Part shown: piece after piece, positions 1 to 64,000 of the stretch | Position numbering within the stretch: the stretch's first letter is position 1 | Layout of the letters: every line of letters begins with the position of its first letter | Origin: Amoebophrya sp. A120 | Lineage: Eukaryota; Protista; Dinoflagellata | Direction of reading: 5' to 3' | Length of the DNA: 64,000 nucleotides | Assembly (NCBI GenBank): GCA_905178155.1 | Contig: CAJINV010000002.1 | Coordinates: 9,489,087-9,553,086 of the forward strand | Notes under the pieces: model-generated | Told to the model about the DNA's origin: nothing | Database searches by the model: none | The model's input: only the letters and a program-made list of their open reading frames with translations | Translations under genes and position numbers: made by a program

Positions 1-826
1 CTCGAGATGATTTCGTGTTCATTCGGAAGGGGGAATGTAGGTATGATCAAGAAACACGATGCAAATCGATCTTGACAACCAACCCGATATTGATATCGAT
101 TCAAGACCCGAAACCTCAAAATTGAAGTCACGATGTAAATCAAGATGAGTTGACGATGATTCAAAATGAGGTCTAACCGAAATCACGATGTAAGTTTGAT
201 GGTGACGATCAACGATTGTTGATCTGATTTTAGCGTATACTATGGCGATTCGAGACTGAATTTGAAGTACCCCAAAACTTGAATGTTTACCCGCAGGCTG
301 TACGTTAGTACCATTCAGATTGATTGCAACTTGAAACGCCTTCCAACAGGGCCTATTAACACCTTGAATCAAAGATGACCAGTGTTCAAATCGCCCGCGT
401 TTCTTGCGTTGTTGATTGTCTTCCGACATTTTGCAAATCAATATGAAGATCGACCGACCGCTCCATCGCTTGTGGCAGCAAAGAAAACTCAGATGCTTTT
501 CCTAAATTTCCAAAAGAACTTTTATTACTCTGATTGACACGGACACTCTTTATCATGTTTTCCTTTTCCATATGTATCGCCTTATCACAACATGTTGCAA
601 CAGACGAAAACCAGAGCTACGCATCAAAAAAACTCAACACGCAATGTCTTTGCTATGCTTCGCGGTTTTCGAAAATAAAGCCCACTCTTTATGTTTAGTG
701 TCTGAAAAGCATTTTTTTTCAGGCTCTGGCACCCCCTCGAGCTAGGAATTGCGTGTTCTCAAAATCATACAAGGTGTCCCCAGACCACCAGGATCAGAGG
801 CGATTCCAATTTTTTATGCAAAACAA

Positions 827-905
827 TGCTCGTTATCGGAAGCAGATCTTGCTGCGCGATGACAACAGTGCTCGCTATCGGAAGCAGATCTTGCTGCGCG
901 ATGAT
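827..905. repeat. 42-bp tandem duplication
   Basis: tgctcg(t/c)tatcggaagcagatcttgctgcgcgatga occurs twice, 42 bp apart. Confidence 0.85.
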
Positions 906-1024
906 CACGTTGAATATGCTTTGCGATTCCAAAGCGGTGCTTTTTGTCATGGATTCCACAGAAAAAAGCCAGAAGAGTCCGGATATAAGAAATGGAGTAA
1001 TACACTCAGAAGGAAGAAGGCCAG

Positions 1025-2010
1025 AACGGGCGGGCCAGAAGACCTGAGGACATATCTGCGACCGGGCGGACCAGAAGGCCCAGGCGGGCGGGCCAATTTT
1101 GGCCCCGCGGGCGGAGCTTCCTCCGGTGCTAGTGCAACTCAAAACTGAAACCGGGCGGACCAGATTGGCCAGGCGGGCGGGCCAATTTTGGCCCCGCGGG
1201 CGGAGCTTCCCCCGGTGCTAGCGCAACTCAAAACTGCGCCCGGGCGGACCAGAAGGCCCAGGCGGGCGGGCTAATTCTGGCCCCGCGGGCGGAGCTTCCC
1301 CCGGTGCTAGTGCAGCTCAAAACTGAAACCGGGCGGGCCAGATCGGCCGGGCGGGCGGGCCAATTTTTTTTGGCCCCGCGGGCGGAGTTCCCCTCGGTGC
1401 TAGTGCAGCTCAAAACTGAAACCGGGCGGACCAGATTGGCCAGGCGGGCGGGCCAATTTTGGCCCCGCGGGCGGACCTTCCCCCCGGTGCTAGCGCAGCC
1501 CAAAACTGCGCCCGGGCGGGCCAGAAGTCCAAGGCGGGCGGGCCAATTTTGGCCCCGCGGGCGGAGCTTCCCCCGGCGCTAATGCAGCTCAAAACTGAAA
1601 CCGGGCGGACCAGATTGGCCAGGCGGGCGGGCCAATTTTGGCCCCGCGGGCGGACCTTCCCCCCGGTGCTAGCGCAGCCCAAAACTGCGCCCGGGCGGGC
1701 CAGAAGTCCAAGGCGGGCGGGCCAATTTTGGCCCCGCGGGCGGAGCTTCCCCCGGCGCTAATGCAGCTCAAAACTGAAACCGGGCGGACCAGATTGGCCA
1801 GGCGGGCGGGCCAATTTTGGCCCCGCGGGCGGAGCGGCCCCCGGTGCTGGCGCAGCTCAAAACTACGCCCGGGCGGACCAGAAGGCCCAGGCGGGCGGGC
1901 CAATTTTGGCCCCGCGGGCGGAGCTTTCCCTGGTGCTGGTGCAACTCAAAACTGCGCCGGCCCGGGCGGACCAGAATGGCCAGGCGGGCGAGCCAATTTC
2001 GGTCCCGCGA
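1025..2010. repeat. GC-rich satellite, ~89-90-bp monomer in a 179-bp A/B dimer (~11 monomers)
   Basis: Unit ccgggcggaccaga..ggcc.aggcgggcgggccaattttggccccgcgggcgga.cttcccccggtgctag.gca.ctcaaaactg recurs at ~1062, 1151, 1239, 1329, 1422, 1512, 1601, 1691, 1780, 1869, 1962; alternating aactgaaa/aactgcgc variants. Confidence 0.95.
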
Positions 2011-2264
2011 ACAGCCCAGCCCACAGCGCTGCTGTGAGTAAAGTGCCTTGCTACACTGAGCGACCCCATACTTAAAACGCAGCGGCTCACTGGTTTCTGC
2101 CATGATCGCGCTCGCTAGGCGCCGCGCTGCGAAAACTCTAAAAAGACCGGAAGAAGTAAAGAAACAGAAACGCACCACTAGCCTAAATATAATTTTTCAT
2201 TTGCCATCCATAAGATAAGTGCGAAACAAGTCGATCAAGATAAAACCATGCTTGAATATATCCG

Positions 2265-4778
2265 TCAAAAGAGAAACTTTAGAAGTTTTGTCGACGACCT
2301 CCTACGTTGATTTGCCTCACGCGCGCTAATCTGCTTCATCGTATTCCCGTCTTCTACCTCGCTCTCCTCCACTGTGATATCCTCCAGAAACGCTCCGCCA
2401 CCCACGGTTGCACTCCCCTGCTGACTGAGTTCCTTCTGCGGCGAGCAGACCTTGACAAGCAGCTGCGACGTCTTTCGTGCGGCGGGAGCGAGCGTGCGTT
2501 TGTACAGCAACGGCACCAGCAAATCCCCCGTAAAGCTGACGACGAGAGTCAGAAAGGCGATAATGTATAGGCCGACCATGTGCCGCACCTGCATCTGCAT
2601 GCCGTTATCGCCGCCACCCGCGGTGGCAGCCGCGGTGGTGTCTGTCCCCTCGCTCCAGGCGTCTAGGTCAGGGACGGTCTTATCACGGTACCGCTCGTGC
2701 AAGTAGAAAAAATCGCCCTGGTCGTACAGCCGCGCGCTCAGGTAACTGTAGGAAAGGGCGATGTCCCGGCTGACCGGCGTCGCCACGCCCATGGGCAGAA
2801 CGGGCGGCCCCACGACAATGAGATCGTGATCGACCAGAAACTTCTGAAAATCTTCCCGCGCGCGCACGTCGTGCTCCGGCAGCAGCACCCCGTCGCAGCG
2901 CCGCAACACCATGCCTTGCATGGTCTGCTTGCTCCCGGGAAACACGAGCAGCGACAAGGCGGGATGCACCGCGTGCACGGCCTTCGCCACGTGCGTGGCC
3001 ACGCAGACCCGCCGGCAGGCGTCCTCCCCGTCGTAGATCGCCGGATCGCTCCTACCAGCCGCCGTGTTGTCCTCCACACTGTCCGCCAGCACTGACCCGG
3101 GCGCAAACCGGCCGCGCGCGTAGCACTTCGTGATATCGGTCACGCCGCAGTGCCGTGTGTGCTCGAGCATCAGGTTGGAGGCCAGATTCGCCGTGTAGGA
3201 GGTGATCGTGACGAAAATGATACAGGCAAGCAGGTACTTCACCGTACGCCCCTTGAACGTCGTGCACTTGTGGGGCACGTCCAAGTCCAACACCAGCAGC
3301 CCATAAAGCGACAGGTAGACGGAGGTGCAGAGTGCAAAAAATGCAGTCTTGCGCCGTTCCGCGCTGCACCTTTCATATCCAAAACAGAGACGACCGAGAA
3401 CCGTCTTCTCCGGGTCGTCGTGAGGAAGTTGCTTATATGCGTCGCTTGAAGGGCCGCCCGCACCTGGGGTTTGATTAGCAACCGACCCAGAGCTCTTATC
3501 CTGCGACGCCGTTCCGGCGTCGCTGCCGTTGCCGCGGACGTCGCAGTGGTGGTCCCGTCTCTCACTCTTGCTTTCCTCCTCAGCCCATATAATACTGCAT
3601 TTTTGTTCTTCTTGCGGAAGAGTTGGTGTACAAACATCGTTTTTGTCTGCACAGTTTTGATGATGTTGAAGGTCTGGCTCACTGTGCTCCTCGGAAACGC
3701 AGGCCGGACCCTCAACGAGCACGAGCAGAAGCCCACCCCCCACGCAGATGAAAAATGTTGCCAACCACAGCGTGGGTGAGAAGGGCGAGAACACGCCGAA
3801 CCATTGGGTCGGGTCCGACCAGAAGCTGCGCCTCTTGTACCGCCGCACGAGAAGGCGCTGGTCGCCGTTCAACAGAGGCTGTGTAAATGCGGTCATCGCG
3901 CGTCGGTTGTCCACCAACCAAGCCGCCGTGGGACACACGTCGATCACCCCCATCTGCACATCGTGAATGCACGCGTCCCAGGCCGATTTAAAGGTTTCCC
4001 GGGAAAACGCGGTCAGGCTGCTTCTAGATGTACTAGTTCCCGCACCGGTCGTGGACGCCGTTGCACGATTCGGCGCGAAGACCTGTGTCGTTCCTGCGTG
4101 CGTCACCTCCCGGAGCGAGAATCCGCCCTCGATCGAGATGGCGCGCAGATAATCCGCCATCAGTCCCGTCCAACGCCCCGTCGAGTCCCGCCAGTGCCAG
4201 GGCTTCGATTCGGCCGGAAACGCGAACCGCAGGGTGCGGCCCTGGAGCCCGGTGGAAACCACGGTTTGGTGGAACGCCATGCCAAATTGGAGGCTGCCAT
4301 CCGCAGTAAAGATTGAGTCGGTCTTCACGACAGCTGCAGAGGTAAATGACCCATCGTTTATCTCAGGAGAGGCCGCCGCGGCTAAGCAGGTGTCGTACGA
4401 GTAAACTCGGCCCTTGAAGTACTCACTCGGGTAGCGGCTTACGCCTCGACAGGCGTCCGCATCGACGTAGCACCACGGCTGCGCGCACGAAGCCGCCACG
4501 GAAGACGTGGTGTGGTCACTCGTACCAGGCAACCCAGTGCCGGAGGTGGTGCTGCTCGTACGGCAGTAGGGAGGCAGCTCCGCGTCCCAGGCGGTTCCAC
4601 ATTTTGCGCCGTAGGCCTGCGGATACTTAAAGACACCCAGTGCCGTTGGCGCGAGCAGAAAGGTCCCCAGCAGATAACTGCCGCCCTCAAACAAACCTGA
4701 ATTTGTGCCAGCTTCGGTCGTGGTAAGAACCTGAGTGAATCGCCCACCGACGCAAGGGCATAGGCTGGTGCCATTCAT
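2265..4778 (-). CDS. Ionotropic glutamate receptor-like ligand-gated channel with N-terminal Cys-rich module
   Basis: 837-aa ORF: PBP-like S1 (RRAMTAFTQPLL), M1 (FSPFSPTLWLAT), M3 TSYTANLASNL (cf. SYTANLAAFL), S2, C-terminal M4; N-terminal CAQPWCYVD..YSYDTC module. The start may lie further upstream. Confidence 0.85.
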   Translation of the reverse strand: MNGTSLCPCVGGRFTQVLTTTEAGTNSGLFEGGSYLLGTFLLAPTALGVFKYPQAYGAKCGTAWDAELPPYCRTSSTTSGTGLPGTSDHTTSSVAASCAQPWCYVDADACRGVSRYPSEYFKGRVYSYDTCLAAAASPEINDGSFTSAAVVKTDSIFTADGSLQFGMAFHQTVVSTGLQGRTLRFAFPAESKPWHWRDSTGRWTGLMADYLRAISIEGGFSLREVTHAGTTQVFAPNRATASTTGAGTSTSRSSLTAFSRETFKSAWDACIHDVQMGVIDVCPTAAWLVDNRRAMTAFTQPLLNGDQRLLVRRYKRRSFWSDPTQWFGVFSPFSPTLWLATFFICVGGGLLLVLVEGPACVSEEHSEPDLQHHQNCADKNDVCTPTLPQEEQKCSIIWAEEESKSERRDHHCDVRGNGSDAGTASQDKSSGSVANQTPGAGGPSSDAYKQLPHDDPEKTVLGRLCFGYERCSAERRKTAFFALCTSVYLSLYGLLVLDLDVPHKCTTFKGRTVKYLLACIIFVTITSYTANLASNLMLEHTRHCGVTDITKCYARGRFAPGSVLADSVEDNTAAGRSDPAIYDGEDACRRVCVATHVAKAVHAVHPALSLLVFPGSKQTMQGMVLRRCDGVLLPEHDVRAREDFQKFLVDHDLIVVGPPVLPMGVATPVSRDIALSYSYLSARLYDQGDFFYLHERYRDKTVPDLDAWSEGTDTTAAATAGGGDNGMQMQVRHMVGLYIIAFLTLVVSFTGDLLVPLLYKRTLAPAARKTSQLLVKVCSPQKELSQQGSATVGGGAFLEDITVEESEVEDGNTMKQISAREANQRRRSSTKLLKFLF

Positions 4779-5770
4779 TGCACAAGAATGAATTTGTTTC
4801 AGCGGCCCGAAGTAGTACGTAGGACCTCAAATGACAGAAGTATCGTGCTATACACACGATGCTGCGACAAAAACTACGACGCAGTAGTAGTACTACAGTC
4901 TTGATCTGACCTCTTGTTGTTGACGTACGTTCATAGGACTTTCTTCAAAGCTGCTCTCTTCGGCAAGTACGACTCCGTATGTTTTCCCACTCAGAACCAG
5001 CAGCCTATGTCTCTTGGACCTCTCTAGATTTGGAATAGTACTAACACGAACGGCAGCTGCAAAAGCAAAGATGCGGAAGCTTTTAGAAAGGACAGAACGA
5101 TGTGGACCTCCTATACAACACAAATAGTTCAACGCAAACGAACCGTGCGGACCACGTCTGTGAAAGTTTCTTGATGTTTTCCATGTGTAGATGCAGGCGG
5201 TTTGGTCATGTTCATGCGTGTTCATCCTCGGGGGAGCATGCAACTCTGACTAGACTCAGTGCAGAGTTCGAGCATGCAATGCCATCGAGGTTTCCTATGG
5301 GTGACGAGCGTTAGCAAGACCTCCTGAGACCCAGCTTTCTACAAACAAGGTCCAAGAAATATTTCTTGTTGTGAAGATAAATCGAAAATTGCATAGGTTT
5401 CTTTTATAATCGAGCTTTATTCTCTATCTCCGAGAAAGGCCTTTCCTTTTACCTGGGGAGACTCACGAGAGCTATTAAGAACTTTTGGGTTGCGAAGAAA
5501 GAAATCACACTACACTATACGGGTAACTCTGAGCATGTAAAAATGATTTGACAGAAATGACAATGTATCGGAAAAGAACATAGGTCGAACTTCGGGTGTC
5601 ATGTGCCAAGAAAATACCGTCCTGCCACACGTCCAATGCGCAGGACTTGCTAGCGCGAAAAAGACTCTTTTCCGCAAGAGCAACATAGCACAAAGAAAAA
5701 TCACTGTCACAAGGTCTACTTCTGCCATCGACTGAAAGCGAAGTCAAAATCGATAGGACCCGCAGCCCAT

Positions 5771-6660
5771 TCACTGCCCCGGCTCTTTCCCCGTACAGAG
5801 GCGGTACACGAGGTCGCCGACTGTTCCCCCGTCTTGCTGCATCAGACTGGTGCCCACGAGGAAGCAGTCGATGAGCCCGCAGTCCGCTTTGGTCTGTACC
5901 ATCTCGGAGTGTGCCTTGATCCCACTGAAAGAGACCAGCTTCACGTCGACCTGCCCGTATTTCCCGGCCTGTTTTGTCTGTCCCAGGAAGGATCCCACCT
6001 TGGAGGTGGTCTTTAGATCGATTTGGAAGGTTTTCAAGTTCCGGTTGTTGACGCCAATGACGATTTTTTTCTGCTTCGCCTTTTCGCACGCCTCCAGCGC
6101 AAGTTGCATTTCCGCGACGTTGTTCACTTCCAGAATCGGCTCTACCTTGTACTTTTCCACCGCTAGCTTGATCATCTCCGCGAGCGGCTTCTCGAAAAAC
6201 CCGTTTTCGGCTGTGACGCCGTCAGCCGCAACCGCGAGGCTGACAATGAGCAAAACCGCGTCCGCGTTGTTTTCCCTCGCGCGGGCCAGCGAGCGCTCGG
6301 TCAGAAAGAAGTCCTTCATGAGCACCGGCGGACGGGATTGCGGCGAAGTTGTAGCTTCTTTCTGTTTGGTACGTGCAGCGAGGTCGCCTAACGTTTGCTG
6401 CGCTTCCTGGGAGTACTTTTCTGCCCCGTTGAAGAAGCAGGGCTCGGTGAGGATTGAGACCGCGGGAAAGAAGTCAAACGAGTTGTTTGGCAAGCCCTCA
6501 CAGTACCTCCGCAAGAACCTGCTCACAGTCGTGCATCCGTCCTGGCGATCGTAGTGACCGATTTTCACGGACGGGGTTTGCAACTTCACTTCCGGAATGA
6601 CGAAGAAGCTGCTGTCAGGTTTCTTACGGCTGTCGATTCGAGAAAAGATCGATGCGACGT
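5771..6660 (-). CDS. trpC: Indole-3-glycerol-phosphate synthase domain (C-terminus of fusion; bounds approximate)
   Basis: VIPEVKLQTPS, SILTEPCFFNG, PVLMKDFF, ADAVLLIV, PILEV, GVNNRNLKTF, FLVGTSLM. Confidence 0.9.
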
Positions 6661-9600
6661 TTACTTCTTGTTGGCGCGAGGATAAATTTTCCTTAGTGCC
6701 GGAAGGAGCTGTCAACGATGGGTCTTTTGTTTTCTGCATGGAGATATTGACAGACGCATCAGAGATTTTATTTTCTATCTGATTCACGACCCCGAACGCT
6801 CTTTGCTCCACCTCGTCCCGAATGAGTGTGTATTTGCAGATGCGGTCGACCAGACCCGCGTCCTTGTGCTTCGCGCTGTGAGTCCCGACGAAGTTCGTGG
6901 CCCAGATGAATTTGTGCAGCAAAAAAAGCGGGTTTCCGTCTTGATCCTCCGGCTCCGTGGCCGGTCGGGGCTGCAGCAACGAGAGGCACTTTTCCGTGCA
7001 GGCCTTCAGCCAGGCTCTGGATTGGGCAGGCGAAAACGCCTGCAGTACGTGGGGGGCTCGGTCCAAAAACAAAACCAACGCCGCGTTCATGGCGGTAAAG
7101 TTGCGCAAGTTCTCGAAATGCTTCTTCTTCTTTTCCAGCAGTTTCGCCTCCCGCCGAAACAGCGTCAGCATATTGATCGCGTTTTCTCTTTTCTCGTTCA
7201 CAGCATTTTGGTCTACTGCGGTTGTACCAGCCGCAGTTGTTCCTCCAGCTCTCGGCTGTATTAAACCGGTCAGCGAGTACACTTCTTCCGCTGTGCTCCC
7301 CTTAACACCAAAGTCTTCGCAAGTGAGAGTCATCGGCTGTGGCAACCGCTTCTCCCCCTCGTCTTCCCGCGGGAACACCACCTGGACCGTTTGCTTCACG
7401 CCCGCTACCGGTGTGGCTTTGTCCACCCCGTCGGTCGTGTGGATGACTATGAGCTTTTTCGGCAGAGTGGTCGAGCTGTGCTGTGCCCCCTTGGAAAACA
7501 CGAGCGCGTAGGCCCGGGCGACCAAGCTGCTGTGCGCGCCCAACACGGACACCTCCAACTCGCAGGGGTTTACGATCGGGCCGAGGTAGTTGAACAGGGT
7601 CGGCGACTTCCTCCGCGCCGTTTTGGCGGCTCGCAGCTTGGAGTACTTCGCGCGCAGCGGTCCGAACTTCTTCAGGATCGGAAAGAACTGGCGGGCAAAC
7701 ACGAAGGAGAAGTTTTCCGTCTCGTGCAGCACTTTGTCCACGTTCTCGAAACTGTCGATCGCGGTCAAGTGGGCGCCCAGACTCTCCAGCAGGTCCGCCG
7801 CCCCGCTGCCCGCAGCCGTGGACGCTACGTTACCGTACTTCAGCATTTTGATCCCGAGGGAATCTTTACGGTCGAAGGCGGCGGCGGCGAGAATGCAGGC
7901 GGGCGTGGAGATGTTGTGCGGATTCAGGAGATCTCCCCCCGTCCCGACGATGCACCCCATGACGAAATCGCGATTCATGTTCTTCGTTTTGTCAAACTTG
8001 TAGTTGCTCTTCGCCACCTTTTTCGCTTCTTGCAGCAGAATCTCCCGGCAAACAAAGAGCAGGTCCGCGAGCTTCTGGGCGTACTGCTCAGTCTCCTCCG
8101 CCGTCCGAACTTCCTCGTATTCCACGAACGTTTTGGAAAATTTTGTGAAGAAGGAAAAGATTTTCGCCTCCACGAGCGGATTTTCCGCGATCAGCTGCGG
8201 GTCCGAGTGAATCAGAAACGTTTCCGCGGCCTTGTAGAGCTGGTCAGTTGTGATTTCTCTTGTTTCAGCTTCTTCACCTAAATGAGCAAACTCATTCCCG
8301 GTTGCAGGAGTTCTTCCAGACGTGCAACTGATGAACTGCTCCATCAAGTCTATCGCGTCCACCAGTTCAAGCATGTGGGTTTGTTTGCTGATGGTTTGCT
8401 GGTCCTTGTCTCCGCGACCGGACAGATTGATGATCAGGTGCTGACTGCTGTCCATACTTGCTGCCTTCTTCATCGCGCCGGCCACCGCGTGCGCGGTTTC
8501 CAGCGCGCACAGGATCCCCTCGGTTTTCGCGAGTTTCTGGTAGGCCCGCAAGGCTTCCAAATCCGAGATCGACATGTAGTTCGCGCGGCCGGTGACGGAC
8601 AAGAAGCTGTGGATCGGCGACACGCCGGTGTAGTCCAGCCCGGCGGACACGGAGTGCGAGCTCCCGGACTGTCCCCCGTTGGTCTGCAGCATCAGGTTCG
8701 TCGAGCCGTGGAGGATCCCGACCGTGCCGTCGGGGCCGGAAATGGACGCGGAGTGGACTACTTTGTTGTCGTCGAGAAATTCGTTGTTCTCCTCCAGAAA
8801 CCCGCCGGCTTCCACGCCGAGCAACTCGACCCCCTCGTCCCCGACGAACGCGTCGAACATGCCGATGCAGTTGCTGCCCCCGCCGACGCAGCCGACCACG
8901 CAGTTGGGGAGCTTCTTCTCGCTGTCGAAGAACTGCTTCCGCGCCTCCCGCCCGATGCAGGCCTGGGCCTCCCGCACGATGTAGGGGAAGGGGGCGGGGC
9001 CGATGCAGGAGCCGATCACGTAATGCGTGGACTCAATGTTCGACGCCCAGTCCCGCATCGTTTGGTTGACCGCGTTCCGCAGGGTTTTCGACCCGATCTC
9101 CACGGGGACCACCTTCGCGCCCATGGACTCGATCTATGACAGTGCACAACCCCCCCTCCCCCTTATTTGTAATGCAAAATCCCAAATCCAGCTTGAGCTG
9201 CTGCTTCGTAGCGCTGTTTGCATGACAAATCCTGGAAGCCCAAACAGCACTACACTACAGTCCAAATTTGTCATGCTTAACAGACATTCTTGCTCATGCT
9301 TGTATTGCTGTCCATGCCATACAAATGCGGGGGAGGGGGAGTTGTGCACTGTCATACGATCCGCTGCACATTCAGCTGTTGCCGCCGCGCGTCCTTGCCG
9401 CCCATGTAGATCGTGCAGGGCAGGTTCATATGGATTGCAAAAATGTCTGGGTCTGGAAGGTTGGAACTTGTGATGCTACCTTTGGACTCTAAAAAATTCT
9501 ATATTGCATGACCAGCAAGAGGAGTCCGGTTTGTGCTACGCGTGGAGGGCATTTGTCATGCGGAAGAGGCATCAGGAAGGCCTCTGAAAATCTGTGATGC

Positions 9601-12600
9601 TAGGGCTTCCATGACAGACATTCCGTGTCATGCAAAAACAGCATAACAAATTTCGGATTCTTCCAGACCCCGACATTTTTACATTTGATAGTTCAGGTAC
9701 GCGCAGCACACCGCGGTGGCCACGCCGTGCTGCCCCGCGCCGGTCTCCGCGATGATCCGGGTCTTGCCCATGCGCTTGGCCAGAATCGTCTGGAAGATCG
9801 CGTTGTTGATCTTGTGCGCGCCGGTGTGCAGCAGGTCCTCGCGCTTCAGCCAGATCGTCGCGCCGTTGAGGCGGGCCTTGTCACTATCCCTGCCGGACCG
9901 CTGCACCAAGTGGCGGACAAACTTGGTCAGGTTTTCCGCCCTGTACAGGCCCGTCGGCCGCGCGGCGATCTTCTGGTAGAGAAAATCGATCTCCTTCCAG
10001 AACGAGGGCTGACTATACACCTTCACGAACTCCCTCTGCAGCTGCTCGCACGCCCGGCGAATCAGCTGCGAAACCCAGGCGCCGCCGAAGAACCCGTAGA
10101 ACATGGGGATCCTCTGTGGTTTGCAAATGCGGGTCAAGGCCCGGATGCGGAGTTGCGACTTCAAGTGTTTCTTGTGTTGCTCAATCGGTTCCGCAATTTC
10201 GTACGCTTTCAGCGAGACGCTGTACGTGTCGATACTAGCAGCTGTCGTGGCTGCATTTGGACTCTGTCTCTGAGTGAAGCACTGCTCCGCGCCGGACGCG
10301 ACGTCGAACGCGAGACTGCAGCCTGTCGCAGCCATGAATTCCCTCACGTCGCTGTTTTCTAACAATCCCTCCCTTAAACCATTCAGATTCTCCGGACACA
10401 GCCCGCCGGCCACGAAGAGTTGCTTCTGCGGGACAACACGACGCGCTTCCACTCCTGTTGCCCCGGTGGTGGACGAAACCAGCTTTTTGCAGAACTGAGG
10501 CACCACACTGGCCGCTTCCCACGTGAGTCCGTTGCCCCCAAGCGAGCTTCCCTTCTTGCAGTCGAGCAGCAGACCGGTAATAACTTTATTCGAGGGAAGC
10601 AGCAGCTTGGAGCAGCTCTCGACCGTGGTGGCTTGCAGAATGGTTTCCGTGCTATCGAACGCGAAAGCGATAAGAAACTTGCGCGAAGATGTTCCCACTC
10701 CCTGCTGTGCGAGCTGTTGTAAAAAGGCAGCGTCCTGGAAAACCTCCGCCACACACTTCACCATCTCCGTCGTTCCGCCGCAGTGCAACTGGATCACGTC
10801 GGGAGGGAGTTTCAAGACTGCAAGCTTCGACACTTGCTTCAGGATTTCTTCCTTCACCGCGTTGAAAATAGTTTTTTTACCACCAGAGATCACGACAGCC
10901 GCTCCACTCGGCTCCGGCACGACCAACAGCGCCACCGACTTGGGGTTATAGCTGTGGTAGTTGCAGTTTTGGATCAAACTGAACATGTCCGCAATTTTGT
11001 TCAGAGACTCCTGCTCGCCATCGTTCCCAAACGCGTTGTCGTGGCCATACACGTAGCGTGGGGACTTCTCGTAGAAGTTGAACCCGAAAAAATCCACGCC
11101 GTCCGAGAGGGACGCGATAACTTCCTCCCGGTTCGTGTAGCCGCACACCTTCAACGGGGTGATCGTTTGCTCCGGAGGTTTATTTGCGCTCGTCAGTTGT
11201 CTGTTTCTACTACTTCGCTGGTGGCTGGATGGGTGTACTACCGGGACCATGTTTTTCTTGTTGTCAGTAAAAGCCGATTTGCACTTTGCGGCGTCAAAAT
11301 TTTCGTACAGGTTCTTCACCATTTCACTGTATTCCTTATCCGTAGCCACGCCTGACTCCCCGAGCGCGATCGCCTTTCGCAAGTACTGCGTCCCGATCAC
11401 CGCGGCGTTCGGAATCTTCTCGTACGCCGCTCGACACAGGTTCACATCCGACCCGTTTGTGATGCCGAAGCCCATCAAGAGGAAAAATCCGTGCTGCTGA
11501 AGCGTTTTCAAGTGGTTTTGGTAACGCGTCTTCACGATTTTGTCCTCGATCTCGAACTTGTTCTTCGCGCTTTTCGTTGGCATCGTGGACGTAGTGGCAC
11601 CTGAAAGAGAGATTTTCGTTTTAATAAATGTCGATGTGGCAGCACCTACTTAACTATACGATTCAAAAAAATTAGTAGACCGCTTGTTGTTCGGTGACGG
11701 TGACCCTTGCTGGCGCTTGCGATGAGAACCTCCTGGAACTACGCTGCATCACATTCAAAAGAAGACCGTCGTGAAAATCATTCTCAATGACCAGAACTAA
11801 AATTATCTACGTCATTTTTCAAAACAAAACCTGTAAATGAGCAGTACCTGTGACCCCCATGTAGGTTGTCGCGTAGATGATTGGCCTTTTCAGAACGGGG
11901 TCCGCTTGTTCCACTCCTGCACCTTCTGCACCCACAGTGCCTTGCAGTTCCACCATTTCGCACAACTCTTGCACCACGTGCTCCTCGACGTTTTCGGAGA
12001 GAACCGGGATTAAGGACAAGCCTGCCTTCCGAAACACGTTGTTCAGGTTTCCGACGTGCAAACAATCCGCCGTCATGTCCACCACGATCACGTGACGGAT
12101 GCCGAGCTGGACTGCCCGCGTGCCCCACTGGTCCCGAAATTCGAACTCCCCGGACACCGGCGACACCTGGAAGAAGGTGTTCAAGTACCCCATCAAAATG
12201 ACCGGGAGGGAGAAGTTCCGCGTCTTTTGCGCCTCCTCGATCAAGTCCAACACCGCGTGGATGCTGTGGATTCGCTGCTCCTGCAAACACACCCGGTAGC
12301 ACTCCTCGATGACCGGGCCGTCCGCGAAGGGGTCGGAAAACGGCACGCCGACCTCGATCGCATCCACCTTCTTCGAGTTTTGGATGCCGACCAAGCTGTT
12401 GATAAACTGCTCCTTGTTCGGATACCCAGCGCACGTGAAAACGAAATTGCAGAAGTCGTTGCTTTCCAGTTTCCGGAAGTACGACGGCGTGGCGGCGTGG
12501 GAGCGGGACTGCGGATGATTATCCAGCTTCCGGCGCTTCTTCAAGTTGATAGCGTCAATACTATTTTCATCCAAGTCACCTGTTCTTGCAAGAAGTTCGA

Positions 12601-15600
12601 CATCGACCATTTCCGCGTCTACCACCGCTCCACTATCATTAGCACTGCTGACTACGTCCACAGATGCGGACGCCGACAGCTCGGCGTCCTTCCCGAAGCC
12701 GTGGACGAGGAGGAAATTGTACAGCATTTCGTGTCCGCGCTCCGTGCCAATCGACTCGGGGTGGAACTGAACACCGTAAATCGGCAGGTGCTTGTGCTCC
12801 ACGGCCAGCACCACTTGCTTTTCCGAATCCGAGACTGCGGTACAACGCAGGTGCTTGTTTTTCCGCAACTGCTCCTTGTTCGCGACAATGGAATGGTACC
12901 GCATCACTTTCACGTCGTCGTTGTTCCAGTTGTTCGGGTCGTGCTTTTGACTCATCATATCATCCTGAGCCGCTGTCGAGCTTCCTGTTCCCGGTATTGA
13001 ATAGCTACGCGGGAACAGCGGATTGGAGTAGTTCGATTTTGAAACCACTTCGCTAAAGACCATTTTCGACGGCTTTCCGTGGTAAATTTCCTCTTTACAA
13101 ACCTCCGTCGCGCAGCCGAAGTACTCACAGAGCGTCTGGTGGCCCAGACAGATCCCTAAGAGCGGGATTTTCCACTTGACCGCAAAGTCGATGACGGGAT
13201 ACAGCACGTCCTTCACCTCCTTCGGCGATTTCGGGCCCGGGCCCAGCACGATGTGCGAAATGTAGGAAAAGCTGTCCGCGGGGCCTCTCCCCGTCCTGAA
13301 CGTGCTGGCCGAGTTGTCGAAATTTTCCAGGTTCTCCAAAAAAGAATTCGACTCAAATTGCTCGTCCCAGTACTTGATCAGCTTCATCAGATCCGGGTCG
13401 TCGTTGCGAGTCACCTGGATCGACGCCTTGTAGTAGTTCTCAGAATTTGAAGATGATACTTTCCCAATTTCTTCTGCTTTCTCCGCGTCGCACTGATTGG
13501 CGATGTGCGAAATGATCTCACTGAAGTACTGGTAGATGTTGTAGGTGAACGAGTCGTAGTTGTCGACCAACAGAATTTTGTGGTTCTGCTTCCTGTTCTC
13601 CAACGGCCGGGTTAAGGGGAGGTGCGACACCAGGCTGGAAGCGGTGCGGTTGGGTTTTTGGGCGGTGGAGGTGGACGACGTGTTTTTACTTTTATTTTCG
13701 CCAACAAGTTGATGCGCACGTCGCTCGGTCATAATTTTTGCGGTCGTGTGACTTTGCTTCTTCCCCTCCTCTTCTTTTCGCATTTCCTGGAGTCTTTCCT
13801 CGACCATGGTTTCCAGTCGCGCCGTCCCGTAACTCGACCGCGCACCGTAGTCGATTTCGCGGCCCTCGGACATTTGGAGAATTTTTTGCGAAGTAGAAGA
13901 TGAGGAGGACATTTTTTTCATCTCCGCTGCACCGGCCAGCTGCAACAAAGCAGACCCGGGCAGGGAAAGGAGATTTTTGTTCTTGTTGTTCCCGGTGGAT
14001 GCGCTCATCAATCCCTGTTCTGCCTGCTTGATCGCGGATTTCAAAACGTTCATTTTGAAGCCGGTTTCTTCATACTCGGAGGTCGGGTCGCTGTCGAACA
14101 CGATTCCCGCGCCGGCTTGCAGCTGCACCTGGTTTAACGGTACTGAAGACCGACTCTCATCATGATCCGGTGCCTTGGTCACGATGGCGGTGCGGATGGC
14201 GATACAGGTTTCGGTCGTCAACCCATCGTAGTTGAAAAATCCGAGGCCCCCGGCGAACACCCCGCGCGGGCGGTACCGCTCCATTTCCATGATATCCTTC
14301 ACGGCTTGGATTTTCGGCGCCCCGGACACCGTGCCCATCGGGAACACCGCCTTCATGACCTGCAGAGCGGGGACGTCCGGCAGCTTGCCGTCGGCAGTAC
14401 AACCGGACAACTGCAAAGGCACTTGGTGCTGGGTCGGCTTCGCGCGGCCAGGAGCAGCTTGTGCTTGTTGTAGTCCACCTCCGGGAAATAAAGAAGTCAT
14501 TTTTCCTCTCTCTTCTTCGTACTTTTTCTTCGCCCGAAACTCCTTTTTCCTTGTCTGGAATTTGGACACCGCCGCAGCCAGGTCCTTCAACATTTTCTCG
14601 GTCTGCTCCAGATCCACACAGCCGTCGGTCACACTCACGCCATACTTCAGCTGCAGCTCCCCGGCCTTGTACTTCGCAACGTCCAGTTTCTGGTTCCCGC
14701 ACAGCAAATTCGACTCGATCATGACGCCGAGAATCGGCGGGAACACCGGCTCCTCCGCCTGCTCCGCCACGGTCTCGCCGACTACGGTCTCCAACACCTG
14801 GTCGCACAGATCCTTCAGAACCACGGGCTGCCGCGTGAAGTCTTTGTTCGCGTTCCCGTGCGAGCAGTCGATCAGCAGCTTTTTCGGCGCTTCCGGGACC
14901 AGTTTGGAAATGGCGTTCTTCACGTGCTCCCGGCTGTAGTTCGGCCCGTCCTTCCCGCCCCGCAGCACCACGTGCGCGTCGGGGTTGCCGTCCGTCTTGA
15001 ATACCCCGTAGATTTCCCCGATCGCGATCTGCGACCGGTTTTGCTTGATCTGCTGCAACTTCTGGGCTTTGGTCGACGAAGATGAAATCGCCGTGCGCGG
15101 CTCGACGGCACTGGAGGCGGAGGACGCGGACGAAGCAACGCCACTGTTGTTAGTTGTAGAACTGTCAAGACCGGATTGTTGTTCGAGAGAGGAATCATGA
15201 GCAGTTGTATGGCTGTTCACCTCGATCGGCGAGAGCAACATGCGATTCAGCTCCTCCTGGTCGGAATTGTCGCTCGCCGTGGTGATGGCCCCGCCAAACG
15301 CGTGCCCGAACGACTTCTCGTCCATCGGCCCCAGGATGCTGTAGGCCTTCCGCCCGGCGACCACGGCGTCGCAGGCCACCTGCACGTCCCCGCTGGTGCC
15401 GTTCTTGAAGCCGCAGGGCACGTTCTATCAAATGTAAAAATGTCTGGGTCTGGAAGAATGCAAGTTTGTCATGCTTGTCTGGCATGACTCTTAAATCTGT
15501 CATGCACGTTACCCAAGAGCTGCGTTTTTCTGTCATGCAGAAGCGCAGTTTGTCATGCAGAATAGGCAACACCTAGAAGCTCAGAAACTTGTCATGCTGA

Positions 15601-18600
15601 GCCAGCAATTGTGGCCTCCTCATGATATGCCACACAGCATCACAAGTTTCCAGACCCAGACATTCTTACATTTGATACGTTCGCCCCGGACACCATCTCG
15701 CGGTGCACCTGCGACTCGACGGTGCGCGCGCCGATCGCGCCCCAGGACACCAGGTCCGCGATGTACCGCGCGCACACGGGGTCCAAAAACTCCGTGGCGA
15801 CCGGTAGGTCAAAATGCTCCGTGATGTCCAGCATCAACGAGCGGGTCAGGTACAGGCCCTTCTGGATGTCGCAGCTGTCGTCCATGTTTGGGTCGTTCAC
15901 GTACCCCTTCCAGCCGACGGTCGACCGCGGCTTCTCGCCGTACACGCGCATCACGATCAACAACTCGTTCTCGTACTTCTTCGCCTCGTGCGCCAGGAAT
16001 TTGGCGTACTTCAGCGCCATGTCGTAGTCGTGGACGGAGCAGGGGCCGATCACCACCACCAGACGGTCCGGGTTGGGCCCCTTCTGGTGCAGAATCTCGT
16101 GGATCTCGGTATAACCTGCTCAGGCGTTACAATCTCAAACGTTACAATAGAATCTGGGATTTGTATTGCATGAGGAACATGACAGACTCGCAGAGCGTTC
16201 CACTTTCTGCAATACAAATTTCGCCAGATTCTAGTGCGGTTTGGGGCTCCGAAACTTGTCATGCGCAATCCTGTGGGACTAGGGTAGATCATGCACTTCC
16301 TGCATCACAGATTTCCAGATTCTATTGTAACGTTTGAGATTGTAACGTTTGAGCGGGCCATACTCGGTTTTCGCCGTGTTGTTCACGATTTTCGTCTATC
16401 AAATGTAAAAATGTCTGGGTCTGGAAGATTGCAACTTGTCATGCTGTTTTTGGACTCCAAAAAATTTCGTATTGCATGACCAGCAAGAGGGGCACACTTT
16501 GTGCTACACGGACAGGGCATTTCTCATGCGGAAGGTGCATCAGGAAGGCCTCTAAAAGTCTGCGATGCTACATCATGCATTACAGGCTTCATGGGTCATA
16601 AGAAATATGCATGACAAGTCTTGCATTCTTCCAGACCCAGACATTTTTACAATCCATATCGTCTTCTCGCTCGGCGGCAATAAATTCCGCAAGTGCCGGG
16701 GGAGCGGGAAAATTTTGCTCGGCTTGTAAGACAAAACGCGAGGTTTGAAGGGGAAGGAAAACCGAAACGTGCTGGACTGGAAGTTCGCGATTGTGTGATC
16801 CTTCGCCTTCGTGAGAGGCGTTTGCGGGGCGACGTTGAGCTTCCGCTTCTTCAAGGATGGCGTCTGGAACAGTAACTGGTAGTCCTCATCGTCGAGTGCT
16901 TTTCCGGAAAGCACAGAAAATTTGTTACTATTTCCTGCGGCCGATGACGTGTCCGCGACGAACCGGGCTTGCCGTTGCAGGTGCGCGCTGTCCTTGATGC
17001 CGCTGCTTCCCGCCGGACCCCCGGCGTGGATCTGACCCACGACTTTGGAGCACAGATGCATCACGTTCGGGAAAAATTTGATTTTCTGGAACTCCACGCA
17101 CTCCACGGAGCCGGGCTTCGCGATCTTGCCGATGTCGTTGCGGGCCAGGTCGACCAGCATGACGTGCTCCGCGAGCTCCTTCTCGTCGTGCAGCAGTCCG
17201 ATCGCGGTCTCCACGTCCTCTATGGATTGCAAATATGCCTGGGTCTGGAAACTTGTGATGCTGGGCGGCGTATCATGAGGGAGCCACAAGTGCTGGCTCA
17301 GCATGACAAGTTCCTGAGCTTCTAGGTGTTGCCTATTCTGCATGACAAAGTGCGTTTCTGCATGACAGAAAAGTGGGGCTCTTGAGTAGCGTACATGACA
17401 GATTTAAGAGTCATGCCAGACAAGCATGACAAACATGCACTCTTCCAGACCCAGACATTTTTGCATTTGATATCCTCCTTGTCGTCGAAGAACTTGGACC
17501 GCGGCCGCGTCCCGGCGATCGGGTGGGTGGTGATCTGTCCGGAGAAATCCACGGACACCTGCAGCTCCGGCGACGCGCCCACGATGAAGAAGTCGTCCAT
17601 CTTCAGCAGGTAGCGGTACTGCGTGGTCGGGGAAATTTTATTCAGCGCGTGGAAAATCATCCAGGCGTCCGCGCGGGTCTTCTTCTTCTCGATCCGACTG
17701 GGCACCGCCTGCAAAAAGTCGCCCCGGGTGACGCGGTGCTTCAACGTTTCCACGATTTTCTCAAACTCTTTCTGGGAGAAATTGGATTCGTAGTTCTCTT
17801 CCTCTTCGTACGTCATGGTCGAGAACGCGGAAGTTGCAGCGCCTGGTGCAGGGTGAGCGGAACTACCACCCGATGCGGTCGTTGTTGACCCCGCGAGCAG
17901 TAGTTCTTTCACGTCCTTTTCAAGCTCGTCCAATCTCGTCACCGCAGCGGCATAAGAATCCACGAATTGCTTCACATCGAAAATAGCACCACTTCCATTG
18001 TCTGATACTTCGCCCGTGGAAGAAGATCCTTGCCCCCGTCGTACTATCAGCTGCTGCTCCAACTCTTTGGAATGATTTACTTTCACCGTGGCGCACATCT
18101 TGATCCTCTTTCCCGCAACATCCAGTTCCAGAAACGAGTCGTACTGACACAAAATGGTCGTCGGACGCTCGGTATCAAATGCAAAAATGTCTGGGTCTGG
18201 AAGAATGCAAGTTTGTCATGCGTGTCTGGCATGACTCGAGAATCTGTGTTGCAGAGGCACGAAAAGGCCCTCTTATCTGTCACGCAAAAACGCACTTTGC
18301 CATGCGCAATACGTAAGACATGGCAGCCAAAAAATTTGTCATGCATAGCTGCGTATTGCAGTGCGTCTATCATTCTCTTGTAGCATTACAAGTTTCCAGA
18401 CCCAGACATTTTTGCATTTGATACTCGGCTTCCTTGTTGGCTGCTCTGGCGCTTTCCGCAGTAGATCTTTTTGCCTTGTGCTCCTCCAGCACCTTCGCCA
18501 ACGACGGTTCGACCTTGTGCATATTTTCGAACCCATAGTATCCAATATCCTATGTAAAAACGTACCCACCCCATAGTCAAGATGGGGAATTGGCTAGACA

Positions 18601-19518
18601 AATCCACAAGCTTTGGCTGTTTGGCATGACAAATTTGGACGCGTAGTGTAGTGCTGTTTGAGCTAGTTCAGCAGCATTACAGATCTAGTCTCTCATGCTG
18701 ATTGGAGCATGACAAATTTCAAAACACCATTAGAAAATGCTTCTCATGGGGCTCCGCATGAGGAACATTTTAAGCATGCAGAGTTGCATGACAACTATGG
18801 TGTGGGGACGTTTTTACACAGGATATCCAAGTAAGCCCCCACGGAACTTCTGCTGCACGGCGGAGGTTATCCAAAGTAAATTTCCCGTACACGTACAGAT
18901 GCGGTCTCTGCATGACAAAACTTGGCTTCGATCCTAGTTTAGCATGACAAGTAATACACTCCAAATTAGTGAAATTTGTGATGCACGTTGCACATGTACG
19001 GGAAATTTGTATTGCATAGAGGTAGCAGACGAAGTACCAGATGCACCGGTATAATCCTGTGTCGACCCGACCACGACTTCCGTGAGCCCGAGCCGCTGGT
19101 TCATCCACTCGCTGGGGTCCGCGCTGGACCGAAACAGGTCACAAGGCGTTTTGGCCACCAAAATTTTGTTGCCGCGGTCGCAACAAAAATACGCGTAGTA
19201 CTCCTGCGCATTATTTTCCACCGCCCCTTGTTCATCTTTTGTTCCACCAAACAGTCTCTCCGGCTGGGCGAGGCACCTCTGGAAAGTGACATGGTCAGAC
19301 ACCTCCACCTCTCGCTGCAGCAGAAAGTAAAACCCCTTGGGGTTCAACGCAGAACCGTGTGGAGTCGAGGCGGCGCTGCTGGTTGTAGTAACACCATCCG
19401 GACGGCAACTCTCGAAGTAACAGTCAACCGCCCGGATCACCTCGTGGACCGAGGCCTCCGACTTCGATATCTTAAACGCCATAGGGGAAGAAAAAGACGT
19501 CGATGCAACGTTGACCAT
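5771..19518 (-). CDS. Giant multifunctional aromatic biosynthesis polyprotein: TrpE(N)-DAHP synthase-TrpE(C)-TrpG-TrpA-TrpF-TrpB-TrpD-TrpC (~3,756 aa, 11 exons)
   Basis: Span 13,748 bp minus 9 introners (each +5-bp TSD) and one GT-AG intron (2,477 bp in total) = 11,271 nt = 3,757 codons. Each junction was translated by hand and is in frame (e.g. KFRGGLLGYYGFE, DDKEDVETAI, SEKTKIVNNTAKTEIHEIL, SGANVPCGFKNG, YMGVTGATTST, AYLNLPCTIYMG, VQRIESMGAKV). Confidence 0.9.
6890..7990 (-). CDS. trpD: Anthranilate phosphoribosyltransferase domain of fusion (approximate)
   Basis: IVGTGGD..NIST, KYGN..S..GSGAADLLE, TLFNYLGPIVNP, AMNAALVL. Confidence 0.88.
8370..10110 (-). CDS. trpB: Tryptophan synthase beta domain of fusion (two introners inside; approximate)
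   Basis: LKREDLLHTGAHKINN (PLP Lys), AETGAGQHGVATA, CVGGGSNCIG, SVSAGLDY, NLSGRGDKD. Confidence 0.96.
9135..9356. mobile_element. Introner (MITE-like intron), TIR type B, 222 bp
   Basis: TIR tatgacagtgcacaac.cccc; TSD cgatc at 9130-9134 and 9357-9361; removal gives VQRIESMG. Confidence 0.93.
9429..9690. mobile_element. Introner, TIR type A, 262 bp
   Basis: TIR tatggattgcaaaaatgtctgggtctggaag / cttccagaccccgacatttttacatttgata; TSD gttca; removal gives AYLNLPCTIY. Confidence 0.93.
10190..11160 (-). CDS. trpF: Phosphoribosylanthranilate isomerase domain of fusion (approximate)
   Basis: LKVCGYTN, FGFNFYEKSPRYV, IQLH, LLLDC..GGNG..W, FVAGGLCPEN, FDVASGAE. Confidence 0.9.
11300..12450 (-). CDS. 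trpA: Tryptophan synthase alpha domain of fusion (split by GT-AG intron; approximate)
   Basis: TCAGYP, IEVGVPFSDPFADGPVI, PVILMGYLN, YMGVTG, LMGFGI. Confidence 0.92.
11601..11847 (-). other. Canonical GT-AG intron (247 bp) in TrpA domain
   Basis: Minus strand ACAG|gtactg...ctctctttcag|GTGCC; joins ORFs 11819-15421 and 9679-11583 in frame. Confidence 0.85.
12710..13585 (-). CDS. trpG: Anthranilate synthase component II (glutamine amidotransferase) domain of fusion (approximate)
   Basis: ILLVDNYDSFTYNI, LGPGPKSP, LGICLGHQ, VMRYHS, GVQFHPES. Confidence 0.95.
14020..14375 (-). CDS. trpE: Anthranilate synthase component I, C-terminal part (after the DAHP synthase insertion)
   Basis: FPMGTVSGAPK, RGVFAGGLGF, CIAIRT, QAGAGIVFDSDPTSEYEET. 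Confidence 0.93.
14560..16740 (-). CDS. aroG: Class I-alpha DAHP synthase (AroF/G/H type) domain inserted in frame in TrpE; three introners inside (approximate)
   Basis: VIGPCSVHD, RVYGEKPRSTVGWKG, IGARTVESQVHRE, GFKNGT, LRGG, DCSHGNANK, GVMIES, YGVSVTDGC. Confidence 0.94.
15426..15677. mobile_element. Introner, TIR type A, 252 bp
   Basis: TIR tatcaaatgtaaaaatgtctgggtctggaa; TSD cgttc; reverse-orientation relative of 17221-17472 and 61079-61330. Confidence 0.93.
16110..16362. mobile_element. Introner, TIR type D, 253 bp
   Basis: ~48-bp TIR tat..cc.gctca..cgttacaatctcaaacgttacaatagaatctgg; TSD ctcgg. Confidence 0.92.
16397..16658. mobile_element. Introner, TIR type A, 262 bp
   Basis: TIR tatcaaatgtaaaaatgtctggg / cccagacatttttacaatccata; TSD tcgtc. 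Confidence 0.93.
17030..19518 (-). CDS. trpE: Anthranilate synthase component I, N-terminal and central part (four introners inside)
   Basis: FRGGLLGYYGFE, GDFLQAVPS, VGASPEL, HPIAGTRPR, DEKELAEHVMLVDLARNDIGK, VMHLCSKVVG. Confidence 0.92.
17221..17472. mobile_element. Introner, TIR type A, 252 bp
   Basis: TIR tatggattgcaaatatgcctgggtctggaa / ttccagacccagacatttttgcatttgata; TSD tcctc. Confidence 0.93.
18173..18423. mobile_element. Introner, TIR type A, 251 bp
   Basis: TIR tatcaaatgcaaaaatgtctgggtctggaa; TSD ctcgg. Confidence 0.93.
18546..18825. mobile_element. Introner, TIR type C, 280 bp
   Basis: TIR tatcct.tgtaaaaacgt.cccac.ccatagt; TSD tccaa. Confidence 0.92.
18868..19018. mobile_element. 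Introner, short TIR type G, 151 bp
   Basis: TIR tat.caa...aaatttcccgtaca; TSD gaggt; removal gives SATSAVQQKFRGG. Confidence 0.9.
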
Positions 19519-20680
19519 GGAGGTTCTAGTTTTATCGGTCGGTGTAATATAAGGGTTTGGGTTTAGGATTTACGACTGAAATATACTTAAAACTTTTGCC
19601 ACTGTAACTAGCAATCTCGTACTGATAAAATGACGAGGCGCGATCAGAGTTTTCCTTAAACTACTTTGTCTCTAGGAATTAGGCTTTAGGGTTCCGACAA
19701 ATTACTTTATCACGTGCCGCAGGAGTTGAATACCGTTCAGGAGTGTAGCGAGCGAAATACGCGGTCGTCTACACTTTCGGGATACAACAACTTACACTTT
19801 GCCAGCGGTCTCGATAGACAAAAGAAAAAAAGAAGAATGATTCTGCAATGGATGAAATAAAGTAAATCACGTGAAGCAAAAAACTTGTGGTAATTTTTGA
19901 ACGAAAATTGCAGACAAGGATCTTCGCGTTTTTTCATTTATCAACCGAACGAGAAGTTTCGAAAACTGGATCTGTGATTTTTCTTGCACCGAGTTTCTTG
20001 TCCTTTCTCTTGCTACCGTATGGCCGCAGTGGTCCTCGTTTGAGTCTACTTTTGGAATAAACTTCTATCGGCTACTCATGCCGATTTCGATTCGCCAGGA
20101 TCGATGTGCGTGCCGACTAGTAAAGCTAAAGTAGGAGTGACAGCAGTGAAATAAAGACAATAGCAAGACTTCCTCTGCTCTAGTACAACGGTGGATGCTA
20201 GTAGAAAAAGACCGTTCACCCGGGAGGTCCTGGATTGTTGTTCATTCAATTGATTTTATTTCTGTGCGTCCACCTGCACGAGCCACTACGATCTTGAAAA
20301 AAGTAAATGGCGAAAAACGTTTACAGTGAAGCGGCAAAGACACTATTTTCAAAAAACTAGTTGCACGAAGTCGAGAACGCTTTTCTAGTGAAGCATATTG
20401 CTGAGTACGAGTTTCAAGGCAAGAGATAGTTGCACGGTACAAAAACAGAGAAACTCGGACGTGGACTGTGGTTGGACGGAGACGGTGGAAAAAAAGTGCA
20501 ACAAAAAAAGGAACCGACTTGATAACAAAACGGAATTTTGCAAACAAAACACCATGCACGAGGTTGGCAATACTTTTTGAAGCACCCCTGTAGTTGGAGT
20601 TGCTTCCAGAAAGCACAGCGTTTTGTTCACATTACGCGGCAGCAGCTTGATGAATAAAAACGAATGCACTTCGCTTTGTT

Positions 20681-22147
20681 TCATGGGTCGGCACAACTCT
20701 GATGATCAGCATCCTGAACTTCATACATTTCTGCCCGCGTAACAATTTCGGAATTCATTCCTTCTGTATCGACAATCGTAAAGCGTGCGAAAAATGGATC
20801 GCAAATCGGCTCTGTGTAAATTCGAAACGGATCAGCTCCGCTCCTGTAACCCGGTGCCTCCCGTACTCCTTCGATGCTACTATCCACACCGACCGATTCC
20901 GCTGTGCTTATTCGGTCGTAAAGCAACCTCAGGAAGGACGTTGCTCTGCTTTTGTCTTCTCGTTCCGCTTGCGCGTGTCCTTCTGCGCCAGGTCGGCTGC
21001 GTTGGTGATCCACCGGATCACGCCCCCCGGCGAAGTCGGCTTCTAGGTTCATAGTAGTATTGTCGCGAGAAGAACAAGAACCGAGAGCCATATTTCCTCT
21101 TTCACTTTTCTCCACAACGGAGTTGTCCATTCTGGTTTTTTTCGCTTTAAGATGTTCTTCCTGGTCAGCCGGACCGAGTCCACTTCTATTGCAATCTCGC
21201 CGTAGATACCCCGGAAGCCAATGGCGCGCGTCAACCCACATTTTCGAAAAGATCGAGTCGTCGCGAGCTCTGCTTGGCGCTGAAGCAGGAGCATTTCGTG
21301 TGCTCGCTGGTCCCTCCACTGGGTCGGCTTTCATAACGCACTTCCCTCTTTCATCTTCTTCAAACCGCCCAATTTTGCCCAACTCAGTCGTCACGTCGAA
21401 CCACTGTGGTCGCATCTCGTCGCTCTCATGCGCCTCTAGCGTCTGCAAATCCGCTTCACTCCACCTGGCCTTTTCCACTCTGTTTTCGTTTCCCTGCCGC
21501 GAATCACCAGCATCGGAATCTTGAACTTGATCAACATCTGCATGATCAATGCGATACTCGAAAATGAAGATTTCCAAAATTTTCCGGCAACTTCTTTCCA
21601 CCTCTTGCCCCTTCTCGTACAGGTAGTCGACGTCTTGCCTCCCGACAAACCGCAATTCTGCAGCAACCTTTTCCTGCACAACTGAAACATTTACTTCCCC
21701 ACCTGTGCTTGTCCTCGTCCCTGCGGCGGGACATTCCACCAAAAGCGGTGAGCAGTCCGGGACATCGTCCAACACGGTGAGCAGCCCGGGACATTCCTCC
21801 AAAAGCTCCCGCGCTGCGCAGTCCCGGATCGTCCTGTCCTTGCCTTCCTCGAACTTGCCGCCGAAACCGTTCCATTTTCCCTTGCCGAAACCGCGCTTCT
21901 TGAAGCCGAGCAGAATTTTGTCCGAGCACTGCGTTTTCAAGCGCGGAAATACGAGGGAAAGCATTTTGCGCTTTACTTGCTGTGTACTGGCCTCGTCTTG
22001 CTCTGTCAGGCTGCAGCACGAAAGGGGTGCTGCTGCTACTTCCGGAGATGTCCGTTTCTCAGTGCGCCGCTCCATTTGTTGCCTGGCTGCGACAGTTGTC
22101 AAAGCGTCGCCCCCTGCCGCCAACATCGTTTCTGTTTCGTCTGGCAT
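20681..22147 (-). CDS. NUDT1: MTH1/NUDT1-like Nudix hydrolase (oxidized purine nucleoside triphosphatase) with long insertions
   Basis: [33 protein letters not shown] Nudix box, [20 protein letters not shown], all resembling MTH1. Confidence 0.88.
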
Positions 22148-22207
22148 AATGTTGTGCGATTACTTTGGTGTACAACTGGATTGTCTTTGTTCCCACACCT
22201 CAAACTA

Positions 22208-25200
22208 CTATGAAACTAAATTATTGAGCGCAAACAAATCTTGAGCGCCGAGTTTTATCCTGGCACAGCCAAGCAAGCCAAAACTGCAACCTGATAAACG
22301 GCGCAAACGTTCGAATCTACCACGTGCAAAGTGTACAGCATAATTGCAGCTCTGCCTCTCCTTCAGCTCCAGCAAACTTCTACGGAGAACGCCTCTGCTG
22401 ACACACTTGCGGCAACGGCAACAATGTACATGGTGCCGGATGGAAACGAATTTCAAAAAAATGTGAAACGCATGCTTTTCTTGCTCGTTTTGGGAATGGA
22501 AAAAGGCAGTATTCCCCCTTTGTTCCGCTGCACGACCAGCTTCGGTCGACTCAGAAGTCAGCACTGCTTCACTTGTAGTCGTATCCACACTAGTAGCGTG
22601 CTCAGTCTCATCTTCACTGCCTTCTTTCATGCTATCGTCGTTTTGTTTCACGTGAAAAGGAAAAATCGTTTTCAACATTTCTAGCCTCTCCTCCTGCCTT
22701 GGAAAGGCGGCTTCCTGCGTCGGGCTCTGCCAGTACAGCAACGCGGTGACGTTTGAATTCTGCAAAATCGTCCTGCTGTAGGTGCGAAACCCGGCGAAAT
22801 CAATCTCCGATAAGGAATGGGTCGCGATAACGAGCGTATCTTCTTCGATAGAGAAGGTACTACTCGCAGGGCTTCTACTTTGAGCTTCATCTTCCACAAC
22901 CACGGTTGCAACCTTCTGTACTACGTCCTTGTCGCTAGAAACTTCCTCCTCTCGTCGTCCCGCCTGCCCCAAGTCCTTGTTGCTTCGCAGGTGAATCTTC
23001 ACCCAGGGGCCTGTAGCTGGCTCTTCTTGAAACTCGGTTTGATGCGTCGACCGGGACGACAGGGGAGATGATGAAGACGAGGGAGACGCTAATCCGTAAA
23101 GGTTTTCCCGTAGATACTGTTCTATGGTATCTGCGATCATATCATCGTGTTGATTTCTTTTATCCACCGCTGAATAATCTTCGAGATCGACACTACGAGT
23201 AGCATCATTTTCCTTTTCGTGAACAATTTCATTTTCTTCTTCCACGCCTCTCTGAAAGGCGAACCGATGCGCAATGTCCGTGATTCCCTTCAGAAAATTC
23301 ACCTCCTCGCTCCGCAGCGCCCAGTCCTGCTGTCTCAACACAAACTCCAGGTCAAACACCGTGTAGGAAAGCAGCGCGCACGACGTCGGCCGTGTGTTGT
23401 GATCACCCGAGCCACTTTCGCCGCTCGTCTCGGGTCCGCCTGGAAAATCTAACAGCTCCGACATGACGCAAGGCCCACGGAACCGGTGCGATGTCGCCCA
23501 CTGCGGCCTATCAAATGTAAAAGTGTCCGGGTCTGGAAGAGTGCAAACTTGTGATGCGCATTCCAGAACACAGAAAAATCTCTCATGCATAGGCAGCAAA
23601 ATTTGCCCAATTTCTGTCACCAAAGTCAGGGATTTGTCATGCATACCCGACTGCACCACATCAAAAACCTTTGCACCGTCGCCGCAAGCAGCTACGGACG
23701 CAGGAAATCTAGGGTCAGAACCGCGAAATCAGGGATTTGTCATGCGGATTCGGCATTGCGAACGCTTCTCGAAACCTGTGATGCTAGAGCTTCCATGCCA
23801 GACCTTCTGTGTCATGCAAAAACGGCATGACTCTTCCAGACCCAGACATTTTTGCATTTGATACGGCCCCAGTTGGTGCAAGAGCGCGAGCAGAAGGGTC
23901 GATCCGCTCACCGCCGTACTTCTAGCGGTCAACACGGCTAAGACGTCTCGCAGCGACGCGATTGCTGACGGGAGGGCTTTGCGTTTGCTCTCAGCAGGTG
24001 CAGTGCCTTTGTTTTCTTTTTCGTCATCATCATCTTTTTCGGCACTAGCACTTGCTGGTCCACTACGTTGTATTTCCTCCAGCTGTCCCTGTCCCTCCTG
24101 CCGCACCACTTCAAAAAACCACTGCAAAAAGTCGAGGGCCGTGAAACGAAGGAACCAGGAGAGCGTGGCTAGGTGCCCCGCGCCGATTTCGACAATGTGA
24201 CGAATATCGTTCGAAGCTAATAATGATCCACCACGCCTCCGCAGCATCGGGACGGCGAAGGTCGCTTGAAACCCCGCGAAGGCCGCTTTGTACTCCAGCG
24301 GACGGCAATTTTCTGTGTAGTGCAGCCAGGGGAGAACCGGCGGGTAAACGTCGACGGGTTCGCGTCGTACTATTTTTTCCTTGTCATTCTTCATGAGTTC
24401 CGCGTAATACCCCTGCGCCCACGTCGCCTTCCACTTCGAGGAAAGAGACGGGTAGGCTCCGATAGAAAACAGAAAAACCACCGCCTGCTGCAGTCTTGTC
24501 AAGAAAACTTCATCGTTTCTACTTGACCAGTACTTTATTTCGGTACTAGGGGATTCAGCTGCAGGAAGATCCGGACCGAACCGGAAACCTCTGGCCGCCT
24601 CGTAATAGCCCTTTTCGCACTTGGACGCCACAATTAAAGCGTTCGACATGGCCGCAAACGCGGGCGTGTAGAAGGCGTATTTGGAGTAGAAGCCCGCAGC
24701 GCTGGTCAGAGTGCTGCACTCGGGAGCTACGACAGCGATTTCCTCTCTAATTTTTTCCTCCTCCACTTTAGCAGTTGATTTTTTCCACGACCTATTCCTA
24801 TCGGAAGCTTTCGTACAACCCGGCGTCTTGGTCTCTCTTTCCCACAGTGCTGCAGTCGCCTCTTGTTCCGACCAGAAAGGCTGTGGTGGCGACGGAAGAC
24901 TTGGACTAGGTGAAGCTGCTGGCTGTGTGATCTCCTCATTTGTTCCATCAGGCAAAATCTTTTGATCCTGCTGTACCGCAGTCGCCATCCCCGCAACCTC
25001 GAAGGCGCGGTGCAACGCCTCCAACCACGGTGTGTGCGCTGCCATGGTGTCCAACAAGTCCACAACTGATGCAGTTGCCGCAACTTCTTGGGTCGTCGAT
25101 CGCGACAAGTCTCGGGAGTGTAGTTCCAAAGGTGCTGGATCATTTATCGTGGAAGCCCCGTGATCGTCCCTGAGCTTCTTCCCGAATTCCCTCAAAAACA

Positions 25201-26215
25201 CTTGAAACTCGTGAATGTCCACGGCCGCACGCATAAACTGGGGCCATATGCTTCGGATGATCTCAGAATGTAGAAGAGGGTTCTGTTCCGTTTGATTTTC
25301 GACGAAAGGTTTCCGTGCGGAAGCTCGATAACGAGAAGTAGCCTCGTCCTGTTCTTCATTATTCTTGAGAATTTCTTCGCTTGCCATCCTCGCTTCCAAA
25401 AGCCTTACTTCGGCTTCGAGAAACGCATTAAAGGTCTCCCACTGCCGCGCGTTGACCCGTTTCAGGAACCGATCCAGGCTTTGTACTACTTCACTTGAGC
25501 CAGCTTCATGTACTTTTTCGTCTCCTGTCCCATCGTCTTGCGAAGCCACTTCTTTTTCTGCTCGTGGTCGTGTAGTAGTTTCTCCTAATCCAACCATAGA
25601 ACCACCACCACCTCCGGAGGCCTTTAGTCCGCCCATTGCATCGACGCTCGTCAAGTGCCGACCTCCAACACGATCATCGTGAACATTTCGAACTTGATTC
25701 TGCCCCTCTTCGCCCCCGAACAAAAGCTCCCGTTCCCAGTCCACAGCGCGGAGCGCCAGGCTGAGTTTCGGAATCGCCTCGATCGTGATTCCCCCGTGGT
25801 TCCGCAGACGTTCCGACCGAATACACGTTTTCCACGGCGCGACGGCTTGCGGAAACCACTTTTGCAAGAGAGAAAACGACACATTCTCCTCTGCATCTTC
25901 CTGACTTGTTTCTTGCTTCTGCGTCGACTCCTGTAGGGGAAGCGTTGAAGAACGTCCGTCCTTCACCATTGCAGAACCCTTATGATCTACTTCACCGGGC
26001 GGGGCCGGGGAAGCGTGATGAGCACCTTGCGGATTATTTCGTGTGAGGACACCCAAGATCTCGCTTCCGCTGCTACCTTCCCCCGTGCTAGTACTAGCGG
26101 ATGATCCGATTTTGTCAGCAAAATGCGGTGGCAGCAACTTCGTTTCCAGCACCAACTCTGCCTGCAGCATCACAGCCACCGCGAGCGCGAAGTATGGAAA
26201 AAACTCTGGAGTCAA
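22208..26215 (-). CDS. Large protein with putative class I SAM-dependent (sugar O-)methyltransferase motifs; one introner
   Basis: ORFs 23729-26215 and 22208-23659 join in frame after introner removal (QLGPQWATSH); motifs IVEIGAG, YTVFDL, LVIATHSLSEI. Both ends uncertain. Confidence 0.6.
23509..23863. mobile_element. Introner, TIR type A, 355 bp
   Basis: TIR tatcaaatgtaaaagtgtccgggtctggaag; TSD cggcc. Confidence 0.92.
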
Positions 26216-27538
26216 ACCAGCATGACATCTACGTACTGTGTCTCATACATCGCAGCAGAATGAGCTGAGGCGATGCGGGCCAGGAGAAAAAGTGTGCAAA
26301 AATAAGTGGAAAACTGCTTCTGGTTTCGCAAACGAGAGGACAGCTCACCTCCAATAGGCATGACGAACTCAACGTACTGTTTTGAATTGGGCTTGGCTCA
26401 AAATTTCAATAGCGCAAAAAGCACGGATGCCGATCCGCTTGGACAAGCTGGGTGGTCCTACTGCCATTGATGTCGGATGGCGAAGAGGACAATGCAGGCG
26501 ACATGACGCAATTTTGCTGTTCAGCTAAGCTTTCGCTTCGGCTTTTTTTTAGCCGCTCGATCTACATGCATTTATTTTCGCACAGATTCTCTCTGCCCTC
26601 AATTCTTTTCCAAAAAAAATTTATGAGTATGACTCTCCTAGTCCACAACAACGGAAAAGCTGAAGAGCGGAAAACGAAAATCCAATGGCCCTGGAAAACC
26701 TATGGCACTTAGGGATCTTCAGAACTGCAGATCTGTACTTTTTTGCTGTCGGCACAGTTAGAGTATCAGTATGAGACAGCTCGTTAGAAGATCTGTGAAC
26801 TTTGCAACCTAGATGAGCGGGCACCTCATCACCGACTGATCAAACCAACGATGACAACTCGCGGCTCAGGCCCCACGCCAAGCCAATTAGCAAAGAGCGA
26901 CACACCACGCATTTCAAGATGCACACGCCGACCACCGGCTTTGTGCGTACCAGGAAAGACGGGGACTATTCCAGTTCGTTGCTTTTCGGCAGTCTCGATA
27001 TCATCATTTTCGATACTACACTTTGAAATTTTATATTCTAATTCCATCAAAATGAAATTTCATGAATTGCGGTTGCGCTTTGCTTTCATGCAGTTACCAT
27101 TGCGGTAGTACTTCTACTCTAGCAGCGGCGTTTAATGGAACCGAGGCAGAACGCAAGGTATACAGCGATTGCAAAACATAGACAGAAAATCTATATCAAC
27201 ACCAGGCAAATACATTCTATAATACTTTTGCAAGGATATATGTATCTTGAGTAGTCGACTACTAACTTTTCCCCGAAACGAGCGAAACAACTGCAATTGA
27301 GTAATTAATTCTGAATACCTCTGACAGCCACGCTTCCAAGGCTCCAAAATGATCGGACTTCTTGGCGATGCGATTGCGAAGAGCATTCAGATAAAATTGT
27401 GCGCCTAGGTGCACAACAACCACTAAGCATTTCGCAATCAATTTTTTTCGAGAGTGCCAATGCAGCATTGTACGAAGCATCAGTTCAATTTCATACATTG
27501 CTATTGTGTTCACACAGACCTTGATGCACACGACCCCC

Positions 27539-30500
27539 TCAGTAAAAGCCTCCAGCGGACTGCACAGGGTCATTCGCCAGCACTCCATCTGCCCAGTAGT
27601 CACCGGATGTTGCCCAAAAGTCTTCCATCGGGAACGCGCCCCAGGGAACGAAGGGCAGTACGGGCTGCAAGTCGTATCGCATACCAGACTGCACGGTCCC
27701 AGCCGCCTCCGGGCGAATCATGCATCCCTTTCTGCTCTTCCCCACCGTCGGTCTGTTTGCACCTCCTTTGCTTCGGTCGTGAGAGCTAGATGTTGCACCA
27801 CTTCTTGTGCTGCTATTCTGCGGTCGCGATGAAGACGCTTTGAACGGCGCTGCTGCTGCGCCAACCTTTGTTTCTCCTTTCTCCCCAGAGAACTTGTTTT
27901 TCCGCGCCCTTTTGGATTTCGGTGACAAGTTTGCAGTTTGCGCGACTCCTTCCGCGACGTCTTGTAGCAACGCTTTCTTTTCCACGAAAGATTTGCGAGA
28001 ATTTTCATCGTCTTCAGTTCCCGCGTGTTCGCCGCTCGAGTCGTCTGTTTTTGCGCTTCCGGCAGGCACAAATTCGGGCGCGGCGGCGGACATTTCTTTC
28101 TTCTTGACCTCCTTCTCGTCCTCGTACTGAGTATGATTCACGGACTCTTCCGACTTACCCGCATCGTACACGAACTGGTCCACCACAAACTCGGGCGCGT
28201 CGGCGCGCAGCTTGGACGAAAGGCTCTTATCCGAGGCGTCAAACACTTCGACCCGCCCGACTGGCAGAGGCGCTGCTGATTCATGATCCCCGAAGGTGGT
28301 ACCAAAGTCCTTTCCGTCAGTTTTCTCATTCGCGTTTTTCTTCAGGAGACTGCCTTTCTTCAACGCCGGCGGCGCAGCAGCACTCTTTTTCGATGATACT
28401 CCCGTTGCTGCATCGTCGGCCTTTATTTCCAGACGTGCACGAATGACACCGGCAGAAGTGCCTGAACAAGTAAAGGGATCGTGGTGATTCGTTCTCCCCA
28501 GCTCCAGAAGCGGGTCTTCCTCTACGTACGACCAATCTTCATCGGCCACAGCTTGGCCGCCCCACTCGTCCCCGTCGAAGGCCTGCACTTCCTCGTAGCT
28601 GCAGCTTCCATGAAGGTGGTCCGGCGCACCGCAATCTTTGCCTTCCGGCAAAAACCCGCTTCGCTTGTCGTCCGAGGCCACCATGCAAAGCGGCAGTCCG
28701 AGCTGGTACCGCATGCTCAGGTAGTTGCGAATCAACCCCGCGAGCCCGCGCGTGCTGTGTGCCTGAGACATCCCGTGCACTACCTTCTCATACTGCACGA
28801 ACGACGGCGGCAGAAAGACCGGCGGCCCCATGAACCCGCCCTGGGAACAGAACTGGGCCCCCGGCCGCGGCTTGTTGTACTTTTTATCGTTTATTTCTCC
28901 TGCTCCTTTCGTCCTCTTCTCGGCTACTGCTGGGTCCGGCCTTACGTCGCCCCCTTCAAAACTCCTCCCCTCGTCCACCCGCTGACTCGAATAATCGCCT
29001 CGGAAGTTATGTTCTTGAAAAGCCTCCGCCTGCGCTGAGAGACTGCACTGGTGCGCAAAAAAAGGATTGAGCGCGCACATGTCCAGCGCGGGCGTCACCA
29101 CGGTCTCTGCCGGCAACTTGATTAGGCGGCCGCCGCTCTGGTTGTCGAACCGGGGGGAGTTTTTCACGAACATCTCGTGCAGAGTGAGCATCCACGGCTC
29201 CGAAAAGACGTAGACCGGCACCCGCAGCTCGGCCACGAACCTCTTCGCCTTCTTGTAGCTCCAACCCGGTCCACCTCCACCTCCGCTCGCGCCCCTCTCT
29301 TGCTGCAGCCAGTGCTCAATCTGCTGCTGCACTGCCTGGAACACCGAGAGCCGGCGGTTGCCGGAAAAAACCACGAACTTCTGCGCACTTCGCGCTGGCG
29401 GAATGGTCGTCCCCTTGAAGATGCCTCTCTGCTGTTGCTCGTCTGCCTTGTAGAAGCTCGGATTCACCCACGGAACGCGGATGCGCGGGTTGCGCTCCGC
29501 GTCGGCATTGTGCGCGTACCACTTCTTCTCCAGGTCCCCGTCGTACAGGGGGGCTGCGTGGATCGGCGGAATGCTGACCCGATGGCCCCACTTGCTGATC
29601 GTCTTCTCGGAGTCCGGCGTGCGACCTTCCCCATCCTCCGGCTCACTGTCGAAGAAGATGGGCAGGAAATGCTTCCACCTCGTCACCAGCGACGGACTTT
29701 TACTAGGGTGCACAGCGGTGCGGCCGCCGGCCGGCGCGTGCTGCTCCGTCATGGTGTCGAGCCGGTTCTCCATGAAATTCTGCGCGAACTTCTCAAACAC
29801 CTCCTGCGCGGTCTGGAACACGTCAAAGTGCTGCTTCACGTTGTGACACGGACGACCTTCTTCATCTTGTTCTTCGCTAGCACGCGAGGAACCAGGTTTC
29901 ACACCTTTGCCGTCGGTTTTTTTGCGATGTTCATCCTTGCAAGAAGTTGTACTGCTGCTGGTGCTGCTGCTGCTTCGGAACACCGTTCGGGCGTGCTCCT
30001 GGGAGAACAGCAGATCGTCGATCTTCACGTACGAGACAGGGATAAGCCAGGCGTCTTGGGGATGATCGCCGCCTCCACCCGTCGGACCGGTAACTGCAGA
30101 AGATGAACTACAACCAGTCGTTGTACCAGTGTTAGTACAACTCCTGCTCTTGTGCCGCTTGTAGGTTTGGTGCAGATGGAAGTTGTCGTAGCGGTCCTTC
30201 TCGTTTTCCCTCTTCCCGTGGCGGTGGTACAGCAGCAACGGCTCCAGTTCCGCCGTGGGCTCGACGTCCGCATCCGGTAAGTGGCGCACTACCACGAGAT
30301 TTTTGTTCGGCGGTGGCGAGCGAATCTTGTTCATCTTCGCCTGCTCTTGTTGAGAACCTGCTGCTCCCGGTATTATTCTTCCGCCCCGGTCGTCGGCGGT
30401 TGCGGACGCTGTTCCGGAGCACTCGGAGGAGATCTCCGCGGCGGACCGGGCCCCAGTGCTCGTCTTCGTCGACGACGAGACGCTCGCGGTCCGCTGCAGG

Positions 30501-31504
30501 GCCAGAAAGTCACCAAAATCTTCTTCGGCGTCTGCAGATGCTGACGGCGATTCGTCGATGACGTCATCAAAGCTGGCGCGCGAATCTTCCTCTGATTTGC
30601 TGTTAGCCCCACCCTGTGGTCTCGGCAAATCCTCGTTGCTCGAAGCTGTGGTTGCAGCCGCGTCCGCGTCTTGAGACTGGCGCTCCACGTGCTGGCGTTG
30701 CCCTGCACTCGCCGAGACCGTGCTCTGCCCGCCCGGGATCGCGGATGACAGCTCTTGGCAGTTTGATATCTTCTCCGCCCCCGGGTCGTCCCGGTCGCAG
30801 TGGGCCGGTGCTAGCAGTTTGGGCACCCAGCGCCCACTTCTCGAAGGCAGCACCAGCGGAGGACGACTGGCCGTGTAGTGGCGGTCATTTTTAGTTTTAC
30901 TTGCTTCCTCGGTAAATAACCCCGTCCCACCTGCCTCTTCCGATTCTTCCGCACTGTGCCGTTGCAGACTTCGGGCGAACGGAACGGGCGGGGGAATGTC
31001 AGTATTGAGCCCGCCTTCTCCCACATCCGTGTAAGCGGGGAGCGGCGCCGGCTCTGTCTCATCGCGCTGATCCTGCGACGCACTCCCCGTCACTCGGTCC
31101 TCCTGTTCTTGCGCCGGACTACTGCGGACTTTCCACCTGGGCAGCTGCTTCGTGTATCTGCTACTTCTCGTCCCAGGAAGCAAGGCCGCGGGGCTGGACG
31201 TAGTTCCCGCGGAAGTGGAAACGTGCGCGGTCACTTTGCTCGCATCCTGGTGGTTCAGGTTCTCGCGGGGAACATCTCCCCCCTCGGTTGATGCCTTTTT
31301 CTTCCACCGCATTGCAGCAGATTTCGAGTCCGCGTCCACCCCGCCCTCCGCCTGCCAGGGCGCGACGCGGGCAGAAGTACTCCCAGACGCACTCGCAGCA
31401 TTCCACGAAGACGGCTTCGGTCTCCACGCAGCGTACGCACGATCCGGGACAAAGACAAAAAAAACTGCAGCGCCGGCGCGCAAAAAAAATTTTTGAATCG
31501 CCAT
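27539..31504 (-). CDS. Hypothetical ~1,320-aa protein: signal-peptide-like N-terminus, ParB/Srx-like motifs, two PAM2-like motifs
   Basis: Uninterrupted ORF; MAIQKFFLRAGAAVFFVFVPDRAYA; DDLLFSQ...FSGNRRL; KLRADAPEFV and MSAAAPEFVP. Confidence 0.7.
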   Translation of the reverse strand: MAIQKFFLRAGAAVFFVFVPDRAYAAWRPKPSSWNAASASGSTSARVAPWQAEGGVDADSKSAAMRWKKKASTEGGDVPRENLNHQDASKVTAHVSTSAGTTSSPAALLPGTRSSRYTKQLPRWKVRSSPAQEQEDRVTGSASQDQRDETEPAPLPAYTDVGEGGLNTDIPPPVPFARSLQRHSAEESEEAGGTGLFTEEASKTKNDRHYTASRPPLVLPSRSGRWVPKLLAPAHCDRDDPGAEKISNCQELSSAIPGGQSTVSASAGQRQHVERQSQDADAAATTASSNEDLPRPQGGANSKSEEDSRASFDDVIDESPSASADAEEDFGDFLALQRTASVSSSTKTSTGARSAAEISSECSGTASATADDRGGRIIPGAAGSQQEQAKMNKIRSPPPNKNLVVVRHLPDADVEPTAELEPLLLYHRHGKRENEKDRYDNFHLHQTYKRHKSRSCTNTGTTTGCSSSSAVTGPTGGGGDHPQDAWLIPVSYVKIDDLLFSQEHARTVFRSSSSTSSSTTSCKDEHRKKTDGKGVKPGSSRASEEQDEEGRPCHNVKQHFDVFQTAQEVFEKFAQNFMENRLDTMTEQHAPAGGRTAVHPSKSPSLVTRWKHFLPIFFDSEPEDGEGRTPDSEKTISKWGHRVSIPPIHAAPLYDGDLEKKWYAHNADAERNPRIRVPWVNPSFYKADEQQQRGIFKGTTIPPARSAQKFVVFSGNRRLSVFQAVQQQIEHWLQQERGASGGGGGPGWSYKKAKRFVAELRVPVYVFSEPWMLTLHEMFVKNSPRFDNQSGGRLIKLPAETVVTPALDMCALNPFFAHQCSLSAQAEAFQEHNFRGDYSSQRVDEGRSFEGGDVRPDPAVAEKRTKGAGEINDKKYNKPRPGAQFCSQGGFMGPPVFLPPSFVQYEKVVHGMSQAHSTRGLAGLIRNYLSMRYQLGLPLCMVASDDKRSGFLPEGKDCGAPDHLHGSCSYEEVQAFDGDEWGGQAVADEDWSYVEEDPLLELGRTNHHDPFTCSGTSAGVIRARLEIKADDAATGVSSKKSAAAPPALKKGSLLKKNANEKTDGKDFGTTFGDHESAAPLPVGRVEVFDASDKSLSSKLRADAPEFVVDQFVYDAGKSEESVNHTQYEDEKEVKKKEMSAAAPEFVPAGSAKTDDSSGEHAGTEDDENSRKSFVEKKALLQDVAEGVAQTANLSPKSKRARKNKFSGEKGETKVGAAAAPFKASSSRPQNSSTRSGATSSSHDRSKGGANRPTVGKSRKGCMIRPEAAGTVQSGMRYDLQPVLPFVPWGAFPMEDFWATSGDYWADGVLANDPVQSAGGFY

Positions 31505-32976
31505 GTTATTGTGAGATAGATGAGGCGCACTGATGTGTGATTCCATGCACAAGGCCTTTTTCTTTTTCAATACAATTGCTGGGAATCACAAAAAAACAAC
31601 ATGTCTGCTCGCTTCTAGGCCGGGGCACTGGCAAATCATTAAAAAAACAAGGCGAGGACAAGCTTCCTACATAGTTTGGATCATAAAACGCACAAAAACA
31701 AAAATGCATAAAGAAAGCAAAAGGATTTACAAAGGAGCTGCAAAGTGTGCCCATTAAAGAAGAAGCATGATGATAGACCTGGTAAATTCAGAATTACAAA
31801 TCGGATACGGTGCCGCCTGAGTGAGAAAAAGGAGCAGAAAGGAACGCGATGCGCATGAACTCGGACACGGACTCTGACACTGGAATTAGAAACTAAAAGA
31901 TCATTTATCGCGACAGTCGCACACATGTAAACGCACAGCTGCGAGACCAAGTCAAAACCAGATCACAGACGGTTTGCGATTCCTTGTTCGGATGTTTTCG
32001 TCTCCGGGAAGTTTTTCCAATAGATACTGTAACGAATAAATGCTAAAACGCTCGCATCGGCGATAGGTGACCACGGGGCGACAGCAATAGGTTATCGCAG
32101 ACAGCTGATTAAATTCATCTTCATATCAACTGACTTTTCACTCTGACGACAAGTGTCTGCTGCATTGAGATCCACATTCAAATAACATTGCCAGCATCGA
32201 GCTTCGACATTCGCGGATCAAAAGCAGGTTGCCCCGAAGCACAACCGAATAACAACAGTCCAGCTGCACTACTTCCGCGCAACGCCAGCCGCAAAAGCTT
32301 GTGGCGCTTCATCTCGGCGCACGAAATTGGTTCTGGGGGTCTAACTTGTAGCAAACATATGCGAAGTCAAATCGGGGTAGGAAAAAGCGGTTCCCACATC
32401 GATGAAACAAACCCGAATGTAGCGCTAGTTAGTATGGTTGATTCTTCTTTTTTAGAAACATTTAGATTTACTGGAGCGGTAAAAACAAATCAAGGGGTCG
32501 CTAACGTCTAAAGGTAAAACCGACGCCAAACGGTTCTCGTTCGGCTTCTTTGGCAACAGTTTGCTCCATTACAACGTTCTTAAAGCATGTCGCAAGACGA
32601 TTTCAAGTCCTGTAAAATTAGATTAAACAGGAACTGTCAGAAAAGTTGGAAAACCTTGGTTGTGACTCTGCTGCTTGGCTCTTGCTCGTCTGCACGTAGA
32701 AAAAATATGCATCTGAATACTTATGGCCCCGAAACTGAGAAACTCAAAAACGGCCCAGAAAGCGAGCGAATCGCGGCGAACGAAACTTTTGAATCTTTGA
32801 GCTTAACTCTGCTTCAAAGCTATTTTGATAAAAATCTCAAGCCAACGAAAAAACTCATGATGATACAAGAATCAAACACAAAGAGATTGATATGTAGCTT
32901 CACAATGAACGATACAAGAATGTTTGCGACTCCGTCCACTAGAAATAGAGACTTGTTGGGTCTTGCCGTGCGAAAT

Positions 32977-33636
32977 TCAGCTACCACCGGAAAAATGCAC
33001 CGAGGCAGCCATTTTTTTGGCCGCGGCGATGACTTCCGAAACAAACCGCTGCACCAAAAAAGCGGCCGTCTGAGAACGAGCCGCATCGGCCGCGCTCTGT
33101 TGGGGTTGTTCATTGCTCTTTTTGCGGGTCCGGCTCTTCTTTGCGGCTCCCTCGCCCTCCTTGACCACCAACTTCCCCGTGTTCGCCTTGTCCTGGAACC
33201 GCAGCATGTTCGCAACCCGCAGAAACGACGTCTCGTCCGCCCCGAACTCTTCTAGGAACTCAGATGAGTCGCGACCTTCATCACGAGCACGTTGCTCAGC
33301 AGCCTCCGCCAGGCTTCTAGAGACGGCCGCGTGGCTGCGAGGACTTTGCGCGGCGGCAAAACGGTAGTAGCCGTGATCAGCCGGCAAACGGTAGTGCTGT
33401 CCGGCGGGGACTCCAGGCTTCCCAGAAACCGGGTCGGCATCAGCGGAGAGACCCCGCTCGTGGTTCGACAAATGCGCAGGCGCCACCGCCCCGACAAATT
33501 GCGGCAACGCTGCAGTTGCCGCAGCTGCTTGAAAAGTCGCAGTGGTGGTCTTCGATCTCTGCCCCCCCCCCCGGTTTCCGGCCCGTAGGGCAACACGAGG
33601 CGCGGCCTTTCCCTGCACTGAAAAGCGCTTCACCAT
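32977..33636 (-). CDS. Hypothetical protein (may be an exon of a longer gene)
   Basis: 219-aa GC-rich ORF with coding-like composition, same strand as neighbours; no motif recognised. Confidence 0.45.
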   Translation of the reverse strand: MVKRFSVQGKAAPRVALRAGNRGGGQRSKTTTATFQAAAATAALPQFVGAVAPAHLSNHERGLSADADPVSGKPGVPAGQHYRLPADHGYYRFAAAQSPRSHAAVSRSLAEAAEQRARDEGRDSSEFLEEFGADETSFLRVANMLRFQDKANTGKLVVKEGEGAAKKSRTRKKSNEQPQQSAADAARSQTAAFLVQRFVSEVIAAAKKMAASVHFSGGS

Positions 33637-34517
33637 CTTGGAGAGTTATTATGATTAAGTACTCTTGCCAGAGCGCTAGTGGGGACGTTTCTCGTTTGGG
33701 CAGTCACAACCCGGTGCTGCGTGAGACACTGTTGAAATCGCCTGTCGCAAAAGTAAAGATCAAAAAAGCAACACTACGATGCAAACACGCCGATCGAATA
33801 CTCTTTGAAAATCCTAGATTGATGCAAAAGCGTTTGCGAGACTTCAGGCCAGTGAACGATGTGTGCGACGCAACACCGCATGGCTCCACGACGTTTCATT
33901 TTTGAACGAAGACACGAAAGCGCACGACACAAGAGAAACTGCTGCACGTTGCAGACGAAAAAGAAACTGCTGGACGTTGCAGACGAAAGACGCAGCACCA
34001 CTGCAAGCTATGCCACGATGACGAACAGCTACGCCGAGCGCTTCATCATTTCTATGTACCCTTTGCAGAGTTTTCCTTTCTCTTTCTTTCCGGGCATGAC
34101 AGAAAAAAATACTTAGCCAACTAATGTACAGTGAAACGTGAGTACCATGCTCTGCAGTGATGATCCTATGACTCAACTGATATTTTTCTACCAATGTGCA
34201 ACTCATTTGTCTAGCGCAAGAACGTTTCGATGCAGTAGTATACATTTTGAATAGTATCATACATTTTCCCATGAACAAAACTTGGAGAAAAAACAAAAAA
34301 ATGCGTTGACCGGAAACCATGGCTATGCTTCGTAACTAAGTAACATTTCATTCCAAAACGAAAGCAACAAGAGCTATTTGATGCTGATGCGTAAAAATGT
34401 AAGGTTTGAAAGGATCGGACCGAATGCTGACATCAACATGACGATGACGAACGGAAGAGTATACTATCATTTCCATCACAACCTCAGCTAGTGCAACATC
34501 CAAATTGTGCGCTTCGC

Positions 34518-37500
34518 CTACTCGAAGAGCGGAAACTTGGCCTCGACCGAGTAGGGGTTCAGGACGTCAATCAGGAAGGCGATCAGCCCCCCAAATCCGT
34601 TCCCGAGTTGGAAGTCGATGGCGCCCAACGTGTCCACGTGTGCGTCCACTTTATCAGCACGAAAAGCGCTGTTACCCCGGCATGGCGAAATGTTTGTATA
34701 TGCACAAACTACGCATTATTTGCCTAGTTATGTCTGACCATGACACAAAGAATTTCCGCCCTAAATTAGCGACGAGAATCTGTGCTCTTGCGCAGCGCCG
34801 GGCTATAAGTGGAATTTGTCAACCACATAAACATACAACGACAACCTCGGCTTCGATATGGTGAAACATCAAAATACGCCACGTAGTTCGAGTTCCCTGC
34901 TTGCAATACAAAAGGTTCCATCACCATCCGCATCAAAGTTTGCAAGACAAACAGTTCGCCCTCCCCGGGTTGGAGCACGACCACGACGACAACATCTTTT
35001 CCCTTCGATACATCTGGTCGCACATCAGGTGCGCGAGCTGCCGGGCGCGGAACATCCACCTCGCCGACTCCTCCGGGTCCTCGCACGCCTTGGCCATCCG
35101 CAGCATCGCGTACGCGTTGCCCGTATCAGCTGTAAAAATGTCTGGGTCTGGATGATTGCAACTTGTCATGCTGTTTTTGGACTCTAAAAAAATTTGTTTT
35201 GCATGACCAAGAGGGGTGCAGTTTGTGCTACGCGGACAGGGCATTTCTCATGCGGTACAGGTATCACAAAGCGCTCTAAAAATCTGTGATGCTACGGCTT
35301 GCATCACAGACATCATGGGTCATGAGAAATATGCATGACAAATCTTGCATTCTTCCAGACCCAGACATTTTTGCATTTGATAGCCCGCGCACCCGTTGAA
35401 GAGGCGCGTATCGAGCACTCGGTTCTTCTTGCTGAATTCCACCAGCTATCAAATGTAAAAATGTCTGGGTCTGGAAGAATGCAACGAACTTGTCATGCTA
35501 AATCTGAAGCATGCAAAAATCTGTGTTGCATGATTACCAAAAGTCGTCCAGTTTTGACCAAGTCGGGAGGGAGTTTCTCATGCAGGATAGGCATGAGAGA
35601 GATCGCACAGAATCTGTCATGCTAGGTTCTGCATTCCAGACCCCATGGGTCATGGAAAAACTGCATGACAAATCGCGCATTCTTCCAGACCCAGACATTT
35701 TTACATTTGATACCAGCTGGTCCTGCTGCACCTTCTCCCCCAGCTTGAAAACCCCACCGTCCCAGGTGGCCGAGTTCCGCACGTTCGCGATGCGGGCCAG
35801 GGCGTTCTTGCCGTGATTGATCAGGAAGGGCCGGGTCGCGATGGACCGCCCGGTCTTGGCGGACAGAACCAGCGGCTCGTGCGAAAGCCAGGACTTGGTG
35901 TCCGAGTACACCGACCGCGTCGAGGTGAAATACTTGTCGTGCAAAATGCCCAGTCTGTTTGATGATAATGTGTCATCAGAAAATTGTTGGATTTCGATTT
36001 TGCTCTTCGCACTCGAAGCGCTGCGCGTGAAGTGTTCGCATTGAGGATTGATACCTCTATCGCAATTCAAAAATTCTGAAAGCCTCTGCATTGCATTTCT
36101 CTTGAAGATCAAGTGCAGATTCGGTGCTGGAAACAAAATTGATAGTAATAGGTCTTCTTACTTGTCTGGGTGTGAGACGTTCATGGGCATCTCGGACTCA
36201 TCTGCTTCACCGCTCTGCTTGTTCTTCCCAAACGGGTTCCCGCTCTTCTTTGGGCTGGCACTGGGATCCTTGGCCGGCAGTAAGAAGCCCTTGATCTGCG
36301 CCTGTCGCCCACTGCTCCGCGCCGTTCGGTCGGCAACGTCGATGCCGTACACACGGAAGTCCTTTCGCTCCTCTTCATCGCTGCCAGGGTCCTCCTATGA
36401 GAGTGCACAACCCCCCCCTCCCGGTCCCGGTCACTTCTATGGCATGAAGAGCAATCGAAGCACTAGCACACGTGGATCCTTTGCACGACAGGTTCATGAT
36501 TCGGCTAGTGTTGTACTATTTCTATTTGTATTTGCGCTTCCGGAATCTGTCATGCATTATATTGCAATGTAAAATCAAAATGAAGTGACAACAGGTAGCA
36601 ATTGGATTTGGGACTTTGCATGATGAGAAACGAGGACGAGGGGGAATTGTGCACTCTGATGCCTCTCCGTCGTCGTCTATCAGCGACTGCTGCGTCGTGT
36701 GCCCCGAGGACTTGTTTCCCGCCAGTGACAGCTGTGCTTGCGCGGTCTTTTCCCGCTGGGTCCGGTGTCGCGACGTCGCGCGGGGCGGCAGCGGCGGCGT
36801 GGGGGAACTGTTGTTGTAGGCGCCCATACCGCTCACCGACGTGGAGTGGCCCTTGAAACTGGTTTGTGTCAGCGTCGTGTTGTGGTGGTGCGCCGGCTCG
36901 AAACTGGACGAATGCCCGTGGCCGTGCATCGTCGTGTCTGGACAAGGATTTTTTATTTGAAAACAATCACAGGCCGTACCTTTTGTGTCCATAAAGATTG
37001 ATGAGACCATGTTGTTTAGTAACTATGTATAGAAAGCCAGCAGAATCACAGAAGCTGCCCGCCACAACGAACTTCTGTGCAAAAATCCAGCGAAAAAAAA
37101 AACAGCCAAAAATGTGTAATATTGTACGACTGGCCCCGTTCATGAAGGCGGCGGACTTCGCCTTCTGGCCATTTGCATCGTACTGCACCAGGGCAATGCT
37201 CAGCTCCGGAGCCTTGCGCACCTCCTCCTGCTCCACTTCGGCAAATGTCATCGCCTCTTTCCAAGTGTGGTCGGCCGCCCGTTCCGCTGCTTTCAAGAAA
37301 GAGTCCCGCTGAAAAACCTGTTTCGCGGTTCCGTACTCAAGCTTTATGATTGCGAATTTTTAGTTTTTTCAGATGGATCATTACTGCAGTGCTAATATTA
37401 ACCTGTATTAAAAACCGTATGCAAATCAAAAACAGCAGGAAGTACCTCGTGCGCCAGGGAGAAGAGCCACACCGCTGACGTCGCTCCGTTGTGAAAGGTG

Positions 37501-40500
37501 TTCTCCGTGAAGCGGCCCCCGCTCCATGGTTCTTCCAGATCCTTCGGGTAGCCATTCCAGATGTGTTATCCCCGGGGACAAATACCGTTTTTCTTTTTTC
37601 GCAAACTAAGTTACGACCAGGATGACCAAAGGCATTCCATTCCAAATCAAAATGCAGGACATACAGTAGATGCAAAATATTTTTACCTGCAGCATGTAAT
37701 TCGCACTCATTTCAATTCTGCAGCTCTGAGTTCAGTTTCATGCAAACATGCCACACTGAATCAATGAAATTCTTGAACTCTGTACTTCTAAGCAACGTCT
37801 TTCACCTCCACGAATAGCTGGCCACTGCGGAAAAAGGAACTATCGTTGTAAACTCTGTTCCGCGGGATAGATTCTCCTTCGTTTCCAGGAACAGCAAGGA
37901 ATCCAGTAACTCCGACTGCCACTCCAAAACCTCGAGGTCGCGCTTGTTCCATTCCCGCAAGATCAGCAGCAGTACGTGGTAAATGCCCATCAAGCCTGTC
38001 AAGAGGAAGAAAGCCCCCGTTGCAGTACCACACTCAAAATGATATCGAATGGTGCACCCACATGCTCGACTGGTGAACACAAGTTCCATTCCTCATTGGC
38101 GCTTGGCCTACAGTAAAGGACAAGCATCGAGCTAGGAGACTGGTGCAACCCTATTGACAGTTAGAATCTCCCTGCACTCGCTCCAACATGAAGATCATGC
38201 GACGTTTCAGTAAGTATATGAAAGCTCCGCCTATGGCAATGAGGCTTTCTTCATTTTGATAAGGCCCATTGAGCCGCCCACGTCACCTTCGTTGATCAGC
38301 AACGTGTTCCTAAGCGACTCTGGGGTCATTTGCCGGCACCGAAGAGGCAACGAGACAAACACAGACGAGGACGGAATCGTGGTGGTCTCGTACCGATTGT
38401 GGGAATGAAAACGCTCGCTCCCGGGCGTGTCTTCTTGCGGTAACTGACGTTCTCCGATAAGAAAAAAGATGACAGAGTACAAAAACCAAAAACAAAGTAG
38501 ATCTGGCATAAAAACAATTTAGTACAAGCTTCTTCTGGCATAAAAACAACATTTGCACATGCACAGCAAGAACACGCGGACATATAATATCAAGAGCTGC
38601 GATTTTCATTGCGATACGGGTGCTCCCTTGCAAACTTGCCCAGCGACTCCACCATCTGTTCGGCGTTTACGCGGATCATCTCCAACAGTCTCTTCTCGGT
38701 CTTGTCGTACCTAAGGTTTGATACATTGTGGTAACTGCGCAAATGTTGTCTTATTTGGAAAAAACTCTAAAAATACTGCGTCAAACACAACTTAGTGCTA
38801 CATCATGACTCTTGAAAGGCGAAAGCACCGAAGAACCTGCAAGCGGAGAGCAACCAGAGCAGGGCCCGCAGGTAGCCGGCGCGTCCGCACAAAAAACCCT
38901 CGCCTATCAAATGCAAAAATGTCTGGGTCTGGAAGGTTTTGAGACTTGTCATGCACGTTTTGCATGAGCCGTGATGTCTGTGATGCATGCCCTAGCATCA
39001 CAGATTTTTTGAGGGCTTCTTGATGCCTATTCCGCATGACAAATGCCCTCTCCGCGTAGCAAAAATCACGCTCCCTTTGCTGCTCACACAATACAGATTT
39101 TTGTGGAATCCAAGTGCAGCATCACAAGTTCGGGTTCTTCCAGACCCAGACATTTTTGCATTTGATATCGCCTTCGCCTGCGCGGTATTCCATCCAGTTC
39201 ACGTTTTCTTCGAGCAGGTTTATCATTTGTCAAAACGTCCCCACCCCAGAGTTGTCATGCAGATTTGCGACGACAGGAACATCTGTAATGCGCATCGCCA
39301 CGAGAGGCATTTCTAGTCGTGTTTAGGCATTTGTAATGCTGTAAACAGGATGAGCAGATGGGTTTCTGATGCGGCTGGCATTGTTAACCTGCACTACACT
39401 ACGGACTGCAACGTGTGATGCGTGACCCCCAAACGTTCTACGTTTGTGTTGCAAAATCCCCATCGTGACTCTGGGGTACGAATGTTTTTACTCAGGATAA
39501 GGTTCAACTCCACCTCATCCTGCACCGTGCCAGTAATGTATGCGGTATCCAGCTTTCCTATGCCCGCAAAGTCTCAAGTTGTTTCGGACAGATCTATCAT
39601 CATGATACCAGTCTCTAGAGCTCACGATCCAACAATACCACACAAGCTGAAGAATATTTTCAGAGCTGAACGTCCACCAGCGTGTACAGAAAGATCTACT
39701 TTTTTTCTTGCTGATCTACGTACAATTGGAAACTCATGTTCCGGTTATGCAAAAAAGAAATAAACCGACGGAAATGACAATTGCGTCGTTTGTGCGCAGA
39801 TGACCGACTCTTTTCTGACTCAGGACTTTGTTTCCATACCAGTCAGCCACCTGTGGTACATGCGCGCAAAGCGCAGACCCATAGAGCCTGTTGTGCTTTT
39901 TAGATGGTATCACACAAGATTTTCCCAAATGATGCATGCAAGCAAGTATGTTTATTTCACTGCGCGGCACCTAGCCTCTCGTGCCAGTTTAGTGTACTTC
40001 TAGAGTCGTGAATACTTTCTTCAATCATGCGCATGCCAAACTCGTTTTCCAACTGACATATACAATACCAAAACTCCTTTACCTGTCCACAGGGACGACT
40101 TTTCTCTTCGGTCTTGTCCCCAGGTGATGCTGGGTGTGAGAAAATCCGAGATAGCCTGGTCCAAGTGGCGGTAGTGCAACTGGTCAACCAGTTCGTGCAT
40201 GAAGTACTCGTGCCCGAGGAAGTAGCTCTTGTTCTTCACGAGGAGGAACGCGCAACCGGCGCGGCCCCCGTACAGACTGTCGCGGTTGTTCACTTCGCAC
40301 CCGGGGGGAAACACCTTGTGCAAAAACTTCCGGGTCAGCTTGTCCAGCGTCTTCGAGATCACCTCCGTCTGATGCTTCTCCGCTTCCTCCGGATGCAGAG
40401 GCAGGTTCGGCACGGTCGGGTCCTCCTCCTGCGACTCGGACACCAGTTGACTTGGCAGACACAAGCCCGCGGGATTTCCATAGTCCGGCAGCACGTTGTC

Positions 40501-40566
40501 GAAGCTGCTCACGCCGGCCTTGGACGCGCTGCCCTCGGGCGAGAGGCCGGGAGTCACCGGCAGCAT
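34518..40566 (-). CDS. LanC-like (LANCL/GCR2 family) alpha/alpha-barrel protein, multi-exon, five introners
   Basis: Collinear motifs: SLYGGRAG, FLCGRAGYLRALL, LTGLMGIYHVL, FMNGA, LFNGCAGNAYAMLRM..WMFRA, C-terminal GFGGLIAFLIDVLNP..AKFPLFE-stop (34518). Not all internal exon boundaries resolved. Confidence 0.75.
35124..35382. mobile_element. Introner, TIR type A, 259 bp
   Basis: TIR tatca..tg.aaaaatgtctgggtctgga; TSD gcccg; removal gives NGCAGNAYA. Confidence 0.92.
35447..35712. mobile_element. Introner, TIR type A, 266 bp
   Basis: TIR tatcaaatgtaaaaatgtctgggtctggaagaatgc; TSD ccagc. Confidence 0.93.
36396..36661. mobile_element. Degenerate introner, TIR type B, 266 bp
   Basis: tatgagagtgcacaaccccc / gggggaattgtgcactctgatg; TSD cctcc/cctct; removal gives DGEDPGSDEE. 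Confidence 0.8.
38905..39167. mobile_element. Introner, TIR type A, 263 bp
   Basis: TIR tatcaaatgcaaaaatgtctgggtctggaag; TSD tcgcc. Confidence 0.93.
39221..39499. mobile_element. Introner, TIR type C, 279 bp (opposite orientation to 18546 and 60733)
   Basis: tatcatttgtcaaaacgtccccaccccagag / ctctggggtacgaatgtttttactcaggata; TSD aggtt. Confidence 0.9.
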
Positions 40567-43500
40567 AGTCTGATCCTGCCGATTTTTTCTTTCAGTCGAC
40601 CAAAGATGCGAGCTCTTGGAAACGAGCTATTCTTGCTATTGCTGTCCTTTCTTGTGCAACGGCACAATTATGAGCAGCACAATAAATTAGGGTGCGCTTG
40701 ATGATGATATGATTTTACCAGTCAAATCAAAACTGTTAGCACTGGTAGTACAACACCTTTGATTTTACGATTACGTCGTTCTTGAGCTTTACCCACCCCC
40801 TTCAATGTCAATATATATGTACACAGAGCGACAACTATCTTCCCCTATCCTTCGATCGAAAAAAAAAACTGGAAGGAACGACGAGAGTAAAGAAACCATT
40901 TTGCAACCGCTTACCTTTTGCAAACAAAAATTTAGATAGTGTGTCACGATTTGGAAACCATCTCTGCCCGACGACGAGGACTTTGTACGAGTTTGGAACT
41001 AGATTCGCTGGCGCCTGCGAAAAAATGCGTGATCGTTACGTCTACTTACAGCTTCACTTCCAGATGAGGCCAGAGCAAGTCAAGAAATCAAATGCAGCAA
41101 TAAAACCGATCTACGTGGTGCATACGTGCTTTGAATGACGAAGAAGTAGGCGGACGACAAACAATCAAAGGCCATTATCCCCCGATGAGATTCTACGATA
41201 CTTACCAAAACAGCCATTTTGGAGCGGTGCAATTTTTTCTTGCTGTTGCTTTTTACGTTCACGAAAAAAAAAAAGCAAACACAGTGAGTCGCACTTGTGA
41301 AGTTTTTCGGAAGAAAAGAACAGCGTCAAAGAGTCTTGTTTTCATCAAAAAACACGTGGCGCCGCTCTCCGGCGTGCCAGACTGCCTTTTGGTCTTCACG
41401 GTTGCTGCATGAAGCGGCCTGGTAGGCAATGCTTAGGCTTTTTTTTAAGTACTTCTGGCAAAGAGAAACGAATAGCGAAACCTGGTACAGCCAACGACAA
41501 CTTTTCCGGATCTTTTTCTGTGAGATTCAATCACGACTTGTCAAGAATTCCTGTCTCCCTTGCAAATAACAGCTCAACAACGCTTTCCGAAATTTAATAT
41601 TACACACAAAGTTTAAGACCTCCTAGTACTTGTGCTTTATTTCTTCGCCTATAAGAAACTTAGGACCTCCATTCTACTCCTTGACCTTGTGACTAGCAGA
41701 TTAGGCGGTTCGCAGCGGTCTTACAGATTTTTATATCGAGGTCCTTTCCCATCCCTTTTGCACAAGAACTACTACTACCTCTATACTCTAGCGCGAACAA
41801 GACAAGTTCGTCCCTAAATATTGATATCTCGAAACTTGGTGCGCTGGCCATTACAGTAGACTCAGACTGCTTAAAGGTAAATAAGAAAGGTGTAACAAGC
41901 TATAATTCCCACGATGATTATTTCCCATAGATTTTTTGTTCTGGATTGATTTCTTGTCTCTAGCTGCGCAGAAAATAAGTGCGGTCCCTCCAAACTGTAA
42001 ATGTATAGTTCGACGAGCTCTTGCTTCTACTGTGCATTTTCATGAGGCTGTCCGGTCGTTAGTCGTCACGTTCACATCACACAGGTGGTTGTGTCAGTTC
42101 CATCTCCTATAATCTCGATGTTGTAATCTTCATCTCTTCATACGCAACTACCAGCACAATTTCACCGCAAGCTAAATTTGCATACGCGACCCCACTGCGA
42201 GCGGACTAAAATTAATCTCAGAAGTAGTTGGAGGTACCGTGCGTAATATAGCACGGCAGAGGCAGACTGGCAAGGTTGTGTACGTGGTATCCTCGGGAGC
42301 GCCTGGTATGAAGCAAGTTGAGGCAAAAATTGCAGGTCATCTGGTAACTACGGTAATAAATTAGGAAGAAAAGTCGCGGTTTAAACAAACTCTGAAGTAT
42401 TTAGAGAAGTTGCGGAAGTTGTGTTCTTGCCAGTTGTGCTTATTTCCGGGTTTTGGCTGTCGTAGCGCACGGTTGTAACTAACAGTTCCCTGAAGCTCGT
42501 TTCTCGGTTTTGTTATGAGCACTTCCTGCCCGTAAGTAATCTTGTCTAGCAGGCTGCTTCTCTTGTTTGCGGCTCCGAAGTAGTGCAGCAGTTTTTACTC
42601 CGCCTCTGCTCCCTACAAATTGGTAGAGGCTAGCAAAACCACAGAGGTTTGCTGCTGGTTCTTGTCTTGTAAATCTCGTACAACTTCAGTGAGTTTTATT
42701 TTTCCGAAGGAGAGTTCGTACGCTCAAAATTTCAAAACGAAAAGAAGAAAAGCTCGACATTAATCAAAAAAGTGTAAAGAGGTCGCAGTACCACCAGCCC
42801 TCCTGAACCCCGTCTGAGAAGAAGCGGGCCAAAGGCAGTGCTGGAAGCACAGGACACTAGTAGGTAAGTTCATGCTGAATATTAAACTGTTCATCAGATA
42901 AAAACGGAACTCGACGCACATTGTAACACCTAGAAGTAGCTCGGATATTTTAGACCTGGTACCTCCAGTACGGACACGAGACAGAACCACGCCGGGGGGA
43001 ATTCGTAATTACAATTGGGAAACACACACGATGATAGCCCGGGCCTCTCCTGGTCTCAGTGCCTACTGGCTCAAATTCTGGGGTAGTGATTGGAAAAAGA
43101 AGCAGCTACATATCGAGAAACTTTAACTTTCCTGCAAGAAATCTAACAATGCGGGGCTTATATTAAATGGTCAGCTCATTCAAAATTACAAAATCATTCA
43201 CTAATCAAAGCCTCTTTGAAAGATATTTTGCTGCTTTTTTTAAATATTTTTTTCATTTTCTGGTGCGTAATTATAACGAATAATCCGTACAACTAGGGTG
43301 ACACATTTACATCAGTCAACGCGTTATTTTACACTTGTGCGCGGAAGAGTTGGAAGTAGTGCGCCGCAAGTGTAGAACTCGGAAAAAAGCGCCACTGCTG
43401 TGCATACTTTCGTCGCAAGTTGCCGTGTGGATGAAGCAGAAGTGGAACTGCATATAACTGTAGTTGAAAGAACGGGTTGCTGCCTGCAGTGCTTCTCTCG

Positions 43501-43677
43501 TAAGTTCGGCCAGTAACAATTATGTGGCTCGTTAGTCATCCTGCACCACCTTTGGTTTACTTCTTTTGAGCAGCAGAAGTGGAGGTCGTAGACGTAGTAG
43601 TTGTGATTCCGTCCGTTCCTGCGATTCGTTTTATTTCGTACACGGTGTTGTTGTGACGAACTACGATGAAAATCCCA

Positions 43678-46600
43678 CTACAACTTGCTGGAGAATTTTG
43701 CACAGTCGCCTGCTGATGTGTTGAAGAAATCTGCGGGCACGACCTGACGCGAGTTGTCCTGACGGGGCACGGCCACAATCTGGGCGTACTTCCAGATGCG
43801 CGCAATCTCCTGGTACGACGGAACGCCGAACGGAGAGTCTGACGTTTTTTCGTTTTTGGTGTTGCAAAAGACAAAGAGAAGTACGACTAAGATGATAAAG
43901 AAATCGATGACGAGAAAAACGACAATCATATCCACAGGCATTCCAAGACACGACAACCCCGATAAAGTTTATTTTGTCATCACAGCAACAAACTGAATCA
44001 GAAAATCTCGTGGTCATGGTTACACCCAGCCCCCGTGGAGATCATACAGCAAGATTCTCATAGCCGAAGTACCAGCGATTTCCGGCTTTTTGAGCGGCTT
44101 GACCGTGCGCTGAAGTTCGCGGTAGGCCGCGCGGGCCTTGGCCAGATATCCAAAGGAAAAATCCCCCCTCCCCATACTGAAACGGTATGTTTCTAAAAAT
44201 TTGTGATGCTGATTTGTGACCACGAATCTTGTCTCTCTTGCAAGAGGGCAAACTCAGAGACTTCGCGACGATATGCAGGCGATTTGTAATGCTGCAAGGC
44301 CTACAGGGAAAACGTCTGCCATGCCAGGCCCTTACACCAAGAGGCCCCCCCTTAGGCTTACGATCTGCGTGCAGTCCTTTACTGTAAGACAAATGTCATT
44401 TGTGTACTCAAATACAGCAACACAGATTTCCGTTTTGATATGGGGAGGGGGGATTTTTTCTTCTTGATACCAGATTTCGTTGCTTCGGCGGCTCCGCGAC
44501 CTGCATTACCACGTTGCTAGCGTCCGTGCTGTATCAAATGTAAAAATGTCTGGGTCTGGAAGAATACAACTTGTCATGCTAAATCTGAAGCATGTAAGAA
44601 TCTGTGTTGCATGATTGCCAAAAGATGTCCACGCTTGACCAAGTCGGGAGTTTCTCATGCAGGATAGGCATGATAGAACTCTCACAGAATCTGTCATGCT
44701 ATGTCCAATATACCAGATCCCATGGGTCATGGAAAACCTGCACGACAAGTCTGGCATTCTTCCAGACCCAGACATTTTTACATTTGATATGCTGTTGCCC
44801 GCTACGAAGTTCACCTTGCGGCTGCAGCGACGCGCCGCGCGCGGCGCCTCCGGGGGCTGCGGCAGCAGACGCTCGGACCCGCGGCAAAGCAGACAGTCAC
44901 CCGGGAGGAACGCGCCACGGCTCAAGTCGCGAATCTCGTCCTTGAACAGCTCCTCAGTTGACGGGCAAACCTTGTTAGTTTATTTTGGACGACGATTCAT
45001 CATCTGCAAAAAAAAAATAAGTATCGTTTCAAGTTATCTACTCTACTGTGCTCCTGCCCGTGAAGCGCAGAGAGGACTTTGGTTCTTTTCTAAGCAGCTA
45101 TTACATTCTTAGCGAGTTAAAAAAAGTGGCAACATCTTCAATGCGTCCTGCTGTGTTGGGGAAATAAGACCTCTAGTACTTCTTACCTCCCACACGGACT
45201 TTTCGTCCAAGAAGTCGTTCACCGCGATGAGTCCCCGCGAATGAACCTCCGGCAGGGTGGGCTCCAGCGCCTGGCGACGGTGGCGCTTCTCGATGATCAT
45301 GGTGCGGAAGTTGTCCACAAAACTTTGCAGCTCCTTCGGGGTCAGGTCCCCGTCCAAACGCACAACCGTGTGGTGCACTTCGCCAACGAGAAGGGTGAAA
45401 TTGGTGGACTGTTTTGGAATCAAAATTTTTTTCCTTTGACGTCAAGGAACGGATGAAAAAGACCGCAACGGATGAATCACAATGAGCAGAGAGCAGCACC
45501 CGATCAAAATATTAACGTCTGCAAATAAAGTACTATTATACCAAGTCCGGTCGGCTGGTGCGGAGAGAGAAGCCGGAGAGCAGAAAGGGGAAGTCGGGGG
45601 ACTTGACCTCAACGAACAGGAACATTTTCGCGGCGTCCTCGGGCAGCATCGCGCGGCCAAATTTGTCCTCCGCGGCCTGCAGCGCCGGGGACTCGAAAAC
45701 CTTCTTCGCCTCGTACACGGGGTCCTGGATCTCGCGCACGGCGGTCACCCGGGTCTCGAATTCCTTGTCCATCCAGTTCTCGCGGGCATCCTCGTCCTCC
45801 TCGTCGTCGTCGGAGGTGCTGTCCTCCTCACTGTTGAACACGCGACGCGACTCCTTCACGTGCTCCTCCGACTCCGGCACGCGGACCGACAACACGTCAT
45901 ACCGCGGCTCCTCGCCCGTCTCGAAGCGGTACTGCCGCGTCACCAGGGGGTGCAGCTGGTTCACGTTAAACTGCATCTTCGGCACGAAGGGGTGCTCGTG
46001 CGTCTTCCACATTTGCCCGAACGACACGCTCTTGCGACGGATCTGCCAGATTTTTATGTGTTCTTGTGGATCTTCATGATCAAACAAATCCATAGTCTTA
46101 CATAAGTACTCTGATAAGATTATCCACCGTCAACAGCGCAAACGGAAAAGTATAACCCAGATACATGCAAAAGCAAAAGCTTCTCTTTTGGCATAGTAGT
46201 CGCTTTCTGCATACAGAAAAATCCCTCACACCCCGGAACTAGCACCATGCTTGCCCCAACTATACCTCCATCAAGTCGCGGATTTCCTGTCGCAGGACGA
46301 GGGCGCGACTGTTTTTCGCCGGTGTGGGGACGTTGGGCAACTTGGGGTAGTAGTAGGTGCCGGCGTCGGCGCTCTGCTTGGTCACAGCCGTGGAGACTTG
46401 GTGATGCACCTGGACCTTGCCCTGCTCGTTGGTGCTCACCTGGATCATGGGACGCTGGATTTTGAACTCCGGGAAGGCCTTGGAGGTGAACAGGCGCGAG
46501 CTGGCCTCGAAGGCCTGGGAGATGGAGTGCTTGGGGTGCACCAGCGACCAGGACAACTTGCTGCGGTTGCGGATGTCATCCGACTCGGTGAACAGGTTTC

Positions 46601-47832
46601 GCTGCGGTCGACGGGGTAGTTGTAGTTCTTGCACCGGAGTTGTTGTAGAGGAAGCTGCTGCTCGCGAAGAGCCGACGACCGTTGACATGTTCAGCACCGA
46701 GGTTGTCATGGGCTGCGGGCGGTGGTTCCACATCTTCGGCTGCGTCAACTTCGACACGTAGGCGTCCAGGAGCGCGGACCGCAGGCGGAAATCCAGGAAG
46801 TCCGGTCCGACAAAGTTCTTCGCGGCGGACCGGCGTTGGGACGCGTGCCCATCTGCTTGCTGCGGAACCTGGAGTGGGAAAAAATTTTTTGTCACAAAAC
46901 AGCGCATAATTCTATGGCACTACTAAAGTAAATCACCCAAGGGCTCTACCAACTTGTTCAGTTGCTGTTAAAAGTAACAAGCGTAGAAGTATCGAGTAAA
47001 AAACGCCGCAGTTATTCTTATTTCATCATGGAATAATAAATACCAGGACCAACTGTCCATTTGCCGGGGCCGGCGTGGTCTTGTGCGGCCTGGCAGTCGT
47101 TACCGCGGTTTCCTCGGTACGATTGCGGACGCGCAGGAGCAAGCCCTTGACCAGCGCGCGCACGCGGTCGGTCTTCTTCGTTTCGACCGGGCCAAAGTAC
47201 TGCTTCGCGGGCACCACCTCCGACAAGTTCATGGCCCGGGGGTTGCCGAACACCGAGCTGGTGGGGAAGGAAAAGGGGGCCAGAATCGAGTTCGGCAGCG
47301 GGCCCTCCGGGACGACCTTGCTCATCATACTCGGGGTCGACGAAGTCGGAGCAGTCTTGAAGAACCGGCTCTGCGGGACGGCGCTGTGGCCGTTGTAGTT
47401 CATTCCGGAGAGGTTCTGGCCGCGGTAGGTCCAGGCCTGGAACTTCTTGGGCAGCGAGGAGGTGGGCGGCTTCTTGTAGATCGGCTGCTGCTGCTTCCAC
47501 TGCTTCCAGGTCGCCGGCGACATGGCCGCGGCGCTGGTGGCCAGCGGGGCCGCCCGGGGGGTTGTGCGCGCCACAATCATGGACGAGTTGAACGCCGTCA
47601 AATCGTAATCCAACAGGCGGAACCCGGACGACTGGTCAATGGGCTGCAGCTGGTGGAGCTTCGTGTTGATGCCGGTGGCGACGGGGGACGCCGCGGGCGC
47701 GGCGAACAGGTACTCCAGCACAAAGGACACCATGCACAACGCGATCACGAGGAAGTAACTGGCAACCACCGTGAGCACCACCGCAGCGACGGACTTCACC
47801 AGGCGGCTCGGCTCCGGTGACTGTCTCTTCAA
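43678..47832 (-). CDS. Multi-exon hypothetical protein, probably N-terminally membrane-anchored with Pro/Ser/Thr-rich stalk (may be more than one gene)
   Basis: Series of GC-rich minus-strand ORFs; hydrophobic VAAVVLTVVASYFLVIALCMVSFVL; two introners whose removal gives in-frame AGNSTDASNVVMQVAEPPKQRNLAKAR. Confidence 0.55.
44147..44469. mobile_element. Introner, TIR type E, 323 bp
   Basis: TIR tatc......aaaaatcccccctccccata; TSD ccaga. Confidence 0.92.
44532..44789. mobile_element. Introner, TIR type A, 258 bp
   Basis: TIR tatcaaatgtaaaaatgtctgggtctggaagaat; TSD tgctg. Confidence 0.93.
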
Positions 47833-49121
47833 GGGGCTCTCGCTGTCCGAGCCGCTGGAAACCAGTTCCTGTTTTTTGGATTGTGTTCTTACGACTTCAT
47901 GACTTTAGAATGTTTTTTTCCATTTTTTCGACGAGAGGTCGTCGTAAGCTGTAGGAACTACTTCACGCGGAAGATGATAAACAGGAATTCTATCTTGAGA
48001 TTCGCGCCTCGTCACGATAGGGACGCGAAACTTCTAATCGTATCGTTTTACAAAAGAATGTACTTGCTCGTCGTCAATTTGTTCCCAGTCGCTGTCATCG
48101 GAGATGTCCGCAGAAGTCCACTCATCATCCTCGCCCTTCGCGGAGGTTTTGCTGCACCAGAATCTGCGCAGATAGGCCGACATGCTGGTCAGTCTTTCTT
48201 TGGCCGACACAAGAGGGGAACCCTTCTTCGTATACAAAACTGGTTCCTCCAAGGAACCTCTTGCTGACCCTGTTACGTGCAACTTTGCTGCGATCTCCTC
48301 GCTCGCGCAACGCAAGTGGCTGCTCTCTTCCGGTACTAGAAGGGAACACCACTTCTACAAAACTAGAAAAATGGGTTGAAGTTGTGTAGATGAATAGAGG
48401 GGGGGGGGAGATTCTTGCAGAGGTCAACAGGTGAAAAGGGATTGATGTCTTTTTGTTTGTTGTAAATTCTTAGAACGAGGACAGGGGTCGAGACGAGAAT
48501 GTATCAATGGGTTCAAAATTTTGCAAAATTGTTTAAAGAAATGATTAGCAGTGCTTGAATGTTGCCAAGTTGACAAGCAACGACCCTGCAAATACCTCAA
48601 GAAATATTGGGGTAATGCACCGTCGGGGCCGTTTTTCTGGAGAAATGAAATACGAAACGATTTTTATAGGCAAACAAACACATAATTGCACCTGCGATAC
48701 CTGCAACAGACTCGAAATTCTTCGCTCACACACTCGCTCTCACCTCCACTCGGTAGTCTTGTCAATTTGTCCCTCGAAGCAAATTTGCAATGAGGCTGGA
48801 CCGATATTCGTGATTCACAGCGTGATGGTCTACGCAACCGAGCGTGCGTCTATTTGCTGTTTGTGGTGTATCAACAAACGAAGCCCTGCTATCATTGTTG
48901 ACAAACGTCTTCCCGAAGTGTAATCTAGACCAGATTCCGATCAACGCGAACTCAGCTGCTTCACAACTTGTGCCGAAAACGCTGCACTGTTCCAAGCTCA
49001 CCGATTTGAAATTTTTCCGATATTAGGATTCGTTTTCTTCTTTTCAAGACTGTTGAATGCAGATTCAGAAACCGATACCAGCCTCGGCGGTCACTAATGA
49101 GCGAATAAACTACAACCACAA

Positions 49122-51092
49122 CTAAAATCTTACCCACCGCCAGGCTTTGTACCGAAACGAAACTAGAAAGTACCCAATTATGACAAGTATCAAAGACGAA
49201 GCTTGAAACGGAGACAAGTCTGGCTTCAACATTTGCAAGACCGCATTACCCCAGAACCAAAAAGACAGCACTGTAATATTGAAGGCGATCACTCTGCTCG
49301 TTTCAGTCATCAAGGCTGGACGGTTTATTTTCATCATATCCAGCTTTTGATGCCCTGTCGCAGTTGCTTGTCCTATGGCATTATCTACTTGTACATCAAG
49401 AATGTGCGATGCTGACATGGTGGTCGCACAAGACTCCAGCAGCACCCACAACAGGCAGAGGTTCACGGGCATTTTTCCCAGCGTCAAAATTTCCATGTGC
49501 GCCACGGGGTCGTCCTTTGCGGTGGCGAAAGAACAATTTGGGCCGTAGAAGTAGCTTCGCGTGGTGTCAAAATACAGCACGAGGATCCGCGTCCAGAAAA
49601 CAATGCGGTGCAACCCGGGGTCGCTGGCCCACAGGGTGCCACAGAGCATGTAGAGCTGATGGAGTTGCAGCCTCTGTTCCGACATCGGAGAACGCAGTGC
49701 GTCTTGGTCACCGCCTCCGGGTGGTTTGAGTATGGAACGCGTCTCCACGGAGAGCTGCTTCTCCACAGGACGAGAAACTCGCGCCTTTTCATCTATTTTG
49801 ACAGAAATAATCCCATCGTTGTCATTGCTGTTTATAAAATCCTCATTACTGAGGAGTGGTTCCGTGGGTCGCACCTGTCCGGCAACCAAAACGTCGTTTC
49901 CACTCTTGCTCTCCTGCTGCGCTTGCCTCCCTTCCTCCTGCCGGTCGGTTTTTATTTTCCTAGCGTGCTGGATCCCCCGCGCGATTTGCCCGCTGCTGCA
50001 GAGAAACAGCCCTACGGTGTAGAACCAGACGGGCGAAGGAAACGGCGCCCCGTAGGTGTTCTGCCACCAGACCCCCGCGCTGAAACCACCGAGAAAAAGT
50101 GCCGGCAGCGCCACGTAGTATCCGACGAGCTTGTGTCGCTCGTACGACAAACGTTCCGCCGCGTCGTTATCGAGGGCGCAGCTTTTGTCGAGCTCGCCAG
50201 TACCAGATCCGGTCAGCAGAGGGGAGAGAACTTTATCACTGACAACTCTATGCGCCGCGGCTGCGGGAGTTGCTGTGCCATCTTTTTCAAACGCGAGTAG
50301 TGTTGATCTGCGGTGCCGCGCCTTCGTTACCGGTCCCGACACATTGAACTGGTAGACGGCAGCGACAACCCAAGCTAACATCGAGAACAAATGCACCCAA
50401 AGAGAATAACCCTTTGCACCCGAATGCGGACCGTCGGTGGACGCGTCCCAGAGGACACCAGTGGTAATATCACTATGAAAAATTCCCCCGCCCCATATCA
50501 AAATGGAAATTTCTGATGCTGATTTGCGTACACAAATCAGCTTTGTATTGCAGAGAGGCATTGCGGGCAGATCTCCAGGCTAGATAGGGGCTTACGTGTC
50601 TAGTTGTTCAGCATGGCAAACGGCTCCCCTTTAGGCCCACGAGCATGGCAAATCGCTTCCATAATGGGGCGAAAGCTCCTGCCCTTGTCTTCTTGCAAGA
50701 CAAATGTGATTTGTGACCTCAAATCAGCAACACAAATTTTCGAAGTCATACCTTTTCAATATGGGGAGGGGGGATTTTTCCTTTCAATAGGTAAACTCGA
50801 TGGAAAGGTTTTTCGCGAACCCTAGCACAGCAACGACGGCGACGTAGGGCGCCAGCTGTGAAATACTTCTTGTTTTTGCGGCCAGCTTCGCTGCTGGTGC
50901 CGATACCACTTCGTCGACATCTAATGGAGCTCTTTGACAATATTCATCATTAAGTATTAACTTTTCATCAATCCCGATGGACGATTGTTCTGTGAGCAGC
51001 GGCGCGGCAAGCGGATTATTTCGCTGCGCCCCTGTGTCGGCGACACTTCCGCCCGTTGCGTAAACGGGGGGCGTTGCTGATGTCATGGTCAT
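49122..51092 (-). CDS. Multi-pass membrane protein, DUF2306-like (~547 aa; one introner)
   Basis: ORFs 50784-51092 and 49122-50561 join (IEFTTGVLWD); several TM segments with H..(S)MLAW..YQF, RHKLVGY, H..YM pattern. Confidence 0.65.
50468..50789. mobile_element. Introner, TIR type E, 322 bp
   Basis: tatcactatgaaaaattcccccgccccatat / atatggggaggggggatttttcctttcaata; TSD ggtaa. Confidence 0.92.
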
Positions 51093-52244
51093 TTTGGTTT
51101 TCCGCCGTTATATCACAGCTGGAAAGCACTAGGAAACGCGTACGCGGCAGAAACAGGAGCTGGGAAACATCGAAACATACATCATTACACAAGGGGTCCT
51201 GTGAAGTCCTGTTTTTTCCCACAAGCATTGTCACGAAAAGCAGATGAAAAAAAAGTACTTGAAAATCTCCCTCACGCGGGTACTAGCGAGAAAAAAAACG
51301 CGCTCCGATAAGTATTTCGCAATTCAAGAAAAATTATCGGTAGCTAAAACTGGTCAATCATGCTCTCATGTGTCTTCTGTCGCTCCTCAGGTCAAAGCCC
51401 TCCAAAACGGGTCGTACCCTTGGAAAAATTTCTTCCAAAAACACAACGTTGATCCTTATCAGAACACGCTTTTACTACATCCAAGAAATTCTCTTCCGCC
51501 CATGATGCTGATGCCGGCTCTCGTTCCGGTGGGTGTAGTTTCGCGCGACTCGGTGAGCGAGCTGCTGATAGTACAAGATACAGAGTCCGGCTAGGTAAGA
51601 CGTTTGACACGAAGGCATGATCGGATGAGAAAGATGCTGTTCCTCCCCGATCACTTTGTTCTGCCGCCTGCTATTGTTAAGGTATAAAGGAACCGACTTC
51701 ACGAACTGCGAAACAGGTCGCAGCTACATTGAGTTTGCGATAATCAGATAAGGATACTAAAATAAGGTTTCTAAGTTTGTTGTAATATCACATCAAATTT
51801 ATTCTTTAGATTTGATCCTCCGCGAAGGACCGTTTTTGCGTTTCAGCCTGCAGCGCTCTGCATTGCGTTCTTGCTGGCTGGCGCACACTTTCCACATGCG
51901 CCAGCTTTGCTTGTCTGATAGCAAAAGTGTTTCCAATAATCCAGACTGAGTTTGAAGTTTATTTCTGTCGAATTCATACTTGAAGTTTCTAGTTGATCAG
52001 CCTTCGGAAGCTGCAAGCATTTGAAGTACAACATTTTTACAGTGCAACTAGTGCATATAAGCATATAGACTTCCATTATAATGATGTTTCTTTTTCGCTT
52101 CTTTACTCCACATAGTACTTAATTTTTGACCACGGGACGGGGTCGCAACCGCGGATCCGAAATCAATCGCAGCCGCGATCCTTTTGGGTCTAGGTGCAGC
52201 ACGGTTCTACCTAGCTGAGTATCCTCTACGGGAAACCAGCCAGA

Positions 52245-55200
52245 TTAGTCCGCCACGCCGCGGTGCCCGCTCTCGTCGTGCACCTGAACGAAGGACGGGA
52301 ACGTTTTTTGCCTCAGCCGGTCCAGCTCGGTCCGCAACGTCTTCAGCTCCTCGTCCTGGTTTGTCATGCGGTCCTGCATCACTTTTCGTCGCCGGGCCTC
52401 CGCGAACCGCGTGTTGGGCGTCTTGTAGTCCAACTCCGCAATCGCCCCGCCGCCGCCGATGGTCTTTTTCCGCTTGCCAATCATGTGCAGCGGGGTGGTG
52501 GTGCCGCCCTGCTGCAGGTTCTTTATCTTTTGCCGCTCGTTCACCGACTTTACCACGGAATCCAGCTCATTGGACATGCCGTCGTTCTTCTTCTGCAGCT
52601 TCCGTGTGTCCTGCGACAATTTCGTGTACTTCATCTTCCAGTTCGCAATGTTGGTCACGCCGCCCTTCGTCACGTGGTCCAGCTTCTTTTCCAGAATCTC
52701 GATGGCTCGCTGCCGCTTCTTCTCGTCGCCGCCTGGTTAGGTCGGGATCAGGTGGGGGTCACATACTTGCGTGCCCTTGCAAAACATGTATGATCTACAA
52801 AGTACAGCTCTCCAATCATGCAAACGCTGCAACAATGTTGATCCTCATCGGACCGACAGTTTCGCTGAAATCGCAAAAAAAAGCAACGTTTTCTTCACGT
52901 CATTCCGCGGAAAGAAAAAATTGTATACCGCTCATGATTTCCTGCACGTCCTTGGTGACACGCAAGAACTGCACGTCCTTGGTTCGCTCTTGCAGGTCGG
53001 TTTTTTGTAGGGCAAACATGTTCTGGTCGTACGCCACCATGTTGATCTTCTTGCGGAACTCGCGAACGGCCTCCAGAAGTCCGACCTTCTCCCCGCCGAG
53101 CTCAAGAATCCTTCGGTTCCTCGCTTCTATCACCTCCTTGTGAAACGTCAGCGCGTCGGAATAGTCGGTGACTACCGCTGCGGGCGGCACTTCAACTTGC
53201 CCCTGTTTTGTGACAGCACATCGTGAAATCATTCTCGAAAAAAGTACTTACGAATGTTTTAGCGCGCGAAACTGAAGTATCGCCGGACTCGCGGGATTAG
53301 AGGAGCGCAGGAATCAATTAGCGCACTACTTACGCGGTGCAGCAGTGTGTTTGCTAATCAGCGCATTACTTAAGAGCCGCGCGAGTTAAGCAGTGCACTA
53401 CTTAAGGAACGCACTACTTAAGGAGCGCACTACTTAAGGAGCGCGCTACTTAAGGAGCGCACTACTTAAGGAGCGCACTACCGAAGGAGCGCACTATTAA
53501 AGGGGTTAAGGAGCGCACGAGTTCATCAGCGCACTGCTTAATGTTGAGCGTACGCGTTAATCAGCGCACTACTTAAGCGACTCAGTGCTTAAAAGGCGCG
53601 CGAGTTAATCAGCGCACTACTTAGCTGGAGGCACAGGAGTTAATCAGCGCACTCCTTTACGAGCGCACGAGTTAATCAGCGCAGTTCTCAAGGGGCGCAA
53701 GTAGAACCAGTTAGTGCACTGCTTAAGGAGGGCATGGGTTAATAACGAGCGCATGACTCAAGGCACGTCAAATGCAGACGACTTCTGTACTAGGATGCGA
53801 GCCAGCAATGTTTTCAACACAGCAATAAACACTTTTCTACCTGCTTCAGCTGCACCATTATCTCGTAGTCCTCTTCCTCGTTTTCAATCATGCTCTGATG
53901 CGCTCGCAGGTCGTCCACCTCCTTCTCGAAGACCGCGGTGTTGGTTTCCACCTCGGCTTGGTAGTGGTCCATAAGCTTCACCATCTCCACGTGCACCCCG
54001 TTCAACTTTTGTATTTCGATCTCCATCAGCATCTTCTGGTGCTTCAAATCCAGCATCAGGTCGAAGTTCTGCTTCCCGATGCCCTCCATGGAACAGTCCT
54101 CGGGGAACTTCAGCGTTTCCTCCGGCAGATTGGGCAGCACCGGCACGTGCAGGGTGTCGATGTTCTCCCCGTTGTAGTCTACCTCGATCATGGGCTCGGG
54201 CTTCTTGCTGCTCGGGGACGTGTTGCCCGCGTCCTCCACGGGCGGCTTGAAGGGGTTCAGCTTCTCGATTGTCACCGGAAACGGCATCAGAATCGGGCCC
54301 TTCACGTTCACGTCGCCCGCCGCCCCCGCGGGCTTTGGGGGTCGCTGCTTGAACAGCTTCAGGAGGAAGGTCTGTTGATCCGGTTCCAGCTGCGGGAAGT
54401 GCTCGCGGAACTTGGACACGAGCTCCTTATCCCGTTTCACGTGCTCCTCGTGGATCTTCTCGTGGGTACGGACCTGGAGGCGCGCAATGTCGATTTAGCT
54501 ATGGCTGTAGGCGGCTACGAGAAAAAGCAAATTCAGCTCGAACCGATCAAAAACAAAAAGCACTGCAGTCATGCATTTCTTAAACTACATACTACCTTTT
54601 CTGCGAACATCTCCAGCACTTCCTCGGCCTCCTGCACCTTGCCTTGCGCGGACTGTATTTCTTGCAGGATGAACTCCTTAATCCCTTGGTCTTCCACCGC
54701 TTGCAGCAACGCCAAGAACAGTATCAAATGCAAAAATGTCTGGGTCTGGAAGAGTGCGCGATTTGTCATGCAGCTTTTCCATGACCCATGAGGTCTGGAA
54801 TGCAGGACCTAGCATGACAGATTCTGCGCGATCTCTCTCATGCCTATCCTGCATGAGAAACTCCCTCGCGACTTTCGCAAAACTGGACGACTTTTGGTAA
54901 TCATGCAACACAGATTTTTGCATGCCTCAGATTTAGCATGACAAGTTGCATTCTTCCAGACCCAGACATTTTTACATTTGATATACAGGCGGATGATGTA
55001 GATCTCCTGCCAGTAGTAATGCAGGTCCGCCTGGTGCCGGTCCGCGGCGAGCAGGGACAGCTTGTCCTCAAAGTTCTTTTTCAGTTCGAGCACCTCCGCG
55101 CGCAGCTTCGTCAGCTCCGCGTTCAGCAGCTGCTTGTAGTTCTCCTGCTCGGTCGCCAACGCCGCGCACCGGGCCTCATACTCCACGTACAGCTGCTGCT

Positions 55201-58200
55201 GCAGTTCCGTCCAGTGCTCGGGCGGCACCTCGTCCATCCACACCTCCCGGTCGACCACCCGCTCCAACGGCGTCAGGTCCTTGTTCGTCTTCAGGCGCCC
55301 GCCCATCATCTGTTGCAAGGCACGCTGCCCCGCGTCGTTGGTTTTCTTCGCGGACTTCTCAGCCAACAGCTTGGCCTCCTCGTCCTTTTTCTTCTTCTCC
55401 TCGGGCGAGATGTATTTCGCGACGGTTACTTCCTTCTCCTCCACCTTCAAAACGGACTCCGGAACTTCTTTGCCGAGCAGCTCCGGCTCGTCGACGACCT
55501 CGTCGATCTGCAGCTCTTTCAGGATGGACCGAATTCGGTCTATCTTCTCTTTGATGTGCGACATCACTTCCTGATAAAGTTTTTGGAGCATGAAAAAACG
55601 TATGCAAAAAGATGAAACTTCTTACAACCGTTATCATTTTTTTTTTCAGTCCGCCGAGAACAACTCATCTCGGACCCCCGCGACGCTTACAACCGACGCA
55701 GGATCAAAATCCGATCAAGCAGCTTCCACAGTAGCTAGAAGTGATATTAAAAAGCTGCACCTTAAAGAAGTACCTTCTTCGTGCCCTGGCACTTCCCGAA
55801 TTTCCGGTTGAAAGCTTTCTGCAGATCTGTGGAGAGGGTTTGCAACAGCACAATCTGGGTTTTTCTTCGCATGTTCGTCGTGAGTTCAAAGGGGGTGTAC
55901 ACCCGGTTTCTAACCGCCAGAGAGTCGTCCAGCTCCTTCTGCTCTGCTTCGGTCAGCTTCTTGCCCTGGAAAAGAACGCGTTGTTGAGTCAAGGCAAGAA
56001 CATTGACTACATCTTCTCAACAGTTGACAGCTTTTTCCGCGACGAAATTCAGAAATCTTTACATGCACATCTTCAGCGAAAGCTGAGTAGATACTTACAC
56101 TTCCAGACGAGGAAAAAAGTAGATTGATCCCTGCTATGTAGTACAACTCACTCTTTATACCTCCCCCGTCGTGGGCGAGTACAGATTTTCGTCACCTCCG
56201 TAGAAGTTGATAAAGTAGGCCCGGTCCATCCCGGGGGGCAGAAATTTGCCCGCGTCCAGATACCAGTCGTTGTCGACGTTCGCTTCCTCCTTTTCCAGCA
56301 GCTCTACGTCCCGCAGCTGCGCGATCATCCGGGTCCGCGAGCTCTCGCTCGCGTGCAGCTTCCGCTCGGGGTAGTTCGCGACGCTCTGCGGCCCCTGCAG
56401 GCTGGCGATCGTGCACCCGGGGGTCTTCATCGGCTGCCAGAACTCCTGCACCAGCCGCTTGCAGATCAGGTTCCGGGCCAGGTTTTCCCGCTCCACCCGA
56501 TCCCGGATGTCTTCGCACTGCTTGTCCGCCTTCTCCACCAAAAAGTCCCGCTCCTCGGTGTCGATGCAAAACTCGCCGCGGTCGAGCTTCTCGAGGTCGG
56601 GCGCCGACCCGTTGGCGGTGAGGAAGGACGAAAGTCGCTTCCTCAGATCTGTCAGCCCTGACTGCAGCTGCTGCCGTGCCTGTTCGTTCGCGGCAACCAC
56701 CGCCGGGTCCTCCTCGCCCACGGCCTCCGCCGCGCTCGCGGCGGCCGCCGCTGTTCGTCGTAGAAGCAATTGCAAATGGGAAGATCATCTTCTATGTACA
56801 TAAGAACCAATCCACGCGGCGTGCGCCGCGTGGGAAAAAATACAACAACTCTTCAGCGTAGGCCACATTTTAATGTTTAGCTCGAGTCTCTGTCAAATTT
56901 TGTCTGGCCTGAAAAATTTTCACGCTCGACTTCGTCGGCTCTAATAAAGTGGCCGCGTTTTGCTTTTCTCGAAGTGGCCAAATTCGGGAGAAGACAAAGA
57001 CGGCCAGCTTTTGGCTTCGCCTCTGGGGCCCAGACTAACGAACAAGCAACGAGGTCGCTTCTCGCTTTACAATAGTGGCCAGCTTTGGCGGCTTTTACTT
57101 CGGAGGCCCGGCCAGATCAGGAAGAAACCAGGAAAGAGCTCGCCTGTTGTCCGCTACCTAGCCAGCCCTCGCTTTTTGCCCTTACGAAAGCGGGCAGCTT
57201 TGGTTTCTTGACAAAGTGCCAGGCGCTTCTTGAGCGACAGGAATCGCGGCAGCAGTGCGCGAAGCATCTAAACGCGAACGAGGCCCAGCCGGGCTCTTTC
57301 CACACGGCGCGCTAGTCGAAGAAAACACTTTTTGAGTTTGCAAGCTTCAGAAAAGCTGCAGAAAACCTTCAGAAGATTTTTGGACCTTCAGAAGAGTCTC
57401 AACCTTCAGAAGGCCTTCAGGAAGGTTTTTTGACCTTCTGAAGGTGAAAAAATAGTGCGTCACTTTTTGCAATTTTTTTTGTCAAAAAATGCCATTTTTT
57501 TCATTGATTCGGCCTTCAGAAGGTTTTCAAAGCTCCACCTTCAGAAGATCAAAAACCTTCAGGAAGGTCAAAAATGGACAGCAGAAAAACCTTCAGAAGC
57601 TTTTGTGCATCAAAATTCTTCTGAAGGTTTCAAAAACCTTCAGGAAGGTCAAAAAGCTTCAGAAGGTCACCTTCTGAAGGTGCGAAAAAAAAAACTGTTT
57701 TTTTTGAAACAGGACCTGCATCCGTTTCGATTTTGTGTCTTTTTCAAAACTAACAGTCACTTTTGAACCTTCAGAAGATTTTTGAATTCTTCTGAAGGTT
57801 CTTCTGAAGAATTTTCTTCTGAAGGTTGTGGTGATTTTTTCCCTTACAGTCCTTCTATTAGTACGAATAGAAGTTTGCAGTTTTTCTTTTGCAGCTGTAG
57901 AAAAAAAAACAACTTGCAAGAGTTTCGACAGAAAGACTGAGACCGACGAGCGGCCAGAAGTTCCTACTTCCTAGTAGAAAAGCAACTTTAAGATTATACT
58001 CCAAACGGCCATCTCCGTCTCGCTTTCGCCCTTGGCTTCTACTGCGACATTTCTGCCGAGTTTCATGTCTTTCCAATCCTGTACGACGTAGCTCCCCTCG
58101 GTGACCACGTTGTCCACGCTGAACGTGCACACCTCGCTACTGGAGGTCATCAGCCCGTAGAACGACGAGCTGCTACTGCTCATCTGCGCCGCGAAGCTCC

Positions 58201-61200
58201 ATATCCCGCCGCCAAACGGGTCGGCAAGCTGGTACTTCCGTATCGGCATGCTTTTCTGCACCAGAATCACCACGCCGTCCATGGTGGCGGCCGCGAGGAG
58301 GGAACTGGTGATGCACCGCAGGCTCGATATTGGCTGTTCGTGCTCGACCAGGACCGCCTCGGCGACCACGGTCTCCTTCGTCAACACCGATGTGCTGCTT
58401 GTCGCCGGCGTGGCGTACGCGCCGGACGCGGGCCCCGGGAACAGCGAGGTGGTGACCAGAATCTTGGGCAATTCCGGCTCCTCCTCCGGTTTGGCGTTTT
58501 CGTCGTCCGTCCCTCCGGGTGCAGCGGATTCCTCGCCGGCCTCCGCGGCGGGTGGTTCCCCGGTCGGCTCGGCCGCGGCGGATGCAGCCAGTTCCTGCTC
58601 CCGCTGCAGCAAAAGCGCCTTCACCTTTTCTTGCGCGGACAGAATTTCCGAAAAGGACAGCGAGCTGACCACGCCGTTGCAGTAGCCGACGTAGATCGTG
58701 TCCGGGTCCGCATTTGACATGGCGACCGAACACGGCTCGGCGCCGAGTTGCACGGGCGTAACGACCACTTTTTCCAAGAACCCGGTCTCCACGTTGCAGC
58801 TGCTGGTCGCCTCTTGCGTTGTCTTCCACGTCCAGAGCCGGTTACTGGCGGAGAGACTACTCGCGTAGGTCGCCGTTCCGACGGCCGCACACGTGCTGCT
58901 GAACGAATGATCGAGGGGAAAAAAAAAGCTACGCGCGACTCGTGGGAGCTTCTGTCATGCAAAGTAAGTTGTAAAAGTACCACATTTGCGTTTCCGTCTT
59001 GGCTAAGTGCCTGAAGATGAAGCCACAAGAAGAGACCATCGTGAAGATGTCGTCTACGAACGTCGACTGTTTTCAGCACAACTTTCCTTTCTATTATGAA
59101 TTAACGTTCCGCCAGCTATTTAATCAGACGAGCTATGCTAGCAAATTTTTCGCCTGATACGCGTCGGAACTGGCGGATGCGACGTCCTCCACAGCGCAGG
59201 AGTCCAGTTCCACCCCATCTGGGTCGGTGCCCAGCGGTATTTTGCCGTAACACTTCAGCGCCTTTTTGTCCTCGACCGCGATTGCGAACAGGCTGCACCC
59301 CTTCACACTGTCAAAGGCCGACGCCAGCAACAGATTCCCGGTGCTGTTCCAGGCGAGTTGGGCGGAGAAGCCGAAGGACGCGAGCCGCACTGTGTCGAGC
59401 GTCTCGCAGTTCCCGCTCGGAAGCAGCTTCAGCACCCGGATCACGCCAGACTCGGTGCCGACCAGAAGGCTGCTGTTGGCCCCGTCCGCCGCGAGCGGCG
59501 CGATGGTGTTGATCCCGTAGGGCAGACGGACGGTCTTGACCGCCCCGCTCTGCGCCACGCTCTGGATCAGCCCGGTCTCATCCGCCGTTACGAAAGAATT
59601 GTCCGCGTCGTGTGGGTATGGAGTGGAAATAAAGCTGAATTTCTGTTGTACTCGTACAACATCGCTGAGTAAACTTAGGTCAGAACTCACCTCGTCAACC
59701 GATCGTGCGCTGCAATTATTTCTGCAATTTTTACATAGCATGACGAATGCAACAGAATACAACTTCTTTTCCAACGCATAAGAGGAAGCAGCTCGCGGTG
59801 ATGAAGTTGACGTGGCACTTGGAGAGAAATTTCCAGTCCAGTGCTAGCTCTTCGGCTTCGCCAAGGATGTCTTCTTCCAATTTTCGTGCGACCTCGTCGA
59901 GCTCCGGCTGCGTCAGCAGGGAGAACTTGAACAAGGCCCCGGACGCGGTGGTGACGAGCGCGAACGAGTAGTCCGGGTTGGGCTGCAAACTGGTCACCGA
60001 CCCGGAGGCCGCCAGTTCCGGGGACGCGGCACTGTCGCTGATGTAGCACATGCGGAACAAGTCGGACAAGTTGTTCAAGTTATTCTCCTATGCATTGGAA
60101 ATATGTCTGGGTCTGGAAACTTGTAATGCACGTCAGTGAATACTAAGCACTCTCACTAAGCACTCTGAGAGTGCTTAGTATTCACTGACTCTCAGAGTGC
60201 TTAGTATTCACGACTCTGTAATGCAGCGCCAAGCATGACAGATTTTTTCGTCGCGTTGTGTTGCGTACTCCGCACGAGAAACTGCATTTCTGCATGACAG
60301 GCAGAGGGAACTGTTCGTGGCCACGCAACACAGAGTCATGCCAGACAAGCATGACAAATCTCGCAGTCTTCCAGACCCAGACATATTTGCATGTCATATC
60401 TCCTCCTCCGCGTCGTACAGCCAGTACACGAAGTACTGCTTCTATGCAAGAAAAAAACTGTGTAAGTGTAACTCTGTAATGCAGAACATGCAACAGAGTT
60501 ACACCTGTCATGCCAGACAGCCATGTAGTCCTGTCTTCCTGTGTGTTTTGCCTTACAATCCACGCATGACAGGTTTTCTCTGTCATGTAAAGCAAATTTG
60601 TGATGCTGCCAGCCAAAGAAAGTTACACTAACACAGTTTTTTTCTTGGATAGCTTCGTGTTGCCGTTCGGCAGCGCCACCTCGTGCGTGGCGACCAGGAA
60701 GGAGGACATGAACATCAGGTTCGTCACGTAGCTATCCTATGTAAAAACGTCCCCACACCAGAGTCAAGGGATCTCGCAACACAAATCGAGAAATTTTGGG
60801 GGTCCAGCATGACAAGTTCGTCTCTGTATTGTAGTGCAGTTTAGCAAGCACAGCCGCAACACAAATCCATCTACTCATCCTGTCGACAGCATTACAAAGC
60901 GCAAAACGCGATTGAAAATGCCTCTCATGTGGATGCGCACTACAAATCTTCCTGTAGCTGCAAATCTGCATGACAACTCTAGGGTGGGTACATTTTTGCT
61001 CAGGATAGTAGCCGTTCACCAGCCGCTCGTCCTCGACGGCCGAGAGCGAGCGCCACGTGTACAAAATCATCCCGGTGTTATGGAGTGTAAAAATGTCTGG
61101 GTCTGGAAACTTGTCATGCTGACTGGCGTAGCATGAGGAGGCCACAAGTACTAGCTCAGCATGACAAATTTCTGAGCTTGTAGGTGTTGCCTATTCTGCA

Positions 61201-62497
61201 TGACAAACTGCGTCTCCGCATGACAGAGAAAAACGTCTCTTGGGCAATGTGCATGACAGATTTAAGAGTCATGCCAGACAAGCATGACAAACATGCATTC
61301 TTCCAGACCCAGACATTTTTACATTTGATAGGTGTCCTTGCACAGCAACAACACCGCGTTGCGCGTCGAAACCAGGAACCGACCTCGCGGCGTCCACGTG
61401 TACCTGAGAAGTAGAGCGCGTCGTCGGGGTATTGACTAACTTCTATTAAAGTGGCACAAGTATGTTTGTACTAGATTCCACTTTTCCACACTGAAGGAGA
61501 CCGCAGATTGCACAAACCAAGCGACTAAACAAGTGGGTGCGCTTCCTTGCGGCCCCGTTGACGTCGGCTAAAAGTAAAAACAAAACCCTGTATCAGTACC
61601 CTTCGAGCGGTGCGAGCATCTCGGAATCGCCCAACTCCGGGATGCTGTTATCGCAGATGGTGACGATGTAACGCTTGAACCGCCGGGCTATACGCACCAG
61701 CTGGCACACTCGCCGGGCGCTGTTGCAGAGAAATACTCGGTCCTTGTCCAGCGGCGAAACGAAAAGCCGGTCCACCTGGTACCGCTGCAGCGCAGTTACG
61801 TTTTCACATCCGGGGAGCAAGCTGCCGTCCGCCGTGCTGTAGATCAGCAGCTTCGTGGCGGTCCTGTTTTGGTTTTTCTCTTTTGCAGAAGCTCTACCTT
61901 TACCTTTAGTACTTGGAAAAGTGAATACTAAAAATGCAACGTGGTTGCGCAACCTCCAGCCAAAGACGAACTAAACCGGAGATGGCTGACGAGCGACTTC
62001 TGCATGCATAGTGTATGTTTGGCCACGGAATTGCCGCTCCCGAGTTCATCTCACACGAGGGCACTTGCCGGACGAGAAGCAACCGCAACCAACGAACCGG
62101 ATAACATCAAATCAGCAATTCCAAATCCTTACGAGCTTTTCCCCAGCGCAAAGAGCCTGGATGCGCAGGCGGAAAATTGTAGGTCGGGGATATCGAGCTC
62201 CGCCGCTTTTGGGATGACGAACTCGAGAGCACGGTTTTTGAAAACGTAGATGCAGGGAAAGATGCCGCTGGTCGCCAGCGCGACGTAGGGACCGGTCGCG
62301 GCGAGGCATTTCGCGGCAAAAACGCCCTCGGGGAGGGGCACGAACTCCCGAGTCTCCGTCGCGGTATCGAAAAAGCACAGGTGCCGCCCCGCAACGTACA
62401 CAACCGTGCTGGTGCCGCAGAAGGCACAGCTCAGCAAGCTCGGCGTGCTGGTGTAGTGCAGCGCCGCACTCGTGAAGATGCTCTTGGGCGCCGTCAT
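52245..62497 (-). CDS. CFAP43: Cilia- and flagella-associated protein 43 (WDR96)-like, multi-exon
   Basis: N-terminal beta-propeller-like exons and C-terminal coiled coil; LKQ|GQVEV..DYSDA..GEKV..EFRKKI..RVTK and terminal ELDRLRQKTFP resemble CFAP43; five introners plus GT-AG introns. Confidence 0.8.
53203..53840 (-). other. Canonical GT-AG intron (638 bp) in CFAP43
   Basis: AAGCAG|gtagaa...aaaacag|GGGCAA restores LKQGQVEV. Confidence 0.85.
53310..53730. repeat. Intronic minisatellite, 16-bp core ggagcgcactacttaa
   Basis: About 6 near-perfect tandem copies at ~53395-53500, flanked by degenerate gagttaatcagcgcactacttaag copies. Confidence 0.9.
54722..54983. mobile_element. Introner, TIR type A, 262 bp (reverse orientation to 35447 and 44532)
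   Basis: TIR tatcaaatgcaaaaatgtctgggtctggaaga; TSD aacag/tacag. Confidence 0.9.
57344..57827. repeat. Intronic cluster of ~20 short palindromes CCTTC(A/T)GAAGG
   Basis: cttcagaag, cttctgaag and cttcaggaag repeated with A/T-tract spacers. Confidence 0.85.
60089..60398. mobile_element. Introner, TIR type A variant, 310 bp, with internal hairpin/duplication
   Basis: TIR tatg...tg.aaatatgtctgggtctggaa; TSD tctcc. Confidence 0.91.
60443..60651. mobile_element. Introner, TIR type F, 209 bp
   Basis: TIR tat.caagaaaaaaactgtgt.agtgtaact; TSD gcttc; removal gives NGNTKQYFVYW. Confidence 0.92.
60733..61007. mobile_element. Introner, TIR type C, 275 bp
   Basis: tatcctatgtaaaaacgtccccac / gtgggtacatttttgctcaggata; TSD gtagc. 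Confidence 0.92.
61079..61330. mobile_element. Introner, TIR type A, 252 bp
   Basis: tatggagtgtaaaaatgtctgggtctggaa / ttccagacccagacatttttacatttgata; TSD ggtgt. Confidence 0.93.
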
Positions 62498-63477
62498 TTC
62501 CAAAACGGGAGAGGATGCACAGATCCTAGTTGTACACTTCTGCTCCTAGAACCACATCCTGCCTGCCTTCTCTGGAACGCGAGGCCCGCGCGCCATGCTG
62601 CTGCCTTGTTGCAATACGGATTCGACAGTATCAAATTGCTTTTGTTTTCTTCCTCATGCGAAGCAGCGATATATCTATCACGTTTAAAAATATTCCAGTG
62701 GACTTCTGCAGTTGCGCGCTTTTCGCTGGGGATTGACGCAGTGAAATGTTCGGAATACGGCGTGGAGTAGAAGTTAGAGAGACCAGGGACTTGAAGTGAG
62801 CCCACAGATCAGAGTGCGTAGTTTTGTCAACGATTAGAAACAGAGAAGGCATGAACGAGCAGCACGAGAATGCAAGGCCCTTCTTGTTCAACGAGACGAC
62901 AACGCCAAGGCGCGACGATGTACAGCCTCTCCTCTCACTTCTCGCGCTCCTACAACAGGTTCTCCACGACAGTGGTTCACGTTTCGCTCAGCACCCTCTA
63001 GCTCGCTCTCGAGTTTTGAAGTCACGATAAGTTCATCAAATAGAGACGACGCAGGACGCAAATAAATAAAAGTAGCAAGCGATAGATTACAAGCAGGAGG
63101 TGGGATGCACGATGGTAACCGCATAAAACTAAACGGAAACGGACCGAGCCGTTTCCGCGTCTTCTGGCGCAGCCACATTTTCGGCTTCCCGGTATCGGCC
63201 ACGGCTCCCGGGTATCGGCGATCTCCGGCCGCCGAGAGCAGAGTGCTTTTGCCTCCCGCCCTCGCATGCAAGCGGCGATGGGAGAGTGCGACAGGGTCCG
63301 TGTGGGAAGCACCCGGAAAGACTACCCGCGGTGGCTGTTATCATACTGCGCACGCCGCCCCGGAGCCCCAACCACACGACAGGCCGGATGTCTGCCCGTG
63401 TAGGATCAGGAAAAGCGCGCGCTCTACTGAAATCGCACGACCGCGGTGGGCCTACGAACAGGCCGGAGGCTCAAAAG

Positions 63478-64000
63478 AGAGCCGGGACCAGGTGCTAAGG
63501 AGCACCGGGACCCGGTGCTGCGGAGCGCCGGGACCCGGTGCGGAGGAGCGCCGGGACCAGGTGCCGAGGAGCGCCGGGACCCGATGCTGAGGAGCGCCGG
63601 GACCCGGTGCTGCGGAGCGCCGGGACCCGGTGCTGAGGGGCGCCGGGACCCGGGCGGAGGAGCGCCGGGGCCGGCACTACGAATTGCAAAAAGGAGCGCC
63701 GGGACCAGGTGCTAAGGAGCGCCGGGACCCGGTGCTGAAGAGCGCCGGGACCGGGACTACAAATTGCAAAAAGGAGCGCCGGGACCAGGTGCTAAGGAGC
63801 GCGGGGACCCGGTGCTGCGGAGCGCCGGGACCCGGTGCTGAGGAGCGCCGGGACCGGGAGTACAAATTGCAAAAAGGAGCGCCGGGGCCAGGTGCTAAGG
63901 AGCGCCGGGACCCGGTGCTGAGGAGCGCCGGGGCCGGTGCTGCGGAGCGCCGGGACCAGGTGCCGAGGAGCGCCGGGACCCGATGCTGAGGAGCGAAGGG
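63478..64000. repeat. GC-rich 23-bp minisatellite running off the window end
   Basis: ggagcgccgggacc(c/a)ggtgct(gc/ga/aa) about 20 times, with three longer units containing tac.aattgcaaaaa. Confidence 0.95.

What the first reader, a model, noticed from the sequence alone, without database searches (positions are those of the whole stretch)
5771..19518. Entire tryptophan pathway plus shikimate entry enzyme on one ~3,756-aa polypeptide
Seen: after removing 10 introns there is a single frame (11,271 nt) with TrpE, DAHP synthase, TrpG, TrpA, TrpF, TrpB, TrpD and TrpC motifs. Core catalytic motifs are present (TrpG Cys/HPE, TrpA E/D, TrpB PLP-Lys, TrpF Cys/Asp, TrpC Lys/Glu). Known: fungi fuse only subsets (TrpG-C-F; TrpA-B). 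From memory, unverified, a multidomain trp gene associated with aroG was reported for Amoebophrya ceratii, so the fusion may not be wholly new. Inference: an operon-like megasynthase that fixes stoichiometry or channels intermediates.
Basis: partly seen in the sequence, partly recalled or inferred. Interest (0 to 1): 0.88.

Follow-up and report, generated by a model that had tools for sequence, protein, structure and literature searches.

The report
Whole tryptophan pathway in one protein
A gene of a marine parasite of algae splices into one 3,756-residue reading frame that holds domains for all seven tryptophan-making enzymes, with an eighth enzyme (the entry step of the shikimate pathway) inserted into the middle of the first one; it likely works as one giant multi-enzyme, and the fusion itself was already reported from a sister strain in 2019.

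Summary
Confirmed. Removing 10 introns (9 introners, 1 GT-AG) gives 11,271 nt, 3,756 aa, no stop. Public protein records 100% identical to it are labelled Amoebophrya sp. A120 and split it into two overlapping models. RNA-like contigs show 3 of 10 junctions exactly. The AroG-trp fusion is published for strain AT5.2 (g13589, PMC6482013), so the headline is known. Not in the text or tables I could read: (1) the DAHP synthase sits INSIDE TrpE, between consecutive profile positions, in both strains, and the halves are predicted to refold into one TrpE; (2) the gene carries TrpE and TrpF, which that paper placed elsewhere or left blank; (3) TrpE lacks the Trp-feedback motifs; (4) a sister DAHP synthase is fused to prephenate dehydratase plus a weak chorismate-mutase-like domain, so each branch has its own entry enzyme; (5) uninterrupted E-G-A-F-B-D-C and A-F-B-D-C relatives exist, and the nearest intact TrpE-G is in giant-virus contigs. 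Best reading: co-expression by fusion, not a channel from DAHP to Trp. The scan had not noted this gene before.

The parts
5771..19518 (-). Multidomain aroG-trp gene, 11 exons (19518-19024, 18867-18831, 18545-18429, 18172-17478, 17220-16664, 16396-16368, 16109-15683, 15425-11848, 11600-9696, 9428-9362, 9134-5771), 3,756 aa
   Evidence: public models P0006 = aa 530-1161 and P0001 = aa 1149-3756, both exact
17029..19518 (-). Anthranilate synthase TrpE, N-terminal half (aa 1-512): PIAGT motif, first Mg-ligand Glu466, His503; Trp-feedback motifs not recognisable
   Evidence: Pfam Chorismate_bind positions 2-97 and 99-165; PDB TrpE hits E 4e-11; alignments; motifs
16717..17028 (-). Linker 1 (aa 513-616), poorly conserved, low-confidence in the model of the ortholog
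   Evidence: no usable Atlas feature hit
14558..16716 (-). Type I-alpha (AroF/G/H-like) DAHP synthase inserted in TrpE (aa ~617-1075), with a ~110-aa low-complexity insert at the beta-6a/6b hairpin position
   Evidence: TIGR00034 348.3 bits vs cut-off 173.2; PDB 3tqk E 1.2e-88; alignment
14009..14383 (-). TrpE C-terminal half (aa ~1134-1258): Arg1197, Glu1239, Lys1243
   Evidence: Pfam Chorismate_bind 161-257; aligns to 1qdl 321-419 and 1i1q 410-513
12707..13585 (-). TrpG glutamine amidotransferase (aa ~1400-1692), Cys1545, His1674, Glu1676
   Evidence: Pfam GATase E 1e-31
11296..12469 (-). TrpA (aa ~1772-2080), Glu1810, Asp1821
   Evidence: Pfam Trp_syntA E 2.8e-23
10216..11160 (-). TrpF / PRAI (aa ~2126-2440), Cys2131, Asp2325; divergent
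   Evidence: Pfam 21.8 bits, under cut-off 22.7; T. maritima PRAI 1dl3 E 6.8e-6; own profile of 7 relatives E 5.5e-14
8387..10128 (-). TrpB (aa ~2470-2885), PLP Lys2575
   Evidence: TIGR00263 489.4 bits vs cut-off 392.45
6962..8074 (-). TrpD anthranilate phosphoribosyltransferase (aa ~2990-3360); Mg-binding DE reads DK, as in all A-F-B-D-C relatives aligned
   Evidence: Pfam Glycos_transf_3 E 7e-21; alignment
5792..6664 (-). TrpC / IGPS (aa ~3460-3750), Glu3484, Lys3486, Lys3576, Glu3638
   Evidence: Pfam IGPS E 3.9e-26
9135..9695 (-). Introners 10 (9135-9361, 227 nt) and 9 (9429-9695, 267 nt), removed with one copy of the 5-nt direct repeat
   Evidence: skips of 227 and 267 nt in contigs of X1 and X3
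11601..11847 (-). Canonical GT-AG intron, 247 nt, in TrpA
   Evidence: skip of 247 nt, CT..AC on + strand, X1 and X3
15426..19023 (-). Seven introners: 15426-15682, 16110-16367, 16397-16663, 17221-17477, 18173-18428, 18546-18830, 18868-19023 (borders can slide by the 5-nt repeat)
   Evidence: the first three are crossed by public model P0006; no RNA joint listed for these seven
5181..5770 (-). 3' untranslated region (about 590 nt)
   Evidence: contigs of X1 and X3 end at 5182 and 5181

Best explanation
The gene splices to one 3,756-codon frame and likely makes a single ~413-kDa enzyme that carries out all steps from chorismate to tryptophan and also makes DAHP, the entry metabolite of the shikimate pathway. 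Shown: the frame, the domain order, the catalytic residues, and that the DAHP synthase lies inside TrpE with no intron at either border. Predicted: the two TrpE halves fold back together into one anthranilate synthase, with the DAHP barrel looped out on two linkers of ~100 and ~60 residues. Inferred: the fusion works as a eukaryotic operon, so that whenever the Trp branch is expressed a dedicated DAHP synthase is made one-to-one and pushes carbon into the shikimate pathway; a sister DAHP synthase fused to the Phe-branch enzymes would do the same for phenylalanine. DAHP would be released to the separate AroB-A-K-D-E-C protein and return as chorismate; only ammonia (G to E) and indole (A to B) would be channelled. 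Because the classical Trp site of TrpE is not conserved, flux is likely set by expression level rather than by Trp feedback on TrpE. The protein would oligomerise through TrpB and the DAHP domain (recalled properties of those families).
For: Frame and introns. Spliced contigs: one 7,168-nt record of X1 spans 5182-13090 (TrpG to TrpC) with 0 other letters and the three predicted skips; X3 shows the same three. Both insertion borders lie inside genomic ORFs (16573-17403 and 11819-15424). TIGR00564 positions 66-352 precede and 353-379 follow the insert. Same layout in AT5.2 g13589, 46% identity over three long blocks; that paper's only g13589 primer pair maps to TrpE-N (aa 457) and TrpE-C (aa 1260), so its reported cDNA PCR would span the insert. 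AlphaFold2 model of g13589 aa 220-1305: TrpE blocks at pLDDT 80-94 on both sides; model range 15-1085 superposes on single TrpE chains (1qdl Z 38.9, rmsd 2.6, 376 aa; 5cwa Z 36.5, 422 aa; 1i1q Z 34.1, 419 aa). Catalytic residues of all eight domains present. Trp-site motifs absent in both strains and in the nearest intact relative P0279. Paralog PDT-(CM-like)-DAHP in A120 (P0007), AT5.2 (P0008) and a transcriptome (P0310); the two Amoebophrya DAHP synthases group together (SH-aLRT 99; 99).
Against: No full-length transcript or protein was seen; a contig across domains does not prove one molecule, X1 and X3 are one study and only guessed to be RNA, and coverage of the 5' third is patchy. 4 of 10 junctions have neither RNA nor public-model support. 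The fold used a PabB-type alignment with a gap at the insert, which steers the halves together, and the DAHP barrel itself was poorly modelled (mean pLDDT 58.5). TrpE, TrpD and PRAI fall below curated cut-offs. PMC6482013 Table S5 gave anthranilate synthase to another gene (g6970, not examined here) and left PRAI blank. No activity or regulation was measured. No A25 ortholog appeared.
Confidence: 0.68

Rival explanations
1. The insertion is a regulatory device: the DAHP barrel, tethered into the TrpE loop next to the active-site strand, couples pathway entry to the Trp branch point (Trp, anthranilate or chorismate binding on one domain switches the other), replacing the lost classical feedback sites.
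For: Insertion site conserved between two strains only 46% identical; both classical sites are altered: TrpE motifs lost and the DAHP allosteric region carries a long insert and changed residues; a conserved stretch precedes the barrel in both strains; inter-enzyme allostery between DAHP synthase and chorismate mutase is known (PMC10520331 passages).
Against: Linkers are long, divergent and low-confidence; the Trp site was already absent in the uninterrupted relative P0279, so its loss predates the insertion; no interface was predicted or tested.
Confidence: 0.17
2. The interrupted TrpE is dead or dispensable; anthranilate comes from another gene, and the protein is a DAHP synthase plus TrpD-C-F-A-B enzyme with vestigial TrpE pieces.
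For: A ~620-aa insert inside the catalytic domain; score under the TIGR00564 cut-off (264 vs 517.7 for g13589); PMC6482013 assigns EC 4.1.3.27 to g6970.
Against: Both Mg ligands, His, Arg, Lys and the Ala of PIAGT are kept in both strains; halves predicted to refold; TrpG triad intact.
Confidence: 0.07
3. The transcript or protein is processed: alternative splicing removes the DAHP segment to give an intact TrpE, or the polyprotein is cut at its long low-complexity linkers into separate enzymes.
For: 6 in-frame GT/AG pairs exist near the two borders; the organism splices non-canonically (PMC7789003); linkers are long; only 15 of 25 joints were listed.
Against: No such joint among the 15 listed; DAHP region covered at depths like its TrpE flanks (4-7) and one contig crosses the DAHP/TrpE-C border; cutting out the DAHP domain would sever TrpE; the AT5.2 amplicon design spans the insert.
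Confidence: 0.06
4. Two or more neighbouring genes, as in the public A120 annotation, joined only by the reader's model.
For: Public records hold two separate models, P0006 (partial) and P0001.
Against: They overlap by 13 aa in the same frame inside one stop-free exon; neither has a whole TrpE; the ortholog is one gene.
Confidence: 0.02

Closest known systems
g13589 of Amoebophrya ceratii AT5.2 (John et al. 2019, PMC6482013): AroG fused to a multifunctional tryptophan synthesis gene
   Same: Ortholog: same nine-block order including DAHP inside Chorismate_bind, about 46% identity, same upstream NUDIX neighbour.
   Different: Different strain with its own introners. The paper's text and tables do not describe TrpE as split, give anthranilate synthase to g6970 and leave PRAI blank; its gene model appears to merge the upstream NUDIX gene and lacks the start of TrpG. 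Its Fig. 2 could not be seen and may draw the domain layout.
Uninterrupted whole-pathway fusions P0139 (2,214 aa, EukProt transcriptome record, organism not shown) and P0284/P0306 (2,250 aa)
   Same: E-G-A-F-B-D-C in the same order; TrpB, TrpD and TrpC group with the Amoebophrya ones (95/98, 94/92, 80/83).
   Different: No DAHP synthase; their TrpE is of another type and a clade with the Amoebophrya TrpE is rejected (AU p 0.009, long branch caveat).
Five-domain A-F-B-D-C proteins of Paulinella micropora and P. chromatophora (P0286, P0287) and P0285; the five-activity Trp enzyme of Euglena gracilis (recalled, domain order not checked)
   Same: Same order of the last five domains and shared DK substitution in TrpD.
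   Different: No TrpE, TrpG or DAHP synthase.
Fungal and algal partial fusions (TrpG-C-F, TrpA-B, TrpE-G, IGPS-PRAI; PMC3942023 passages) and E-G-D-C-F-B proteins P0003/P0004
   Same: Trp enzymes fused on one chain.
   Different: Subsets only, other orders; P0003/P0004 keep an intact TrpE and lack TrpA and DAHP synthase.
Bacterial AroF/AroG/AroH isozymes and DAHP synthase-chorismate mutase fusions or complexes
   Same: One DAHP synthase per aromatic branch; type I-alpha barrel with all metal and substrate residues.
   Different: Here branch dedication appears to be by fusion (into TrpE; behind PDT and a CM-like domain), and the partner is interrupted rather than appended.
Amoebophrya introner elements (Farhat et al. 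2021, PMC7789003)
   Same: Terminal inverted repeats with 3-5-nt direct repeats over the exon borders.
   Different: Nothing new; 9 of the gene's 10 introns are of this kind.

Membership tests
Amoebophrya g13589-type AroG-Trp multidomain gene | DAHP synthase and Trp-pathway domains in one ORF, same order, orthologous sequence | tested here: met
Amoebophrya g13589-type AroG-Trp multidomain gene | One transcript over the whole gene | tested here: inconclusive
   7,168-nt spliced contig over TrpG-TrpC, patchy 5' part; no long reads
Anthranilate synthase component I (TrpE) | Chorismate-binding (MST) fold as one domain | tested here: met
   predicted only, on the ortholog: 376-422 residues from both halves superpose on 1qdl, 5cwa, 1i1q
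Anthranilate synthase component I (TrpE) | Two Mg-binding Glu, His, Arg, Lys of the active site | tested here: met
   E466, H503, R1197, E1239, K1243 (E1239/K1243 align to 1i1q E498/K502; roles of residues recalled)
Anthranilate synthase component I (TrpE) | Ala in PIAGT where PabB has the catalytic Lys (PIKGT) | tested here: met
   diagnostic value of the motif recalled
Anthranilate synthase component I (TrpE) | Trp feedback site (LLES and NPSPYM motifs, recalled) | tested here: not met
   segment deleted or replaced, Met position is Arg, in A120, g13589 and P0279
Anthranilate synthase component I (TrpE) | Curated score TIGR00564 | tested here: not met
   264.1 vs 517.7 for g13589, best of the TrpE/PabB models; the spliced A120 protein could only be scanned in pieces
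Anthranilate synthase component I (TrpE) | Makes anthranilate from chorismate and glutamine | not testable with these tools
   needs assay
Type I-alpha DAHP synthase (AroF/G/H) | TIGR00034 score; metal ligands Cys, His, Glu, Asp; KPR(S/T) motif | tested here: met
   348.3 vs 173.2; C667, H975, E1023, D1053, K703, R705
Type I-alpha DAHP synthase (AroF/G/H) | Aromatic amino acid feedback site (N-terminal tail plus beta-6a/6b hairpin, recalled) | tested here: inconclusive
   tail replaced by linker, hairpin expanded by ~110 aa, PQY reads ARY
Tryptophan synthase beta (TrpB1) | TIGR00263 cut-off and PLP lysine | tested here: met
   489.4 vs 392.45; K2575
Tryptophan synthase alpha (TrpA) | Pfam Trp_syntA cut-off; catalytic Glu and Asp | tested here: met
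   82.6 vs 27; E1810, D1821
PRA isomerase (TrpF) | Pfam PRAI cut-off | tested here: not met
   21.8 vs 22.7 in A120, 18.1 in g13589
PRA isomerase (TrpF) | Catalytic Cys and Asp at the T. maritima positions | tested here: met
Anthranilate PRT (TrpD) | GTGGD loop; DE Mg ligands | tested here: inconclusive
   GTGGD kept, Pfam 75.4 vs 27; DE reads DK in A120, g13589, P0139, P0285, P0286; TIGR01245 99.7 vs 199
IGP synthase (TrpC) | Pfam IGPS cut-off; catalytic Glu/Lys residues | tested here: met
   92.2 vs 27
Amoebophrya introner elements | Terminal inverted repeat, 3-5-nt direct repeat, removal from RNA | tested here: met
   9 of 9 have the repeats; removal seen for 2 of 9
AroQ-gamma chorismate mutase (middle domain of paralog P0007, outside the window) | Profile match, six-helix fold, active-site residues | tested here: inconclusive
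   NF006741 E 0.001 and TIGR01806 E 0.047, far under cut-off; Atlas 0.84, lead only; model pLDDT 41; by eye R49, K60, A105, K106, Q109, R134 equivalents present, D69 and R72 not

The most novel reading that the evidence does not exclude
Amoebophrya rebuilt the AroF/G/H logic by fusion: it duplicated its DAHP synthase, inserted one copy into the catalytic domain of a feedback-free anthranilate synthase (itself shared with marine giant viruses) at the head of a complete seven-domain Trp protein, and fused the other to prephenate dehydratase and a hidden chorismate mutase, so that aromatic amino acid synthesis runs on three giant polypeptides and the inserted barrel is allosterically coupled to the domain it interrupts.
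Probability: 0.25. Interest if true: 0.85.

Novelty: new member of a known kind. Interest (0 to 1): 0.55.

Why it matters
It is a natural single-chain version of a whole biosynthetic branch plus its upstream entry enzyme, and a clean case of one enzyme inserted inside another's catalytic domain. It corrects two public annotations and fills the 'missing' anthranilate synthase and PRAI steps (and possibly chorismate mutase) in the published picture of this parasite's independence from its algal host. It makes testable, with E. coli auxotrophs and purified fragments, whether pathway fusion serves co-expression, channelling or allostery; and it marks a TrpE loop that tolerates a 600-residue insert. 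The series A-F-B-D-C, E-G-A-F-B-D-C, E(DAHP)-G-A-F-B-D-C shows how such a protein was built up.

Tried and rejected
No whole genome is held, so g6970's counterpart, the AROM gene and prephenate dehydrogenase were not searched in A120. No run was on record as RNA holder; raw-read runs X9 and X10 matched only introner repeats (142 and 166 reads, all partly laid) and say nothing on this gene. RNA support for introns 1-7 stays open. GT-AG readings of the introners were considered: none fits 4 of 9 elements, and for intron 10 the contigs show the 227-nt precise removal, not the GT-AG form. NUDIX as part of the protein (as in g13589): rejected, it is a separate ORF with its own stop 1.16 kb upstream and depth near 1-2 between. 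Mixed TrpE plus AroG alignments misaligned locally, so the fold had only two rows over the DAHP barrel. Foldseek aligned only the N half. Fold of the CM-like domain failed (pLDDT 41). Metagenome scan for further nested genes: 0 of 131 pattern hits confirmed; among 150 best representatives and 120 + 5 + 26 listed homologs only the Amoebophrya records joined DAHP to TrpE; these searches are capped, so absence elsewhere is not shown. A viral origin of the DAHP domain: not supported, 45 DAHP ORFs from viral-collection loci fall outside the Amoebophrya group. The viral D-C-F-B protein is not inside the A-F-B-D-C group. Genome scan with P0279 gave one weak TrpG hit. Paper searches with no relevant hit: 0 papers; 0 papers.
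Full report
Observation. The region holds long minus-strand ORFs broken by inverted-repeat elements. Retaining any single intron introduces a stop (10 of 10). These elements match the introners described for Amoebophrya (PMC7789003, passages read). Two database proteins labelled Amoebophrya sp. A120 are exact parts of the model: P0001 = aa 1149-3756 and P0006, 'partial', = aa 530-1161. They overlap by 13 residues in one frame, so the public annotation has cut one gene in two and lost the first 529 residues.

Transcript evidence. Of 4 runs laid, two contig sets (X1, X3; one study, two samples, RNA by guess) carry the gene: a 7,168-nt record spans 5182-13090 with no other letters and skips 227, 267 and 247 nt exactly as modelled; X3 shows the same three joints. 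Loss of the GT-AG intron and depth of about 1-2 upstream of the gene against 19 inside argue that these are transcripts. Further X1 records cover 13073-14297, 14348-14758, 14758-15386, 15677-16104 and 17528-17837 at depth 4-7. Only 15 of 25 joints were listed, none in the 5' part. The other two runs matched only repeats. So 3 of 10 junctions are seen in contigs, 3 more are crossed by P0006, and 4 rest on frame and homology. A contig is not one molecule; a full-length mRNA is not shown.

Anatomy. Pfam on the exon ORFs gives Chorismate_bind 2-97 and 99-165, then DAHP_synth_1, then Chorismate_bind 161-257, GATase, Trp_syntA, PRAI, PALP, Glycos_transf_3, IGPS. The DAHP synthase is therefore inside TrpE. 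TIGR00564 positions 66-352 lie before and 353-379 after the insert; the C half starts at residue 410 of Salmonella TrpE. Both borders lie inside genomic ORFs, so the nesting does not depend on the splice model. Catalytic residues of all domains are present (their roles are recalled from the families): TrpE has the anthranilate-synthase Ala of PIAGT, not the PabB Lys; the DAHP domain passes TIGR00034 and TrpB passes TIGR00263. PRAI is just under the Pfam cut-off but aligns to T. maritima PRAI with Cys and Asp in place and scores E 5.5e-14 on a profile of 7 relatives. TrpD has DK for the usual DE, shared with its relatives. The Trp-feedback motifs of TrpE are not recognisable in either strain.

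Structure. The spliced A120 protein could not be folded, so I folded the ortholog g13589 aa 220-1305 with 27 rows (P0006 and 25 G-E fusion proteins, mostly PabB-type; gap over the insert checked). TrpE blocks on both sides reach pLDDT 80-94, the barrel is poor. VIA-align superposes model residues 15-1085 on single chains: 1qdl Z 38.9, rmsd 2.6, 376 aa, 36% identity; 5cwa 422 aa; 1i1q 419 aa; PabB chains score Z about 41, as expected from the alignment used. The halves are thus predicted to reassemble; the alignment favours that outcome.

What is in print. PMC6482013 (passages, sections 21 and 23, parts of supplements 4 and 5 read; figures not held) states that AroG is fused to a multifunctional tryptophan gene, g13589, confirmed by PCR on gDNA and cDNA. 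Its Pfam row already lists Chorismate_bind 431-602, DAHP 734-1121, Chorismate_bind 1178-1290, and its single primer pair, labelled 'chorismate binding DAHP (aroG)', maps to aa 457 and 1260, a 2,427-nt span across the insert. But the text does not call TrpE split, Table S5 gives anthranilate synthase to g6970, leaves PRAI blank and lists chorismate mutase as absent. PMC7789003 does not mention tryptophan or shikimate in its main text. PMC3942023 (passages) knows only partial fusions in alveolates. Searches found no paper on a nested or complete-pathway form; the library lacks most subscription papers, and Fig. 2A may show the layout.

Relatives and history. g13589 has the same order at about 46% identity; its N-terminal NUDIX matches the separate ORF 22159-20681 here (E 2e-29), so it is likely a merged neighbour. 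P0139 and P0284 are E-G-A-F-B-D-C with intact TrpE and no DAHP; P0285 and two Paulinella proteins are A-F-B-D-C. These seven group in TrpB (95/98), TrpD (94/92) and TrpC (80/83) trees of 15, 14 and 19 rows (sampling is only what my searches returned, and 9-12 near-identical Helicobacter-like rows and duplicates were left out). The TrpE tree (32 rows) separates P0139/P0284 from Amoebophrya (AU p 0.009) and makes P0279, an intact 666-aa TrpE-G, its sister (99/99); P0279 also lacks the Trp motifs and is the nearest non-Amoebophrya row for TrpG, without starred support. P0279-like genes (92%) lie in 2 giant-virus MAG contigs and 8 metagenome loci, beside a 1,224-aa TrpD-C-F-B gene and an intein-bearing helicase. 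Direction of transfer is not determined. A second DAHP synthase is fused behind prephenate dehydratase and a helical domain with weak AroQ-gamma similarity (P0007, P0008, transcriptome record P0310); the Trp- and Phe-fused DAHP synthases group together (SH-aLRT 99 in a quick tree of 60 of 135 rows; 99 in FastTree; long branches). The simplest order of events, inferred: an old A-F-B-D-C block, addition of E-G, then duplication of DAHP synthase and insertion of one copy into TrpE before the two strains split.

How it works. Shown: one frame, eight enzyme domains, nesting, residues. Predicted: TrpE refolds around the looped-out barrel. Inferred: one large, probably oligomeric enzyme; co-expression of a branch-dedicated DAHP synthase; DAHP leaves for the separate AroB-A-K-D-E-C protein (PMC6482013), so no channel links the insert to its host domain; ammonia and indole channelling are possible but TrpA and TrpB are separated by TrpF and their docking is untested; control likely by expression because the Trp site is gone. 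Rivals: allosteric coupling through the insertion (0.17), dead TrpE (0.07), processing (0.06), separate genes (0.02).

Verdict. Real and correctly delimited; the fusion is a published gene in a sister strain, so a new member of a known kind, with several features I did not find described. Interest 0.55.

Noticed in passing
L082:1485-8016 (also L083-L089): Contigs from giant-virus MAGs (GC 0.24-0.28) carry a TrpE-G gene and a divergent TrpD-C-F-B gene, six of seven Trp domains, no TrpA in the stretch held; the TrpE is sister to the Amoebophrya one. A paper search for giant virus + anthranilate synthase + tryptophan found 0. Viral status rests on the record label and neighbours.
   Followed up: partly
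proteins P0007, P0008, P0310 (outside the window): Prephenate dehydratase - chorismate-mutase-like - DAHP synthase fusion in Amoebophrya; may supply the chorismate mutase listed as absent in PMC6482013 Table S5. No ACT domain was detected.
   Followed up: partly
proteins P0139, P0284, P0306: Complete seven-domain Trp pathway on one 2,214-2,251-aa chain without DAHP synthase.
   Followed up: partly
proteins P0003, P0004, P0288-P0291, P0131, P0153, P0154, P0225: Other large fusions: E-G-D-C-F-B (~2,100 aa), C-F-B-A-like P0291, E-G-C-F(-D), and DAHP-CM-PDT (P0225, 649 aa).
   Followed up: no
window 20681-22159 (-): NUDIX hydrolase ORF, syntenic; merged into g13589 in the AT5.2 gene model.
   Followed up: yes
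window 2265-4826 (-): 853-aa ORF with weak Lig_chan and SBP_bac_3 hits, ionotropic glutamate receptor-like.
   Followed up: no
window 54809-55621 (-): CFAP43 coiled-coil exon.
   Followed up: no
window 23509-61330: 12 more TAT...ATA introner-like elements with 5-nt direct repeats, several in close pairs; elements at 15426 and 17221 are 90% identical and inverted.
   Followed up: no
L001-L080: Many giant-virus MAG and viral contigs encode type I-alpha DAHP synthases (108 of 124 pattern hits confirmed).
   Followed up: partly

Follow-up and report, generated by a model that had tools for sequence, protein, structure and literature searches.

Short transposon-like elements that interrupt protein-coding frames of Amoebophrya sp. 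A120 were precisely lost from RNA-derived contigs, each together with one copy of its 5-bp target duplication, with no requirement for splice dinucleotides or for a given orientation of the element. That removal occurs on RNA and that the inverted repeat sets both cuts are, taken jointly, very probable. The agent could be a relaxed spliceosome guided by the paired inverted ends, which would remove the element and one duplicate from the pre-mRNA; we regard this reading as evenly poised.

Elements and host genes

The window, i.e. the whole stretch of 64,000 nt analysed here, encodes two proteins 100% identical to Amoebophrya sp. A120 proteins, which places the elements in the A120 genome. The original prediction of 23 elements of 151-355 bp between 9135 and 61330 held, with the first at 9135-9356 and the last at 61079-61330, as did their placement within coding exons: minus-strand coding frames hold all 23, and retention would cause a stop or frameshift in 23/23. 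A 5-bp duplication had been claimed for all; TAT...ATA ends with an exact duplication were present in 21/23, whereas 36396-36661 and 54722-54983 match at four of five bases. The chance control, 100 composition-matched resamplings of the window, yielded 0 such elements. On the plus strand 36396-36661 ends in ATG, giving a CAT start on the sense strand. The elements (coordinates, strand, length, sense duplication) are the following.

9135..9356, minus, 222 bp, GATCG: tryptophan synthase beta region; skipped by RNA contig; gapless against AT5 ortholog
9429..9690, minus, 262 bp, TGAAC: skipped by RNA contig; gapless against AT5 ortholog
15426..15677, minus, 252 bp, GAACG: DAHP synthase region; gapless against AT5, no extra codon
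16110..16362, minus, 253 bp, CCGAG: element anatomy, AT5 ortholog comparison
16397..16658, minus, 262 bp, GACGA: element anatomy, AT5 ortholog comparison
17221..17472, minus, 252 bp, GAGGA: inverted relative to 15426; GA-AG register possible
18173..18423, minus, 251 bp, CCGAG: element anatomy, coding frame
18546..18825, minus, 280 bp, TTGGA: element anatomy, AT5 ortholog comparison
18868..19018, minus, 151 bp, ACCTC (G-free): anatomy, coding frame; no RNA joint seen
23509..23863, minus, 355 bp, GGCCG: GC-AG register possible; gene outside RNA-contig coverage
35124..35382, minus, 259 bp, CGGGC: joint skips 264, in 4/4 runs
35447..35712, minus, 266 bp, GCTGG: joint skips 271, in 4/4 runs
36396..36661, minus, 266 bp, AGAGG/GGAGG (4/5, synonymous): CAT sense start; GC-AG and GA-AG registers possible
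38905..39167, minus, 263 bp, GGCGA: GC-AG register possible; coding frame
39221..39499, minus, 279 bp, AACCT (G-free): anatomy; frame read directly; no joint among those listed
44147..44469, minus, 323 bp, TCTGG: joint skips 328, in 4/4 runs
44532..44789, minus, 258 bp, CAGCA: joint skips 263, in 4/4 runs
50468..50789, minus, 322 bp, TTACC (G-free): joint skips 327, in 3/4 runs; strand and gapless junction from A25 and AT5 orthologs
54722..54983, minus, 262 bp, CTGTA/CTGTT (4/5): joint skips 267, in 4/4 runs, with 4-letter ambiguity
60089..60398, minus, 310 bp, GGAGA: GA-AG register possible; anatomy, coding frame
60443..60651, minus, 209 bp, GAAGC: element anatomy, coding frame
60733..61007, minus, 275 bp, GCTAC: element anatomy, coding frame
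61079..61330, minus, 252 bp, ACACC (G-free): element anatomy, coding frame

About seven terminal-repeat types had been expected and seven were seen, with 13, 3, 2, 2, 1, 1 and 1 copies. The terminal inverted repeat (TIR) starts with TAT (consensus TAT[C/G]), followed by seven looser bases and an A run, as in the published A120 pattern, the A run being weaker in two window types (9135/36396 and 16110); a TGTCATGC-like internal motif is common to all 23 elements. Repeated families also occur within the window, where the copies at 15426 and 17221 are 90% alike and lie in opposite orientation in one gene. BLAST matches in the loci retrieved for comparison existed for 22/23 elements (none for 36396), and families were split 31:25 and 20:10 between the two orientations. 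Among 238 copies in which duplication length was counted, the 5-bp duplication was exact in 178 and had at most one mismatch in 212.

The window's copies are short and devoid of coding capacity, with TIRs and target-site duplications (TSDs) of constant length, as MITEs are. They are non-autonomous MITE-type DNA transposons and, as the suggested link to Amoebophrya introner elements implied, those very elements, published for A120 with their non-canonical borders (PMC7789003). Farhat et al. 2021 described TAT, seven looser bases and three or more A, direct repeats spanning 3-5 nt with a variable border (the Fig. S19 legend gives 5 bp), and RNA-seq-supported non-canonical introns with a mean of 240 nt and a predicted hairpin; they found no cognate transposase in A120 (PMC7789003). 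Organism, ends and repeats are the same, with no difference in kind. The rule obtained here is sharper than the published one: the repeat is 5 bp, and the length removed is always element plus five at the joints seen, for any target sequence and in either orientation. The A120 introner families of Gozashti et al. 2025 are DNA elements about 150-350 bp long, with TIRs of 30 bp and ends that are mostly non-canonical; in the 38 of 58 rows at hand, the automated TSD calls span 2 to 6 (PMC12130899). TIR size and length range are shared with the window copies, as is the entry '5-bp TSD, TA/TA Termini' for family 38 of that source. Family 38, however, measures about 810 bp and retains remnants of an integrase-like ORF, whereas the window copies lack coding capacity.

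Insertion would be due to an integrase-type DDE transposase acting in trans, with a 5-bp stagger and TA ends, and the TGTCATGC-like motif is likely its putative binding site. Ginger/TDD integrase-type transposons share TIRs, and TDD-4 and TDD-5 a 5-bp TSD, but Ginger elements have TGTNR termini and mostly 4-bp specific targets, as opposed to TAT[C/G], unspecific targets and no transposase seen in the window (PMC2836005). Six longer candidates (457-1031 bp) held no evident transposase ORF when their ORFs were read by eye, and a candidate at 51457-51938 was rejected, showing neither end-to-end pairing nor relatives. A relaxed repeat scan was too noisy for use. The terminal-repeat pattern matched neither viral contigs nor prokaryote genomes, no Rfam family matched in the window, and Pfam gave no match for nine further ORFs or proteins. 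Three host genes were delimited.

5774..19518, minus: anthranilate synthase/DAHP synthase/glutamine amidotransferase/TrpA/PRAI/TrpB/TrpD/IGPS fusion gene (Pfam)
49125..51092, minus: host gene of element 50468, function unassigned, conserved in A25 and AT5
51523..62600, minus: gene region with CFAP43 coiled-coil matches, limits approximate (Pfam PF25828; RNA joints)

The fusion gene is interrupted by nine elements and, at 11601-11847, by a single GT-AG intron; after their removal it forms a single stop-free frame of 3773 codons, with ortholog AT5 g13589. Besides 54722, the region at 51523..62600 probably also carries the elements at 60089-61330, its extent past 55049 being deduced from sequence. 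Element-free orthologs aligned gaplessly over the junctions where compared. Around element 39221 the frame was taken by direct reading and the codon-model call was set aside.

Absence from RNA and presence in DNA

RNA evidence came from cDNA-based contigs of one study, with at most two samples; contigs X1-X4 were classed as RNA on their absence of GT-AG introns, no record labelling them as such, and 10 GT-AG introns were spliced out of these same contigs. Their support reaches 9/23 sites, through six joints (among 15 of 28 RNA-contig joints listed), two contig coordinates and one depth measurement, and there the junction check on RNA revealed, as anticipated, precise removal without GT/AG dinucleotides. 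Element plus five was missing at the six listed joints, including the G-free site 50468, and the removed length equalled element plus five at every joint seen. Elements 9135 and 9429 were also skipped, the 67 letters between the RNA-contig pieces being 9357-9423. We infer removal of 36396 from X1/X2 bin depth (21.3, against 21.34 predicted for removal and 41.78 for retention), so that the CAT-start copy is removed as well. Copies were removed in either orientation, and the skipped form was the through-going contig in all runs covering the sites. RNA contigs also contained element ends on other flanks, in a run whose depth was zero across 20272-22927; the elements are therefore transcribed. Two raw RNA runs (X9 and X10) contained element-like reads only, with no coverage of the window's host genes.

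DNA contigs, all of one sample, ran 22-38 letters into elements at a depth of 41.8-46, like unique DNA, and the 12 exon-element borders listed were crossed at full depth. No element-free DNA joint was present among the 15 of 528 DNA-contig joints listed, in a table that repeats matched by the DNA run had largely filled.

Splice dinucleotides, terminal stem and cut register

The predicted count of splice registers proved exact, with GT-AG possible in 0/23 and GC-AG in 3/23 (23509, 36396, 38905), as did the four sense duplications without G (ACCTC, AACCT, TTACC, ACACC); GA-AG, which had gone unmentioned, was possible in 3/23 (17221, 36396, 60089). U2-type GT/GC...AG termini were thus available to 3/23 window elements, as GC-AG only, and to 11/124 related copies, and the AT-AC register of U12-type introns to 0/23 and 9/124. 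Related copies used for target-site and repeat statistics numbered 124-170. GT-AG was possible in 10/124 vs 5.0 by chance (P ~0.03), a weak enrichment in one among several classes tested, while none of GT/GC/GA-AG was possible in at least 104/124; G-free duplications numbered 18 vs 18-23 by chance, and target bases tracked exon composition. Selection of target sites for splice dinucleotides is almost nil. GT-AG on the opposite strand, possible at all four G-free duplications, was attributed to chance: antisense GT-AG occurred in 3/124 related copies vs 4.3 expected, without enrichment, and at 50468, whose joint is formally labelled GT..AG on plus, it was rejected because orthologs assign the gene to the minus strand. 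At G...G duplications, GT-AG use at the cost of one extra codon was likewise rejected, no added codon being present at 9135, 15426 and 35447. All 10 canonical introns examined start with GTA, and their 3' ends have A-rich tracts and CAG/AAG; the elements end in TTTT-N7-ATA.

The inner repeat was predicted to pair in 23/23 elements (probability 0.78-1.0) and TAT with ATA in 17/23. A terminal RNA stem combined with a TAT/ATA rule had been proposed to direct excision. The strict TAT/ATA rule did not survive, since the CAT-start copy is removed, TAT is conserved no more than the remainder of the terminal repeat in related copies, and its pairing is predicted in only 17/23. The stem itself was predicted throughout, but G-U and A-C combinations were about equally frequent (141 vs 137), with no G-U bias, and RNA pairing as such is under no visible selection. 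We infer that the stem may direct excision. The related copies thus add to the published description the near-null dinucleotide selection, the removal in either orientation, the lack of G-U bias and the ordinary conservation of TAT.

Duplicates with one mismatch (34/238 copies, ~14%) are informative, as the base kept in the mRNA reports the cut position. The 54722 transcript retains the fifth base of the downstream duplicate; this mismatched duplication therefore rules out cutting flush with the 5' duplicate. Single differences between duplicates were synonymous in 20/34, above the fixed-cut prediction (P 0.02-0.10), an excess that hints at a cut that floats and so lacks spliceosomal precision. 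Within the duplicated codon, 8/20 differences were non-synonymous, five of them at codon position 2, and a codon model applied to 25 mismatched duplications gave no signal for the cut register. A fixed register would indicate a spliceosome reading N-TAT like GTA, and a floating one a new repeat-guided reaction.

Routes of removal

Any route bears on how tens of thousands of introns are removed without splice dinucleotides in an organism in which U1 was not found. In the spliceosomal reading, the symmetric repeat of 25-40 nt, acting either as a stem or as a site bound by protein, would bring both exons together and place the two cuts within the 5-nt repeat at a constant total distance, beginning one base or more ahead of TAT, and the U2/U5/U6 core would catalyse the reaction; cutting a single base ahead of TAT would yield N-TAT, resembling the GTA of canonical introns. 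According to the available part of PMC7789003, 83/89 spliceosomal proteins and U2, U4, U5 and U6 were found in A120, whereas U1 was not found and minor snRNAs were reported absent; the part of PMC13326754 at hand describes a lineage with 95% of introns outside GT/AG that still has the spliceosome core. The GT-AG enrichment counts slightly for the spliceosome. Against it, both cuts fall where a long stem starts, so that a branch point would need to lie inside the stem or in an unrelated core, on either strand; the 3' ends of the elements are unlike canonical ones, selection for pairing is not visible, and the synonymous excess suits a floating cut better. The main rival, to which we would give tentative credence, is a spliceosome-independent excision of RNA by an endonuclease and ligase or by a protein that binds the TIRs and may be a domesticated transposase; it would recognise the paired ends, cut inside the 5-nt repeats, join the exons and release a circle or linear RNA. 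It would account for the indifference to dinucleotides and orientation, for a stem predicted in 23/23 and for the synonymous excess, and it agrees with the missing U1 and with euglenid nonconventional introns, which share the TIR/TSD anatomy and exit as lariat-less circles in the available part of PMC11282704. Speaking against it are the near-complete A120 spliceosome, which must function without a recognisable U1 anyway, the slight GT-AG enrichment and the absence of the Euglena signature (CDG/CH'G, with a purine following the 3' end, in the part of PMC12501133 at hand) from elements starting with TAT[C/G]. Its boldest form, which we consider rather unlikely, extends to about 30,000 A120 introners a sequence-blind, repeat-guided, non-spliceosomal cut-and-join of RNA, in either orientation, with a junction floating within the 5-nt duplication; both duplicates would be part-time exon, and an excess of synonymous differences would therefore follow. 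A non-spliceosomal reaction, if true, would be a second nuclear splicing system that neutralises transposons and makes exons safe landing sites.

Three further readings were weighed. Removal at the DNA level, raised by the original prediction, would be a programmed excision resembling that of ciliate IESs and yielding element-free genes in a transcribed nucleus or stage; transposon ends and the precise loss of one duplicate would suit a domesticated transposase, and contigs of a single DNA sample drop rare variants, but the full-depth passage from exon into element at 12 borders, the element ends in RNA contigs and the lack of an element-free joint among those listed make it quite improbable. 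To our knowledge, the parasite Amoebophrya has no separate somatic nucleus, which also counts against it. The cDNA joints might instead be 'falsitrons', reverse transcriptase slipping over the hairpin between direct repeats while the ribosome bypasses the hairpin between duplicated codons. Falsitrons have the same anatomy and can make up as much as 70% of cDNA reads in the available part of PMC8240250, the 5-nt repeat always contains one whole duplicated codon, and differences between copies are often synonymous; this reading is nevertheless highly improbable given a frame broken in 23/23 if the elements are kept, nine elements within one conserved gene, the skipped form as through-going contig in every covering run, and the non-synonymous codon differences, which suit a take-off/landing tRNA poorly. 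Ordinary splicing that uses cryptic GT/GC-AG sites close by, or dead genes, the two outcomes named in advance as fatal to the prediction, can draw on the GC-AG and GA-AG registers and on RNA evidence limited to 9/23 sites. Neither was seen at these nine sites, where both are refuted subject to the cDNA origin of the contigs: exactly element plus five was skipped where no canonical register exists, no codon was added at G...G duplications, and orthologs are conserved over the junctions. We give this last reading hardly any credence.

Among known systems, euglenid nonconventional introns share paired TIR ends, TSD-like repeats, non-canonical borders and a probable MITE origin with the elements described here, but, as far as the available sources go, they need CDG/CH'G at a set distance and a purine following the intron, while the window elements have TAT[C/G] and no exon-side preference; the full signature (5'-N3CDG...CH'GN5-6 and purine) was absent as judged from consensus tables. 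The MITE-derived introns of Fritillaria borealis, in the portion of the literature at hand, share TIR and TSD, lineage-specific positions and a mass escape from GT-AG. In contrast to A120, with no dominant dinucleotide and no U1 found, Fritillaria has dominant AG-AC and AG-AT borders, has kept U1 and has duplicated U2AF.

Elements and their host genes

Scanning the window for inverted ends with flanking repeats recovered the 23 introner elements of the original prediction at 9135-61330 (named by start position; element+5 denotes an element plus one copy of its flanking duplication). TAT...ATA ends with an exact 5-bp duplication were found in 21 of them, while 100 resampled windows gave no element with such a repeat; the claim that all carry a 5-bp duplication holds exactly for these 21, and with four of five bases matching in the other two:

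36396-36661, imperfect element, plus-strand end ATG, duplication matching at 4/5 bases
54722-54983, imperfect element, duplication matching at 4/5 bases

In all other respects the original description of the elements is accurate. The window elements fall into seven end types, and all 23 share an internal motif resembling TGTCATGC (density 16.4 per kb inside vs 0.22 per kb outside). Every element, if kept, brings a stop or frameshift, and taking each out with one duplicate opens long minus-strand frames. When every cut giving an identical product was enumerated per element, GT-AG was possible in 0/23, GC-AG in 3/23 (both as claimed earlier) and GA-AG in 3/23.

At 5774-19518 (minus strand), a single frame results once nine elements and a GT-AG intron are taken out; counted from its first Met it encodes ~3,756 aa and matches g13589, the fused DAHP synthase/tryptophan gene of Amoebophrya strain AT5 (excerpts of PMC6482013). 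P0001, the A120 protein on deposit, spans just the final 2,608 aa, so the annotation omits the element-rich N-terminal third of this predicted frame. A second gene carries motifs that we take to be LanC-like, although the pieces tried gave no hit in Pfam:

34900-40630, minus strand, gene with five elements, motifs YGGRAGC and GRAGYL

Precise removal, probably from RNA

Contigs of DNA run X5 (one sample, its contigs concealing rare variants) run from exon into element at 12 of 12 borders listed, by 22-38 letters and at a depth of 41.8-46, as in unique DNA; excision at the DNA level, offered in the original prediction, is therefore very improbable. RNA contigs came from runs X1-X4, guessed to be RNA and belonging to one study with no more than two samples, whose independence from the annotation is uncertain. 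Among the joints listed, the skipped length equalled element+5 at six elements.

RNA-contig joints in X1-X4 (counts rest on 15 of 28 joints)
35124, skips 264, 4/4 runs
35447, skips 271, 4/4 runs
44147, skips 328, 4/4 runs
44532, skips 263, 4/4 runs
54722, skips 267, 4/4 runs
50468, G-free duplication, skips 327, 3/4 runs

Minus-strand GT-AG introns are spliced in the contigs that skip elements. In one X1 contig, 9129 and 9691 are separated by exactly 67 letters, the length of 9357-9423, so that 9135 and 9429 were both removed with no added codon; at 36396, bin depths of 21.3 and 11.9 were observed (expected 21.34 and 11.92 if removed, 41.78 and 23.34 if kept). Where RNA contigs gave support (9/23 elements), skipping was precise and showed no use of cryptic GT/GC-AG sites.

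A hairpin between direct repeats is a classic substrate for reverse-transcriptase slippage (excerpts of PMC8240250), so cDNA joints alone are no proof, and conserved frames provide an independent argument. AT5 g13589 is gapless at the junctions of 9135, 9429, 15426, 16110, 16397, 17221 and 18546 (7/9 elements of the gene), those of 18173 and 18868 falling in divergent stretches; proteins of strains A25 and AT5 are gapless across the 50468 junction, which fixes the strand of that gene. Removal is real and precise at the sites tested. Although X1 depth is zero across 20272-22927, its contigs contain element ends joined to other flanks, so elements are transcribed. Since they are present in DNA, transcribed, and absent at RNA joints, removal most likely takes place on RNA. 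In the raw RNA run X9, which left window genes uncovered, ~130 reads at 16397-16445 join an element end to one unrelated flank; these may come from another strain or from an abundant transcript that retains an element.

Signals and candidate machinery

A metagenome-contig scan gave 154 related loci (L001-L154), all from one public assembly (JACKZZ01), with copies up to 97% like those of the window and exons that do not overlap with its own. Duplications in 238 non-overlapping related elements were exact over 5 bp in 178, with one mismatch in 34, two in 9 and more in 17; exact duplications among 290 repeat pairs measured 5 bp in 175, 4 bp in 1, 3 bp in 5, and 6 or 7 bp in none. Strand calls came from a codon model whose training set was drawn from genes of the window (correct for 22/23 window elements, of which 11 belonged to the training set), and register statistics cover the 124 of 238 copies with an exact duplication and confident frame. 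GT-AG was possible in 10 (chance 4.6-5.0), GC-AG in 1 (2.9-3.5), GA-AG in 9 (5.0-5.6) and AT-AC in 9 (3.8-7.0), and 18 duplications were G-free (18-23). At least 104 of the 124 have no GT/GC/GA-AG register, and GT-AG selection at target sites is at most weak (P ~0.03, uncorrected).

Families occur in both orientations (31:25, 20:10, 6:9, 6:4, 4:5, 6:2), and 15426 and 17221 differ in orientation inside a single gene, so any signal must sit in the symmetric ends. Predicted pairing involves the inner repeat in 23/23 window elements and the outer TAT/ATA in 17/23, the tips being unpaired in six, among them the removed copies 9429, 36396 and 50468; mismatched pairs show no G-U preference (G-U 141 vs A-C 137; 164/170 elements). 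Among 150 ends not selected by search pattern, TAT stands at positions 1-3 in 136-140 and positions 11-13 are conserved in 140-143, some misses being indel shifts. Because TAT is no better conserved and tips are unpaired in three removed copies, the special TAT/ATA splicing rule proposed earlier is unsupported; the ends resemble transposase ends whose ability to form a stem is incidental. The four G-free sense duplications (18868, 39221, 50468, 61079) all contain ACC, making GT-AG possible on the opposite strand, probably by chance since the pattern is not repeated in the 124 related copies; aligners may assign joints of this kind to the wrong strand and call them canonical.

The 54722 transcript retains the fifth base of the downstream duplicate, so the cut starts at least one base before TAT. 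A cut exactly one base before would give an intron start N-TAT. All ten RNA-supported canonical introns examined begin GTA (four GTAT); those in 43839-54595 (n=10) mostly end in an A-rich tract then CAG/AAG, not a pyrimidine tract. The likeness of N-TAT to GTA is the main sequence hint of a spliceosome that may have dropped the first G. Single differences between duplicates are synonymous in 20/34 (neutral 25-30%, one copy free 37-47%; P 0.008-0.10 over assumptions tried), a post hoc hint against a fixed cut; within the duplicated codon, 8 of 20 differences are non-synonymous, evidence against bypassing of the element by the ribosome. At mismatched duplications, the position of the cut can be measured directly in reads that already exist.

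The original observation is upheld, and how the elements are removed is surprising. We hold RNA-level, repeat-defined removal to be highly probable, with an even chance that a relaxed spliceosome would perform it. Spliceosome-free removal on RNA is a rather less probable route, and the remaining explanations together carry very little weight. The A120 spliceosome is nearly complete with U1 undetectable (excerpts of Farhat et al. 2021, PMC7789003). Euglenid nonconventional introns, reported to leave as circles (review excerpts, PMC11282704), share the TIR/TSD anatomy but require a CDG/CH'G code (excerpts of PMC12501133) absent from the elements studied here; MITE-derived introns of Fritillaria are handled by a modified spliceosome that has U1 and a duplicated U2AF (excerpts of PMC11282704; PMC13326754).

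Published context and mobility

Proteins encoded in the window match entries named Amoebophrya sp. A120 at 100% identity. In excerpts of Farhat et al. (PMC7789003), >60% of A120 introns are non-canonical, 29,850 of these repeated; introner inverted repeats start with TAT followed by seven looser bases and a run of A, the direct repeats span 3-5 nt with undefined borders, and a transposase was not found. Gozashti et al. 2025 (PMC12130899, excerpts) assign most A120 introner families to the TIR DNA elements, their ends being mostly non-canonical; family 38 is annotated '5-bp TSD, TA/TA Termini' (among 38 of the 58 rows for A120 in a supplementary table). Given this identity and anatomy, the window elements are already published A120 elements, as the link to Amoebophrya introners had suggested, and their novelty is low; Farhat figures S19-S25 may already hold more on repeat length and border position. 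A literature search covering subscription journals poorly found no paper resolving excision of A120 elements. Other Amoebophrya strains have mostly GT-AG introns (excerpts of PMC12005148; general introner background, PMC9860276).

Insertions favour coding sequence (coding-like junctions 167/200 vs 155/337 random positions). Their codon phase is skewed (75:36:36, P 3e-5; duplication starting at codon position 3 in 75/147, L001-L154), for which the mild S-S-W-S-S tendency of the symmetrised target, its only one, may account. The 5-bp stagger and TA ends suggest an integrase-type transposase. Ginger membership fails, since termini in that group are TGTNR and its targets mostly 4 bp long (excerpts of PMC2836005). 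The search for an autonomous copy with matching ends, suggested earlier, found none among six longer candidates. L079, a related locus, contains a 972-bp element (1501-2472) whose 30-bp ends match perfectly and whose duplication is 5 bp long; it interrupts a motif of 25 residues. The motif restored by its removal is presumably RNA polymerase II largest subunit, and long copies in essential genes must likewise be removed.

The window also holds repeat arrays:

1061-2009, 89-bp unit x10.6
53360-53700, 16-bp tandem array inside an RNA-supported GT-AG intron at 53203-53840
57340-57800, palindromic CCTTCAGAAGG-type array
63477-63995, 23-bp unit

Follow-up and report, generated by a model that had tools for sequence, protein, structure and literature searches.

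The trp gene of the window

The window (the whole stretch of 64,000 nucleotides of Amoebophrya sp. A120 analyzed here) carries a trp gene on its minus strand, with the domains in the order TrpE N-terminal part, DAHP synthase, TrpE C-terminal half, TrpG, TrpA, TrpF, TrpB, TrpD, and TrpC (Table 1). Once nine introners and one GT-AG intron are taken out, it reads as a single frame of 3,756 codons from 19518 to 5771, i.e. a spliced coding sequence of 11,271 nt, taking the first in-frame ATG as the start codon. Each of the four introners between 17472 and 15426 was removed together with one copy of its 5-nt target-site duplication. The resulting frame has a single apparent stop, at 11819 and within the next intron, versus 67 and 32 stops in the other two frames. 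The NCBI annotation splits the gene into three models. Partial NCBI models match residues 530-1161 (P0138) and 320-544 (P0239) of the trp protein, each with 100% identity, and the database protein P0017 is contained in it letter for letter. The catalytic motifs of TrpG are intact. Judging by its sequence, the gene is the orthologue of g13589 (P0016) of Amoebophrya ceratii strain AT5.2.

Table 1. Features of the trp gene and their positions in the window
Feature	Position	Strand	Remarks
Whole trp gene	5771..19518	-	3,756 codons after splicing
TrpE N-terminal part	17029..19518	-	Catalytic half from 17783; PIAGT 17522, ELAEH 17178, HLCSK 17058
N-side linker	16774..17028	-	85 residues (AT5.2: 65, 26% identical); pLDDT <50 over the modelled part
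Class I-alpha DAHP synthase domain, complete	14564..16773	-	Interrupted by three introners; catalytic residues retained; RVYFEK replaced by RVYGEK
94-residue insertion inside DAHP synthase	15023..15304	-	Mostly low-confidence; AT5.2: 69 residues, 28% identical
C-side linker	14378..14563	-	62 residues (AT5.2: 45, 31% identical); contains the acceptor-like site 14419-14411
TrpE C-terminal half	14021..14377	-	From alignment to 1i1q_A
TrpG glutamine amidotransferase	12707..13579	-	GICLGH and FHPES motifs; limits approximate
TrpA, TrpF, TrpB, TrpD, TrpC block	5831..12448	-	Limits approximate
TrpA	from 12448	-	Limit approximate
TrpF	from 11154	-	Weak Pfam match; limit approximate
TrpB	from 10107	-	Limit approximate
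TrpD	from 7954	-	Limit approximate
TrpC	from 6601	-	Limit approximate
Three introners, TrpE N-terminal region	18868-19018, 18546-18825, 18173-18423		Each spliced in 2/4 contig sets
Introner, TrpE N half	17221..17472		Terminal inverted repeats, 5-nt duplication; removal as in model P0239; RNA joint not listed
Introner, DAHP synthase N-terminal extension	16397..16658		Spliced in 2/4 contig sets
Second-family introner, preceded by a 29-nt exon	16110..16362		Spliced in 2/4 contig sets
Introner, DAHP synthase core	15426..15677		Spliced in 2/4 contig sets
GT-AG intron and two introners	11847-11601; 9690-9429, 9356-9135		A single 7,168-nt contig has all three spliced

A DAHP synthase nested in the catalytic domain of TrpE

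The TrpE catalytic domain is not contiguous, being split by about 620 residues. Its HLCSKVVGQI segment starts at 17058 and the ALQVMKAVFP segment at 14368, with 626 codons in between. The Pfam profile Chorismate_bind matches ahead of the insert (profile positions 2-95 and 107-165) and past it (161-257), and DAHP_synth_1 matches within it (16-129 and 158-268). The motifs H-x-x-S-x-V-x-G and F-P-x-G-T are 644 residues apart here and 597 in P0016, versus 23 in 107 of 120 intact TrpE homologues, the other 13 of which lack one of the motifs. According to the predicted model of the intact homologue P0055, the insertion site is the loop 377-381, with strand 365-376 before it and helix 382-389 after it. 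The insert would take the place of this five-residue strand-to-helix loop, and begins about ten residues past the catalytic His398. These results bear out the original prediction of an uninterrupted frame in which a complete class I-alpha DAHP synthase separates two TrpE segments by ~625 codons, and the domain insertion tethering this enzyme to anthranilate synthase is retained in AT5.2, a second and divergent strain.

Identity between the two strains is 58-82% in the cores (58-66% in both TrpE halves) versus 26-31% in the linkers, whose lengths are also unequal and whose pLDDT is below 50. At the C border, the residues DGKLPDV resemble the loop of intact TrpE, possibly an old duplication; they are missing in AT5.2.

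The inserted domain retains 63 of the 65 columns conserved across 89 homologues. The motifs checked (GPCS, R-x-x-x-x-KPR, GAR, KN, RGG, D-x-SHGN, ES, and TD) are presumably the metal, PEP, and E4P ligands. Both nested copies have RVYGEK, and the YGEK pattern is also found in three stand-alone aroG loci. The AlphaFold model of P0138 has 340 residues with a pLDDT of at least 90 and forms a complete (beta/alpha)8 barrel, which Foldseek matches to class I-alpha structures (E 1.8e-37), with a TM-score by target of 0.93 to 4HSO and 3TQK.

The strands on either side of the 94-residue insertion are, we assume, the regulatory hairpin, and the PDT-fused paralogues described below have a shorter insertion at the same position. 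Relative to the Neisseria meningitidis enzyme, ITPQY is changed to VCARY and SGL to SGA, in what we take to be the Phe/Tyr pocket. The feedback-pocket region is changed and carries an insertion; it is altered in the paralogues too, and the N-terminal motif DD-x-R is found in only 11 of the 89 homologues that served as control.

Catalytic and feedback residues of TrpE

The best PDB matches of both TrpE halves are structures of anthranilate synthase component I. In the alignment to 1i1q_A (1I1Q numbering), the C-terminal half keeps Thr425, Arg469, Gly483, Gly485, Glu495, Glu498, and Lys502, with the changes Tyr449Phe, Val453Leu, Tyr455Phe, and Asp463Glu. With the motifs also considered, Gly328, Thr329, Glu361, His398, Arg469, Gly485, Glu498, and Lys502 are all kept. 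We take Glu361, Arg469, Glu498, and Lys502 to be the chorismate/Mg ligands of TrpE, while Gly328, Thr329, His398, and Gly485 are listed as chorismate-binding (PMC10464499). Of nine motifs tested, seven, which cover the metal and substrate ligands, are retained in both strains. The catalytic residues are retained except for Tyr449, which is Phe in both strains; the corresponding RG-x-Y motif is present in 94 of 100 intact homologues. A literature search for the effect of changes at Tyr449 gave one review, which does not mention this residue. Among highly conserved TrpE columns, 87 of 134 are kept and 47 differ.

The tryptophan feedback site (LLES-x10-S, NPSPYM, Val453, Tyr455) is not retained. 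All five residues listed as tryptophan-binding (Ser40, Pro291, Met293, Val453, and Tyr455; PMC10464499) are altered in both strains, the assignment of Ser40 being the weakest of the five since the N-terminal alignment around it is poor. L-x-E-S is absent from TrpE residues 1-345, but present in 100 of 100 intact homologues. NPSPY[ML], found in 98 of these 100, is replaced by SPTTQYR in the window (at 17633) and by SQETQYR in AT5.2; position 453 is Leu or Ile and position 455 is Phe. Some replacement residues are common to both strains, namely TQYR and a motif of the type F-G-G-G-x-G-F-F, and could form a new regulatory site. By its catalytic motifs and context the protein is TrpE-like, yet it is not a canonical feedback-regulated member of the family.

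Introners and retention of the block in spliced RNA

Introners are defined by terminal inverted repeats, direct repeats of 3-5 nt at their borders, and removal from the mRNA (PMC7789003). The elements in the trp gene have these repeats, border duplications, and removal from mRNA, with a 5-nt duplication at nine of nine and RNA joints for eight of nine. We considered whether the DAHP synthase block could itself be excised as one giant introner, and rejected this: it lacks introner-like flanking repeats, the longest direct repeat being 9 nt (38 of 200 random pairs reach at least 9) and the longest inverted one 8 nt.

It had also been suggested that alternative splicing might skip the block, using an acceptor-like site near 14411-14419. 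If the main isoform dropped the block, an ordinary TrpE would result. On paper such an in-frame skip is feasible: a GT at 17043 or at 17040 could be joined to the acceptor at 14411, where CCTTTGCAG is indeed present in phase 0 (14419-14411). However, the spliced coding sequence has 12 equally good phase-0 acceptor sites, i.e. 11 besides this one. The N-side border of the insert is bridged at 17040 by RNA contig X1 (16786-17074) and the C-side border at 14411 by RNA contigs X1 (14348-14758) and X4 (14305-14478); none of the eight RNA joints listed skips the block, which is kept in spliced RNA. The skip product would also have a motif spacing of 27-28 rather than 23, the block has no introner-like repeats at its flanks, and for AT5.2 the published primers flank the block, with cDNA confirmation reported by the authors. 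This evidence consists of low-depth contigs from two samples of one study, whose RNA label is our guess. Contigs lose rare variants and a minor skip form is conceivable, whereas we regard skipping in the main isoform as highly improbable. The raw-read RNA runs X9-X11 cover only the introner repeats and are uninformative on expression or skipping.

Origin of the insert

A phylogeny of the aroG domain had been proposed as a check. In our quick tree, built with 60 of the 89 homologues, all four DAHP synthase domains of Amoebophrya group in a single clade (SH-aLRT 100), in which the nested copy is sister to a paralogue fused to prephenate dehydratase (PDT) and a chorismate-mutase-like domain. We rejected the idea that the insert came recently from a foreign source, as it groups with this endogenous paralogue; its third-position GC (0.87-0.94 versus 0.76-0.89 in the flanking domains) also argues against it. 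An ancestral Amoebophrya DAHP synthase gene may have been duplicated, one copy staying with PDT, the enzyme of the phenylalanine branch, while the second moved into TrpE, at the five-residue loop that follows the His398 strand.

Function of the nested enzyme

Our preferred reading, to which we give a probability of about 0.55, is that the DAHP synthase is kept in the spliced RNA as a likely feedback-insensitive enzyme of the tryptophan branch, co-produced with the pathway and not feedback-coupled to it. Activity is predicted for both enzymes. The TrpE halves would probably refold around the insert, the long and poorly conserved linkers would let each domain fold independently, and each copy of the tryptophan enzyme would supply its own pathway-entry enzyme. 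We favor co-production over feedback coupling because the usual tryptophan-feedback motifs are lost. Several observations count against this reading: Tyr449 is Phe in both strains, only 87 of the 134 highly conserved TrpE columns are kept, replacement residues common to the strains could form a new regulatory site, and the two strains share 49% identity in the N-terminal extension of the DAHP synthase, far more than in the linkers. Direct channelling from DAHP to chorismate is unlikely, because the six intervening steps sit on a separate AroB-A-K-D-E-C protein (PMC6482013).

The original prediction also raised allosteric coupling between the two enzymes. As neither strain retains the usual tryptophan site, coupling by that route is not supported, but a coupling of a new kind is conceivable. 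The nesting could create an allosteric link in place of the canonical feedback sites, by which the state of the TrpE active site (with bound chorismate, or with a new pocket for tryptophan) is relayed to the inserted DAHP synthase, or in the opposite direction. The insert starts close to His398, the two canonical regulatory regions have both been altered, with replacements common to the two strains, and a Prevotella DAHP synthase-chorismate mutase fusion is allosteric (PMC8408635). Class I-alpha enzymes act as dimers (PMC4735112), and the insert could order the whole polyprotein. Yet linkers of 85/65 and 62/45 residues, with such low identity and model confidence, are ill suited to pass on a rigid signal, and no conserved new pocket was identified. 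We consider this link possible but doubtful. The same holds for a broader idea that we offer tentatively, in which the architecture replaces small-molecule feedback: two sister DAHP synthases would each be controlled by their host branch enzyme, and the insertion point near His398 would let the nested copy sense the TrpE active site.

It is unlikely that the split TrpE works poorly, or serves only to scaffold the DAHP synthase and TrpG, with anthranilate coming from the host or another chorismate-using enzyme. The Tyr449Phe change and the 47 differing columns would fit this, and a table of John et al. gives anthranilate synthase to another gene, g6970 (PMC6482013). Against it stand the ligand motifs retained in both strains, the conservation of the halves relative to the linkers, and the intact TrpG. 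The first part of g6970 resembles a RING-containing model with a PabA-type motif after it. Less probable still is that the polyprotein is made whole and then cleaved by a protease in its linkers, so that the DAHP synthase is set free and TrpE is left as two chains: the linkers are long, of low confidence, and poorly conserved on both sides, but inspection of the two strains' sequences by eye showed neither a conserved cleavage motif nor intein-like ends.

If active, the protein would be a natural feedback-insensitive anthranilate synthase with a tolerated insertion site, and tryptophan synthesis in this parasite of bloom-forming algae would be under some other control. Because the PDT-fused paralogue provides a paired design, control of the entry into the shikimate pathway by branch can be tested directly. 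The fusion itself is already published and is here confirmed in a second, divergent strain, and the database annotation, which breaks the gene into three models, is corrected. New here are the loop site, the sister relation to the PDT-fused paralogue, the residue states, and the loss of the feedback motifs. What remains of interest is an insertion of 620 residues adjoining the catalytic strand of a chorismate-using enzyme whose textbook tryptophan off-switch is gone.

Comparison with known systems

That AroG is fused to g13589, the trp gene of strain AT5.2, has been in print since 2019 (John et al. 2019, PMC6482013). The supplement of that study gives Chorismate_bind at 431-602, DAHP_synth_1 at 734-1121, and Chorismate_bind at 1178-1290; PCR primers on cDNA were placed in both TrpE halves and confirmation was reported. 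The passages on it describe the gene as "fused" and do not discuss nesting, catalytic residues, or feedback (PMC6482013). The two genes share the order TrpE-N, AroG, TrpE-C, G, A, F, B, D, C and the insertion site, and in the main blocks of the alignment their proteins have an identity of about 46-47%. They differ in that the AT5.2 model opens with a NUDIX domain, which is a separate upstream ORF in the window, and in that the window copy has nine introners.

Outside these two strains, no nested copy was found among the 15 and 2 matches of two long-protein searches, among the best 120 of 7,995 TrpE matches, or, when a TrpE profile was run on them, among the best 150 of 19,122 representative matches. 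A motif scan of metagenome contigs gave three loci with aroG only, with no TrpE match on the DNA examined around them. The match lists are crowded by stand-alone enzymes, and these searches weakly suggest that the nested form is absent elsewhere.

The inserted domain resembles other class I-alpha DAHP synthases (E. coli AroG/AroF, N. meningitidis, yeast Aro3/Aro4; PF00793) in fold and catalytic residues but, unlike them, sits inside another enzyme and has a 94-residue internal insertion. Similarly, TrpE shares its chorismate and metal ligands with 1I1Q, 1I7Q, 1QDL, and 5CWA (PF00425) and is followed by TrpG in a complete trp set, whereas its catalytic domain is split, the tryptophan-site motifs are lost, and Tyr449 is Phe. 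Eukaryotic multi-domain trp proteins of about 2,100 aa (P0012-P0014) also have most of the pathway on one chain; in contrast to the window gene, their order is E-G-D-C-F-B, TrpE is intact, DAHP synthase is absent, and P0012 and P0013 have no TrpA match. An entry enzyme and a chorismate-using enzyme are joined end to end in the DAHP synthase-chorismate mutase bienzymes, where the partner is intact (PMC8408635), and in P0164 (JGI), where a DAHP synthase precedes a salicylate/anthranilate synthase domain with an unbroken TrpE profile (220-482). These end-to-end fusions and the nested form of Amoebophrya are of independent origin.

Gene structure and position of the insertion

In the dinoflagellate parasite Amoebophrya, the long minus-strand trp gene is broken up by nine elements, each with TA...TA ends, terminal inverted repeats, and a duplication of 5 nt; they fit the definition of Amoebophrya introners in the parts of PMC7789003 consulted. 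After removal of these elements and of one GT-AG intron, 3,756 codons with a single terminal stop are obtained. By Pfam and motif positions, the domains are ordered TrpE-N, DAHP synthase, TrpE-C, TrpG, TrpA, TrpF (Pfam score below cut-off), TrpB, TrpD, and TrpC. Three NCBI models, identical to this translation and so labelled by source, assign the gene to Amoebophrya sp. A120. The annotation splits the gene over these models, and the nesting would escape domain surveys based on it.

Positions of features in the window
Feature	Positions	Remark
trp gene	19518 to 5771 (-)	
TrpE motif HLCSKVVGQI	17058	before the insertion
TrpE motif ALQVMKAVFP	14368	after the insertion
GT-AG intron	11847-11601	
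Seventh introner	17472-17221	bridged by P0239
P0017 (NCBI model)	start 14338	internal Met within TrpE catalytic domain
P0138 (NCBI model)	14291-16977	partial
P0239 (NCBI model)	17200-17860	partial
First X1 contig	16786-17074	unspliced across TrpE-N border
Third X1 contig	14348-14758	DAHP synthase end to TrpE-C
X4 contig	14305-14478	bridges acceptor-like site
Very short exon	16363-16391	29 nt
Very short exon	18824-18862	~39 nt on contigs
Further inverted-repeat pairs	23520-61319	at least 8, same introner family
NUDIX-family ORF	20681-22159 (-)	own stop ~1.2 kb ahead of trp start

The two very short exons lie between adjacent introners, with correct splicing. The NUDIX-family ORF upstream is separate in the window, whereas in the second, divergent strain AT5.2 this domain forms the N-terminus of gene model g13589; this reflects either a merged model or a genuine strain difference.

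The original prediction of about 625 in-frame codons with a DAHP synthase between two TrpE segments holds: 626 codons, stop-free once spliced, separate the two motifs, and a DAHP_synth_1 match interrupts the Chorismate_bind profile at position 165/161 (Pfam). The segments are indeed close together in ordinary TrpE, the motifs being exactly 23 residues apart in 107 of 120 homologues (one motif is missing in the other 13), against 644 residues here and 597 in g13589, the AT5.2 orthologue. Within the block, linkers of 85 residues on the N side and 62 on the C side enclose a DAHP synthase of ~475 residues, 94 of which form an internal insertion. The site of the block corresponds to loop 377-381 of the intact homologue P0055 (predicted model, mean pLDDT 93), which in that model joins the catalytic-histidine strand to the following helix. 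Between strains, the TrpE halves are 66% and 58% identical and the linkers 26% and 31%.

Transcripts across the block

Of the seven introners within 13900-19700, six have joints in four contig sets whose source runs were tentatively labelled RNA (two samples of one study, depth 3-7); for this reason we regard these sets as spliced RNA. Joints also occur between inner portions of introners, probably from other genomic copies. The earlier suggestion that alternative splicing skips the block fared poorly. Both borders are read through: besides the first X1 contig, a second one overlapping it runs from linker to DAHP synthase across two introners, and the third passes through the acceptor-like site. 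The coding sequence holds 12 phase-0 sites of this quality, the acceptor-like one included, and repeats flanking the block do not exceed background. None of the eight joints listed skips the block, in sets where each contig covers part of it and rare variants drop out, which leaves some room for a minor skipped isoform; skipping as the main isoform is very unlikely.

Catalytic and regulatory sites

Of 65 columns that a set of 89 homologues conserves at 90%, the nested DAHP synthase retains 63 (62 in AT5.2). In the predicted model of P0138, the barrel is modelled with confidence and matches class I-alpha structures, and the linkers have low confidence. Both nested copies have RVYGEK in place of RVYFEK, a change shared by no other protein retrieved; the same glycine turned up in three stand-alone aroG loci on a degenerate scan. 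Relative to the Neisseria meningitidis enzyme, ITPQY is replaced by VCARY and SGL by SGA, at positions that we assign to the Phe pocket; the 94-residue insertion is presumably placed at the regulatory hairpin. The feedback region is altered, in a comparison where the control set itself varies at the N-terminus (DD-x-R in 11/89) and the paralogues are altered too. Such a regulatory site is built from the N-terminal extension and a hairpin (PMC4735112, in part).

Both TrpE halves have anthranilate synthases as best PDB matches, and both strains keep seven of the nine motifs tested, including Gly328, Thr329, His398, and Gly485 (1I1Q numbering), which bind chorismate (PMC10464499, in part). All five tryptophan-binding residues given in the same part of that source are altered. 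L-x-E-S, present in 100/100 intact homologues, has no match in the N-terminal region, where the only ES pairs (YFES at 34, TAES at 206) are off the aligned position; SPTTQYR replaces NPSPYM (98/100 intact homologues), and Leu453 and Phe455 occupy tryptophan-site positions. In mycobacterial TrpE, single changes at this site abolish feedback (PMC6437058, in part).

Possible mode of action

With a single frame spliced and read through, the insertion site shared by both strains, the catalytic motifs kept, and the tryptophan site lost, the likeliest mode (probability about 0.55) is that the TrpE halves refold around a flexibly tethered DAHP synthase barrel and that both enzymes work. The fusion would then couple the amount of entry enzyme to that of the tryptophan pathway, and TrpE would be free of inhibition by the end product. 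New allostery acting via the insertion point is possible but doubtful. An impaired TrpE is improbable given the motifs kept in both strains, although both carry Phe at Tyr449, retention of conserved columns is only 87 of 134, and the N-terminal alignment is poor, which together cast doubt on an intact enzyme. Proteolytic release is highly improbable. Six steps carried by a different protein lie between DAHP and chorismate (PMC6482013, in part), which makes direct channelling unlikely.

Paralogue and origin of the insert

Each strain has a further DAHP synthase, which follows prephenate dehydratase in a fusion protein (P0002, P0003). The phylogeny of the aroG domain that had been called for, a quick tree built from four Amoebophrya domains and 60 of the 89 homologues (64 rows), groups these four domains as a single clade (SH-aLRT 100), with the nested pair sister to the dehydratase-fused pair (SH-aLRT 89). 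We infer that a duplication predating the separation of the strains supplied the insert. In the paralogue, a helical middle kept between strains lies between the two enzymes; in P0002 alone, residues 359-436 match Pfam CM_2 weakly (E 0.16, below cut-off). This region may be the chorismate mutase listed as missing by John et al. (PMC6482013, in part).

Comparison with known fusions

In AT5.2, John et al. (2019) reported that AroG is fused to g13589, a multifunctional tryptophan gene, and confirmed this by PCR from both gDNA and cDNA with Sanger-sequenced amplicons; the annotation row gives Chorismate_bind 431-602, DAHP_synth_1 734-1121, and Chorismate_bind 1178-1290 (PMC6482013 and supplement, in part). 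By translation, the published primers map to residues 457 and 1260 of the g13589 protein, with computed products of 2,427 nt if colinear and ~705 nt if skipped. Since they sit in both TrpE halves, the RT-PCR proposed earlier has in effect been run on cDNA in AT5.2, and the fusion is stated to be confirmed; product sizes lie outside the parts consulted. The pathway table gives anthranilate synthase to another gene, and the text consulted does not mention nesting. A literature search, with most subscription journals outside its reach, yielded no further report of this fusion; shikimate goes unmentioned in the parts consulted of PMC7789003 and PMC11453091, as does Amoebophrya in those of PMC3942023. 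The window gene is a further case of the published fusion, whose cDNA support is already in print. It is real and unusual, and its remaining interest lies in the nesting, not remarked on in the text consulted, in the loss of the feedback site, and in the pairing with the dehydratase-fused paralogue.

Tandem double DAHP synthases also occur (P0001, P0139, P0140, P0272), several catalytic motifs seeming degenerate in the last two. Among the matches listed, the nested form is found in these two Amoebophrya strains only. The 793-residue P0164, on a 5.7-kb JGI contig, has a class I-alpha DAHP synthase fused end to end to an intact salicylate/anthranilate synthase domain, whereas in Amoebophrya the DAHP synthase is nested in TrpE.
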